From Guillardia theta CCMP2712 (lineage: Eukaryota > Protista > Cryptophyta): a DNA stretch of 64,000 nucleotides. How positions within the stretch are numbered: the stretch's first letter is position 1; each line of letters opens with the position of its first letter. A model generated the notes under the pieces. The model was not told where the DNA came from, did not search any database, and was given only the letters and a program-made list of their open reading frames with translations. This document shows positions 1 to 64,000 of the stretch, one piece after another. The position numbers and the translations under genes are program-made. The stretch is taken from positions 62,001-126,000 of the forward strand of contig NW_005434664.1 of assembly GCF_000315625.1 (NCBI RefSeq). Direction: 5' to 3'.

Positions 1-3000
1 CGTTTACTGTCGAAAAGGTAAAAGAATATGTTGATACGCAAAATCAACCAAGAGAGATTTTTGGAATAAGTTCTGTTGAATTGACAAATCATGGATATGC
101 ATTCAATTCGTTACCATCCATAATCCCTTACTATTTAGGCGGATTTCTCAACATGTCGCTTCAGGCTACAAGCACAAGTCTAAAGCTGAATTCTGAAGAT
201 GTTGCCAAACTTGGCATTGTTCCAGATTGTCAGCTATTGCTTGAAAACGAAATAGTTCTGGTTCAATATGTTGATGGAAATAATTTGACCATATCTAGAG
301 CACAGGAGGGCACGATTGCAGATTCTCACCCCGAAGGAACCAGAGTTTACCCATACCCACCGGAGATGGAGAACAGTATAACATCCCTGGTCGTGCTTGA
401 TGAAGGAATCAATTACATACCTGGGATCATCGTACTTGAAAATGCAGTGCATGGATTTGGTTTCAGAGCAAGGTTCAATGTCTCTGATGGCAAAATAAAG
501 CAGGATCTTATAACATTGTCGCGCCATGGAAGTGGCTTCCTTGTTGACCCTTTTGCTGAACCTTACTATGTTGACACGGCTGAAAAGATGACTGATTCTA
601 TTGTTTCGATTGATATATTACAACCTGGGAGAGGATATACTGTCGGAGTGATCGGAGCGACGGATATAAATGGGTCAAACTTCTCAGCCTCTTTTGAAGT
701 AAGCTCCGGGATTTTCGATGCACAAAATTCTTCAATAGTATTTGCAAGAGATAGAGGACAAATCGTCAATGTAGGGATTCTGCAACATGGGACCAATTAC
801 ACGCGTAATGCGAACCTTCAGATTCTCTATCCTGGTTCATCTGTACTCATGACGCAGTCATTGACTGAGGTTTTGCAATATTCTTTTGCTGATGTAAATT
901 TGGAAGGCTGTAGGGTGATCGCTGATGTGATTCATGCCGAAGATTCAACCGGGAATGGTCTGAGGGCTGTTGCCCAGCACGTTACGTCGAAGGCATTTCT
1001 TCTTGAGCCATATTCTTTCATTGTGAAAAGCATTGGACAAACTTGCGATTTTCCCAACGCAAGAAATTACATCTCATTGACACTTGTTACCAATACGAGA
1101 TTGACATCAGGTACTACGATATCTATTTTTGGATTGACTGGAACAGCGTCAGAAACTTTGAATCTTGCAAATTTCAAGGATTATGAATGCAATCAAGCTA
1201 TCATGCAGTGCCCTTCCCGTCTCTTTGACTTCGGTAATGCCATATGGTCAATGCAGTCAGGTTTCCTATCGTTTTCCATAGCAGAGGGACAAAACTTTGA
1301 ACCGTATCATGCATATAAATTTACGATGGCTGTGCTGAATGGGCCACAAGCCCAAGATTCTCCCACTGTACGAATTGCTGCAGACGGCGAGAATTCTATT
1401 GCAAGGACTACGATGGATTCCGATGTTGAGAGCGTGTTGGGATTCCTCGGATCCACGATTGGAAATGCAGCTCCTCTTTACATTCAAGATCAAGGATTCA
1501 TTGCTTTGGAAATCAGCCAGAGTCAAAAAATGCCAGACAAGATCAATTACTTGACAATCGGTTTTGCCTCCAACATAGATATAGCTGTTCATGAAAACAG
1601 TGCGATTCGTTTCGAAATCACAGGGATGAATCTATTCCATCTAAAGAATTTGTGCGATCCGAACAGTTTGTTGTGTCCCCTGGAACTTTCTGGTACGTAT
1701 GCGCATATGTTTGAAGACATCACGTCAAATCAATCTGCGATTGCCAATTACAACATTTCAAGCAATATTGTGTACCTGAACCCTACAGCTTCAATTCAAT
1801 CCAACAAACTGATTGAAGTGGTCATCAAGGTATATAACCCACCCTTGAGTCAAGACTCTCCCACCATGTATATGGCATGCTACAACCTCTCTGCCAACGG
1901 AAATCCCATCCTTCCAAAGACGGCTGCAAAAAGCAGTCAACTTCCTTTCTACAAGAATTATACAATTTTACGCTCAAACATATCCAGTGAACCAAGTACT
2001 TATTTCGGTAGCTTGATTGTAAGTGAATCGACAGAATCAGGTCTTGTAGAAGGAGTTTATATTTTAGTTGATCAAGAAATCATGTACGTGACTGGTACAT
2101 CTGGTGATAAGGTGTATGTGAGCAGAGGACAAATGGGATCTCAAATACAAAAGCATTTTGAATTTCAAACTTCTGTCAGAAGAAAAGTTGATGGCTCAAG
2201 TGGATCTGATTTTTTTCAGACATTCACCAAAGTGTATGTGCTGGAACATGGCACCAAACTTCAGGACAAGTCCGTGTTGAAGGTAGAGGCATGCCGTTTT
2301 GTCTTGTACAATATCAAACAGAGTTCGAAATATCCTGGGTCTTCAAACACGATTGAAATCAGACTACAATCATCCTGTGTCATCCAATCAGGATCCCGCA
2401 TTGAAATAAGCGGGATTGATGGAGCGATTATCAGACATGGTATCAACTTCTTTTCATATTCTGAATCATTTTCAGCTTTTGATTCTGGTCCCAATGGAAC
2501 GTTCTACTGGAACCAAAGTGACAGAATCATGTCTTTTTATTCATTAAGAAATATTACAGAGTTTGAAGATATCATTTTTAATTTTACAGTTCTCAATTCT
2601 ATTCGCGAAAGACCTTCTTGTAATGCTCAAATAGCTTTATTGGGCGGTGATGCCGTCTTGCTAAATGATCTTCCACCGCCTAAAACGGTGTTTCTTGTCA
2701 GCGATTTGAACCCAAACGATGCCACAGTCTTTGTCAGCAATCCTAACGATGGACTTGCAAAAGGAACCTACATCAAAATAGGGTTTGAAATTATGCAGAT
2801 TCAAGAACTATACTCCACTATTTCTCGAGATTATGTCGATGCTCTGTCAAACGTGATGTACCTGATATCAGTTAGCGAAGTTTCACCAGGTGTTCTGCTC
2901 AAAGTAGATCAAGAGCTCATGAGAGTGCAGTCAATCGAAGGCAGTCTGGTAATTGTTTCAAGAGGAGAATATGGAAGCATTGCAGCTCCACATGTATCTA

Positions 3001-6000
3001 TGAGTACTTGCTATATTGGTAAAATATTGGTGAAAAGAGGAATCGCGAATTCGCTTTCCTCATCGATTCATTATAGTCGGAATTCTTCGACTCAGATTTA
3101 TCAGCTCAGTCTTTCTACAACTGCTATGAGCATTTCCAAGCCTGTGGGCTCTTTTCTTACAATTGATTGCGAAGATATTGCCATACTACATTTTTCTCCG
3201 ATCAGTGGAGAATATCAACTTTGCAGAGGGTTTGGTCAAACCTTTCCGTCGGCGCATGCACAGGGATCAAAAATCAGGAGCTGGTTTGTCAAACGAACAT
3301 CATTGATGACACTTGATCAGGACTCGATCTTAGAAACATCAAAATTGGCCAGCTCAATGAATGAAAATGACATCTGTGTTTTGACTTCATCCAGCGTTTT
3401 GTCGGCAATTGTTGGTTCTACCATAAGAATCGAAGAAGAATACATGAAAGTCATAGAAATACAGAACAATTCATATCTTTGTGTTGAAAGAGGTCTAAAC
3501 AGTGCTCCACAATTTCACGCAAATCTTTCGGTGGTGAATATCCTCAAGTTTGATTCCCACACCGATGACCCATCACCTATGAAAATTGAATCTCTTGGCC
3601 TGTCGATTTTCAAAATCGAACATGCAAATCCATTCCCTGGTGCAACAAATCAAATTACAATCTTGTTAGTCAGTACAGTCAACTTTGGTGGAATGCAAAT
3701 GTCATCCACTTCAATCAGCAACACGATTACAATAAGTGGAATCAAAGGAATCAAACAGTCAGATCCTCGTAGTGTTGTGAGTACATTAGACATTGTTCAA
3801 ACAATCCATATGCCAGATGAACTTCAGGCAATAATTACGTTTGACGGGTACAAGATCCTTGAAGCTGGACGACTATACAGAATATCTTTTGATGTCATTA
3901 ATCAAAATGCAGGACAACGCAATCCTGACTTGCGTCTTTCATACTCAATTTTTCCAAGGATAGGGCAGATCTTTGAATTGACTGAGGGGATTAGCGCAAA
4001 TGAAAGCGAAGTGACACTGGCTAACATTTCCCTCCCCAAAACTTACAAAGGAGCATTCTTCTTGATCAATAGCGAGGTTTTAAAAGTGATCGATGCTATG
4101 CCAGATGGTATTCTCAAGTTATCTAGGGCAGAATTGGATACAAAGGCAGGAAATCATGTAGCTGGCTCGAGAGTATATTTGATGCTGATGATTAAGAATT
4201 TCGGAGGATTGAATGTGAATGATACTACAATTCTATTCTGGCCCTATTTTGATTTCGCGCTGAGCTACCCTAAAGATTTCCTATTTAAGGCAAATGAAGA
4301 ATTGATGTCGGTGCAATCCGTCTCCGGTGGGTACATGACCGTGAATCGCGGATTGCAAGGATCAAAAAGAGTCTTTCATCCAGAAGACACGCTGATGATT
4401 CCCTTTGTGACATCATCGAGCACGATTCTTTCCAATGATCAAAGATTGAGTGTAGGACAAGATTCTGAGTCTGCTCTTGGATTTATAATTTCCAATATTG
4501 GACAAAGTACTGCAGATCCAGGAGTTACAAATTATATTACAAGCACATTGGTACTCAACTCAAACTTTTTGGGAAAAGACTTGAGCTATTTCCAGATTTC
4601 AGGACTTCGAGGCACTCTAACCGAATCAACAGGAACGAGCGTCGTACTCCTAACAGCGCTTGATTTTGTCCAGACAGAAATAGCTGTCACTTCAATCAAT
4701 AACGCTGGTTTTTATGTCGACTGTTATCTTCTAATGAATGAGGAGATCGTCAGGATACAAGAATTTGCAAATACAACGCAGAAACAAGGATATATCACAG
4801 TAGAAAGTACTTATTCATTTGGATTTGACGTTGGACAATATGTCCAGGTTGAGAATGAAACTATGCGGATAAATCAGATTGATATTCATAATAATGCTTC
4901 AATTTACGTAGATAGAGGACAACTTGGCTCAAACAGGGCTTTGCACCAACCAAAGAGTACCATATTGCTGCTTCGGTTCGGAACTCTTAAATCCGAGTTG
5001 AATTCAACCACAGATGTCATCAATATATATGCTGGAGGTTTGCTTGGAAGCCTGAGTATAAATCAGCGCTGCTTACAAATAGACAATGAATTCCTCAAGG
5101 TTATAAAATTCATTGACTCAGAGCATGTACTTGTACAAAGAGGATATGCAATCTCAAACCGACAACATCATGACAACGAAAGCATCATTTATTTAGAGCC
5201 ATCTACGATTCTTGAAGATGACATCCTATTAGAAGCTGACATGCAGTCATATTATGAAAATTCTTCGTTGGCTAACGTTACATCAATCAACTCTACGTTG
5301 AATACAAGTCTCAATTTCACTGTAAACGTAAGCGAGTCTCTAGCACAGTACACACCGGGAGTAAATATTATCATTCCAAATACATCGTTCTCATTTGGAG
5401 TTAGATCTTCTTTCATAGGAAGAATAACTTCAGGGTGCTATTTGCAAGTGAATGCTGAAATCATGAAAGTAATTTCGGTCGATTCAAATAATGTGACAGT
5501 CCGAAGGTGCATGCTTGGTACATGTGCAGAAGGTGTTCCAATTCACAGGAAGAATGATGTTGTGACGGCTATTCGTAGTACATCTTTATCCTCTAAGCTT
5601 TGGTCTACTCTAACATACATGAACCTTACAAGCATGGAAGTTGCTGGAGTATCAAGCAATATGTACGTTAAGATAGGCAGTGAGATAATCTACATTGCAT
5701 CAATTGGTTTCGATGATCAAAGCATCTTACAGATTTCACGAGGACAAATTGGTACAGTGGCACAGGATCACGAAGTCAACTCTACTGTACTCCGGCTCGA
5801 TATTGATGTGCTGAATGCAAATGTTGGAGAGACTGATTTGCAGATACAAACCCGCATATATTCGAAACAGCCAAAATTGAGCCAATATGGATTCAAGACA
5901 GGAAATATGTTTAGAATTGACAATGAGATTTTTCGCATAGAGAGCATAGATAGTGGATTCATTAGAGTTGCCAGAGGGCAGCTTGGAACAAAAGCTGCCT

Positions 6001-9000
6001 ATCATGCAAACGGTACCATTTTAGAAATAGAAAATTATGCATCATTAGATCAAGTGCTGGATTCGAGTTCCACAAACTTTACATCTGGCTCCTTCGAACT
6101 TTTGTATGGTGCCATTGTTGGCAGTATCGTCCAAATAGAGAATGAACTTATGCAAGTAACTGAAATCACAGAAACAACCGTGAAAGTGAAGAGGGGATAT
6201 TTTGGTACAGCACCTGCCTATCATGAGTTTGCAAGTTCAATATTCTTATGGAATCCGATTCTCTCCATGTCGAATATATTGCGAGTGGAACGTAACAGCT
6301 TTTCAACCACACCAAGTCGACATACGAGGGGGACACTGGTTACAAGCATAATACCATTTTTAGGCAAAGTGGGACAGCAGTCTGCATTTTTCAATTATGG
6401 CATTTCAACATGGAATCAAACAGAGGGATCAGCAACAATAAACTTTCTTGGAAATACAACATTGAATGGATTTGGACTGCAAGAACAATTCCTCAGGGTT
6501 GAAAATTACTCACTGGCCTTCCTGCAAGGTGGAAATTATATCAAAATAGATCGAGAAATTCTCCAAATTATCAACATTTCTGGGGAAACTTTGTTTGTAA
6601 ACCGCCGTCAGGCCCTGACGTCTTCTACTCCGCACACAGAATTCTCAACAGTACAAAGGCAAGACTTATCTTTGGTTTTGAAGTCCATGAATGAGAGTGA
6701 AACAATACTCAGCTTTGACCCCCCTGCGATATTCCTCAATAAATTAGAAACCTATCTAACAATTGACGGGGAGATCATGCAGGTCACAAAACTTTTAAAC
6801 AATATTTCAGTGGAAGTAAGACGAGGTGCGGCACAAAGCAATCCCAAACCAATACGCCAATACGCGGCAATATACATAGCGAAACAATCTATTCTATCCT
6901 CTGACATCACCGATGCGTCAGCAGACACAATATTCCTACAGTCCGTCTCATCTTGCGGTGTGTTCGTTGGGGACTATATCCAGATTGATGACGAAGTCTT
7001 GCTCATTCTTGCCATCAGCCAAAACAATCTGTCGGTCTCCAGGGGTGCAAGCTCGAGCGCAGCTACGTCACACACAGCAGGAGCTGCCGTCATTGCTATC
7101 CGCAGCACCGCGATCGTGCAGGGATGGAATTTCCTGGAAACCGCCACGAAGCTTCTGCTACAATCGTACGACATGCCCTCTATACAGGTCGGTCGCTTCC
7201 TTCAGATCGAGGACGAGATCGTCCTGGTGACCAACGTCTCGACCGACGGAGTAGAGACCGAGAGAGGAGTAGGGCAGACTGAAGTCGTGGCACACGCCGG
7301 GGGAACCACCGTGACTGTGGTGCTCATGACCACAGTCATCAGAGAGAGCCGGATATGGCACAACGATACGGCTATACGTGTTTTCAACACAAGTGTGTTC
7401 GAGATATCTTCTGGTCTGTTCTTGGAGCTCGAGGACGAAATCATCCTCGTCAGTGATGTCAGAGCAGTATCCGACGCGGTCTTGGAGCTACAGGTAGTGA
7501 GAGGCTTAGCCGGAACATACCCCAGAGAGCATGCAGGTGGCTCGATCGTCAAGCCGACGACAGGCGCTCGATTGACGGCAGATGTGACTGCGACGGACGA
7601 TCGATTTGCGATCTCATCCAGCTTTGACATTCCAAATCTGGAGCAGGGAGCATATCTGCAGGTAGGGGAAGAAGTGGTTCGAGTGGAGGAGGTCGGTGCG
7701 GACTATTTGTTGATTTTAAGAGAACAGAGGAAGAATTTCTCCATTGGCAGCATGTTGCTCGTCATAACGACTTCTCACGTGCGTAGCAATTACTATCTCA
7801 GTGATAGCTCTGATGTTCTCAAAGTCTGGTCTTTTAAGGAAGCAACAATTTTTGAAGGTATGGCCGTTCAAATAAATGAAGAAGTTGTTTTTGTTGAAAG
7901 TATTTTGGACGACACCACTGCTATTGTGAGGAGAGGATTTGCAAACACAACTGTGAATGCTCATATGTATTCAAGTGTGGTGTACAAGGCAATGGTAGTC
8001 GGTCAAGAATACGTCTTTTCATTTCCTCTTCAAAATCCAAATGTTTTCAACGATATTTCCACAATATCTCTTAATGCTCAAGGTACATGGCAGTGGACAA
8101 ATAACATGTCGTCAGATACCAATAGTATCTTGTATAGCTACTCCTGTTCGATGGATTGGATTCCTTGCAACATCAGCTTGATTGACCAACCATCTGAAAC
8201 GCAATTATCCTTGCCTATGCTAAGTTTTATACTTGCAGAAGATTTAGGACTGAACTCTACATTTGCAATCGTTGCAATGGATTCAAAGTCACATTCTGCT
8301 CAAATTGGAGAATACTTTCAAATCGATCAAGAAATTGTGAAAATAGAAAAAGTGGAGATTTTGACCGAAATCCAATTCAATGTCACTTTGCAACGAGGAA
8401 GTTTCGGATCCTCCATCACAGGACACGCATCCTTTTCCCAATTTCACACTTGTCAAATGAATTTGCTCGAATTTGATTTCTTTGATAACTACATGCAGGA
8501 GTGCATTACTGTTGAGAAAGAACGTATGCTACCTTTTGCAAGAACTGGTGAGGTTGTTTTGGTTAGACGAGGATTCCGATCAAGTGAAATAAGTGATCAT
8601 CCCTCTCAGAGCGCTGTATCGCTCTGTCTTGTCGATATCGTTGTGGGCTCATCCAGTTATTTGCCCTTTTTCACTCCAGGCAAATTCGTGCAAGTTGATG
8701 AGGAAGTTTTCCAGATTCAAAGCAAAGCTTCAAATCGCCTGACGGTAACAAGAGCGTCATTGAACACAAGTGTTGCGCCTCATGCGTTGGGTTCACCTGT
8801 ATTCCTTGTGGCTTCTGGGTTTAAATATGGTGACTCAAAGCCCCTGAAAGTCAACCCTCCGGGATTTGTCATTCGAGACATAGGTCAAAACAATCCCTTT
8901 CGGTCCTCTGCAATATTAGACAGAAATCATTTGTCAATAACGCTTGTTCCAAATGTCAACCTGTATGGAAATTCGAACACCGTCATCACCATCTCAGGTA

Positions 9001-12000
9001 TCAAATCAAACTCTCCTTGCGGAGAAATTTGCGAGTCTTATTGCAGATCCAACAGGAACCTCAATTTGATATATGATGCCAGTGTTCAGAAAATATTTGG
9101 AAACTCGGGGAACTGGCAGATGATTTCCAGTCAAGGTTACCTTCGACTCACAATGCAGTCTAATTTCGTTTGGCAAAAAGACTCAGCCCAGTACTTCGGA
9201 TTTGACATCTATAACCCACAAACTTCTACAAAGAACATCACTTGTCCCCCAGCTGATGTGAAAGTTTCGGTTTCGACACAAGATGGACTTTCATATCAAG
9301 CTTCCATGACCTATGGATTAATCCAGTCTCCAGCACTTGGTCTCCAATCAGCCGATTCCGCTCCGCTTCAAATATTGCCGTGTACAGAAGAAGATTGTGT
9401 TCTGCTCTCAAGCGTAGGTCAACAAACTTACTTACCTTCGGTTGAAAATACGATCACCGTCACTTTGTCATTTCGTGCACAAACAAAATATCCATCTTTA
9501 CCTAGCTGTGCTTCTCCATTTTCAAATGCTTTTGCCATCACGATTACAGGCTTGACTGGAGCAACCACTGATGCAACAGGCATTATTCAGGCAGATGGTA
9601 AAATTCCTCAATACAGAACATATCTGCAAGCAAGCTCTGGGAGTATCGGTTCGAATGCAATCTCTGACACTCAGGTGCAAGTCTCAGATCTGCCGAATGT
9701 AGTGCTTCAGGTTGGCCAGTACATTCAGATTGATTCAGAGATCATGAGGATTTTGGATTATGACAGCAATAATGATGGAGTTATCGGGGACTTAACCGTG
9801 GAGCGTGCACAAATGAATACAGATGCAAGCAGACATTACAATGGTGCCGCAGTTGACGTAATATTACCAGTGTTTGACGTCTACAAGTGCACGTCCTTTA
9901 GTATAGATGGCTTGAAGTGTTATCAGTGGCAACCGATATCAGCATGTCAAAATGGAAAGTGGGACAGGTTGAGTGGCACCGTGATTGTTGGTATAACGGC
10001 AGATTTGCGAGCAGGCGAAGCATTCAAGTTTTCTTTTAAACTTCTCAATCCAAATGACGAACAACAAAGTCCACAAGTAAGCATTAGCGCGTATGGGTTA
10101 AGTTTTTATGAAGCGGATACAGTCCAACATAATCAGATTCAATCGCAAAGAATGAATCGAGACTCTACCACGTTAATCAGAATACCGCAATCAGAATACG
10201 GCTTTGCTCAACCTTTATTTTGTACTGGACAAAAGCTCCTGCAGGCTTCGATAGGTCAAAGTTCGTATTTGCCGAGTGCGGAGAATGTCTTGGCGGTGAC
10301 ATTGACTTCTTCTGTAGCGATTGGAGGAAGGTCAAAGAGTGAATTTACCATCACAGGACTCCATGGCTTGACCATGGCTCAAACAGAGACAAATATTCAG
10401 CTGGAAAGTGTCGTCATTCTGCAAGGATATATCAAAGCGCAATTAACATCAACTACAATTGAGATGAATCACTATATAGAATCCTATTCAAAAATATACG
10501 TGGGATACTACATACAAGTTTGTTGTGACCAGGCCGGACTCAGTCAGACAAGGCAAATCGTCAGTCACGATTCTTACCACGTGCTTGTAATCGATTCACC
10601 GTTTTCCATTGCCTTGCTATCTCCTATCTCCTTCAAAATAGTTTCGGATGTGTCTCAAGTCTTAAGTATCTCAGCTGAAGCTTGGAACGAGACCTCGGGT
10701 GTGCTGATACTCAGCACCGACCCAAGTCAATCATTGGTGTTGTTGGCTGGGAGATCGTTTGCATTTCAATTCCGCATGATCAATCCCGCTTATGGAAGGA
10801 ATTTTTCGAGCATCAATTTACAATTTTCGAACGCTTATATTTGCATTGGTGGTGTGCACAGTGGAATAAGCTGTCAAAGTTTGGAAGATATACAAACCTG
10901 TGGTCTCGATGGAGGTTGCGTTGCAGTACAGATAGTTCCAACCAAGCTTAGTTTTGATCCAAATCAGCTCCCCTACAAGAGTTACTCAACATTGCAAAAT
11001 TACATTCCTGGTAATTTCGATGCCGTCATCACTTTCAATATAAGTAATTCATCAAATCTCATGATGTATCAGAGTCTACAGCTTGGAAGAGAGCTGCTGA
11101 AGATCTTGACAATTGACGGAGCAACTATAACAGCCTCGCGCAATCTCGATGTCTCAATTGTAACTGAACACGTTGAAGGATCAATGATCTATGTGATCCA
11201 GCCAGGAGCCTTTCCAGGGGACATTGCTCCACTTCAGATACGGTGTCGTGGTTTTGCAGCCTTGGAGTTGACCATAAATAGCAGCACTGCCTCGGCCCTC
11301 AATCAAGTCGCATTCTTCTTTGTGCGTTCTACGCTACTTCCTGCTAGAACTGAAATAAAGCTGACAAATTTTGAAGTACATTTGAAATCGGAAGATAGCA
11401 TTCTCAAAATACAAGGTCCAGGTGCTTTTGGGTTTGCAGCCAACGTCGATGGAGAAAAGGGGACTGCGTTGTGGTCAGAGGCAGACAAAACTCTCAAACT
11501 CTATGCGATGGAAGATGTGGCACCAGAAATGATTGTCGGGCTCTCGTTCATTGGTTTCAATAGCATTTACTCCAAGCAACTACAGAACGTGCAGGTCATG
11601 GTCGAAACTTTGACTGAAGCTTACGAATTAGCCATTTTGCAATCCGGATCTTCGAATGTAATAATCAATGGGTTGTCGTCCTCGATTCATGCACAAAATG
11701 CATCTTTCTTGGACACAAGTTGTTTTTCAATTCGAACTCTTCTGAGCGAAAATAGATATCTCGTACTCAAACCTCTGCTTAATCAGCAACTCTCAATCAG
11801 TAATGTCCTGCCATTCATGGCCACTAATGTCAGCATCACATTCAGACTGTCTATTGCTGTATCTGACGATCATGGAGTCAACCTTACGATATCGGGTTTG
11901 ACTGGAATGCAAACGCCTAGCACGGGAGGCATTTCTTATCTCCTCTATGATCTATTCAGAAATGATAGTTCCTTTGAGATTGACACAGCTTCTGGAGCAC

Positions 12001-15000
12001 GGATATCTTCAGGGAGTTTTGTGAGGATAGACCATGAAATCCTTGGAGTGATCAGAGTTGAAGGTGACAAACGAATTTATGTCAATAGAGCTCAATTTGG
12101 TTCCAAACTCTGTGATCATCAGCGAAGAACAGAAGTCGAAGTTGTTTTACCTATCTTTCGTGAAAACAACAACAGTCAATCGATTGCAACAACAGCTAGT
12201 ATTTGGAATCAGGAAAGTGGAACGCTTGTCATCAGCCCACAGGAGATTGGATTCATCTCGAGAAATCTGAACAGCATTGAAACTCACTTTGAATTAGATC
12301 TGTATGATGAATCTAGCATTCTATCAGGGAGTTATTTTCAGGTTGAGAACGAAATTTTTCAAGTGCTGAACCAGTCAAGTAATGCTGTCACTGTTGTGAG
12401 AGGCGTCTACTCCACCTGTAACACCTTTCATGCTTCCGGGTCAAAGGTTAGTGTGGCACTACTTCCAGATGTCCCTTACGAAATTTCATTTCCATTGGTG
12501 CAAGGGGCTTCGCTTTCACCTATTTTACCGCAACTCTCCATCGCTTTACAATTTCCCTTCGAGTATTTGCCGCAAATTGATCGCGACTCTATCCTCGGCT
12601 TCAAAGGTTCTCAACCTGGTGATGCTGCAGCCCTGAAAATCTTATCGGCTCAATTCACGGTACTCACAGCATCCCAGACGAACCCTTACCCAAATGCTTC
12701 CAATCTCATTAAGGTGACGTTTGGCCTTAGTATAGACATAAACAGTTCACATTTCAGCATTCGCATTTTAGGGCTAAATGAAAGTCAGAATTCCGAGGAT
12801 GGTGTTGTTCATGTTGTCCCCGTCCCATATCAAATCCAGTCAGGAGATATTGAATCCTTTGAAGGGACAATAAGCTCGTTTGTTGTGGTGAATTCTTACA
12901 CCTCAATAGTTGGATGTCTCGTCTCGGTGTCGTTCAATCAAAACATTCATTGGCGTGAGATTGTCAACTATGATAGCAATTTTACAATTTTGCTGAATGA
13001 GAGTATCTATTTCCAGAATGATACCAAGTTTTCGTACTCTATTTGGAGTGTACTGCCTTCTCTTTCAACGTATGCTAGCATTCACCACGGAATTGTGGAG
13101 CTCCAATGGAATGGAACGCTCCATAAGGGTTTGCCTTATTCGTTTGCACTCCACATTCAGAATCCAATGGTAGATCTCAGTCCCGGCTTGGTACGATTGT
13201 TCTGTGAAGTCAAAATGGATACATTCAGTGTGCTACAGGAAATATCTCATGACGATTCTGAAATATTGTTCACTTCGGTCTTAATTCTGGAGGAGGATGC
13301 TCCTTCAAGTGCGCTTTTCTTAAAATGTGAATGTCTAAATAACAAGTGCTGCACAAACTATTCAAGAATTTTACTTTCCTCCATAGACAAAGTCTTCATT
13401 GGTAATTCAATCCAAATCGGAGACGAAAAGATGACAGTCATTGCAACTGAAGATGAATATGTTCTGGTGAGCAGAGGGCCAGTGTTATCTCACCATCCAA
13501 AAGGCTCGCTTGCTTACATTCTGAGAATTGGACCCTCACGAGGATTGGTTGTAGGAAGCTTAAACATTCAATCACAATTGTTGGGGCTAGAGGACAGATT
13601 TTTCAGCGTGAAGTTAAATTACCAGTTGTCCCAAGGACAGCTGTTCTTCATCGATGATGAATTGATTCGTGTGATTTCAAGCAATGTCTCGTTGATCGAA
13701 GCTGACAGAGGGGTAGCCGGGAGCTTGCAAGCTGATCATTCAAACTCGAGCACAATCCAGTTCCCTTTGGTCTCTGGTTTACTCTTCACAGAAGACTCCC
13801 GACCTTTGAGGGTCTATAACCCCGAATTCGTCCTGCGAAATATTGGGCAAAGCAACCCATTCCCTGGATCCAAAAACAAAATCTATGTGACGCTTGCGAC
13901 AAATATTCAACTCAAATCTGATTGCCAAATTCAAGTGAACAATCTTGCTGGATTGAACATATCGTCTGGAAACTTGACAATTCATGATTTTCATGAAGGC
14001 TCGTTTGGAGTTTTTGGATCAGAAGTATTCTCTACAGGAGATAAGATCTTTGTGTACATTGCAAATGAAAAAAAAATGGAGACCGACCTGCCTTACAAAT
14101 TCTTTTTTGAGATCAGAAATAACCTTCAAGGATTTGATTGGATTCAACCTGAAATTTCCGCAAATTGTTCCGACTTTCATATTGAAGGGAAGCCAATGCA
14201 TTCTGATCACATTTCTGTTCCAAATGTATTGGGCAGTAATCAAGGAGATGCAAGGCCGTTTTATGTTGCTCCTCCTGCCTTTGTCTTGAAGGAAATTAGC
14301 CAGAGTACGTCGACAATAGGTAATGATTTTCTTTTTGTTCACACACCGTGTTATTGATGTTTGGTCACAGGTGGAAAGAACAATATTTACGTAACGCTAG
14401 CTTCGAATTTCAATATCCTCGGTGGATCAAAAATAATACTTGAAGGGCTGCGAGGCGTGGTTTTAGAAGAGCTCACGACAATTGTTCAAAACAAGGTCAC
14501 AATAACATCTGGTTTTTTTGTTGCTTTCAATCAGACTGCCATAAATTTGAAAGCAAATGAGCAAGAAATTGATTACTATAAAGGATGTGAGATCTTACTT
14601 TTTACTGAGTCAGAAGAAAGTAGAGTGGAATCTAGACAGATAATTGCTTTCATGGGAGGGATGGCGTTTTTGAGTTCTCCTCTAAAACCAACACAAATGA
14701 ATGGCACATTTGTAATTCAAACGCAGATTTTGTCTGAAATCGATGACGTGGCTCTGTGGAATGAAACTGTAGAATCTCTAACCGTGACTGTGAAGGCTGG
14801 GGGAGCTTTGAAATCAAACATGACTTACAGTTTCCGTTTCCTACTCACAAATGGTTTCACTCTGCAAGATGGTCTTACTATCAATGTGACCGTGAAAGGA
14901 GGTATTTCAATCGTCTCAAGTCCAATGCGGAGTACCGCTGGATCAATCCTCAACATTTCAATCCTAGACCATGGAAAAGATTTCAGCCAAGACCCACTTC

Positions 15001-18000
15001 TGTTCGTAGCTAGTACCTCAACTTGCTTCTGTGGAGATCGACTGCTAGATCAACCTGGCAATGCTCGTTACTGTCTTAAACCGATAGTTGCTCTTGGAGC
15101 CTCCTTCAACTTCACAAGAGCTTTTGGAGCCAGGATCCTTGCTATCCGTGCGTCCGGAGCTCTTCTCCGGCCGAATCTCCCGAAGTCCATCATACCTCCT
15201 GTAGTGCTCGAGCCAGATTTAGCAACGATCCCTTCAGTGACGAATGCCATCCCGCAGCCACAAATCGGAGATGCGGCTCCTCTCAAGGTGTATGGATCTG
15301 AGTTTGTAATATCTACTATAGGGCAGAGCAGTCCCTACCCGGCAGCAACAAACACTTTGACTGTAACGTTGTGTGCGAATCTCTTGCTCACATCTCTTGC
15401 TATCATCACCATTGAAGGTCTCACGGGAGGAAGCTCGCCGACAGGAGCGCTGGCTTTGGAGGGACCAGGGGCTCTGTCGTTTCAGAATGCGGCAACTGGA
15501 ATACCAGGAACAGCGGACTGGAACGATAATCGCAAGACTTTGAATCTATTTGTAGTTTCCAATGTGTCCGTCTTTTCCGTTCAAATTTTCAGCTTCAACC
15601 TGCAGAATTCAATTTCAGGGCAAAGCTCTCCACCAATTTCTTTGAGCGCCAGTGGAATAACTGGTGGCGTATACCCAGTCCCATCAAGAATTCTTCGTAA
15701 AGCAATGACGAAAGATCTTACAACGATCTTAACTAATATCTTAGGTGCATCCCAAGGTGATGCTGCTCCTCTCAAAATTCAAGCTCCTAAATTTCTGATC
15801 AAACGGGTCTCACAATCTTATGCTTGGCCTTGTCAGAGCTGTGGCGTGCAAAATTATATCCATGTTACACTTGCTGTTAACTTCATCGCATCTGGATTGA
15901 CGAACAGTGAAATCATTCTCTCAGGATTGCGAGGGTCTGCGACATCCGATTCAGGCGGAAATTCAATATTGGTTGCAGATCTTGATGCAGAAGCTTCGGA
16001 AATGCTCATAGATGATTCTAGCGGCAGTTTGACTTCGCGAGAGGGCTCTCGACTGTACTTAAAGGGCAATCCAGTGATCGAAGAATGGTTTTCCACTTTC
16101 ACTCAGGTTTCAGGAAGCGCCTACCTCGATCAAGGCATACACGACCTCCGGTTGGAGTACAAGGAATTGACTGGACTAGCCAAAGTAAGCTTGAAATGGA
16201 AATCGTCTTCTGGCATCTTGCAACCTATTCCAAACTCAGTACTGTACTATGGTAAAGCAGCCATAGGGACTGAGATCAATGTGTACGCCTGCGGCGATGG
16301 GCTTGTTTCAAGATCGGCAGAAGAATGTGATGATGGGAATACAGAATCAAACGATGGATGTTCGAGCAGCTGCAGCGTTGAATATGGTTATTCATGCCAT
16401 TCCACCCCAAGTCTTTGCAAAACGATTTGTGGGGATGGTAGGAGAGTTTCTTTAGAGTACGGAGGTTTGGAACAATGTGATGATGGCAACTTGTACGATG
16501 GAGACGGGTGTAGCTCAGCCTGTGCGATAGAATTCAACTACTCCTGCATCGGAGGCACTCCACTTACGAGGGATTACTGTAAGGTTTTGCCTCCAAGCTA
16601 TGACACAAGCGATAAAACCATTCATCTTGACTTCGTAACAATTACTGTAAATTCTGAAACCCGTGCTTCAAAATTATTGATTCAATTCCTTCCTTCACAA
16701 ATTTTCTTTCCGACCGAATCAAATTCTGTGAGATTGAGCGTGCAAAGAAATGGTACAAGACTTCGGAGCTTTGCTACACGGGATGGAATGTTAAGAAGCG
16801 ATATATCCTCTGATGAGTTCCTCCTGAAAGTTGGAGGAGGTATCATATTCAGAAGCATCTTTCTTAACACGACAACATTGAAATTAGATGTGTTGCACTG
16901 TTATGACATCAACAACATTCTCATCCAAAAAGAAGACGCTGCAATCAGTGGAATCATTGGTTCTACTTACAATGATAGCTCGCCATTGAATTTGAAGAGT
17001 CTTGGATTTATAGAGAATTTAATCTCACAAAGCACATCATCTGTCGCATCAATCAATATTCTGAAAGTATCCATAGCTCTAAACATAGACGTTCCCTATG
17101 ATCCGAATGAATGTGGGTTGACAATCAAGGGACTGACAGGAAGTGACAGCCCACGCACGCAGGGGTTTACCAGCATAATTCCTCTTGATGAATATGTCCA
17201 AGTATTACAAGTAAGCGACTCACAGTTGTTCTCTAATGCAGGGATTGGGATTCTCCGAATTGATCAAGAGCTTATGTTGTTTCAAGAAAAACGAAACCTG
17301 CTGTATGTCAAAAGAGGATTTCTTCGCTCTCTACAGAAATCACATGAAGACCTGACCAACGTAATCTTGGAGAATGTCGCATTCATCCAAGAAGGACTAA
17401 ATGAAAGCGATAGTACTTCTCTTGTTGAATCTGCATCCTTTGCAAACATCAAACCAAACGATATCCTGCAGATTGATCAAGAATTGATTTTCTTAGAGTA
17501 TGTGGATCTTCATTATTCAATCTGCCCCAAAGGCTGCGAAAGACAGATTGACCTTCGATGCCAGTGTTTTGCAAGTCGATACGACAGACTTTCCTTTCAA
17601 AGAGGAATAGGAAATACTCTACCGACTTCTCACAAGAATCACGCTGTCATTCAGCGATTATTCGTTGACTACATTGTAAATCATCCTGTTTCGACATCAG
17701 ACACTTTTTTGAATTTAAGAAAGCGGGATTTGACAATCGAGGGGGTCTTTCTGTATCGAAAGTACATCAAATTAGGAACAGAAATCTTGTTTGTAAACTC
17801 GATCAATTTTCCAACTGCTGGCGTCCGACGAGGAACCGTGGGCACACGACCTTTGTCAATCGCATTAGGTACTCTGGTCGAGATTCCAAAACAATCTATT
17901 CTATCCTCTGACATCACCGATGCGTCAGCAGACACAATATTCCTACAGTCCGTCTCATCTTGCTGTGTGTTCGTTGGAGACTATATCCAGATTGATGACG

Positions 18001-21000
18001 AAGTCTTGCTCATTCTTGCCATCAGCCAAAACAATCTGTCGGTCTCCAGGGGTGCAAGCTCGAGCGCAGCTACGTCACACACTGCAGGAGCTGCCGTCAT
18101 TGCTATCCACAGCACCGCGATCGTGCAGGGATGGAATTTCCTGGAAACCGCCACGAAGCTTCTGCTACAATCGTACGACATGCCCTCTATACAGGTCGGT
18201 CGCTTCCTTCAGATCGAGGACGAGATCGTCCTGGTGACCAACGTCTCGACCGACGGAGTAGAGACCGAGAGAGGAGTAGGGCAGACTGAAGTCGTGGCAC
18301 ACGCCGGGGGAACCACCGTGACTGTGGTGCTCATGACCACAGTCATCAGAGAGAGCCGGATATGGCACAACGATACGGCTATACGTGTTTTCAACACAAG
18401 TGTGTTCGAGATATCTTCTGGTCTGTTCTTGGAGCTCGAGGACGAAATCATCCTCGTCAGTGATGTCAGAGCAGTATCCGACGCGGTCTTGGAGCTACAG
18501 GTAGTGAGAGGCTTAGCCGGAACATACCCCAGAGAGCATGCAGGTGGCTCGATCGTCAAGCCGACGACAGGCGCTCGATTGACGGCAGATGTGACTGCGA
18601 CGGACGATCGATTTGCGATCTCATCCAGCTTTGACATTCCAAATCTGGAGCAGGGAGCATATCTGCAGGTAGGGGAAGAAGTGGTTCGAGTGGAGCAGGT
18701 CGGTGCGGACTATTTGTCTGTCGCAAGAGGACAATACTTGACGGAAGTTGTTGCCTTCCCCTCGCGATCTCAGCTCATTCTGTGCGACAGAACTCTCTTA
18801 ATCCTCGGATCAGACATGGCCGCTTCATCTCTAACACTCTCTCTGGACGTGTCATCGTGGAACTTTAGTCCCGTTGTTGGTGATTACCTGCAGGTTGAAG
18901 CAGAAGTCGTGCGAGTCGGTCATATCGATACTTCTGGTAATTCATTCACTGTCCAGCGGAGTATGCTAGGGACTGTTGCCGTCAACCATCCAGATGGAAG
19001 CGTAGTTAAATCTGTGAAAACATACAAACTAAATGTGAAGTATCCGATGGACCAAGCTCAGGGATGGATGATGATCGATAGCGTGGATATGGAAGCTTTC
19101 TTTGTTGGGGGTATCCTACAAATCGATGATGAATTAGTTGGTATCTCCTACATGAACATCTCAAATCTCACTGTTACAAGAGGAATTTTCAGCTCGGCAA
19201 CTTCCTTTCACAGCAATGGAACTATCGTTCCATATCTCAGCGCCTCGCTCTCCATGAAAGAAACCGGGTTCTATCCTGGCCAACTTTCGATTGAAGATGA
19301 AATCATAAGTGTTGCTTCCACTCCTCTCACCTTTCAACCATATACTTACCTGAAGATTGACGAGGAAATTCTACTAGTCAAGGCAAATCTCAGCAATGCC
19401 TTGTATGTGGTTGAGCGAGGGTCTGCTGGAACTGCTGTCTCAATACACTCCGACGGGTCGATCATCACTCAACTTCGTATGACTGTTTTGAATCACAGTG
19501 AAGGGTTGTCAGAATTTGACAATCGAACGATGTTATCAAGAACCGCCTACTTCTGTACGATCCGGGTGGGAACGTTCATGGAGATTGAGGATGAAATTGT
19601 CCGTGTATCGAGCGTGGCAGACCCTTATGTTTTTATCTCTCGGGGACAAGCAGGAACTGTTCCAAGATTCCATCCTGACAAGGCGAAAGTGTCGATCCCA
19701 ATAGAAACTTTTCTTTTGAACGACTTAGAAGCTACAACAAGCACATTCAGTGTTGAAGACGCATCAGCAGCTGATATCAGCATCAGTATGTACATACAAA
19801 TTGACGAAGAAATCATGTTTGTTCAAAATAAGACTGGGGATCTCGTTACTGTACTGCGTGCTCAGAGGTTTACTACTGCTTCCTTTCATTCAAAGTATTC
19901 CATCGTGATTGCGGTGCGGAGAACAGGCTTGTTCATGAATTATACTTTGGACATTGTTTCAGAAGAGATTAATGTATACTCAGCAAAAACTGCAGGAATA
20001 TTGCCCGGGTCAGATTTGATCTTAGGAAACGAATACCTCTTTGTCACGGATGTTGAAGGAAACCGTTTGACTGTAAAACGAGGAATGTACAACTCCTCAG
20101 TTGAGAGTCATCACTCAGGCGCAAAGATCTCTGCGACTACACCTCTGATCTCACAATCACAGTCTCCTGACAGATTCGCTCCAAATGGTTGGGACCCCCT
20201 CACTGGCACGCTTGCAATCAAGGTTCTAACTAGCCTCATCAAGAATACTGCATACTCCTTTGCTTTCCCCTTACTCAACCCTGCCGCACCTCAAGGGCCC
20301 GTGACACCTGATCTAATCCTCAGCTGTGGAGCAGTTTCTCTACAGCAGACAATGAGTGTCAGCAGCAGCTCGCCTCCCCTCCAAGTCGACCCTCCTGCCT
20401 TCATCGTAAAAACTATCCGTCAAAGCTCTCCGTATCCTGAGGCAACCAATGTCATCCGGGTTGAGTTTGCCGTGAACTTCGATGCTTCTCCTCCATCTGC
20501 AGTTGTAGTCTCTGGCCTTGTGGGAAGCTTGACTCATGATGACAATCATCTTGCAATCGGCCCTTGCGATCTCAACGAAGTAGGCGTGTTTGACATAGAG
20601 GCAAGGTGGCAACAGAATTCCGGAACGATCTCGCTTCTCACAAGGAACAACAGCCTGATCGAAGCTAACAAGCTTTATTGTTTCACTTTCAATCTTACCA
20701 ACCCGACCTTATCTCAGAATGCAAATGACGTTTACATCGTTCTCTCAAATCAGAAGATTTCAGCTCAAGGCAAAATGGAAACAGAGGCATTCTGTATCCC
20801 CTCTTCTGGACAATCCCAGCTTTCTGCATACATTCCTGATCCTGTTACAAGTATCTTAGCAGTAATGAGTACTGCTGCATTTCAAAATGGTAAACTTATA
20901 CAGTGTGATGAGGAAATCATGCTGGTTCAAAGGATTCACAATGATACCATCTTGCAAGTTTCTCGTGGGTATGGAGGCAGCAACGCAACTTGTCACAGCG

Positions 21001-23445
21001 TTGGAATGACAGTCTACAGCATTCTACTAGGCGCTCAACAGGGTGACTGCAGGCCGTTGAAAATTTTGACACCTGGCTTTGTTCTCAAAGCGATCAAGCA
21101 GAGCACTTTCTATGCTGATGTCACCAATCGGATGACGGTTGAGCTTGGGACGAACGTTGATCTGCCTATCGCCGCATCCATCACCATCAATGGGTTGAAG
21201 TCGTCAAGCACTGAAGATTCTCCTTTTCTTCCTCTGAAATATTCAACAAGCAACGCGTCAATCTTCGGGCCGTACGGAGCTTGGACCCAGAGCGAAGGGA
21301 CCTTGATTCTGAGGGTGACGGCAAACAGAAGCATTGAAAAAGATACAATCTACTCCTTCAGCTTTGCGTTGAAGAATCCGCTGCTGACATCTGAACCGAA
21401 GTATGGGATAGGTCATAGTCCTCCTGATGTTTTCATCTCGTCATCAAGCAGTCGAACCATCCCTCCTGTCATCATGTCGTGGGATCAGGGGGCTCCTTGC
21501 CTTGATTACCTCAGTCTGCTCAGCAGTGTTGACAGTATTCAGAATGCCATCCAAGTATCCAACGCGTCGAGAGTCTATGCTGGGTATCAGCTGAGGCTAG
21601 ACAATGAGCTTGTTGGTGTTGTCAGAGTCCTCAATCTCACCGTTTGGGTGCAGCGAGCGCAGGGAGAAACCTCCTCGGAGCCGCACCTAGAGGGGTCTCA
21701 AGCTTGTGTCATCGTGCCTGGAGCTAGGAGGGGGTACGCGCGGCCTTTCCTCATAGTCAAGCCAGGAATCTCAGCTGCTCTCTGCTCACAGCAGTCGAGC
21801 TTTCAAGACACCAACAACTCTGTCTCTTTGATCTTTGCTACAAGCATGCTCATGTCATCTTGGCAAATCGCAACGTTGACTGTGACAGGTCTCTCTGGCA
21901 TGAGCGGAGTGCAGCCAGTGCGCATCCAACACGTAGGGGGCAAGTTGGTATTCGAGGAAGAGGCAGAGTTGGTGCCGAGAAGCGGAGAGATGATTCTGAG
22001 AGTTGTTGCTGACTTGACGTGGCTGCCATATGAAACAACTTGGATCTCATTCAATCTTGTCAATCCCAAGTACTCCATTCGAAATAATCTGGTTGAGTTC
22101 TGGTTCAGAGATTTTCAATCAAGCCTGACGTTTCAGGGTGTTTTCTTAGATCCGCAAACCCTCCAACAAACTTCCCTGATCGTCCAAGAGAGCCATTTTC
22201 TGATCAAGACAGCTTATCAAAGCACTCCTCTGCCCTCGGCCCTAAACAACATAACCGTTCATTTCTCTCATAGCTCAAGGCTTACAGCTGCAACCCTCAC
22301 CCTGCATGGTTTGACTGGGTCGCAAACGCCTGATGACAATGTCTTACCTCTGGTACCTTCTTCTGATTCTCAACTTTTCCTTCCGACCGAATCTCGTTGG
22401 AACCAGTCGTCAGGCCAGCTCATAGTCCCGTGTGACAAGGACATTCCGCCAGGAGCCACCATCTCGTTTCAGTTCTCCCTGAGAAATCCTCCCTTTGAGA
22501 ACCTGGTCTTGACTCCCCTCATCGAAATCAGCTCGGCAGATCTCACCATCCCACCTACAGCCTTTGATATCAACCACCACTATCCCTGCATTGGTACAAC
22601 GAGTCTGATGTACGATTTTTACGTTTGCTTCAATCATGCGATGGAGGTAGTATCTGTGGAAGAGGCACAAATTCAGAAAGGTTCAATGATTTCCATTGAA
22701 GGTGATCTGATTGTTGTTGATGAAGTGCTGGGGGAACAGCTTCAGATTGAAATGAAGCACAAGGTTTCTTCAAATACCATGTACAAGGCAGGTACACCAG
22801 TGTGTCACGTCTTTCCTGGTACAACCACTCTCGACGTCAACCCTCTGCAAACTCTAGCGCCAGGATTTCAAGTGATCAGGATGGCTCAGAACAATCCAAC
22901 CCCTGGCTCCTTGAATCAAATTAGCGTCACGTTTGTTGCCAACGTGCTGATGGAGGTCGGGGCAGTATCAGCTGTGGTTGTGAGCGGCTTCAAAGGGACT
23001 GGCGCTCAAGTCATGACCATCGTTGGCACTCAAGTGGATGTCAACGGGACTGATTCTGCCGTGTTTGATCACAAAGGAGTGTGGAATGAAAGTGCTGGGA
23101 GTTTGACGCTGACGATCGCAGAAGGGAAGTCGATCATGCCAGGAAGATACTACTCCGTGACTTTCGTCGTCATCAACCCCCCGAATCCTCTCCTTCAGAC
23201 ACCAGACTTCGTCTTAAGCGCAAGATGCTTTCACTCCGATTCAAGCATTTACTATCAGGTCACGCAGCGAAACCAAACGACAGCGCTGCAGGAGTACAAC
23301 CAGGTAGGCAGAGAAAAGAGCTCGATGCTTCTTCTTACTCTTGTTTCCACAGACTCTCGTGCTGGAGCTGCCGTGCCTTGTAAGTGCCTTCGCGACATTC
23401 CCTGAGAAAGAGCAGAGCGACTCTCATCAAGTCGAATTCAGCTAG
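1..23445 (+). CDS. Giant (>7,700 aa, 5'-partial) multi-module repeat protein, probably extracellular/surface; ORFs 81..14357 and 14361..23405 are exons of one gene
   Basis: The frame is open from base 3 (FTVEKVKEYVDTQNQPREIFGISSVELTN...). The 51-nt intron 14320..14370 (AG|GTAATG...TCACAG|GT) rebuilds the recurrent motif EISQSTSTIG-GKNNIYVTL. A further intron 23304..23352 leads to a stop at 23443-23445 (3' end less certain). The same repeat families occur in both ORFs, with many N-x-S/T sequons. Confidence 0.9.
6882..7710 (+). repeat. Internal duplication, copy 1 (829 bp)
   Basis: Nearly identical to 17889..18717 (offset 11,007); about 5 substitutions seen by eye. Confidence 0.95.
14320..14370 (+). 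other. 51-nt spliceosomal intron containing the in-frame TGA that splits the giant ORF
   Basis: GTAATG donor, T-rich body and CACAG acceptor. The size matches other introns in the window and splicing restores the domain consensus. Confidence 0.9.
16030..16250 (+). other. C-terminal half of a PA14-like domain within the giant protein
   Basis: LTSREGSRLYLKGNPVIEEW...SGSAYLDQGIHDLRLEYKELTGLAKVSLKWKS...IPNSVLY follows the PA14 consensus (SDDGSRLxIDG...LxxGxHxIxLEYxE...LxW...IP). Confidence 0.75.
16290..16580 (+). repeat. Two Myxococcus-type cysteine-rich repeats (CGDG...ECDDGN...DGCS..C)
   Basis: CGDGLVSRSAEECDDGNTESNDGCSSSC and CGDGRRVSLEYGGLEQCDDGNLYDGDGCSSAC. Confidence 0.85.
17889..18717 (+). 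repeat. Internal duplication, copy 2 (829 bp)
   Basis: Nearly identical to 6882..7710; the alternative-frame ORFs in the track are also duplicated (6913/17920, 7202/18209). Confidence 0.95.
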
Positions 23446-23524
23446 AATTGAGCCGGACGAATGAGACCGGAGAGGAGAGGTTAGCTAGGGGAAGGTGTTG
23501 TTTCTCATTTCTATTGAATCAAAG

Positions 23525-26500
23525 TTACGTAGACTCTGATTGCCGACGAAACTCTTCTCTAAGCTCCATCGTTGTTGAAAGGATCTCTTTGTACCTGATC
23601 GAGATCCAAAACAAAAGATATCAAAACGAACTCACCACATGAGCACACATACATCTCGTGAACTCCATCCACATTGTGAACAGAGGCCGCACTCATTCGC
23701 ATTGACTGCATGAAACATGACAACTTGTTGAAACCATTCAGCAAATACCTTTCCCAAAGCCTTTCCCAATCTGTTCCTACTCAACGCAAACACGATGGGA
23801 ATCTGGTAGATTCATCAGGTTGTGTTCTCAGACTCTCCTCCTGTACCCCTTTACTCTTGGCTGCCTTTATGATCTCCTCGACCCTGTCGTCCAGCCCTCC
23901 CTCGCTCTTGCACTCGACGTGAGTTGTCAAGGTGCAAGTAAAGCCGCAGCTCACCGGGCTACTTTCAATGTTGGGGGCGATGACGACAAGCTTCGCTTCC
24001 TGCAGGTCGTCAACAGACTCTCATGACGTCCTTTCAACCTGAATGCGAACACTACGATATACTTCTCGTAGCCCAGAAGAAACCCTGTCATGCTCCTGAG
24101 CCTCAACCCTGCATCACTGCTTCGGTGCAGACCTTCTCTTCATCTTCGCCTTCAAGGGGTCTCGTTCCTTCATTCTTTCCTTGATTCCAAAGTTAAGGAG
24201 AAGAACTTACAAGTGCAACTGCAAACAGTACTTGGAATGCATTCAGCTTGGACAAGAAGTTGAAAACTGTTTTGTTCAGATCCTCGCTCAACTTGCAGAA
24301 AAGTCAGGATTGCAGCCTATCAGTCCTGAGTGAGATTACTACCTTTTGATCGCAATATTCCCGTATTAATGTCTGATTTTCTTGATGCAGCCTCACCATC
24401 AAGTAATATCACAGCATGTAGTCACTTACTTCTGCCCTCTCCTTCACACACTGAACCCTTGCCAATGTTGACGGTTTTCACACTTTGCTGGGCTGCTTGA
24501 TCACAACTGTGAGAGATCGAGGTGGACGTATTCAGGGAATCTGAGCAGGTGACTGAGCAGCAGAACATCGGCGAGATGACATTCTGACCATCTTCATCAG
24601 AAAGGCGATCAACTTGATTATCCGAGTGATGCTCTGATTCCTGTTAGCTCCGTCAGCACGTGCTAAGCGCCTGATAATCATCACCATAGAAAATGAAGGC
24701 ACGAACTCCGGAGCAGTCGGACGCGCCCAACTGAGCAGATTCTTCACAGGAAGGTGCTGCACGAGGGATTTGGTGGCTAGTTGTTGCGATCGACGACCTG
24801 CAAGAGGTCAGGACGGTGAGACTTTGAAATCGAGACTTTTACATGTCCAGGACACGACCGAAGGCAACGACCAGAAGGTAGACAACCCTTGTGGTTCCTG
24901 CGTCCAACCAGTGAGAAAGACAGAAAATTCGTGGAGGCAGGACAACCATGACTGCCTCATCTTCATCTTCACTGGATGACTCTGAGTCCTGGAGTCGGAC
25001 CTTAATTCGGGGTGAGGAGATGGAGCGCAAAAGACAAACCTGGTTGAGAACTTCCAAGAGTTGCTGCAACACTTGCGTATCAATAGAAGGAGATGAGATG
25101 AGATGAGATGAGATGAGATGAGATGAGATGAGATGAGATGAGATGAGATGAGATGAGATGAGATGAGATGACCTCAAGATGGTCTGGATTGGTAGCATTC
25201 ATGCCATGGTCTTCAAGCCAAGCCTCTAGAATAAAGATAAGAACAAGTGTTGTCATCATCGAAAGTCTGCCACCTGCTAAGTGTGCAGCTTCTGCATCAA
25301 GGAAAAGTTAGTTTTTCATGTACACCATCGTCATGTGAGAGACCGTGTGAGAGCTCAAGGATTTCTTGTCCACCATCTTCGTGTTGTTGATCTTCGACGT
25401 TCGCCTCGGGCACGGCAGTCGCAGCTTCAGTGCTTCGTGCCTCGGCCTTTCCCTCACGGACAAGTCTCTCAGCACTGATGATCGAATGGCCAGCATCACT
25501 CCAACTACTTGCATCCACTGAGCAATCACCGGTCTTTGAGAATCAGCTTCTTGAGAGAAGAAAGCTTGTTCTTCTTTGCTGTCCGCTCTTTTCTAGTAGC
25601 CATGGAGGTCAGGAGGTACAAGGAGGTACTATTACATCAGAGCAAGGACACATCAAGAGCAAGTAGAGCAGTACGGCTACCTCCTCAAGACAAGCGTCCG
25701 CTGACTGTCGGCGGCATTCGGGTTCAAGACAGGTGTGGACTTCTTGGAAGCGGCGCTACAGCTCTGCTGTGTTTCAGTAGTCCATGAGTTACGAAACAAT
25801 GAACCTGCTGAGCTTGTGGAGCCGAAGGAGCTTTCGAGGCTCTGCTATTAAAGATGGGAAGCAATTCAAACAGCGTTATTGGACTTTTCTTTGGTTTTGT
25901 ACTGGATTGGGTTTCTGGAAAGCAAATCATCATGGGAGTTTGGAAGGTATGCAATGAATAATCAATTTCACACGTTTGTCTGCTCCCTCCTGATGCCTGG
26001 ACTCATTCATGGCGTTCTTTTTCCGGCCCTCATTCGTTGACGACTTTGACTTCGACCCAACGGTGACCCATTCATCTTTTCCCGCCACTCCTGCAGCTCA
26101 TGGATCAACAAAAACAACCTAAACAACAAGAACAAGTTCCTGCTGGCAGTGGATCATGATCCTTCTTCAGGATGTGCACACTTCCCCGTGCCCATGCTCC
26201 TTTTGGGGCATACCTGCGTCAACTTTGAACACCATGTGTGGGTGTAGAAAGGAAGTTACGATTCTTGGGCTGTTGCGATCTCTGACAGCGACAGAAGATT
26301 CTCGGTATCGCGATGATTTGTCGTTCTGTTTTCGAATGCATTGCTTCGTTCTCCTGCTCCTCCAATACCTGGTAGCCGTCTGTCTCCTGCCTCCCCCTTG
26401 CCTCCCCGTCCTCCCCCTCGCCCTCCACGTCCTCCCCCTCGCCCACCATTCTCGCCTTGTCCCCTGTCTGCTCTCTCACCGCTTCTCTCGCTTCCGCCTC

Positions 26501-26656
26501 CCCTCCCTCTGCTCCTCCCCCCTCCCCTCTCCCCTCTCCCCTCTCCCCTCTCCCCTCTCCCCTCCCTCTCCCTCCCTCCCTTCCCCTCTCCCCTCCCCTC
26601 TCCCCTCCCCTCTCTCTTCTCCCATCTTTGTCGCCTCCCTTATCTTTGGTCGACAT
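23525..26656 (-). CDS. SECISBP2: SECIS-binding protein 2 (SID domain + L7Ae RNA-binding domain), multi-exon
   Basis: Reconstructed minus-strand exons: KERTAKKNKLSSLKKLILKDR (K-rich SID), IREYCDQK, ERMKERDPLKAKMKRR-VSSGLREVYRSVRIQ-EAKLVVIAPNIESSP-SEGGLDDRVEEIIKAAKSKG-IPIVFALSRNRLGKALGK-SMRMSAASVHNVDGVHEM-YKEILSTTMELREEFRRQSEST*. The start codon is uncertain. Confidence 0.88.
25090..25171. repeat. (GAGAT)n microsatellite, ~16 copies, in an SBP2 intron
   Basis: Perfect pentamer array. Confidence 0.95.
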
Positions 26657-26797
26657 TGCACGCTGGGTCGGAGAATTGACTAAAACATTCAAAGTATGGC
26701 GAGACGGCTGGCAGCGCCTGCTGGCACCTTTGCCATGGTGGGGGCGGAGAGTGGCGGAGAGGAGGGGCAAGGAGAGCGATCGATCGTAGTGACGCAC

Positions 26798-27049
26798 ATG
26801 GGGGAGGAGGGGCTCGGAACCATCGACTATGACGTGTTCACAGCAAGCAACACGGGTCTTCTGAACTTGAATGCTGTCAAGAAGAGATTCGGGCTGTCTG
26901 TCGTACGTGACTTGAATGGGATAGAGCTGGAGGAGGATGGAGAAGGATACACATCGGTAGATGAGCTTCTCACAGTCAGAGGTAGCTTAGACATCACAGG
27001 AACGATGAAACCAATTTGCTTGAAACGAACGAATGATACCAAGGAATGA
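26798..27049 (+). CDS. Small hypothetical protein (~83 aa)
   Basis: ATG at 26798 gives a protein-like sequence (MGEEGLGTIDYDVFTASNTGLLNLNAVKKRFGL...). It is divergent from SBP2 and convergent with the next gene. Confidence 0.5.
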   Translation: MGEEGLGTIDYDVFTASNTGLLNLNAVKKRFGLSVVRDLNGIELEEDGEGYTSVDELLTVRGSLDITGTMKPICLKRTNDTKE

Positions 27050-27075
27050 AATTATAACATTGAGAATATTGTAAA

Positions 27076-29056
27076 TCAGCTTGGAAGGAGACCGAGTTTC
27101 CTCAAAGCTTCTATTCTCCTTTGCTCCATCTCGAGACGTTGGAGTTCTCGTTGCCTTTGAGTTCGTTCTTGAGCATTCTTGGATCGCAGAGCCCTCCTGT
27201 CGTCAGTCTCAAGGTAGGATACACAGTCTTTCTGAGATGACATCTGTATAGCAAAGAAGACTTCACCCCAAACCCCGCAGATAGTGTGTGCTGTCTGTTC
27301 TCCATTCCTGAAGAAGGAGAGCTCTCCAAGTTCAAGATCGAGATTCACCGTCAGGATGTCTCCTTTGCCCCAAGAAGTCCCTTTGTAGATCTCGAAGCTT
27401 CTTTGATTCCAAGCGTCTGTACAAGCAAAGTTTTCCAACATTCCACTCTCTGGGACCAGGACATCTCCGATGAACAAACAACCGCTGTAACTGTTCCACC
27501 AGAAAGACTTGTTGTTGGCGACAGCAAAGTCTCCCCAGTCAGCCCCTACTCCCACTGATGAATGCACAACCCCTATGCGCACTCCTCCTCCGTCAGGATC
27601 CAATTCGTCTACACGGAGCATCCAAGAGATCATTCCGACGGGTCTGCCAGCTTCCTCCTTCTCTGCTTGCTTCAAAGCTTCTGCTTTCTGCTTGTCGTTC
27701 TCGTCATCTATCTTCTTGATCTGCCTCAAGAGCAGGCTCATCTCCTTTACTTCTTGCGGCTTCATCTCTCCCCCTTGTTTCTGCTTGTACTCCAACTCAG
27801 CCAATCGAGTCTTCATCTGGGCGTACATGGCAGACTTCTTCTCGTTCTGGGCTGACATCTTGATCGGTTTCCCCAGCTCCCTTCCATCGCTTGTCCCCAG
27901 CTCCCTCCCTTCCCCTGTGACTTCTGGTTTCTGGCTCGATTCAACCTCGGCCGGTGGAATGATCTGAGACAAAACTCCGAGAGGAAGGGGCGAGCCTGAC
28001 GCTATCGGCATCTCGAAGCAAGTTCCACTCACGCTGCTCACAGTGTCTCTGGTGAGACGAATCCTGCAGGGCACTGGCACGCCATCGCCCCTCACACTCC
28101 CGTTGGCCAAACGAAAGGTTCTCCTCTCCGGATAATTCCATCGCACTGTGCGCGATGCGTGAAATTCAGCCCTCCACCCTTGAGCGGTATACAGCCCTCG
28201 ATGCGGCCCCTGGTAGGGAGAGTCGTCATTGCCAAGATAGGCAGTTGGTCTTGTCCGAGACAAACTGTTGAAGTCTTGAGATTCTACATCGAAGACATCC
28301 ACCCCCCCTCTGACACTCCAACACCATCGCTTGACGCTCTCGTCCCAACTCGGTTCATCTTCAAGAAAGCAAGCATGACTGTCAGCCCATGGAAGGTCTT
28401 TCTCCGTCTCCTCCACTTCAGGCTCCTCTTGAGGCATCAAGAGACAGGCTTCTATCATCTCCGAAAACTGAAAGACAACATGTGAGTGGCCTTCGTCTTG
28501 CTCTGCAAGAAGATGCAAGCAACCATACCTCGTCAAACTGGATGAGTCCATCCCCTGAAGTGTCAAACTCATGAAATATTCTTTGCAAATCATCATCGGA
28601 CTTCTCAAGCCCGAGCAGAGAGAAAGCTGTCTTGACTTCTTTCAGGTCAAGTTCCCCACTTCCATCGATGTCCATTTGCTGGAAAATTTTCAAGTATCGC
28701 TTCCTGCAACAGTATCGTTGATTGCTGAGCAGACAAACAATACGAATACCTTGAAATGGATTCAACTATGCGAATGAAGTCTTCATTCGTGATCTGTTGA
28801 TTCGGAGCTGACTTGAAGTGTTTGTCGTATATCCTTGATGCCTCGATCTTTTCGAGAGGCACTCCAAGCTCATGAAAAGCATCTTGCAAAATTCCAATGT
28901 CCAACTTCGTCTTGTAATCTGACGAGGCAGCATCAGAAACGATTTCAATGTCAATGGAGAGGTACCAAATATGCGCTGAAAGACTCTGATAATGTCTTGT
29001 TTCCTGCGTTCCTTCCTGTCAGCTGAGACATCTGGAGTTGCTGTGTCCGATGACAT
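27076..29056 (-). CDS. EF-hand (calcium-binding) + SPRY/B30.2-like domain protein, multi-exon
   Basis: EF-hands DIDGSGELDLKE and DTSGDGLIQFDE. SPRY-like segments ISWMLRV..VRIGVV and WGKGDILTVNLDLELGELSFFRNG..GEVFFAIQM. Exons are separated by ~50-nt introns. Confidence 0.8.
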
Positions 29057-29149
29057 CAGCTCTTGTAGACAGCAAGGTTGCGTGATCGTATTCTATCTCA
29101 ATGCGATCTGATGGTCATGGCAGATGTTGACAACCGTTGTTTCTTCACC

Positions 29150-31314
29150 GATGAGCGCATGTCAGCTTCAAGTGTTCAACTGAAGCGCAGCAGGGATGGG
29201 AAAGTGGGGCGGAGTTGTGATTGGACTACAATTCAAGCCAACCTCAGACAGACATATAAAGATACTAGAAAGACATCAAATACTGTGTAAGGTTTTCCCT
29301 CCGGTGCCCGCAGACATAATAGGAAACCGTGAGAGAGATGCTACTACGAAACTCGTCTTCGGGGTATCAAGCTCAGGAACATGGTGTCAGGTAGTCGTCA
29401 TCAGAGGCTGGGAACACCTTGCTAGCATTGCTTCATTCAATCATTCCTATCACTGCTCAAAACATGGGCATCTTCCTTCCCTTGCAACACGGACAACCGG
29501 AACCGCCTCGATGGCCCATCGCCTGGGGTTACATCAATCAACTCCAACGACAGAGATCCAGTCACTCACCCATGAGGGAGGCGTTATGCTTTTACGCTTC
29601 TTTTTTAGAACGATTTTCAACTGTTTCCAGAGAGAAAAAAGAAATGAGCAAACTAAGCGTCAAATTGTGAGATTCGCACCGGGTAATGAATGGATTCGTC
29701 ATACTGCAAGGCAAGCCCTTTCCCACCTTGATCTTGATTCGACTGTCAAACACAAACAATGCTGTCAGACCGTCGGAAATGTGCATTCTTGCCGTACGTT
29801 GAGAGCTTTTAAGTGTTTGCTCCAGACCTGGGCGACTGTTTTGAATATGCCTGAAAGGTGATAAGAAGCATCACCTCATCGTCGTACACTTGTTCTTGTT
29901 GGACCTCAAATTTCTCCTGAGAAGATTCAAGAATCACCAAAGCACCCACCATTGTACACATATCTACCTGCGCAAGGGCACAAAACTCTTCAAGAGTCCC
30001 TCCCCTCTTTGGCGCCCATAGCAACGCTTGCCCGTTTGAAGACAACAAAACATCTAAGGTGTGAACTGGAGTAACACTGTCAGAGTTTGAAAATTGGACC
30101 GAAGATAGAGACCTAAGGCTTTGTGGTAGTCGCGAAAAAACAAACAATCTGCGCCAATGACGAAATCAAAAGTCCCTGCTCTTGGAACCTCCGCTCCATA
30201 TCAAAATCTCTGAAAGGATTAGACTACAGCAAAACCTGCAGTGAACTGAGCTTCTCCGACCATATCAGCTGTCTGATTCCTATCTTGACGCAATGTTATG
30301 CAAGGTTGCAAAGCAACATCGCATCGAACACCTCTTTACAACAGAAGACAGTGGAGTGTTCAGGCCCTTGATTTGTCTTGAGACTCTCTTTCAATCCCTC
30401 AACAACCTGCTGCAGAGTCAACAGGCGAAAAGTTACCCCAAGAAGATACCTTCTCATTTCCTTTCATCACAATTTTCATTCGTCAGTCATTCAAACACAA
30501 TGATAATTGAATGTACCATCGGTAATCAGGATAGAGTTCATACAAACAGCTTTTGCTAAGAGCAATCCTGCAAGTCCAACCTTGAAAAATGTTCTCAACA
30601 GATTTCCAACTCAAATGCTGTTGTAGAATACCCCTGCCCCTATTTCGCAAACGTTTTTCCCGTCGAGCGTTGCAGACATCTTCAACAGACAATGTGCCAT
30701 CACCTGATACCTCTTTTTGGATCAAACCCACGCTGGAATCAATGTTCTACCTCCTCAGCCGGCCAAAGACAGACATGTCCTGTGCTGTCAACACCGTTGT
30801 TCTGTGAAGCTTGGAAATCCTTGATAGTGACCTGACGTTTCACATGGAAGGATCAACTTGTGGCACGAAGATTTATCAATTGCAGTTGGTAGGCTTGCCT
30901 TTCCGGAGACTCGCTGTCGCAGAATGATATTCTACGAGATGAGGGTTTCAATTTCAAGATAGATCGAATTTGAATACATCACTTTGTCATGATCTCCGGT
31001 CTTGTACTCAACCAGTTCGTACTGGATGTCTCCGTCTTGTTCATACTGTAGCATGATGATGTCATTATCTTGGTCTAAGTCAGGCAGCTCTTATTACCAG
31101 AGAAACGTTTGTGTTCTCATTCAACGTCTGATCAATCCTTTCTACCTGAATCTCTGGTTAAGGCATCGATTCTCAGACTGCGAGGGAAGCTAATACATGG
31201 AAGAGGTCAAAAGTATTGTGCCTTCGTACTGAAACTGCCTGCATCTCTTCTCGATCAAGCACGTTAACTGAATTATTCTTTTTCGGCCTCAGGAAATTTG
31301 CAACCATCTTCCAT
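29150..31314 (-). CDS. Hypothetical multi-exon protein (boundaries approximate)
   Basis: Protein-like minus-strand segments (29809..30147, 30483..30731) flanked by GT/AG signals, with a candidate ATG at 31314. No family recognised. Confidence 0.45.
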
Positions 31315-31519
31315 CTTGCCCGGGCTCTGTTTTTTGTCGGGTCAAGACTTGTGAACGATGGCGTGTAGAATCCATACCCTGCTTCATCTGGTTACGAATC
31401 CTGAATCTTCCACAAATTCGGCTCATGCACCGCCTCTTTACTAACTGTTTGTTATTTTCTGTTCATGTGTAATACTCTACTAAGACTCCCGCTCTTCTCC
31501 TCTATCGCATTACAATACA

Positions 31520-31625
31520 CCACAACACAACACAACACAACACCATACAAGATCACATCACATCACATCACGTCACGTCACGTCACGTCACGTCACATCA
31601 CGTCACGTCACATCACATATCACAT
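31520..31625. repeat. (CACAA)/(CACAT)/(CACGT) pentamer microsatellite
   Basis: Direct reading. Confidence 0.9.
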
Positions 31626-31957
31626 GATGTCTTGTTCGCTTTTACCCGACACGAAAATCTTCGAATTTGCCTCTGCGCTCGATCCCGCCATTTTATCGCA
31701 ATGTCCCCACCCCACCGCTTCACACAGACCGCTGAAACAGGGGGTACTGGGGTAGTACGGAAATCCTGGGCAGAGTATGCGGAGAGGAGACGAGTGAGGG
31801 GGTGGAGAGGTGGAGGATCAAGGGGAGAGGGAAGGGAAGGAGAAAGAGGAGGAGGAAGAGAGACAAAGAAAGGAGGAGGAAAAGAGAGGAGGAAGCTGAA
31901 GAAGGGCAGAAGACTACCAGAGGGGAACGGTGAGGAAGCGGAGCAGCCGCATCAAGA

Positions 31958-34900
31958 ATGGCGGGGAGGAGAGAGCTTCTGCTCGTCTTTATGTTTTGCC
32001 TGTGGCCTTGCGCTTCACCTTTTCTTGGTCTCTATCCCTCTGCATTCCCCGGCACTTCTTTCTTCAATGTCTGGCCCATTCCAAAAGGACTTGCACTCAG
32101 AACGAAACAAGTGGAGGCCCCGCCTCTGAGCGATGCGCTTTCTTGGCTTGACGAAGACGGAGAGCATCTCAATGATCAGACAGCTGACATCTTAGAGAGC
32201 TTTGCTTTTGGAGATGGTCATCTTGAGGAGAAGCGATCGTTGTGTGCAAAGCAATTGTCGGATTTGAGGTTGAACATGTTTTATCCAAAGATAAAACAAG
32301 GAAGTGGTCAAGACACCTGGGGCCAGCTAGATGCCTTCCGCCACATCCTGGAGGCTCGCCTTCATTTCTTGGCATGCTTAGGTCCACAAGTCGCAGTACG
32401 GCAGTACGCTGGAGGGCATGGAGTAAAGTATGCATTGTTTTGGAAAGTAGCCAACCAAACATTTGAAAAATCTGAATTGGAGCAAAAGTATGTGAATGTG
32501 ACTTATCTTGCCTGCATGCCTTTGCATCAATCAATCAGTGAACCTCAGTGGATTTATCGCTTGGAAAAGTGTAGCGGAGAGGAATGGAATCATGCTTTCA
32601 CGAAAATCCAGGGACCTTGGAATAGAAAACCCGCACCTGATGACCCAATCTTCTTTTGTTTTGATCATTTCATGGATATGGTCTCGGCGGACATTCGCTG
32701 GCATTGGCCATTGGTAAGAAATAATCCTGCTGTCATTTCCAACATCTTTCGTGGGAATTTCGCAGTCAGCCGAGAAAGAAGCAGTTTGGAAACAGAGCTC
32801 GATTCCCTATCCTTCGATTACCTCCTCTGGAAAGTGTCGCAGGACGCAAAGAAAGGCAAAGCAGATCTTGGGGATGGCAAGGAGATCTTTCAGATCATCA
32901 ACGATGCGGGGCTTGTTCCATCTTATCTTTCACAACTCCTTCTCATGGACATTGTGGTGGGATGTGCACGGAGAGGTGAAGCTGGTCCAGAGGAGATCGA
33001 CATGGCGCTTGAGACAATCGAATCCCTGGGAATAGGGTCTGATATGAGCATGTATCTTCCTGCCCTTGAGGCTCTAGCATGGGCTGCGTATCATGGCAAG
33101 GCAAACATGAACGATGCCGAAGTCATGGTGTTGAGAATGATGGAATCTTGTTTTGTCTCCGAGAGAATGACTGAGCTGTGCTCCCTCCCTACCTTACACA
33201 GTTGCACCTGGTCTGTCTTGGTCTCCTGCTCTTTCAAGAACTCCATGGACAAGAGGCAATATGTCGGGCAGGCTGCTCCAGGGTTGAAATCCTCGTATAT
33301 TCAAGCAGATCTCAATTGGCGTGATTATGAATTCAATCTGATTAAGACCTTGGAGTGTTACAACGTGTCGAACAGCATCATCATATCTGCTGCAAGGATG
33401 CAGCTAATCTTAGCAGCTTCGCTTGTCGGTGATAGTAGTTTGGAGGAAGTTGAGACAAGATTGACAGAATTCCTGGAGCCGGATGTGGAATTGGAACATG
33501 GAATCGGTTATCCAATGGTAGGTGCTGTTGTTGCTCTTGCTCAACAAGGCAAAGCCACTCTGCAAGATATTCAAAAGACTGTAGCATATTGTGAAGTAGG
33601 AGGTCTGCAGCTTGACTCTTTGTTGGTTGCCCTTTGGCTGAATGGAACTTTAGCTGCATACCGGAGGAACGAGGCTAGTATTGACGACATTGTGGAATTG
33701 TTCAATGTTATATTTCGGCAACGAGTATCTCTTGAGCAGAGACTGTTCAATCAGGTCACAGACGCACTGATATATGGATATCGAAATCTCAATCTCTCAA
33801 CAAGCAAGATTGAACTCATAAAGAGTCAACTGCTTGTGATTGGAGGCACCTTTGACAAAAGCTTCTTTGACTTTTTCTTTGAGGTGGCGCTTGAAGAGCA
33901 TCTCAATAGAAACGTTACTGTATCTTGTTTAGATGCAGAATGCATTGTTGAGGACATGATGATCGCTGGCCATGAGCCCGATACTTTGACTTTGACCCAG
34001 CTGATGAAGATTTTTACGGTCGTCTGCTCCGAATCTCGAGGCTCAATCGAGGATGTTGCCAGGATACTCGACAAGGCAAAGGCAAGCGGAGTGCACTTCG
34101 ACAGCGCTCTGCTGATACAAACGATGCATGCGGTGTGTCAGTGTGCCAAACACGGACAGATTTCTCTTGAACAGACTGTAAGTTTGATGCTGTACCTGAG
34201 CAACGAAGAAGCGGTCACAGGGAGTGCCGAGCTTCTAGGTGCACTCATAGAAGTCGCGTCTGCAGCTGCTCCTTTTGGTTTAGCTCACATGAATCAATTG
34301 ATTCCGTTTGTCGATAGACTTGTACAGCTGAAAGGCGAGCTATCAAAACATCAGAAGCAACTTTTGATGTCGATCTTGGAAGCCAACGCACATCAGGGAC
34401 TGGCAAGTTTGAGCGATGCTGACTTGTCTATGAAGTATATTGAGGGTGGGGGAGAACGACCGACAAAGGAAATGCTTTCAGTATTGCTTGATGTGGTGGT
34501 GTCTGGTGCCGGTCGAGGCCAAGCTGCCATGAAGGATGGAGAACATGTTATCGGCAGAATGAGAGGCTGCGGCTTTGAAATAGGAGAAAGGGAATTGGAG
34601 CGCTTGTTACTGATTGCAAAGTTTTCTGTGCAAGCAAACGTCGGAAATTTCTCTGATAGTTGTAAAGCTGCAGAAGCTCTTCAGAGAAAGATTGGAAATT
34701 TGTCGTCAAAACATGCAGTTTGGATTCTTGAATCTGCTGTGTGGGGTGCGTTTCATCGACGGCAAAAGAATGAAGGGTCAGGCTACGCTGGATCTTGGTA
34801 CAATGAAACATGGGCAAGAGTGGATCGATTTCTGCAGTCATCTAACATCTCCGGTCAGCATCTTGGGTCTAAAGGAGTAGCTCTGTGCGCAAGATTTGCC

Positions 34901-35320
34901 TACTTGGCAGAAAGCAAGCACCTTGCTCTTCGCGCTTGGCAGTTTTTCAGATCAATTCCGCCCAAAAGTCGAAATTCGCTGGTCTATCGAGAGATGATCG
35001 GAGCGTTAGGGGCTGTGAGAAACAGCGAAGCTGCTCTCGGACTTCTCAAAGTAGCCATCAAGAACGGTATTCCCTTGACAGGGGAGATGTACATGACAAC
35101 CTATGAAGCTTGCAGCTACGATCCTGCTGTGGTTGAGAATCACTTGCATGAAGAGTTTGTTCACTGACTTGCTGCATCGCAGGTCCAAGAGTTACAAGAT
35201 GAGTACAGAGACAAGGTGGAGTCAGCGAAGAGAGAGGCTCCTACCCAACAGCTACGAACCTCTAGGCACAGACCAGAGGCTGAAGATGTGCTGTTGTCAC
35301 ATAATCAGGAAAGTAAGTGA
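31958..35320 (+). CDS. PPR-like helical repeat protein with signal peptide, probably plastid-targeted
   Basis: Hydrophobic leader ending CASP-F, resembling a bipartite cleavage site. PPR-like C-terminus (RNSLVYREMIGALGAVRNSEAALGLLKVAIKNGIPLTGEMYMTTYEAC) and GHEPDTLTLTQLMKIF. A probable last intron 35132..35182 extends the CDS to TGA at 35320. Confidence 0.75.
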
Positions 35321-35426
35321 CGTGTAGACTAATCTAATTTCAAACAAAAGAAGTTCGATGTGAATGAATATTTATGTTGTCCAATCTTGTTGTGATTTCC
35401 TCCGGATCTGAAGTAAGATTTCCGTT

Positions 35427-37260
35427 CTATGCTGTATGTATTACATACCTTGGGGAATCGCTTGCTGAAATGTGATTGAAATCACTCTGCACAAAGTCTG
35501 TCGTCAGCAAAGGCTCCGCTTCTACAGGTTGGTGGTTGACATGTACAGATCCAGCTGCAATGAGGCAGCCACCAGGGCTTTCAGAGTCAAGCTCTTTTCT
35601 GTGCTGATAAACGCACAATCGACGCCATCGATGCTTGTGCTTTCGTGACAGCATCATGCTTATATGACCCCATTGCCAGCACCTAGCAACAAGGAGGATC
35701 ATTGCCATTCAACAAGAACCCACACGAAAACAAAAAAAATCACTAAAGAAAGTCAGGTTGCACCGCATCGCACCGCATCGCATCCCAACACATCACATCC
35801 CAACACATCACATCACATCACATCACATCACATCACATCACATCACATCACATCACATCACATCACATCACATTACTGTGTCATATCATAACACATCACA
35901 TCGTAGAGGAGAAGGCGTACGTTATTTCATTCCGCTGAGTCGTGCGTACCCAAAGATTGAAACAGATAATCATGTGCTTTTGGGCCATCTGCACAAGACT
36001 TTTGTTTTGATACAAGTCCAACAGGGTAAAAAATCTTTTGCTGATCTGCATGTAACGATCAATTTTGCTCACTATAACAATCATCCTTTTACCATTTGCA
36101 GGCAAGCCTCCTTCTGTGTAGCTACAAACCTTTCTTCTTGCAATTCACACTCCATCTGCGAGACAAGCGTTTGCAGTTCATCTCCCAAGTTGTTTAGGTC
36201 GTGTCTGGCCTGTTCCTTTGCCAGCTTTATGACACTCTCAATGTTCGTCGGGTCCATTGACTTGGAATGCTTTCGCTGAAACGGCCAATTCTCAAGGAAG
36301 GTCAGAGTCCTGTTCTGAAAGAAAGAGTTCAAAAACCCCGAATTCGGGTAACGCTGCTTGTCGTTTTGGACATGATCGAATAATCTAGAAGGAGCTTCGT
36401 CTTCACGGTCTGAAGTTAGGTTGTTCTTGGCATGGGTGAAAGTCTCGTTGATATTCAGTTGATCTTCATGATAGCAAGCATGCCTACAATGTCCTTGCTT
36501 CTCGTGGTCTTGCCTCTTGCAGACGTTTTTCGAAGGTTGAGGTTGAGGGCTTGAGAAGCTGAGATGTATTTGCAACCCACTGCGATCTTGACGCGGGTAG
36601 AGGAGGCCTGTGATAGTCTTCATCGGGTCAAAGACGCTGTTTGATTCCAACATGTCGACTGGCGTAGGGGCTCTTGAAGCATCGGAGGTTGCGGAGGAGC
36701 GGCAGGGAGTGCATTTCAACTGCCTGATGCGGTTCAGGTTGGCGATCAAGTCCTTGGCATTCGTGCTGGTCCCCAGCGGATGCTCTGGCGAACAGCCAGC
36801 CTCTGCATCGACTCGCGGCGTGAAGGCTGTCGAAAGCTCTTCTAGCGGCATTGAGATCTGCTGCATCACAATCAGCTCACCAGAACAAAGTTTCGACTTC
36901 ATCGTTTGTCTCTGCTATCTCTACATGATCCTGTAGCAAAGTTGTTTGCGATGTTGTACATCGATCATTTCCGAACATCTTCCTGCTAACTTTTGGTCCT
37001 CCTTGAATATTTCTACCCTGCGATGGATGCTGGAAACCAGACTGTTCATCAACAGAACAAACACTCTATAACAATCTCGACTTTTTCGTTTCATCATCAT
37101 GAATTCATAGTCATCATTAAGTTCGCATCTTTTCGATGGCGTGCAAGTGAGCAGATATAGAAAAGCAAAATTTTCGCGTCTGGTCATCCATGTTATCTCA
37201 ATCTTCGTGTTTGGAGTCAAGATGTGGCATCGTCATCACATGCATCACATCTGTTCCATG
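35427..37260 (-). CDS. Hypothetical multi-exon protein with C-terminal coiled coil (boundaries approximate)
   Basis: 273-codon open exon 36081..36902 plus flanking short exon candidates; no family recognised. Confidence 0.5.
35761..35900. repeat. (CACAT)n microsatellite
   Basis: Direct reading. Confidence 0.95.
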
Positions 37261-37394
37261 TCGGTCTTGTCGCTCACTCCTTGTATCGCGGCTCCATTGC
37301 GAACGGCCCTAACCTCTCTCCGTTACACCTCTGAACATGGCGCTGCCTACATTGTCACCATCGATAACTAATTATCTGCTGGTACTGATGACTT

Positions 37395-37612
37395 GCCGAC
37401 CCGGCCCGTAGACGGTGCCAGGCTGAGGGTTCCGGGCCCCGGGCCGACGGACCGTGTGAGCTCGGAGTCGGACTGGCAGTCCAAGCTAAGTTCAACGTGA
37501 CCGTAAATTGAACGCCGGGGCCGGGAGGACTCCGCCGGGGGGACGACCGGGACCCGGCCTCAGGCTGGGCGGCCGCCCCGGGGCCCGGGGCCTGGCGGCC
37601 GGGCCGGGCTCG
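37395..37612. promoter_or_regulatory. GC-rich CCGG/GGCC island between divergent genes (putative promoter region)
   Basis: Abrupt very high GC with many CCGG/CCCGGG/GGCC words; non-coding; similar islands at 47980 and 60665. Confidence 0.4.
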
Positions 37613-37737
37613 TGGCTTTACTACGGCGTTAGTTAGTTTTAGAGACCGAAGTTGAGTAAAATAACAGCCATAATAGTTAATTAGGGTCTAAATAGCTTAT
37701 TATCCTGTTTGTTTGTTGTTTGTTGCAGGTGAAGAAA

Positions 37738-40700
37738 ATGGCAGGGGAAGGGGAGAGGAGGAGGGAGAGAGTGCTGGATAGAGCGAGAGGTCGGTGGAGA
37801 AGAGCACTGAATAGAGCACGTACATGACAAGAAATCTGAGAGAAAGAGTTGAAGTAACTGTTCATCGACTTTTACAAAAAGAAATATGGAAACAAGGAAT
37901 GCAGGTCAACTGAACGAGTCTCAATCAAACCGTGCGATTGCAAGATCGAGCAGCGATGGTAGAATGGGAGGCCAGAGGGCAATAGGAGTATGCAGACAAA
38001 GAAAAATGAAGGAATGTACGTGGAGAAATAATGCCCTGACGCGCGTGTTGCACAGTTCGGTACGCTGAAAGGCATACCATCGTAATGGCCAAAGGTAAAC
38101 ATTCTTGTTGACTTCATCAAATGAACAGGCTGACTATGTAACTTTAGAAACAGAAGATATTCCAGAAGAACTGACCGACTGGAGTTGCCAGTCGAGTGTC
38201 AGTCTTTATCATTCGGCGCTTGGTAGTCTATCGCAAAGCCGACGGACTCTGGTGTCCTTGACGTCTTCTCAGCCGCATTTGGGCTTCAGGCTGGAAGAGC
38301 AGGAGGGCTCTGACTGCGACGCATTTTACTCTGCTTCTGACAATGAAGGGGATGAGTGTTCGCCAAACGCTCCATTTGCATGCAATGCCAATGAGGATTT
38401 GATTGTTCCAAATGTCTTCGGTGAGGGTAAATCGAAAGAGCTTTTCAAGGAACGAGATGGAGGCAGGATTCTGAGTCACAAGCTGCACAAACAGGCAGAT
38501 CTATTTGAGTCAGGAGCGTCACATGCAATGGATGGTGATTGTGATGTAAGTTCCAGACAGAGTTTGCATGAAGACTACAATGAAGGGGCAGCGAACGAGC
38601 TGCTGCATGCCTCAGTGTCAGACCTCTTGAGCTCGAGTTTCGAGAAGAGTGCTTTTGCCGAGCATGATACTCATAATTTAAGTAACACAACGCTGGATGA
38701 AAACCTGTCTTGCTTGAGGATGACTAAGTCGCTAATCAATCACAAGGAATATGTTACTGGATCCCTTCATATTGAAAATCCACGCCCAAAGGCACCTGGC
38801 ATTTCTTTCGAATGCATGCAGGACAAAAGTGAAGCAAATTCCTGTCCGAAATCTAAGACTTTTGATCTGGAAAGCCAACAAGCAATGGCTCGTGGTAGTC
38901 TGCCTGAAGTTTCTCCAACCGAGGTTGTCGGTACTGCGATTCAAGTAATCAACCAAGAAAAGCTTTCTCCAAAAACAACCAAAAAACAAAAACGCAAACA
39001 GAAAAAGAAGTCAAATGGACAGTTCAAAGATTCACTACCAAAACCAGACAAAGAAACGATAACTCCAGCAACAGAGAGTCATCAAGAGGAAAAGACGGAA
39101 GTGGGAAAGACAAAATTGAAAATGGAGAGAGGGGCCCAGGGCGACGAGGCGGCAAGGGAGGCCAGAGAGCGCCTAGAGCAGGGGCAGATGCAGGAGGCAA
39201 TGGAGCGGCTTGAGGCAGCGGAGGCGGCATATCGCGAGGCCGGGACGCTGGGGGAGAAGGAGGGCTCGATAGAGGAGCTACGGGGGCGGATCGAGGAGGC
39301 AGCGAGAAGGGAGGAGAGAGGGGCCCAGGGCGACGAGGCGGCAAGGGAGGCCAGAGAGCGCCTAGAGCAGGGGCAGATGCGGGAGGCAATGGAGCGGCTT
39401 GAGGTTGCGGAGGCGGCATATCGCGAGGCCGGGACGCTGGGGGAGAAGGAGGGCTCGATAGAGGAGCTACGGGGGCGGATCGAGGAGGCAGCGAGAAGGG
39501 AGGAGAGAGGGGCCCAGGGCAACGAGGCGGCAAGGGAGGCTATGCATTTGAACGACAAGCCAAAGTTTCTTGTTGTAGATCTTCAAGATCAGTTTGCCAT
39601 GGAGGTTTGGCGTTATTTTGTTCGTTTGTTTCGTTTGATTGTTTTCGTTCCAGTCTGCCACGCTCGGTATTTCTTTTCGATTTTTCTTTGTCTGTGGAAG
39701 TGTAGATCACCATGATGTTTTTTACAGGTCAGAGGCAAGACCCTTTAGGTGTCTTTGAGTCGGCAATCACCCCAGTCGTCATCAATGAGGATTATTTAGA
39801 CTCAGAGGACGATGAAGAATACGTTCCTGCGAGTGATTTCTCCTCCTCATTCTTGTGCAAGTCAATGCTGGATGAAAGTGATTTGTATCTGTCCTCTGCA
39901 ATTGATCAGAAGATCGTCCCGACTGAAGAAAGTGGTAGACTCTCTTTGTCATTTTATCGTATTTAATTTGTTTTGGTAGGGATTGGTCACACGACGGGAA
40001 GCTTGAATATGGTTTGCCTTGAGCAGTAGCCAAGAACTTGTTCACTAACGAGGCCACACAGAGCAAGGACTCCCCGCTCATGCAGTGTGCAATAGACGTT
40101 GGGGCGTTACACCAGGCTGTCGTGCAGAACAATGGTGACCTTGTCTCAGAGCTTCTACAAAGCAATGCAGATGTCTCTCATCGTGACAAGAGATGGTGAT
40201 TGTGTCTATCAAGGAGGTGGCGGTAACTCTAAATTTTCACAGGTTCTGTCCGCTTCACTATGCTGCAAAGTTTGGGCGCACTGACATCATCAATCAACTA
40301 GTGCGACAGGGAAATGCTGATGTTGAATCTGAAACTCGTGAGGGATTCACGGCTCTGCATCTTGCTACAATGTACGATCGCGAAGAAGCCGTCACGGCCC
40401 TAGTCAAACTTCTCTCGATTGACGCCTTGAACCTTCAGGTCCTGTTCACGTGTTATCGATCAGACCTGACGGTTTTGTTGTTTCAGGATCAAGAGGGTAA
40501 GTCAGCTCTTCACTACATCAACGACTCTGAAGCTGGAAATCGAATCTGCTCCTTGCTGCTGCGAGTTGGGGCAGACCCGAATCTTGCTGACTTCCAGGGG
40601 AATCTGCCTCCGATTCGTCAACATCAGGCTGCCGACAATGCCAAGGTTGGGACTCCCACCTCTCGCCCTCCTCCCGCTCAGATGCTCAACGCACCGGTGG

Positions 40701-41197
40701 ACGAGGACATGGTGACTGGAAGGGGAGAAGTGTGGGTTGCTCGCCCCTTGTCGCCTTCGATACTGCCTGTGACGGAGCCGGGAGAGGCAGCAGCGGCTGT
40801 GGGGCTCAACTCGAGTCATTGGGGGCTGCAGACTGTCGAGATCGACCCCAAGCAGAGCACCCAGCGCGTTGCTGATGGTCGCGGAGAGGCAGCCGGTCGG
40901 TTTGTAAACTACGCGAGCTGGCAGGAGCGAAGTATGGCTCGCTACGGCACGAAAAGTCGGATGGAGGGATCTGTCGACCTGACCAAGTCAATGACTGATG
41001 ATTGGATTGTGATTGACAGCGATGATGAGGAGAAAAAAGGTTCGCAAGATGACGTCATCGAAGCATTCACTGGAAGAATAGAGAGCCAAGTCTGGAAAGC
41101 TCGTGTGGACCAGGCCAAGGGAGCCATGATGAAAGTAGGCTCACAGCTCAAACGAGTCTTGGGGAACATGTCGAGCTGGCCAGCAGGCGGCGAGTAG
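37738..41197 (+). CDS. Ankyrin-repeat protein with acidic low-complexity N-terminus and a 63-aa helical tandem repeat, multi-exon
   Basis: Ankyrin motifs ALHQAVVQNN, CPLHYAAKFGRTDIINQLV, GFTALHLAT, GKSALHY..GADPNLADFQG. Large exon 38130..39600. The start codon is uncertain. Confidence 0.75.
39124..39540 (+). repeat. Coding tandem repeat, 189-bp unit x2.2
   Basis: Units start at 39124, 39313 and 39502; peptide ERGAQGDEAAREARERLEQGQMQEAMERLEAAEAAYREAGTLGEKEGSIEELRGRIEEAARRE. Confidence 0.95.
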
Positions 41198-41231
41198 AAT
41201 AAAGTCGGAAAAAGCCAGGGGGTCTAAGCGA

Positions 41232-42026
41232 TCAGGTGGAGTCGATTGGGGGAGAGATGCAGTAAGCAAACCACCATGACGCCCATGCGACCGCATGGAG
41301 GAAGCAGAAGAGACCGGACAAGTTCAGCACAAGCCCAGCAGCCGAGAGCTCTCGCTCATACTCGCTCAAGAACCGATAACCCCAGCGCCCCCCCAGCAGG
41401 CGACAAATGAGAGTCCATAGGCAAAAGAGCACGACTAGCTTGTGAACTCGCGATGCCCCGACCGTCAGCCCGAGCCGCTTCCCGCTCCTCGCCACGTACC
41501 TTGCAGGCCCGTACATCCAGTGCCTGGGCCTGCAGAAGACTAGGAAGACCCAACCGAGGAGGGGCATGGCGAGGCTGATCCACCAGTCTGCAGCGATGCT
41601 CTCCTGCTCGATGACATCTTCTCCTGCTCGCATCAACACCCCATGACACACCGCCACAACAGGACTGAACGTGACGCTGAGCCCTAGAAGCACTGCTGTG
41701 TTCCTGTAGAAGAAGTCCCGCCGCTCATGGCGTCTCAAGATAAACCGGTCAGGATGCGGCTCAAACGCTAGGGTGGAGATCACGAACAGGACGAGGCTGC
41801 TGATGCGGAGAAGAAAATTCCACGTGCTTAGGAATTGCGTATGCCCACCAAACAAGTACACACCCCTGAACCTGCGCCGAAGACACAGATAGAATGCAAA
41901 CATGTCAAAGATTCCTGACAGTATCGCCATTGCAACCCAGAAGAAGTCCTGGAAGGACAAGCGGTTCCGCTTGCGCCTCTTCTCATTGGGGTCTTCTTCA
42001 TGGACTTCAGCTTTCACCTGAGACAT
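41232..42026 (-). CDS. FAR-17a/AIG1-like multi-pass membrane protein
   Basis: About six hydrophobic segments; FGGHTQFLSTWN resembles the AIG1/ADTRP GG.xKFLT motif and GRWGYRFL resembles G.WVYPFL. Confidence 0.6.
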   Translation of the reverse strand: MSQVKAEVHEEDPNEKRRKRNRLSFQDFFWVAMAILSGIFDMFAFYLCLRRRFRGVYLFGGHTQFLSTWNFLLRISSLVLFVISTLAFEPHPDRFILRRHERRDFFYRNTAVLLGLSVTFSPVVAVCHGVLMRAGEDVIEQESIAADWWISLAMPLLGWVFLVFCRPRHWMYGPARYVARSGKRLGLTVGASRVHKLVVLFCLWTLICRLLGGRWGYRFLSEYERELSAAGLVLNLSGLFCFLHAVAWASWWFAYCISPPIDST

Positions 42027-42545
42027 GTCGTGATGGCAATGCTATCTACAAGACCTCTGTCATTCTACAGGCTGACTGACTTGCTGATCTAACACAAACT
42101 GACTTGCTCTCTCTCCCTCCCTCCTTGCGTATCAGATCTCGGTTTGTGCGCTTCGTACAGGTCGAAGTGCCTAGATGAGGGGGGTGATTTTTAGGACACA
42201 AGGGGGTGGGGGTCCTGCTAACTTGGACTGATGCTGAGAACGTGTGGGGGAGGGCGGGCAGGGGAAGGGAGGGGGAGGGGAAAGGAAGAGGAAGCAGCAG
42301 AAGGAGAGGAGAAGAATGTGTAGAGAAGGAAGAAGACAACGAGAGGATAGAACAAAGTTGAAAGACGAGGAGGGCAATGTACGGAAGAAGGAAAACGGAG
42401 TTTGAAGAAGCAACAAAGTAAGGGTTGAGCGTAAGTTGGAGAGGGAGAGGAGGAAGAGGTGAAGAGTTTGAGAAGGAGATTTCGTCTAATCTTGCATTCA
42501 TTTCATGACATGACACGTGCTGGCAGGGAAGTAAGAACATCAGTC

Positions 42546-43898
42546 ATGTCTTTAGCTGGAGTTGTCGATCTAACCGCCGAGAACCCGATGCTTGGAAACC
42601 TGGCAGCTGCACACCACAATGCCATGGAAGAGAATGATGGCAGTGCAGGACGACCATGGCAGTTCATTATCTATCCTCCTGGTGACCCAGACGCGATCAC
42701 TCTCACTCTCGCCGATGTCGAAAGACTGAACGAGGGTGAATTCCTCAATGACAGCCTTATCGACTTCTGGTGCAGATATGTTACCTTGAGGATGAACCCC
42801 AAGACGAGGGACAGGTTTCACATCTTCAACTCCTACCTCTTCACCAAGCTCATGCAAGAAGACTCGGACTTGACCGACAGCTCGGAGAGGCCTAGCGAAG
42901 TACTGTCATGGGTGAAAAATGTTGACGTGTTTTCCAAGGACTTTCTCCTGATTCCCATTTGCGAGCGGATGCACTGGAGCCTTGCCGTGGTGTGCTATCC
43001 CTTCCTTGACAAGGTACAGAAACTCGCAGACACGCACTGGCAAGTTCCTTGCATCCTTCACCTCAACTCAATCAGAAAAACTCAGCACTGGGTCCCTGAA
43101 TGCATTAGGAAGTTCTTGCAGGAGCTATGGAACGCGCGGCATGCCATGACCAAGGGAGATCGGAAATTCGACAAGTTCTTGTTCCCGGGATATTATCCCT
43201 CCTGTCCGCAGCAGGAGAACGAGTGGGACTGCGGGATCTTTGTGATCGAGTACATGGAGCGAATGTGCATAAGAGACTATCAGCCAACGTTTGAGCAGCT
43301 GCAGCATATAGACGACCCCAACGATTTCTTCGTCAAGAGCTCGTGGTTTAGACAAGCTGACCTCAAGGATCGCAGAACAAGATTTCGTGAGATCCTCGAT
43401 GACCTTCAGTTGCAGATCCTCAGCGGCTCAAACGCACATCTCCCCACTGCACCTTCAGCTTCCTCGCAGTCCCCGAGCAAGCAGACGAGCCGGAAACATC
43501 TCCTGGTGTCTCGCGGGAGTGCAGACGAGGAGGCTGTGGACGAGGTGGTGGGAGCGAAGAAACTTAGAACTGCACATGTTGAGCCGGCGGATGCGCAAGA
43601 CTTAGTCCAGCCGTCTGCGTCTCAATACATCTGCTTGGACGACTACGAGCATGAGAGTGCGTCGACATCGGTGATGTGCGGTGAGTCAAGATCGATGGAC
43701 GAGTCACAGGAATGCGAAGAAGTTTTGCCTGTTGTTGACGACGACGATGTGGTCGAAGACCAGTCGAGCAAGGACATGGAGGGTGGAGAGGAGTCGGGAG
43801 GGAATGAGAATCGAGATTTGCAGCAGGAGGAAGTTTGTATTGACCTCTCAGACGAAGGAGACGGCGATCGATCGATCCATGAGGTGCCCGAAGACTGA
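42546..43898 (+). CDS. Ulp1/SENP family (peptidase C48) SUMO protease, SENP6/7/Ulp2-like
   Basis: YPP..DAITLTLADVERLNEGEFLNDSLIDFW, FHIFNSYLFTKL, WVKNVDVFSKDFLLIPI..HWSLAVVC, PQQENEWDCGIFV; acidic tail with SIM-like VVDLT/ICLDD/VCIDLSD. Confidence 0.92.
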   Translation: MSLAGVVDLTAENPMLGNLAAAHHNAMEENDGSAGRPWQFIIYPPGDPDAITLTLADVERLNEGEFLNDSLIDFWCRYVTLRMNPKTRDRFHIFNSYLFTKLMQEDSDLTDSSERPSEVLSWVKNVDVFSKDFLLIPICERMHWSLAVVCYPFLDKVQKLADTHWQVPCILHLNSIRKTQHWVPECIRKFLQELWNARHAMTKGDRKFDKFLFPGYYPSCPQQENEWDCGIFVIEYMERMCIRDYQPTFEQLQHIDDPNDFFVKSSWFRQADLKDRRTRFREILDDLQLQILSGSNAHLPTAPSASSQSPSKQTSRKHLLVSRGSADEEAVDEVVGAKKLRTAHVEPADAQDLVQPSASQYICLDDYEHESASTSVMCGESRSMDESQECEEVLPVVDDDDVVEDQSSKDMEGGEESGGNENRDLQQEEVCIDLSDEGDGDRSIHEVPED

Positions 43899-44001
43899 AA
43901 ACTTGTGCCGGTCTAAAAACACTTGATTCCCCCTTGCATGCCCCCCGCCTTCTTGTTTACTTGCAGGCAATAAAGTGATTAAACAAACAAACGGCTGACC
44001 G

Positions 44002-45426
44002 TCACGACTGTTCGGAGACCAACTTTCCGACAGCTTCGAGGACGAGCCCCTTCTTCTCCAGCAGGGCCTTCAACACGCTCCTCCGCTCAGTAAACCCCAT
44101 GCTGGCAAGCTGAGCCGTCTGCGACTCGTAGACGAGGGGATTACACGCCTCGAAGCAGTCGAGCCCCTCGTCGTCTCTCAACGAACTGTCTGCCCTGTTC
44201 TGCAGCAGGAACTCGGCGACGTCGGTGTAGCCATACTTGAGAGCGAGGAACAAGGGACTCTGTCCCCTCTGGTTGCAGGCGTTGATGTTGGCGTTGTACC
44301 GCAGGAGCAGTTTAACGATGTTGAGATGGCCGTTGGCTGCAGCAGCTGCAAGCACAGAGTTTCCCTTGTTGTCGGTGCTGTGCACAGAAGCGTTCTCCCG
44401 CTCCAAGATGCCCTTCACCTCCACCAACGAGCCCAGACGAGCCTTCCGGACGATGAGAGGAGCAGCCGCTGCGCTCTTGTCCTTGGCTCCAACGGCATCA
44501 GCAGCTAGCATGTCAACAGCAACCTGCTCGAGATCTGCCACAGGAGGCTGAGCTTCTGCCTTGCTGTCTGACTCCCTGTTGGCCTCCACCTCCACCACCT
44601 CTCCAGCTACGTGCACGCCCTGCCCCCCTTGTGGTGGCTGCTGTGAATCCCTTTGCTCCATCTCCCTCACGACGCTGAGAGAGATCTCGGGAGCCGAAGG
44701 AGAGGGGAGAGAAGCCTGCAGGTAGCCATGCGCGTCCCCCGAGGCCTCTGACTCGCCCGATACGTCGAGATTCTTCCACTCCAAGAGGCTTGCGCGGACT
44801 TGGTAGGAGCTGTTGCTGTTGGGGTTCAAGAAGGTCATGCTCAGACAGTCTTCGCTGGACGAGTCGAGGATCGATCTCTCCATGGCCAGCAGCTCCGCCG
44901 CATCTGAGATCCTCCCGCCGTTCACGCGCTCCAGCACGTCGCCCTCTTGCACCGGCCCGCTGCGAGACACGAGCGAGTCCGCAAGGATGGTCGAGACGAC
45001 GAGACGCTGCGTCAGCTTGTCTTTGTGCAGCTCGATGCCCAACGAGTGGATCAAGGTTTTCTCTGCTGTCCTAGACTCGTCAGTCTCGGGGAAAATCTCA
45101 GCAGCGCAAGGGAGATCCATGAACGCCGTCGTCCAGCACTCAACATCGTTCATGGTGGCTGCTCTGAACGAGTACAGGCGGATCCTTACGTCGTCATGGT
45201 TGAAGATATTGAGGTGAAAGTCTTGACCAAACATGCTACTGCTCGTGCTGCTCACTCCCAGCTTGACTTTCATACTCCTCCCGAAGACAAAGCTGTCGAT
45301 TTCAAACCCGTCTCGATCCACCACAGACAGCACGTTTTCACGTAGAGTGCACCTACACTCTATCCATCTCGCTGAGTTCGCACTACCTTCATCAACTTGC
45401 TGCATCAACAAACTTCCTTGCATCAT
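44002..45426 (-). CDS. PH-like + PDZ + ankyrin + UBA domain protein
   Basis: PH-like (QGSLLMQ..W..C.L...YSFRAAT...ECWTTAF), PDZ (SLGIEL..VVSTI..SGPVQEGDVLERVNG), ankyrins (GNSVLAAAAANGHLNIVKLLL, GQSPLFLALKYG), UBA (QLASMGFTERRSVLKAL...AVGKL). An upstream exon is possible. Confidence 0.85.
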   Translation of the reverse strand: MMQGSLLMQQVDEGSANSARWIECRCTLRENVLSVVDRDGFEIDSFVFGRSMKVKLGVSSTSSSMFGQDFHLNIFNHDDVRIRLYSFRAATMNDVECWTTAFMDLPCAAEIFPETDESRTAEKTLIHSLGIELHKDKLTQRLVVSTILADSLVSRSGPVQEGDVLERVNGGRISDAAELLAMERSILDSSSEDCLSMTFLNPNSNSSYQVRASLLEWKNLDVSGESEASGDAHGYLQASLPSPSAPEISLSVVREMEQRDSQQPPQGGQGVHVAGEVVEVEANRESDSKAEAQPPVADLEQVAVDMLAADAVGAKDKSAAAAPLIVRKARLGSLVEVKGILERENASVHSTDNKGNSVLAAAAANGHLNIVKLLLRYNANINACNQRGQSPLFLALKYGYTDVAEFLLQNRADSSLRDDEGLDCFEACNPLVYESQTAQLASMGFTERRSVLKALLEKKGLVLEAVGKLVSEQS

Positions 45427-45949
45427 CTCAAACTCCAAGATCTAGGCCAATCTAGTGGCGGTCGATCCCGTCGACTTTGTTCCCAAAAAACAACTTCACG
45501 AAAAGAATCACTTTTCAACAGTTGTACATTCGTTCATTCTCCCCTGCCTTGCATCTTCTTCGTAGGCATACAAGATACGAGAGTCGCTGACCTGTCTCAT
45601 GCTCTGTCTCCTCTCTCTCTCCCTCTCGCTCTCCCTCCCTCCCTCCCTCTCTCTCTCTCACACCTGACTCTCAACCCTTCAGTCAGCCCTCCCTGCCATC
45701 ATCGCATAGCTACAGAAGAGGCCTTGCGTGATTCCTTTAGGAGCACTACTCTGGACATCCATCTTCACCGGTGACACTCGGCCCGGCCGATCATCGGGCA
45801 GGTCACCGGGTCACTGCAGGGTCACTGGACTGGTCACTGCAGTGGTCACTGGTGGTCACTGGAGGGATTCTGGAGTATGAGGGGGATGAGTGTCATTCTA
45901 TTTCAGGATTGACGATGGTGAGTTGCGGTCGTTGAGAGGAAAGGAAGTC

Positions 45950-46250
45950 GGAGAGAGGCGCGGAGAGCAGGGGAGAGGAGGGGAGAGGAGGGGAGAGGAG
46001 GGGAGAGGAGGGGAGAGGAGCGGAGAGGAGCGGAGAGGAGCGGAGAGGAGCGGAGAGGAGCGGAGAGGAGCGGAGAGGAGCGGAGAGGAGCGGAGAGGAG
46101 CGGAGAGGAGCGGAGAGGAGCGGAGAGGAGCGGAGAGGAGCGGAGAGGAGCGGAGAGGAGCGGAGAGGAGCGGAGAGGAGCGGAGAGGGGGAGAGGAGCG
46201 GAGAGGAGCGGAGAGGAGCGGAGAGGAGGGGAGAGGAGGAGAGGAGAGAG
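45950..46250. repeat. (GGAGAGGAGC)n purine-rich tandem repeat
   Basis: Direct reading; about 20 near-perfect decamers. Confidence 0.95.
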
Positions 46251-46458
46251 GAGGATGCGAGATGTGGACGCTATCGAGATGCTTGGCTGGGCCTGGAAGA
46301 AGTTTAGAAACAGTAATGATCAACGATTGGAGGTGGAAGAGATGCGATTGTGTTGATATGTCCTCGATACCATCCGCTCAGAATGATGGCTTTTGGGATG
46401 CTGACATTTTTTGTTTCTTATTCTTTTCTTCTCCTTTGGGCGGATTACCACAAACTAG

Positions 46459-46756
46459 TTCGCTACCGTGAGTTTCACTTTGTAGTGAGTTCGTATAATC
46501 AGTGATGATTGCGCTCCAATAGATTGTTGACGCACAGAAGCTCTTTGCTACCAACTCGCTTGAAGCCATCAGCAAGCACATCAAGTTGAACCAGACCTAT
46601 CCCTGGGGCACGGACTCGTGAGTGGCTCCTTCAAAGTTGCTTCTTAGCGTCTGCTAACGGTCCACCAGCGGCGATGCCTTCGGAGACGGCGAGGGATTCG
46701 ACGGCGACGGCGTTGGCAACAACGTCTCTGATCAGGAGAACTATCCTTACAACTAA
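46459..46756 (+). CDS. Tiny spliced hypothetical protein (~60 aa), D/G/N-rich; 5' end uncertain
   Basis: Exons 46538..46617 and 46669..46756, joined across a 51-nt GTGAG..CTAAC..CAG intron, give KLFATNSLEAISKHIKLNQTYPWGTDSGDAFGDGEGFDGDGVGNNVSDQENYPYN*. Codons are biased toward C endings. Confidence 0.6.
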
Positions 46757-47033
46757 GATGATCCAGTCACGACAAGGTGGAAGGTCGCCTATGCTAAGCT
46801 GGACATAGACCACGGATGATGGTTCTTTTACATGTCAATTATGAGTGTAAACTGTGTAAGGTTCACGATCACTCAGTCTTGAAAGCTCATATTTGATATG
46901 AAGGAATATGAGCTTATATTTTTATGAGCTGATATTCTCATGTCAATTGCTCCTACAAGTCACCGCGCCTCCCTTATCTCATGCATGAACAAGCGTGTAG
47001 CACCCACACGTGCCAAGTTTCACCTCGCCGTTA

Positions 47034-47829
47034 CTAGAAGTCCATCGCAAGGAGCGCCTCTTCGTGCTGTTGTGCTTCGGCATCAAACTCCTGTAATCCA
47101 TCAGGAAAGTTCAGAGCGTTAGCGTGTGTTAAATTTCACTTGGGACGGGGCTGAACACGGCTTACCTTTTCTTCAACTTTGATCTTTGTGAGAGCTCTAT
47201 GGTAGAAATATGATCATGCATGTGTCGGCTCGTTATGCAAACATACCTTGTAGCTTTATGCTTCGCCTGAATGATGGGAAGAGCTTCTTTGTGACAACTT
47301 GGAATCGTTTCAATGTACAGCAGTGCTTTCATCCTTCACCTTCTTGGCATGGCAACTGATCGATGAACCATGCAACAGACGTCATGATCCTTTATCTGGA
47401 TTGAAACCGCAAGTCATTGATCTGGCCTATTTGCTTAATCCTCACGTGTCTAATGAAAAAGATCGCATTCCAAAGCATCGAGTGCCAGGCTCGATTTGAC
47501 CCTGCAATGAAGAAGCTGTTCAATCGATCTTGCATCTTCACACTACGAATTTGGCTCACGGATGATGAAGATGTTGGCAAGCGGATTAAAATATTTGACT
47601 GAGGAGGAGAATGAGCATCAGTACCGTCCAAGTGTGTATCAAGTATAGCAATACTCTGCATCCTATTCTGGAGTCGAGCCATCCCCACATCGCCGAAATT
47701 CCGAAGGACCGAGTCTTTGACTGCTTGCATCACAACGCCTTTCGATACTCCCGATGGACAAGCACAATCTTGGTTCGTGCTGCTCCAGATCATTTCGACA
47801 ATAAGGTATCGGCTTTTAAGCCGAACCAT
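47034..47829 (-). CDS. POP5: RNase P/MRP protein subunit POP5 (Rpp14/Pop5 family), multi-exon
   Basis: MVRLKSRYLIVE..., AVKDSVLRNFGDVG, next exon KYFNPLANIFII, last exon EFDAEAQQHEEALLAMDF*. Confidence 0.85.
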
Positions 47830-47979
47830 TGTTTCTTGTTTCTTCTTATCACACTCTTCGTTTCAGAGTAGTTGCTCTTTCCTTCGTCTTTCTCTCACAC
47901 CTCCTCTCAAACAACAGCTGTCCTCTCCTTTCACTTCCATTTCCGCCCCCCCGCCATGATTCGTTTCACTAGTTGGTAT

Positions 47980-48155
47980 ACCCGGCATTGCCTGAGGAAT
48001 CTGATTCCACCGGGCCCGGCGGCCCGCTGCCCGCCGGGCCGCTGGCGCCGGGCCCGGTCCGGGAGCGCCGGGGCTCGGACTCGGAGGCTCCGGGAACGGT
48101 CCGATCGGAGTCTAGCCTGAGCGGCCGTCGGAGCCGCGCCAGGGCCAGGCAGGCC
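47980..48155. promoter_or_regulatory. GC-rich CCGG island upstream of POP5
   Basis: Dense CCGG/GGCC/GGGCCC words; non-coding. Confidence 0.4.
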
Positions 48156-48616
48156 GTTTCAAGAGCCCCAGTAAATTGTCTGTGCAAGCCTCAGTGAAGT
48201 TTGCTCACTAAGACCGAGTTTAATCAGCGGCACGCCGTCACGAAACAAGGATTGAGGAGCACATGAGAGATAGACTGTATGCTAGGATGTGAAACCCAAG
48301 CACAAGCACAGCCGACGGTCCAGACCAACACTGCGACACGTAAGGGTCGTCTTGGTTTACAGGAGAGTTTTGTTATCTCAGCGCTATCTGCCACGGACTG
48401 GCACGGCTGGCATGCGATCCATCAAGTTTGGCAGCCAGCGAGACAACATGGGGGCTGTCATCTTTTAATAAGCCGTGACAGCAACTTTGTTTTGATATCC
48501 ATTAGACATTGTTTAGAACTCTTTTCTTCCTGATGTCGCTTCCCAATCATCCTCATGGTCAGTGCCGGCTGCGTGGCAATGAAGATAGTCAGCTGCTTCA
48601 AAGGGATCAGGTGGTA

Positions 48617-51016
48617 TCACTGGCGTCGCATTTCCATGGCGTGGTTGAGGCTGCTCGTCCAATTTCGCAAAGCAACGCTGGTATTGAGCATGATTTCTTT
48701 CCACTCTTCGCTGCTGGGGTCCCCTCCAGCCCTAGAGTCGGAAGCCGAGGAGGCAGAGGGAAACCCATTCCTCGCAAACCTTCCCTCCTCCGGCATTGCT
48801 GGTCCGGTGAAACGATCCGAAGAATCTGCTGGTGCAGAAGCAGAAGCTGCAGCTCCAAATGTAACCGAGGAGCCTTCAGCTTGTGGACCGTGCTCTGCTC
48901 TGCTTGCTGGATGGTTAGCACGCGGCCTGCCAGTAGCGATAGAAGGCTGGCCTCCTGCTGCACTTCTTTGTTCTGAACCAGCAGCAAGCCTGCGATTTCT
49001 TGTCCTCACAGCCTCCTCTCGGAGGGAAGAGAAGCTCCTTGCCATCCCTTCACCATCCGCAGACACTGCTTGTGCCTCGCCTTCACAGAGATTTGCACTT
49101 TCTCTTGCAAAATGTAGGGATGATTGTCCAGGCGATGCCTCAGGCTCTTGATCCACTGGGACGTTAGACTGACGCAAAGAATCCGCTTCTTCCCTCCCAT
49201 GATCCTCAGCATTTGTCTGTCGAGATGGCTGCCTAGCAAAAGTTGACGATGTGTATTGGTTTCTCCTCTGTTCTGCTTGTCCTCGTCGGAGAGAACTGGG
49301 CTCATCCACATCGAATTCCATCGCCCTATCCTCTGCCTCATGTGGGCTTGGGCTTCTTTGTCCATTCCGGTTACGCGAGCGAGGTCGGATGGAGGGTTCA
49401 GGCAGACTTGTGAGAGCATCTTGCACGCCAGAGGATCTTAGCGTGTAAGCTGTAGCATCGTTTACAGTCTCGCGTGTCCTTGTCGAGGTGGAAGTTATTA
49501 CTCCGTCCGCCTCACTCAGCTGGTTGAGCCTGCGAACTTTGTCTCTGAACCTGTCAATCGACCGGTCGACATCGGAGTTTCTTGCCACGTTAGTCGCTTT
49601 GTTGGTAAGCATTCGACGGCCGGATAGCAAGGGAGACTTCGTTTTCTTGGGGGAACGTTTCGTGTTCTTCTGAATCTGTTCTGATTTCTTCAAAAATCTT
49701 CCTGCACCGTCTCGTACCCTTTTCTTTGCATTTTGAGAGCAAATCTCACGCTTCTTTGCTGAGCTGTCAGGAGGACCTGTTTTTTGGACGGACTTTGCTT
49801 TCTTGCTCACAGGAAAGCCGAAAAAACTTGTAAATCGAGGGACGATGGGAGACCCTCCACAGTAGTTGCAATAGCACAATTCAAAGGAAATGTTTTCTTC
49901 GTAGTCACCCCACATCACCTCGAGCTGACGCACTGCTCTACAAAGGAGTCAGCAAGTAACGCAGTAATGACCATAACGAATACAACCTTGTGGTCTTCCA
50001 GCCGAATCTCCAGTGTCCATTGATCCTCCATACAAAAAGTTTGCAGTTTACACGATCCGGTTGGCATGTGTGGTTGACATAGTAACCGGCATGAAGCGTC
50101 TGGTCTGATATTTTGCGGCTGAACACGCACTGAAAGAGCGTGTTTGTTGCAAATCGCCGAATGAAGATCGAATCCTCAAGCGATTCTGACCTTGTCTTGG
50201 ACGAGACTGAGCAGTTGTACGCCTCGCCTTTACAAGGCCCACATATCCATGTGTTTGCTGGGATGTCAGAGGTAGCCTGCAAACAGACCCCGATCCCATC
50301 CATGGTGCTGGTTGGCTTGAACCGACTCGAAAATTCGGAAAAGAAAGAGTTCGGACAGTTTGGTCCTTCACCACAGGAATAGCACGGCAGACCATTCTCA
50401 ACATTGACTTCATGAACTCCAGAGATGGTGTGCTTCTCATGAGCCATCGCCGAGCCGTTTCTCATTACAGTGTCAGCAAATTCTTCTAACGAGTTGCCTT
50501 CCGCACTCCCTCCAACAGGTGACTTCCTCAGCGATTGCTTGGTGGATTTTCGTTTGTAGTTCATTTGTCTCGTGGTGCTCAAGAAAGTTCTCTTCGGCCT
50601 TTTCCTCTTGATAACTCTCTCGCCATTGGTACTCGTGCTCATGCGCGGGCCGCACAGTTCTTCATTCGTGCGTAGATTACTGCCAACATCATTTGACATC
50701 TCTGCATTTTGCTGAAGTTGTTGCCCGTCGTTGCTTCCCTCACTTTCCTCATCGTTGTCAGATTCATCTTCTCCAGCACTGAGGTGATTGGCGTTCTCTT
50801 CTGCATCTGTTTCTGTCTGCTCCTCAATCGATGCTTCTTCCTCGCATCCTAGATTCAACGGCAGATTAGAGGGAGTCTTTCACAGAGGCCTCGCCCGACC
50901 CTTATTCCATCCCCGAGCTCACCTGGTTGGTTGTGCTCTGTCGACTTCAAGTTCTCTTCATTGAAAGTGACCGAGTGATCAGTCGATGGCCGATGGGCCT
51001 CCTCGTTTGCTACCAT
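48617..51016 (-). CDS. SET-domain + post-SET protein with long disordered termini
   Basis: GIGVCLQATSDIPANTWI, GYYVNHTCQP..NC, then after an intron AVRQLEVMWGDY..LCYCNYCGG. Start may be 51016 or 51241. Confidence 0.8.
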
Positions 51017-51979
51017 CTCCTCTGAACCTGGTAGCATCAAAGAATCTCTTACTAGTCCCAGAAAACGCTGAATTTTAAGAGAAATGGAAACCGAAAGGCA
51101 AGGGAGGAAACCTGAAAGATCAAGGCAAAGGGAAGAGTAAGCAGAAGACAGGGGTTTAACCCTGCAAAAAAAACAAAAATGATTGTGTTTCCATACTTTC
51201 TCATTTGCTTCGATCTTTATCTTTACTGTTCTAATATTCATCTCTCCCGTTCCACCTCTCTCATTTTTCTTTGTTTCTCTTCCTTCACTCTGTTCTGCTC
51301 CCCTTCAATTCTTGCGGCCCATCTGCTCTTCCTCCCTCGAACCTGGTCACAGGCAATTCCTTCTCCTCCCCTCCCCTTCATCCTACTCCTCTCATCTCCT
51401 TTCCTCTCATCTCCTTTCCTCTCCTCTCCTCTCCTTTCCTCTCCTCTCCTCTCCACTCGCCTCTCCTCTCCTCTCCTATTGCCGAGGTTTCTTAGCTACT
51501 AGGGAATGTTTTGCATCTCTAACGGGTGGGGTGATGAAGTACCGGGTAGTTTCAATACAAAATGATATATAATGAGGGGGTTAGAGTTGCAAGGGGTAGT
51601 ATGAATCGAAACATTGGGGGTGGGGGATATTTGCGGCCCCCTTCCCCGCTCACACACGAACTCCAAGAACAAAGAAATGAGTTTGAATTGAATCCCCACC
51701 ACGCCGCGAATCCATGGCGTGTAGACAGTGGCTAGATGCAGGGAGGGGGCGGGAGAGCGAAGCAAGGAGTAGAGTTATGGTAGCAGGAGTTTGGAATGCA
51801 AACTTAGTATGACTCCAGAGTGCTCCAGCAAAAGAAGATGTCAAATTTCTTTTCAGTGCCTGGGATGTAGTTACCAGGTGGATCTGATCGAAGTAGATGA
51901 TTTCAAGATGCGTTGAGATATCTGAAAATGTCAGTGTCGCTGAATGATATTTCGATGTCTTGACAGGCACTAGCTGTGG

Positions 51980-54900
51980 AACTGAGCAGGGATGGAGGAA
52001 GCGAACCATGACAGCATCTTTCAAGACCTGCAAAACGAAATCTCAAGCCTTCGACTGGAACAACTACAGGTTGCAAGCGGGGTTGTTCTTGAATTCATGC
52101 TGAACTGCAAGCTAGGAGGAAGAAGGAGATGATTTCAGCCTAGAAAATATCCATTTCACTTTCAGTCTGGATCGGCATGTGGCGTCTTTGATGAATGACC
52201 TCCACCAAGTGCTTGCAAGCATTCTGACCACTGCTGAAACACTAGCTTCATCGGAAGTTTCATCGTCGATATGGAATGCTGTGAGGAAATCGGTGGACCC
52301 GAAGCTGCTAGGAAGTTTCTTGCATCACATCTGCAAGGTAGCTGAGCATGGTCTTGGAGTCACCACCTTGACATGTGACCTTCAGTCGGGAACACAAAAG
52401 TTCCAGAAGAATGCAGAGGAAGGGAAGAGTGATCTCGACCTTGCTCACTTGTCTGCTGCCCTCTATCTTTGCTTGATGCGCATTCCTGGATCTCGATCCA
52501 ACTTCTATGATGAGTTTGCGATGCACTACATGCTGAAGAGCTTGATGTTTGGAGCGGAACCATGCAATGAGAAGCAAGAGAAGAAAACGAAGACGAGGAA
52601 GAGAAGAGCCGTCGCTATGGATGAGAGCTTGGATGAGCATGTTGAGAGTGTTACCTAGTGATAATCTGCCATGATTCTAATCGCAGGACGAAGAAGATGA
52701 CGATATGATCGAGGATAGGGTGCGGGGGGGTTCTTTTGTGAACAGCGAGCATTGTTGGGATCAAGCCTTCAAGCAAGCTCGAATGTTCGTCGAACATGTC
52801 TCGTTGCAGACGATGATGGAGACACACGAATTGATTGCTGAGGTAAGATCTTACTTGTGCTCTGTATCTCTTTGACTCTCGGGGAAGATCTCAACACACG
52901 TTGCTATCACATGCGGTGGTAGTCGACAGGCGGATGCGATCGCCTGCATTGTCGATCTTCTTGGCTCGAAACACGGACATGCAGACACGACTAGCAAGGT
53001 TGCACTCAGAAGTCTTTGATGGATGGGACGGGAAGAGAAGGAGAGGAGATGGAGATGAGGAGATCCAACGATGAAAGAGAAGGGGAGTGAACATTAGATA
53101 AAACAAGCAAAAGAAAGGGAGGATGGAAGGAGAAGAGGACGAAGTTGAGCATGTAAGTGATTTGATTGCAGTCTGTGATCAAGCAGCTTCTACCTTGGAT
53201 ATTGAAACCAGCGCTATCAAACAACACGGTAATCTTTCATGCCGTAATGATATTGTCATGATGCACTCTGGCTTTTTCTTGATATCTGACTGTCTTCTAA
53301 ACGATTCTCAATTGTTTGTTTTCCTAACTAGCCTGCATAAAGAACTCTTCTATCGTCAACATCGTCGATCATTGTCTTCAAGAGTCAGATGTTTTGAAGC
53401 ACAGTCCAGACGAAGAAGGAAACGGAAAAGGAAGCAGCGCAGTCGATGGACAAGGGGAGAAGCAAGCTGAGGAACAAGACAGAGGCGAGGAAAGAGCTGC
53501 TGCAGCAGGGGGGGAGGATCGAGGACTCGGACTGCTCCTCGCCAACCTCATCGTCCTCTGTCAGCAAGCAAGTGTGAGGGTTATTGACAGAGCTCCTATC
53601 CGAGCCCAGGTCAGTCTCCCTGCCCCCCCCCTCCTCTCCTCCTTCCCTGCCTCTCAACGCTCCTCCTGCATCAGGTGGCTGGAATCATCTGCAGGATCCT
53701 CGAGCTCATGGCAGCGAGAGGAGGGCAGCAGTTCCTCAGCTGCTACGTGAGGTAAAGAGGCGAAGACACCAGAGGAGGAGAAGGGGGCTGGAGGGTGCAA
53801 GAGGCAAGTGGGTAAACCGTCTTGCTAAACTCCGGCTGCAGGTTTGCGTGCAAGTTGTCGAGGCACGAGAAGCAGTCGACGAGGATGTTTGCGGTGGAGG
53901 TGGCAGGGAGCTTGCTGCTGTCAGAGGGGTGAGATGAGAGGAGAGGAGAAGGCTGAGGGTGGCACTGACTTCTAGTAACCCTCAAGGATGGGAAAGACCG
54001 GCGGAGAGAGTGATGAAGGCCCTTCGGAGGAGAAGGACGGAAGAAGAAGTCAGCACTTCCGGGAAGTCAACGCGCCATTGCTCCGTATGCTGCTGCAGGT
54101 TCTCCTTCTCCTCCTCTCTCCTCCTCTCTCCTCCTCTCTCCTCCTCCTCCTCTCTTCTTCTCCTTCTCCTATCTTCTCCTCCTCCTTCTCCTCCTCCTCT
54201 CTTCTTCTCCTTCTCCTATCTTCTCCTCCTCCTATCTCTACCTTCTCTCTTCTTCTCCTTCTCCTATCTTCTCCTCCTCCTATCTCCTCCTCCTATCGCC
54301 TCCTCCTTCTCCTCCTTCTCCTATCTTCGTCTCCTCCTCCTCCCTTGTCCTCCTCCTCTCTTCTTCTGCTTCTCTTCTCTTCTCCTCCTCCTCCTCGCTT
54401 CTTCTTCTCCTCCTCCTCGCTTCTTCTCCTCCTCTCTCCTCCTCTCTTCTCCTCTTCTTCTCTTCTTCTCCTCCTCCTCTAACTTGCTGTCTTTCTCTCA
54501 TCTCCTCCTCTGCCAACTTTCTTGCTGTCAGCGATGCTCGGACAAGATGCCATCAGTGCGAGCCAAGGCGATTGCCAACCTTGCGTGCGTGATGGAGCGA
54601 GAGGAGCTGCTGCATGCGGTGAGAACGAGGGGGGGGGGAGGGGCAGGCACGGGGTTGATATCGTTGGGCAGCTGCTGCAACACATGCAGGAGGAGCAGGG
54701 AGCAGGAGACTTGTCGACAATGTCAAGAGATCTCAATCAGACCTCCGAGCAAGAGGTCAAGTTGCAGCTCGACTCACTCATGGACATCATGAAGAGGAGA
54801 AGTGAAGATAGCAAAAGTTTTGTCCGCAAGTCCTCCGTGCAGGTCCCCCATCCTCCTACTCCCTCTACCTCTCCTCCCCTCCCTCCTCACATCTCCTCGA

Positions 54901-57900
54901 AGCCGATGGACTCCGCAGGTGCTGGAGGTATTGTTGAGGCACAGGATCGAGGCTGGAGAGGAAGAAAGCTCTCTGCTGCAGGACGTGAAGCTGCTCACGA
55001 AGCGATGCACAGACATCTCGGTGATCCTATCGTGCTGGGGAGGCGTGGAGGGAAAGGCGGGGAGGGAAAACGGGGGGGGGGAGGGGGAGGAGGAGGAGGA
55101 GGAGGAGGAGGAGGAGGAGGAGGAGATGATTTGTTTGCGCAGGTGCTAGTGCGGAAGCAAGCTCTGGACTCGGTCACAAACCTCCTTCAGGAGGCAGCAC
55201 AGCAAGAGAAGTCGGTGGTTCCTGCCCTCTGCTCTTGCTGGCTTAGCAGCTGCCTCCCTCTTGTTAAGGATCAGGTCTTGTCCCAATTCTAACATTCCCT
55301 CCCTCCTGCTCCTGCTCCTCTTTCCCTTCTTCCTTTCCTCGCTTTTACCTGCTCTTGCTTTCCTCTCCTGATCCTCCTTTCTGTGCTTCATTCTTCCTCA
55401 TCTTAGAACAGGAGCCAACGGTCCAGGAAAGGATTCTTGAGGCTGTCTGCTTCTTCCTCCTGCATCCCCTCAACCAGCCGAGCTCTCACCCCATGCAAGG
55501 GGCGACCCGCGCACTCCTCCTCCTCTCCACCGACGTTGGCAGCTTCTGTCCTCTCCTCCTCCTCTGACTCTCGCGTAGGAACAGGTCGCTCTCCTCCAGG
55601 TCGCCTGCCGCATCCTGGGGAGGAGGAAGCCCAGCGGGCTGCCGTCAGGGCTGACGAGGAAGATGATGACGCGGCTGAAGGCGATCAGCGAGGAGGAGAA
55701 GGAGGAAGAGACGAGAATCGGTGAGGAGCAAGAGGAGAGAGTTGCGAGCTCTGACGACGAGCAAGATGTCACCATGTGGAGACTCATCGAGGAAATCGCA
55801 TGCCTGCAGCCCGCAGGACTCGATTCTTCAGTCCTCCTACACACCTACCAGCAAGGTCCTCCTCCTCACTCCGCCCCCCTCCTCCGAGTCCTCACCTTCC
55901 TGATCCTCTTCCTGATCCTCTTCCTGATCCTCATTCTCATCGGTTCTGCCCACAGGTTGTCCTGTGCGGCAGGGAGCAGCTCTCCGTCTTGCTACGAGGG
56001 CGGCAGCGCATCTCTCAGACGATTGTGTTGCCTCCCTCCTCGAATCGCTCCAGCTGCACCTCAAGCATGCTGACAGCCCTCCCCAGCTGCTCCATGACAT
56101 GGTTGTCCACCATCTTCTGTCTCCTCCCCTCGCTCTGATCTTCTATACCTCGCCCTTATCATCCTTCCTCCTCTGTCTCTCCTTCCTTGTTCCTGTCTCT
56201 CTCTCCCCCTTCCTCTATCCCTCTCCCTCTGCTTCCATTTTCAGTTGCCCTTCATGGGTCTCTCCCAGGCTCTCTCCACCTTCTCCCTCCTCCTCAAGTT
56301 TCTCAGCTCATTGTGCTGGCAGTGCAAGGCAGCTTTCAGCCTGTCGAGGCGGGAAACCCGCAACCCTCAGCTCGACCCCAGCTGGGCACAAAGGATCTGC
56401 AACTCTAGCCTCCAGCGCCTCCAGCCGTTTGTGCAGCGAAGGCTGAAGGGAGCGAAAGGGAGGGAGGGGGAGGAGGAGGAGCGGATGGTGCGCACGGTGT
56501 TTGTGGTGGGAGCTATGGCGCTCGAGGGTGCGAAGATCTCCACCACGCTGAGCAACACGATCCAAGCGCTGCTGAGGCCTGCCAACCAAGTGCGAGAGGA
56601 GGAAGAGGATGGAGCAGAACAGGTGAGAGGACGGAGGATGGGATTAGCAAGCTGACGTTGACCTTCCTTCCTCCCTCCTTCCGCCCTCGCCCTACAGGAG
56701 CTGCAGTCGCACGTCCTCATAGCGTTGGGAAAGATGTGCATGCAGGATGCATCCCTTGCCTCCAAGTGAGAACATCTCCTTTCATTTCATCCTCATCCTC
56801 CTCCTCCTCCTCCTCCTCCTCCTCCTCCTATCTTCCATCAGCCTAATCTTCTCCCTCCGACTGCTTCTCCTAGAACGCCTCCCCCCCCTCTCTTCTCCTC
56901 TCCTCTTCTTCGCCTGACTGCTCTTCACAGGATGAGTTCAGTTTTCTTCCGCGAGCTGCAGCTGACGAGCTCTCCGGTCATCCGCAACAATCTCCTCGTC
57001 ATTCTCTCCGACCTCTGCGTCCGTTTCACTTCCCTCGTCGACCCTCACGTCTCCAAGCTCGCCTCCTGCCTTCGGGACCCTAACGCCATCCTTCGTCAGC
57101 ACGCGCTGGTTGCTCCTCCTTGCAACTCCTCTTGCCCCACACCCCCTCTTTCTTCCCTTGCTTCTTCTTTCACACCACAGCCTCCCTCTCTCCCTCTTCC
57201 TCCCTCCCTCTCCTCCCCTCCCTCACCACCTCGCTCATCTATCGTTGCCCTCCTCTGCTTCTATCCGTGTTCTCCGTGCCTGACTGGAATCGCAGACGCT
57301 CATCACCACTCTGCTCTGTACCGACTACGTCAAGTGGAAAGGCGCTCTCTTCTTCCGCTACATCCTCGCTCTCGTCGACGAAAATGAAGTCATCCGCGAC
57401 CAGGTCCTTCTCAACATCCTCCTTTCCCTCTTCTCCCTCCCTACGTATCTACCTACGCACCTCCCTCCTCCTCCTCCTCCTCCTCCTCCTCCTCCTCCTC
57501 CTCCTCCTATCCTCCCAACACCTCATTTTCTCTTCCCTTTTCCCTTTTCTCCTGACTTTCTCTCGTCTCTTCTTTTCAACATGTGACCATGGAGCAGGCG
57601 CGCAAGCAACTGTTCAACGTGCTGCTTCCCAAGAGCGGGCACCAGATCTGCTCGGCCCATCTGGTTGAATCTCTCTTCGTCCTCAACGACTTCACCTCCC
57701 ACGAGTCCTTCAACCGCTTCAAGGCCTCCCCCGAGGAGAGAACTCGCTTCTCCCTCCCGGGCAAGGGAGACAACCAGAGGAGGAGGAGGGAGATCTACAC
57801 TCTCATGCTCGCCCACTGCTCCGACGAGCAGAAGTTTCAGATCACCGCCAAGCTCTGCGAGGAGGTGCTTGGAGCCGTCGCCGACGGGACCATGGGCCTG

Positions 57901-58530
57901 CATGCTGCGGAGGACGTGCTGGGAGACGCACTCTACCTGCTCTCGAGCAAGGAGATCAAACTCTCGGCCTTGCAGAAGACCAAGGCAGGAGACGAAGAGC
58001 GGGAGGAGGAGGTAGCGCAGGCAGCGGCAACAGCAGCAAGGAACAAGCTGCTGAGCCAGGTGGTGAAGAAGAACGTGATGCAGAACGTGGTGCCGACGTT
58101 GGCAGGGCTGAAGGTGGTGCTGGAGGAGCAGCACTCGAGCCTCCTCGGCGACCTCATGCGCTGCTTCTCCTCCCTCCTGCGCGAGTTCCGCTCCGAGATC
58201 GACGACATCCTCGCGTCCAACCGGCAGCTCGCCTCAGAGCTCCTCTACGACCTCCGTCTGGAGGAGACTCGACCGCGTGCTGAGGAGGCGGCGGGAGGCG
58301 GCGGGGAAGCGACCGGCAGCTCGTTACTCTGCTCTCCGGGCACGAGCCGCTCACAGCAGGCGGCAACTCCGCTCTCCATCCCCAAGCTGAACCAGAGCGC
58401 GGCGAAGAGCGCGGGGAAAGGGATGGCAGAGAAGAGGAGGGGAGAACTGGAGGAGACCTCAAAGCGGATCGAGTTCAACGACGAGAACGAGGACCCACGG
58501 AGACGATCGAAGAGGGCGAGGAGAAGCTGA
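51980..58530 (+). CDS. NCAPD3: Condensin II complex subunit D3 (HEAT repeats), many exons; 5' end approximate
   Basis: RCSDKMPSVRAKAIANLA; RRSEDSKSFVRKSSVQ; ALGKMCMQDASLA; VIRNNLLVILSDLCVRFTSLVDPHV..CLRDP; DYVKWKGALFFRY; HLVESLFVLND; FSLPG...RREIY; KKNVMQNVVP..LK..LE; LASNRQLASELLYD. Confidence 0.93.
54098..54480. repeat. CT-rich low-complexity tract within an expanded NCAPD3 intron
   Basis: Almost pure C/T, degenerate (CCT)/(CTT)/(CTCCT) units. Confidence 0.9.
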
Positions 58531-58567
58531 GAATGTACACTAGCACAGGAAGGCGAAGAAAAGACGC

Positions 58568-60613
58568 TCACTCTCCCTGCTTCCTCCCCTCCAGCTTGGC
58601 AAGAAACTCGTCGAGCACGTGGAGCTTCTTGTGCATCTCCGTGAGCTGAAGACAAATCAGGAAGGAGGAGGAGGAGGAGGAGACGCAGACAGACCTTGCG
58701 AGGGGTGAGCGACCCACTTGCAACTCTACACGCCCCTGTAAGCTTCATAAACTAACAGATCACCGTCCTCACCTTGCCAGCCTCTCTCGCTCCTCCTTCA
58801 CAAACTCCTCCCCCTGAGCGAGAAGATGAGAAAAGCAAGGAAGAAATGGTCATCTGCCTACCCTCTCAAGCACTCTTTGCATCAGGTGGATGTAGTAAGA
58901 CCCATCCTGCGCGTGAGGAGCTTCCTGCAGCAATCACTGAGAAGGCTGACAAGCCTCGTCGCTACCCTACGAGATGCTCCAGTTGTTCTTGTGCTGCTGC
59001 AATCTTGAGCTCAAGTCAGTGACAGCCGTCGATGTCAGCAAGTCGCACTTGTTTCGGGTCTCGATCTCTTAGGAAATCTTCAACATGACGGTCGAGAGAC
59101 GCCACGATCCCCGCCTGCATCCAGTTGCCCTTCACCGACCAGCACAGGCAAGCAGCAAGCGTCTACCTCTTCTCTCAGTCCTCCCCCCAACTTCCGCAGC
59201 GTCCCAGCATGGCGGTTCACAAAATCGATCATCGACTCGGCATCCCTTCCAGCAACAGTCAGCTTTGCCTTGCCTCCTCTACTCCACTGCACCTTCCGCC
59301 ATCGTACACAATTCCCCCCTGGTTGCACGTCAGCAAGGGGAGGGACACAAGGAGGATCAGTTTGAAGCATCTGACCTTGGAAGCGTTGGAATAAAGCTTG
59401 ATTGTAGGATAACTCTCTACTCCGTGCTGCTCCGCCCGACATCAGTCACTGTCTTCTTGCAGGGCCACATACCTTCTTCGCCAGCTCAAGATTGCTGTCA
59501 GCGTTGAACTTGGCTATCACCACCTTGCATCTGATCACCGACAAACCAAGACACACGCTGCTTACCGAGCTTTCATGCCGGAACGCCACCGCCACCCTCT
59601 CAAACTCCGGCATGAGTCGCTTGCAGTGGGAACACCATGGAGCGTAGAAACTGCACGTGAAGATGGTGAGGATCTACCGAAGGGACCCGAGCATACATGA
59701 ACATACTTGATTAGCATGAACATTCCACTGTCAAGAGTCAGGGTTTGAAGGCTGTTGTCATCTAAATCTACAGTCTTCTGCGGGGACAGGTAATCAACAG
59801 AGAGCTGGTTTTCGCCTGTTCTCCTTACCCGGGCAGGTTTCAAGTACTTGACAGCATTTCCTGTCTGAGAGTTGAGATATTTCACCTTTCACCACATCAA
59901 AACTTCAAAATCGAAGAGTTCTCAAGTCAGTCACCATGGTCTCAGCATCTCGTTCGCCCATATAAGTATCCGACGGAATCTTTGCTCCTCTCGGGAAGAA
60001 TTTAATCGTGGGATATCCGTTCACTTCGAATTTGCTGTTGACGCATCACACACTTCCTCACTAAGACAGCAGGAGACACTCTCACTCTCTGACAGAGCGG
60101 TACTGGTCCGCATCGATCCTGGCGATAATGGTGTTTGCTACCGGCTGGGCGGATTTTTAACTACTGCAGCAAGCAGCTTTCAATTCTGACCTTGTACAAC
60201 TTGGCCAAATCTTCGTAGTGCTCCTCCATGAGCCGGCAGTGTCCGCACCTGAGAATTCCTTTCCTTTCAGACCGAGGACTGGCTCACTTGTGAGATACCA
60301 TGGTGCATAAAATTGGACCAAGACGTTGTTTGAGCCATCAATCACCTCGTAAAAGTTGCTTTCCGTGAGCTCTTTTATCATACCATAAGTTGGAACCATC
60401 CCTTGCAGAATCAACTGCAACTCACATCGTTACGATCGCGCCTCTACCAGTTTCCCGTTCCTCCTATTCCCTTGCTCTCTCCCTCTATGCTTCCTCCCTC
60501 CCCTGCCCTCTCTCTCTCCCTTGCCTCCTCCCTTGCCTCCTCCAAACATCTTGCTCCTTCGCTCTGCCTGCCATCTTCTACCAACTTACCGCAACAAGCA
60601 TCATCCTCGCCAT
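58568..60613 (-). CDS. Protein disulfide isomerase, a-a'-D type (two thioredoxin domains + ERp29-like helical C-terminus)
   Basis: Signal-like MARMMLVA|LILQGMVPTYG; ELTESNF..VLVQFYAPW|CGHC; FEVNGYPTIKFFP; second site FYAPWCSHCK; YGVESYPTIKLY; GSYYIHLMQRVLE; ends LHVLDEFLAKLEGRKQGE* with no KDEL. Confidence 0.88.
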
Positions 60614-60664
60614 CACCGTCGCTCCCTCGCTCATTCCCATTTCCTCCACGTCTGTCCTGATCCT

Positions 60665-60835
60665 GGACTGCCAGCTAGCCGGTCTCAGTCGCTGGTGACT
60701 GTGAGCCCCGGCTTGGCCCAGGCTGACTCTGTGAATCACGGCCGGGGGGGACGCGGGGCCCCTGCCGGCTGCCGTCTCGGTGGCCACGGGCCCCGCAGCC
60801 ACCTAGTGACGAGGCTGTCACTGACTACCAGGTTA
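60665..60835. promoter_or_regulatory. GC-rich island between divergent genes
   Basis: CCGG/GGCC-rich, with GTGACT/GTCACT words. Confidence 0.4.
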
Positions 60836-61298
60836 CTGTGACCTCTTTACTCAAAGGTAAGTTGTGAGAGTCGTCTTGATTGGTTCATCAAAACGAGAGA
60901 ATGTTCTTTAGAAAGGATCATTTCTTCCACCTTCATCAAGGTGGATGATATGAAGGTGGAGCATCAAGGTGGATGATAAGTACAAGAGAGGAGCAAGCAA
61001 GGAACAGCATCACAGTTTTTGTCTTCACATCACAAAGGAAACATGTGCTGTGACCCGATCTGTGCCGGCAGGACAGACTTTAGTGCCTCGAGCTCCAGCT
61101 ATTGTTTGATCTGAGGGGGACTTGAAATACTATTTGAAAGATGCGGGACCTACTAACGCATTCTGAAACAGCAATGGCGGGTTGTTGACGAGACATGGTG
61201 GAAGGGAAAGAGGACAAGGCGCGCCAAGTCTGCCTCACGTCCCCCCTGTAGCTCCTCCTCCTCCTCCTCCTCCTCCTCCCTCCTCCTTCTCAAAAAGC

Positions 61299-64000
61299 AT
61301 GGCGGACGATCTGCCGCCTGAAGATGTCATGGTTTGGACGGATAGGGATGGAATCACCTACAAGATCAGTTTCCAACATGTAAGGATGAGGACTCTTGTT
61401 CTTTACAAGTTTCACTTATTCCTCACATCTCTGCATTATGATCATTTTCTGTTGTCTCTGTGCTGCTCGGTTGTATCATCTGAGACTTGAGTCATCAGGC
61501 CAAACTTTTGTATATAGTCTCCCACTATGCAAGGGCATCCATCAAAGACAATCAGCCGGTAACGTGACGTGTGAAGTTCTCGATATCATGTCCATCTGAA
61601 CGCATGGCAGGAAACATGGATGCGGCAGCTGCAACTGGATGTCTTGATCTTCGAAGGGGTAAAGGCTTCGCGATTGGCCATGAGCGACACGACCTGAACA
61701 ACTTGTCAGATCCTTGCAAGGAAGCTCGACTTCGACTATGCGCCTGAATCTACCATGTGCAAACATGATGCGTCTCGCGGAAAGATGTGACGAGGAATGC
61801 AGACAGCCGATCATAGAGGAGGAGGCAGTCAGATGTGTGCGTCAATACATGAATATGTGAGAGACTTCAGCGCGTCTCTCCACGTTGAAGGCTTTACAGA
61901 AGCCAAGAGGGACGAAGCGCTATCTATGATCTGACAGAGCAAGGATTCTTGAATACCTTGCGACTGCCATCAACGAATCTACTCTCTACCATTGTAAGGG
62001 CAACACCTTTCCATTCATCATTAGTGATCTACCTCGTCAAAGGCACTGCAAGCTTCCCATAAGGGAATGAGGTTGTTGGATGCTCTTCCGCCGCTCCTAC
62101 GATATGATGTGAGTTTTACGATTCTGCTGCTCTTCTTCACCTCAATCCTGCAAACACAGGTGGACGAGTTTCTGTTTTCAAAGCCTGGCCATATGAGAGC
62201 TTTCCTAAAGGATATGTGAGTGCAAGAATTTACACTCGATGATATCGCGTTGTTGATCATATCGCGTTGTTGATGTTCGAAATGGAAGGCATCCGGTTCG
62301 AGATCTGAAACACGTCATAATTGACGAGCAAGGTTTCCTGATTGTGACTGAAAATGGCTTCGAAGAACGTTCAGAGGTAGAAGCTGACTTGTAAGGATGT
62401 GATGCGTTATCTCATGTCTTGGGCAGGTTCTGTTCATTGAAGACATCTCCTACGTGACTAGCCCGTGAGATCGAGCTCTTTCCTCGCGCTTTTCTCAAGT
62501 TTCACTCGAAGGTTTCTACCCTGGTCGCTAAGAAGAAGCGAAGCTCAGATGAGGGACAACTCGACTCGGGTAGATGGCTGACGCTATGTCTTCCTCCTCA
62601 CCTCTCTGTGAAGGCTTGGGAATCTGGGAACGGCAAGTCGCAAGTGCAAGGGGATCTACATGAGTCTTTGATCCTCTCTCAGGTCAGCTGTGTGTCAGTT
62701 TGTTTCCTCTTGTGTGAAGCTCGTCAGGTGCACGCGATACTGATGGAATGGGTTCCAATGTCAGCGAACGAGTTCGGTTGTCATCAACACAGGACTCATT
62801 TCACGCGTGATGACATTCTTCGCAGAAGTCTTCCTGGAAAAGTTTGATGTACGTCAGGGGTAACCGACGTTTTGCATTTCGTTTTCAACCCTCTGAAGAT
62901 GCTGTCACTAGGAACCATAAACGGAGAGTTACAAACATGTTTCAACAAGTCGGAAGTGGGATTTTATCAAAGACTGTAAGCTCCTCAAAAGCTGTAATTC
63001 TCACCAATGAGATCATTCGCAGGGGAAAGACGTTCCTTTGATCAACATCTTGGAGTACAAAGAGAACGATTGTCTTAACTTCGAAGCAGAGATAGGGTCA
63101 GCGCTTGTTTCGATAGACGAATACCTGATGGTGATGATGTTGCAGCTTCAAGAACGATGAGGGGATCTGCCAGGTCGAAGAAGTTGCTGCTCACATCAAC
63201 GCAAATGGGATCGTCGCCTTCGGAGCCAGGGTGGAGGCGATTCAGAACCGATTGGCCGACGATATTTCCATGGACTTGTTGAGCAGACTGCTAACAGACT
63301 TGCAAGTCGACGTCTCTGAGATGATGGAAAACCTCTTGACAACCGCTCAGAATCACATGCTGAAGAGCGCTTTCTGGGGCAACTCAAGCTCTCGATCGAG
63401 ATTCGTGTTGCTCTTCACCTCCAAGATTGATCCCTTGCTCAAAGCAGACGGCTACCTCGATCATGGCGAGTATGAGAATGAGATGTCGCAGGTGATAGGA
63501 CAACTGGTCAGAGCAAGAGATTTCGGGAACAAGAACAACTTTATCGTGGTTGCACAGAGGGGAATGCTCGTGGTAGGCGACCGTTTGAGAAGATACGATC
63601 GTTTGATCTTCATGCTCTGCGAGCTGATCGCCATGAATCAGTTCGCAGTCGTGCTGTACAAATGGACTTCTAACATCCAGAGCGACCTGCAGAGGCTTCG
63701 AATGCTCACAAACGTCCGAGACCCGAACCCCAACCACTTCGACGAGGCGAGGCAGTTGAGGAACGAGACGTCGGAGGACATCGCGTGCCTGGAAGAGATC
63801 ATGATCAACCTCAGCGGGAACTTGAAGAAGGTCCACGTCCCTCCTTCTCCCTTCGAAGACTTCGGGCAGAAACTCTACGACTTCCTCGAGCTCAAGAAGA
63901 CTCACGACAACCTGACGAGACAAATCGAGGACCTGACCAGCTTTGTCTGCTGCTACAAAGCTGAGGTGCGGAGCATCAGCGTCAACCTTCGGACTGCTCA
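61299..64000 (+). CDS. Hypothetical intron-rich gene(s), 3'-partial; may be more than one gene
   Basis: ATG exon MADDLPPEDVMVWTDRDGITYKISFQH|GT. Later plus-strand exon candidates include LFTSKIDPLLKADGYLDHGEYENEMSQ and KLYDFLELKKTHDNLTRQIEDLTSF. Confidence 0.45.

Follow-up and report, generated by a model that had tools for sequence, protein, structure and literature searches.

We find that the stretch ending at nt 23445 of the 64,000-nt window, the whole length of Guillardia theta DNA analysed here, is on balance probably part of a single giant gene, and that its product would be a secreted surface fibre in which small modules (M), a third domain type (X) and a PA14-like cassette are nested as loops in a rod of scaffold domains (S). 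The main chain would be a string of S beta-sandwiches interspersed with M, and sites within S may have been filled in the course of evolution by one M, by chains of 7-13 M, by X, or by a PA14-like and cysteine-rich cassette. The protein would be secreted and N-glycosylated and would form fibrous material at the cell surface, which would make it a candidate for surface periplast material; the M loops and the PA14 cassette may provide lateral contact or glycan-binding elements.

Both repeats were delineated with HMMs iterated on the protein's own sequence. The ~140-aa S domain yields 26-27 HMM pieces that resolve into 21 units, 12 uninterrupted and nine split, in agreement with the ~21 recurrences read by eye in an earlier note. 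M has a 44-aa core and a period of ~74 aa and matches 47 times (domain E-values 1e-6 to 1e-19), close to the ~45 copies of a ~75-aa module that had been counted, with at least 54 copies in the whole polypeptide. The earlier note had also placed the modules, in many cases, inside the scaffolds at fixed loops. Two fixed insertion sites are indeed present, one after the 'ITISGLTG' strand (HMM ~55-69) and one after the 'W..G.L.L' strand (HMM ~86), but about 16 modules (a third) lie in line between S units, in the main chain and not inside scaffolds, and other domains also occupy the sites: three inserts are X domains of ~88 aa, a fourth is a cassette that joins PA14-like and DUF4215 sequence, the remainder being single modules or chains of 7 to 13. 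N-terminal pieces of split scaffolds end at HMM 55-63 and C-terminal pieces start at 49-70 or 86, always in the right order.

All features lie on the forward strand, and amino-acid numbers are codons counted from nt 3, so that residue n starts at nt 3n. A module (nt 216-347) is found by HMM upstream of the uninterrupted S1-S4 (nt 1014-1436, 1488-1892, 2295-2639 and 3612-3950, also by HMM), among which in-line modules have their cores at nt 2046-2168, 2760-2810 (weak), 2880-3011, 3144-3275 and 3411-3536. S5 is split into three pieces at nt 4479-4634 (HMM 4-55), 6402-6461 (HMM 71-90) and 7983-8132 (HMM 86-135), with eight module matches in the first loop (nt 4710-6341) and seven in the second (nt 6525-7982). 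This is the copy that had been described as three pieces with ~7 modules per gap, and its landmarks fall exactly where they had been placed (GLRGTLT at nt 4602, WNQTEGS at nt 6411 and YVFSFPLQNP at nt 8010). In-line modules (nt 8301-8441, 8547-8618, which is weak, and 8670-8801) precede S6, which is uninterrupted (nt 8856-9311, by HMM). S7 (nt 9405-9581, HMM 7-55, and nt 9948-10175, HMM 70-134) encloses one nested module (nt 9705-9854), and S8 (nt 10239-10406 and 10671-10841) encloses an 88-aa X insert (nt 10407-10670). After an in-line module (nt 11061-11189) and the uninterrupted S9 (nt 11250-11615), S10 is again in three pieces (nt 11799-11930, 12147-12242 and ~12474-12572, the third placed by motif only, with a weak HMM score) with one nested module per gap (nt 12003-12137 and 12318-12449).

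X domains also interrupt S11 (nt 12645-12815 and 13089 to ~13202, insert 12816-13088) and S13 (nt 14277-14477, which includes a likely 51-nt intron, and 14739-14951, insert 14478-14738); between these two units lie in-line modules (nt 13392-13508 and 13626-13757) and the uninterrupted S12 (nt 13818-14222). S14 (nt 15297-15731), the uninterrupted copy that had earlier been chosen as reference, has the best HMM score. The S15 region (nt 15783-17003) opens with an N-terminal piece (nt 15783-15986, HMM 2-63), followed by an insert in which a PA14-like domain (nt 16029-16232) is combined with the cysteine-rich repeat DUF4215, matched in two stretches (best at nt 16386-16523); its closing piece is only suspected, at ~nt 16590-16800. 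The same PA14 and DUF4215 cassette is found in Rhodomonas salina P0251. S16 is split between nt 17004-17162 (HMM 4-55) and nt 20121-20369 (HMM 49-132), that is, from aa 5668-5720 to aa 6707-6789, by a loop (nt 17250-20129) that holds 13 modules, the number previously estimated. S17-S21 are uninterrupted (nt 20391-20789, 21069-21491, 21780-22118, 22188-22565 and 22857-23234), with in-line modules at nt 20880-21014 and 21576-21701 and a degenerate one near nt 22670.

The small module M, a beta-barrel of ~74 aa, shares homology with a domain found in the tail-tip hub and tail-fibre proteins of siphophages. A profile search with M retrieves phage Chi 8VJH (E = 6.5e-14, two stretches) and the baseplate of P. 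aeruginosa phage JBD30 (8RK3, 1.3e-5), both from tail-tip hub or central-fibre proteins. M also matches the PHROG tail and tail-fibre families 1101, 11439, 4406 and 2885, with phrog_1101 matched by 16 of 30 modules, and predicted phage proteins in BFVD, 19-28% identical to it, superpose on it at 1.1-2.5 A across 75-91 columns. The phage tail proteins concerned are trimeric, ~700-1,300 aa long, and contain this type of domain once or twice, whereas the Guillardia polypeptide, a eukaryotic one, strings its copies into tandem chains with as many as 13 members, inserted into another domain, and has no other phage tail domains. Long tandem M arrays also make up bacterial giants (P0042, of 3,652 aa, from GCA_964458015.1 in a planctomycete-like context; P0150; P0142), with 8-18 M HMM matches in the three proteins, but these lack the S scaffold and any nesting. 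The earlier suggestion of an undescribed class thus holds in part: Pfam and NCBIfam contain neither S nor M, and the annotation of the locus consists of hypothetical fragments, but M, as a phage tail homologue, is not new.

The scaffold S is a beta-sandwich in AlphaFold2 models (pLDDT 88.7 for the model of nt 20796-21512). A profile search of the PDB with S gives no sequence relatives, and a Pfam scan of seven S-family relatives, together with precomputed Pfam annotations, places no family over the S domain. Foldseek returns a best E-value of 2e-4, with TM-scores of at most 0.55 normalised on small targets. The fold class is shared with bacterial surface beta-sandwiches, namely type II cohesin (3L8Q), MSCRAMM N2/N3 (SdrE, SdrG, FnBPA and ClfA), Cnm N2 (7LGR) and CBM2 (6QFS), but these have no sequence relationship to S and the TM-scores are too low for a superfamily assignment. 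S itself is common in giant proteins from marine metagenomes. S-only giants from these and from Rhodomonas salina (P0003, P0005-P0009, P0015, P0018 and others), none of which carries a functional name, have the same scaffold in 20-30 tandem copies, some of them beginning with a signal-peptide-like sequence and carrying extracellular PAN or cysteine-rich domains, but without M modules or domain insertions. Among the relatives found, S and M occur together in one protein in cryptophytes only.

Several lines of indirect evidence bear on where the protein resides. Its Pfam domains are DUF4215 (53 bits) and a weak PA14, and relatives add PAN, ephrin-receptor-like, PA14 and CHB_HEX_C/Fn3_assoc domains. 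NxS/T sequons number 123, compared with 75.6 +/- 7.7 in shuffles, and the N-termini of P0015, P0036 and P0011, all of the S family, resemble signal peptides. The accessory domains, the sequon excess and the starts of the relatives suggest a secreted surface protein; the evidence as a whole favours this location but does not tell apart the surface, scale, flagellar-hair and extrusome roles that had been proposed.

Giants built of tandem beta-sandwiches, titin for example, are cytoplasmic, and an intracellular structural giant, elastic or ruler-like and belonging to the inner periplast, rhizostyle, flagellar apparatus or ejectosome, would fit the lack of a transmembrane segment or anchor in the window's 7,780 residues and of a signal peptide in the part available, which stops short of the N-terminus. 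We regard a non-secreted protein of this kind as unlikely, given that the accessory domains here and in the relatives (DUF4215, PA14, PAN, ephrin-receptor-like and CHB_HEX_C) are of extracellular type, that sequons are enriched, that S-family relatives start like secreted proteins, and that the known cryptophyte candidates for the inner periplast are epiplastins (PMC6212826). A secreted surface fibre would instead recall the secreted high-molecular-mass polypeptide of the surface periplast component of Komma caudata (Perasso, Ludwig and Wetherbee, 1997, cited in PMC6212826 and PMC12223506). The likeness lies in lineage, very large size and a secreted, self-assembling character, the last being presumed for the Guillardia protein; the two are compared by the title of that report and by size, not by sequence, and the comparison is offered as a hypothesis, not a match.

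Similarly unlikely, if slightly more so, is a secreted adhesin or lectin directed at bacteria, mating partners or substrates, whose PA14 cassette and phage-type modules would bind glycans with no self-assembling coat. The PA14-like domain, the derivation of the module from phage host-contact organelles, and the surface and polysaccharide gene context of the M-only giants in planctomycete-like bacteria all point in this direction. The M-type domain of phages, however, is without a demonstrated receptor role in PMC11945409 and PMC11445458, and binding of this sort overlaps with a surface fibre and does not exclude it.

As judged from sequence, the locus is one nuclear gene of Guillardia theta, a cryptophyte. 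Over nt 3-23402 (~7,800 codons) frame 3 has one internal stop, compared with 477 and 415 in the other two frames. This stop, a TGA at nt 14355-14357, likely sits inside a 51-nt GT..AG intron (GTAATG...TCACAG, nt 14320-14370) between giant exon 1 (nt 3-14319, open at the left window edge) and giant exon 2 (nt 14371-23303), both in frame 3. It is quite improbable that the TGA is a real stop that marks a pseudogene or the boundary between two or more genes with separate products. Excision of the canonical interval restores the domain register with the exact scaffold spacing (ISQS, seven residues, N.I.VTL); its codons are 29% identical to those of Hanusia phi, compared with 62-73% in the flanks; and the protein is evenly conserved before and after the stop, beyond which the frame stays open for 9 kb. 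The equivalent stretch does remain unspliced in the Hanusia transcript, which speaks for a true stop, but there it is open for 16 codons and the reading frame of P0004 spans the TGA position unbroken. The public annotation, which cuts the locus into several small, fragmentary hypothetical proteins such as GUITHDRAFT_134076 (490 aa), would likewise speak for separate genes, but the annotated model is plainly mis-spliced, skipping conserved domain sequence.

At the 3' end, the gene does not finish where the frame-3 ORF does, at nt 23405. A 49-nt intron (GTAGGC...CCACAG, nt 23304-23352) is confirmed by comparison with Hanusia phi P0001, which reads across it, ...EYNQ running straight into TL(I/V)L(D/E)LPC. 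The intron leads to the last coding exon seen (nt 23353-23445, frame 1), closed by a TAG at nt 23443-23445, the end coordinate given earlier. The expectation that the gene extends beyond the window on the left is also borne out: on G. theta scaffold JH992974.1, to which the window is identical, the frame continues upstream for at least 2,892 more codons and is still open, so the encoded protein has at least 10,672 residues.

Nesting is further supported by structure and by conservation. In the AlphaFold2 model of S7 both scaffold halves reach pLDDT ~90-94 and show the strand pattern of the modelled uninterrupted copy; the nested module is poorly folded because its alignment is shallow. From pLDDT and strand assignment we infer that the two halves are in contact. 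The chain would exit the sandwich and return to complete the fold, so the inserts would be closed lateral loops on the rod. The rod of beta-sandwiches pictured in the earlier note is thus retained, but its side arms are closed loops and not free-ended bristles. The Hanusia phi transcripts P0023 (aa 802-2397), P0004 (aa 2442-5964) and P0001 (aa 6272-7767) are collinear with the gene at ~64% identity and retain the nesting. Conservation is ~64% for modules in loops and in line, for scaffolds and for other inserts alike. The S5 split is collinear in P0023 and P0004, the closing junction of S16 is kept in P0001 and in Rhodomonas P0033, and the split-scaffold pattern with modules inside is also found in Rhodomonas salina and in metagenomic relatives.

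An 829-nt internal duplicate (nt 6882-7710, 99.4% identical to nt 17889-18717) ties the second loop of S5 to the loop of S16. It demonstrates active recombination within the gene, and S15 and S10 have closing pieces that can hardly be detected, but it is very improbable that the split scaffolds are truncated leftovers of unequal crossing-over in a linear string of beads with some domains broken, since in at least seven units the pieces complement one another along the HMM, follow in the right order and break at the same two positions, both S7 halves fold, and the split pieces are conserved like intact domains in a pattern that persists in Hanusia and Rhodomonas. The near-identity of the duplicate suggests unequal recombination as the probable process by which the loops grow and become homogenised. 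Both gaps between the Hanusia transcripts coincide with this duplicate.

The earlier note had counted about 21 copies of a scaffold domain (S, ~140 residues) and about 45 copies of a small module (M) along the giant open reading frame, and profile mapping supports both counts. HMMs iterated from one example per repeat against the translated frame-3 ORF (residue n starts at nt 3n) return 47 domain hits for M and 26-27 pieces of S, which sort by HMM coordinate into 21 scaffold units (S1-S21), 12 uninterrupted and nine split. M recurs with a period of ~74 residues around a conserved core of 44 residues (consensus ISVGSYLQIDEEIMRVQSIDGNTLTVSRGQAGTAATSHAEGSTV). In the split units, the N-terminal scaffold piece stops at HMM positions 55-63 and the scaffold resumes past the inserted material at position 49-70; where there are three pieces, the middle one spans ~57-90 and the last starts from position 86. 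The order of the pieces is correct and their coordinates are complementary in all cases. These boundaries define two insertion hot spots, bearing out the 'fixed loops' proposed from the sequence, and the three motif landmarks first used to describe a split copy prove correct to the exact base.

The material placed at these two sites differs between units. S5 is found as aa 1493-1544, eight module hits, aa 2134-2153, seven module hits and aa 2661-2710, while S16 is found as aa 5668-5720 and aa 6707-6789 with 13 modules between them. S7 (aa 3135-3193 and 3316-3391) encloses one module, and S10 consists of three pieces with one module per gap. S8, S11 and S13 each carry one insert of a third type (X, ~88 residues); the X inserts lie at nt 10407-10670, 12816-13088 and 14478-14738, in each case at the first of the two sites. 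S15 holds a cassette of a PA14-like region and DUF4215 repeats, and its closing piece is uncertain. The 'bottle-brush' of the earlier note stands in that modules are nested in scaffold loops, but about 16 of the 47 modules sit in the main chain between scaffolds, and the arms exit and re-enter the same scaffold loop and are therefore closed loops rather than free-ended bristles. We further note two stretches matched by neither HMM, nt 348-1013 (aa 116-337) and nt 14952-15296 (aa 4984-5098), with recurring short motifs of the 'G.GY / G.NY' type, which may be further small domains.

Structures were predicted with AlphaFold2 for the split unit S7, with 100 scaffold domains of relatives, all uninterrupted, as the aligned input, and for an uninterrupted module-plus-scaffold stretch (aa 6932-7170). 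The S7 model has pLDDT of ~90-94 in both scaffold halves, with strands at 6-13, 21-30 and 51-55 before the insert and at 191-194, 199-203, 213-221, 233-243 and 246-256 after it. The scaffold strand series of aa 6932-7170 (mean pLDDT 88.7, pTM 0.76) matches that of split S7, and the module in this model is compact, with six short strands and pLDDT above 90 across M. The pLDDT values and the strand assignment together suggest that the two halves of S7 reassemble. The module nested in S7 was modelled poorly because its alignment was shallow; MAFFT, when module-only and scaffold rows were mixed around the nested copy, placed scaffolds wrongly on the module, and the nested copy was therefore folded with scaffold rows only. 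A Foldseek search of the nested S7 model against the PDB gave no match below E = 0.014. That the split scaffolds are remnants of broken domains, with no nesting at all, is unlikely given that the pieces are complementary, conserved and folded with confidence.

Between nt 3 and nt 23402, frame 3 contains a single stop, the TGA at nt 14355-14357, and the other two frames contain 477 and 415 stops across the same interval. The TGA falls within a 51-nt GT..AG interval, nt 14320-14370 (GTAATG...TCACAG), whose excision joins ISQS to N.I.VTL across seven residues, the exact consensus spacing. The 17 codons of this proposed intron are 29% identical to a protein of the cryptophyte Hanusia phi, compared to 62-73% in the flanks. 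Splicing at this interval is likely on these sequence grounds, if short of proof, since the Hanusia protein retains an open 16-codon equivalent. Selenocysteine at the TGA (context C-Y-TGA-C) was also considered but seems less likely, because an intron accounts better for the register and the low conservation. The Hanusia phi protein confirms a 3' intron of the same style (49 nt, nt 23304-23352), and the short last exon beyond it stops at TAG nt 23443-23445, so that the spliced reading within the window comprises 7,780 residues. The gene had been described as open at the left edge and larger than the window shows. Indeed, on scaffold JH992974.1, which is identical to the window, the same frame is open throughout the 8,675 nt read upstream, adding 2,892 codons of further scaffold pieces and modules, nested ones included, with the frame still open. 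This brings the protein to 10,672 residues or more.

The reference annotation of G. theta lacks this gene, whose coding sequence amounts to 32 kb or more, and has fragmentary models in its place. At least three lie inside the giant ORF, at positions 1928-3947 (414 aa), 10001-11841 (490 aa; nt 1326-3166 of the window) and 15452-16250 (251 aa) of the scaffold region around the gene. The 490-residue model, GUITHDRAFT_134076, maps in blocks to nt 1326-3163 and skips conserved domain sequence. Public annotation thus fragments the giant gene, and paralogues in G. theta are probably missed or fragmented likewise. Over the greater part of the giant gene (nt 1-18000) the G+C content lies at 39-46%, compared to 46-58% elsewhere in the window (nt 18000-64000).

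Three Hanusia phi transcriptome proteins, ~64% identical to the gene, are collinear with aa 802-2397 (P0023), aa 2442-5964 (P0004, across the TGA) and aa 6272-7767 (P0001). Only four gaps of 5 or more residues occur in the 6,566 aligned positions, a count that leaves aside the stretches between transcripts. Both breaks between the transcripts coincide with an 829-nt internal duplicate, as a short-read assembler would give, and we see in them no sign of separate genes. Separate genes or a pseudogene are also unlikely given the intron reading of the TGA and the continuity of the Hanusia ORF, and the giant gene encodes a single very long polypeptide, built of beta-sandwich and small beta-barrel domains. 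Identity to Hanusia is even over all its parts: 64.1% in scaffolds, 65.9% in loop modules, 63.4% in in-line modules, 63.7% in X inserts and 64.7% in the PA14 region. The sandwich takes insertions at two fixed positions, and the inserts are conserved as strongly as everything else in the protein. The nested pattern is also present in a Rhodomonas salina protein (P0033) and in several metagenomic relatives.

Two further features of the locus were noted in these comparisons. The copies of the 829-nt duplicate, at nt 6882-7710 and nt 17889-18717, are 99.4% identical and link the S5 module loop with the S16 loop; the duplicate could stem from recent gene conversion, unequal recombination, or assembly collapse or expansion. 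Hanusia P0001 extends ~130 residues beyond the stop of the window ORF, and its tail matches nt 23450-24210 in shifting frames, with one 20-residue block 85% identical and two window TGAs opposite Hanusia cysteines. The region may hold additional exons or a 3' UTR that has been conserved, or the transcript may be a chimera.

Pfam finds nothing over any copy of S in the 10,672 residues, nor in seven S-family relatives, and the best match of the S profile to PDB sequences reaches only E = 0.18 (PcoC). The AlphaFold2 model agrees with the beta-sandwich expected from the sequence. It resembles type II cohesins, MSCRAMM N2/N3, Cnm N2 and CBM2 (best E-value 2e-4), with TM-scores of 0.47-0.55 on small targets only. 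By its modelled structure, S is clearly a beta-sandwich in fold class, with the Ig-like / cohesin / CBM2 type as a candidate at TM-scores too low to place it in a superfamily. The X insert, which is conserved in Hanusia, shows G, T, G and R at invariant positions, and no relative of it was found in the PDB; X as a diverged M was rejected (hhalign probability 0.9%). Within the cassette of S15, PA14 (PF07691) scores 17.4 bits in the window against a gathering score of 24 bits, and reaches 27.1 bits in a Rhodomonas cassette (P0251) and 27.2 bits in a metagenomic stretch (P0241). The DUF4215 cysteine-rich repeat (PF13948), with a gathering score of 27 bits, clears it with 53.3 bits over two stretches.

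Module M belongs to no family in Pfam or NCBIfam when the modules are scanned. Its profile matches a phage Chi tail-tip protein (8VJH) at E = 6.5e-14 over two stretches and a JBD30 baseplate protein (8RK3) at E = 1.3e-5 (PMC11945409, PMC11445458), as well as PHROG tail and tail-fibre families (1101, 11439, 4406); phrog_1101 is matched by 16 of 30 modules, at E-values down to 1.2e-8. Predicted Caudovirales proteins (BFVD) can be superposed on the M model over 75-91 columns at rmsd 1.1-2.5 Å. By profile match and shared predicted fold, M belongs with the small beta-barrel module of phage tail proteins. Pfam phage-tail families are absent from the giant protein. The notion that the whole protein is a phage tail tip or tail fibre was rejected in view of its eukaryotic neighbours and spliceosomal-type introns.

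A combined M-plus-S profile searched against 1.84 billion representative proteins finds 4,087 at E <= 1e-3, a count that takes in module-only proteins, and 309 at E <= 1e-30. The best 150 of the 4,087 fall into three classes: S-only giants (20-30 scaffolds in tandem), giants with M alone, and proteins with both domains. Within these 150, the named proteins with both are all from the cryptophytes Hanusia phi or Rhodomonas salina, and the remainder derive from contigs of marine metagenomes or of Logan. Word-based protein searches (2, 22 and 1 matches) are near-blind to the family, yet gave the Hanusia and G. theta matches. Cluster look-ups return as family names only 'hypothetical protein' and one 'cysteine-rich repeat protein', besides EukProt species labels, and we found no paper on this giant protein in the literature. 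One M-only giant is bacterial (3,652 aa, 18 modules, at 10001-20959 of a planctomycete-like contig, L001) and adjoins glycosyltransferase and glycoside-hydrolase genes; this protein is relevant to the origin of M. Other M-only giants have planctomycete-style N-termini. In two metagenomic contigs from ENA (L003, 119 kb, and L004, 103 kb), neighbouring ORFs that contain scaffold, module and PA14 sequence follow one another in runs; they probably make up a single giant homologue, broken by introns, from an uncultured cryptophyte-like eukaryote.

S-family relatives bear PAN, ephrin-receptor-like cysteine-rich, PA14, DUF4215 and CHB_HEX_C/Fn3_assoc domains, and three apparently complete ones (P0015, P0036, P0011) begin with signal-peptide-like sequences as judged by hydrophobicity. 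The giant protein contains 123 NxS/T sequons, compared to 75.6 +/- 7.7 in shuffles, and no transmembrane segments in its 7,780 window residues. The extracellular type of the companion domains, the sequons and the relatives' N-termini suggest that it is secreted and glycosylated. An intracellular giant is possible, the true N-terminus lying beyond the sequence read. As a secreted protein, the product would probably be a fibrous component of the cell surface in which length comes from the scaffold rod, in the 100-nm range by a rough estimate from typical domain sizes, and in which the module loops and the PA14 cassette are predicted to make lateral contacts or bind glycans. A role as an adhesin or lectin rather than a structural one overlaps with this preferred view of a surface fibre.

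A 1997 study reportedly describes a polypeptide of high molecular mass, secreted by the cell, of the cryptophyte surface periplast component. As far as we could find in the literature, the gene for this polypeptide has never been identified; the present gene family is a candidate for it, and the gene offers a concrete and testable one. The fuller proposal, that the gene and its cryptophyte paralogues encode the secreted high-molecular-mass polypeptide of the surface periplast or fibrous coat and also embody a distinct giant-protein design, a beta-sandwich rod whose fixed loops are filled by chains of a module common to phage tails and bacteria, forming closed lateral loops, is one that we consider rather unlikely as a whole.

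Giant tandem beta-sandwich surface proteins, single domain insertions, and phage and bacterial relatives of M are already known. What is new is a gene of 10.7 thousand codons or more that had escaped recognition in a reference genome, and a large family of scaffold domains without a name, which merits a family model given its size and its many marine-metagenome giants. Also new is the repeated and conserved placement of whole domain chains into fixed loops of a small sandwich. Chains of 7-13 domains in one loop of a 140-residue sandwich are unusual, and their recurrence and conservation between genera make them a natural test case for folding and secretion. It is likewise new that a phage-tail-type module has been amplified in a eukaryote, and the massive extent of this amplification, for a module otherwise typical of phage tails and bacterial giants, raises the question of transfer.

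Ordinary eukaryotic genes lie beside the giant gene at nt 26000-59000. One on the minus strand at nt 27076-28608 encodes an SPRY-domain protein, and two encode proteins with ankyrin repeats, to which one of them adds a PDZ domain. A Ulp1-type protease is encoded at nt 42459-43898, and a SET-domain protein on the minus strand at nt 49938-50858. Between the giant gene and this region, a simple repeat on the minus strand (nt 24839-25259) has ORFs that encode SHLIS many times over.
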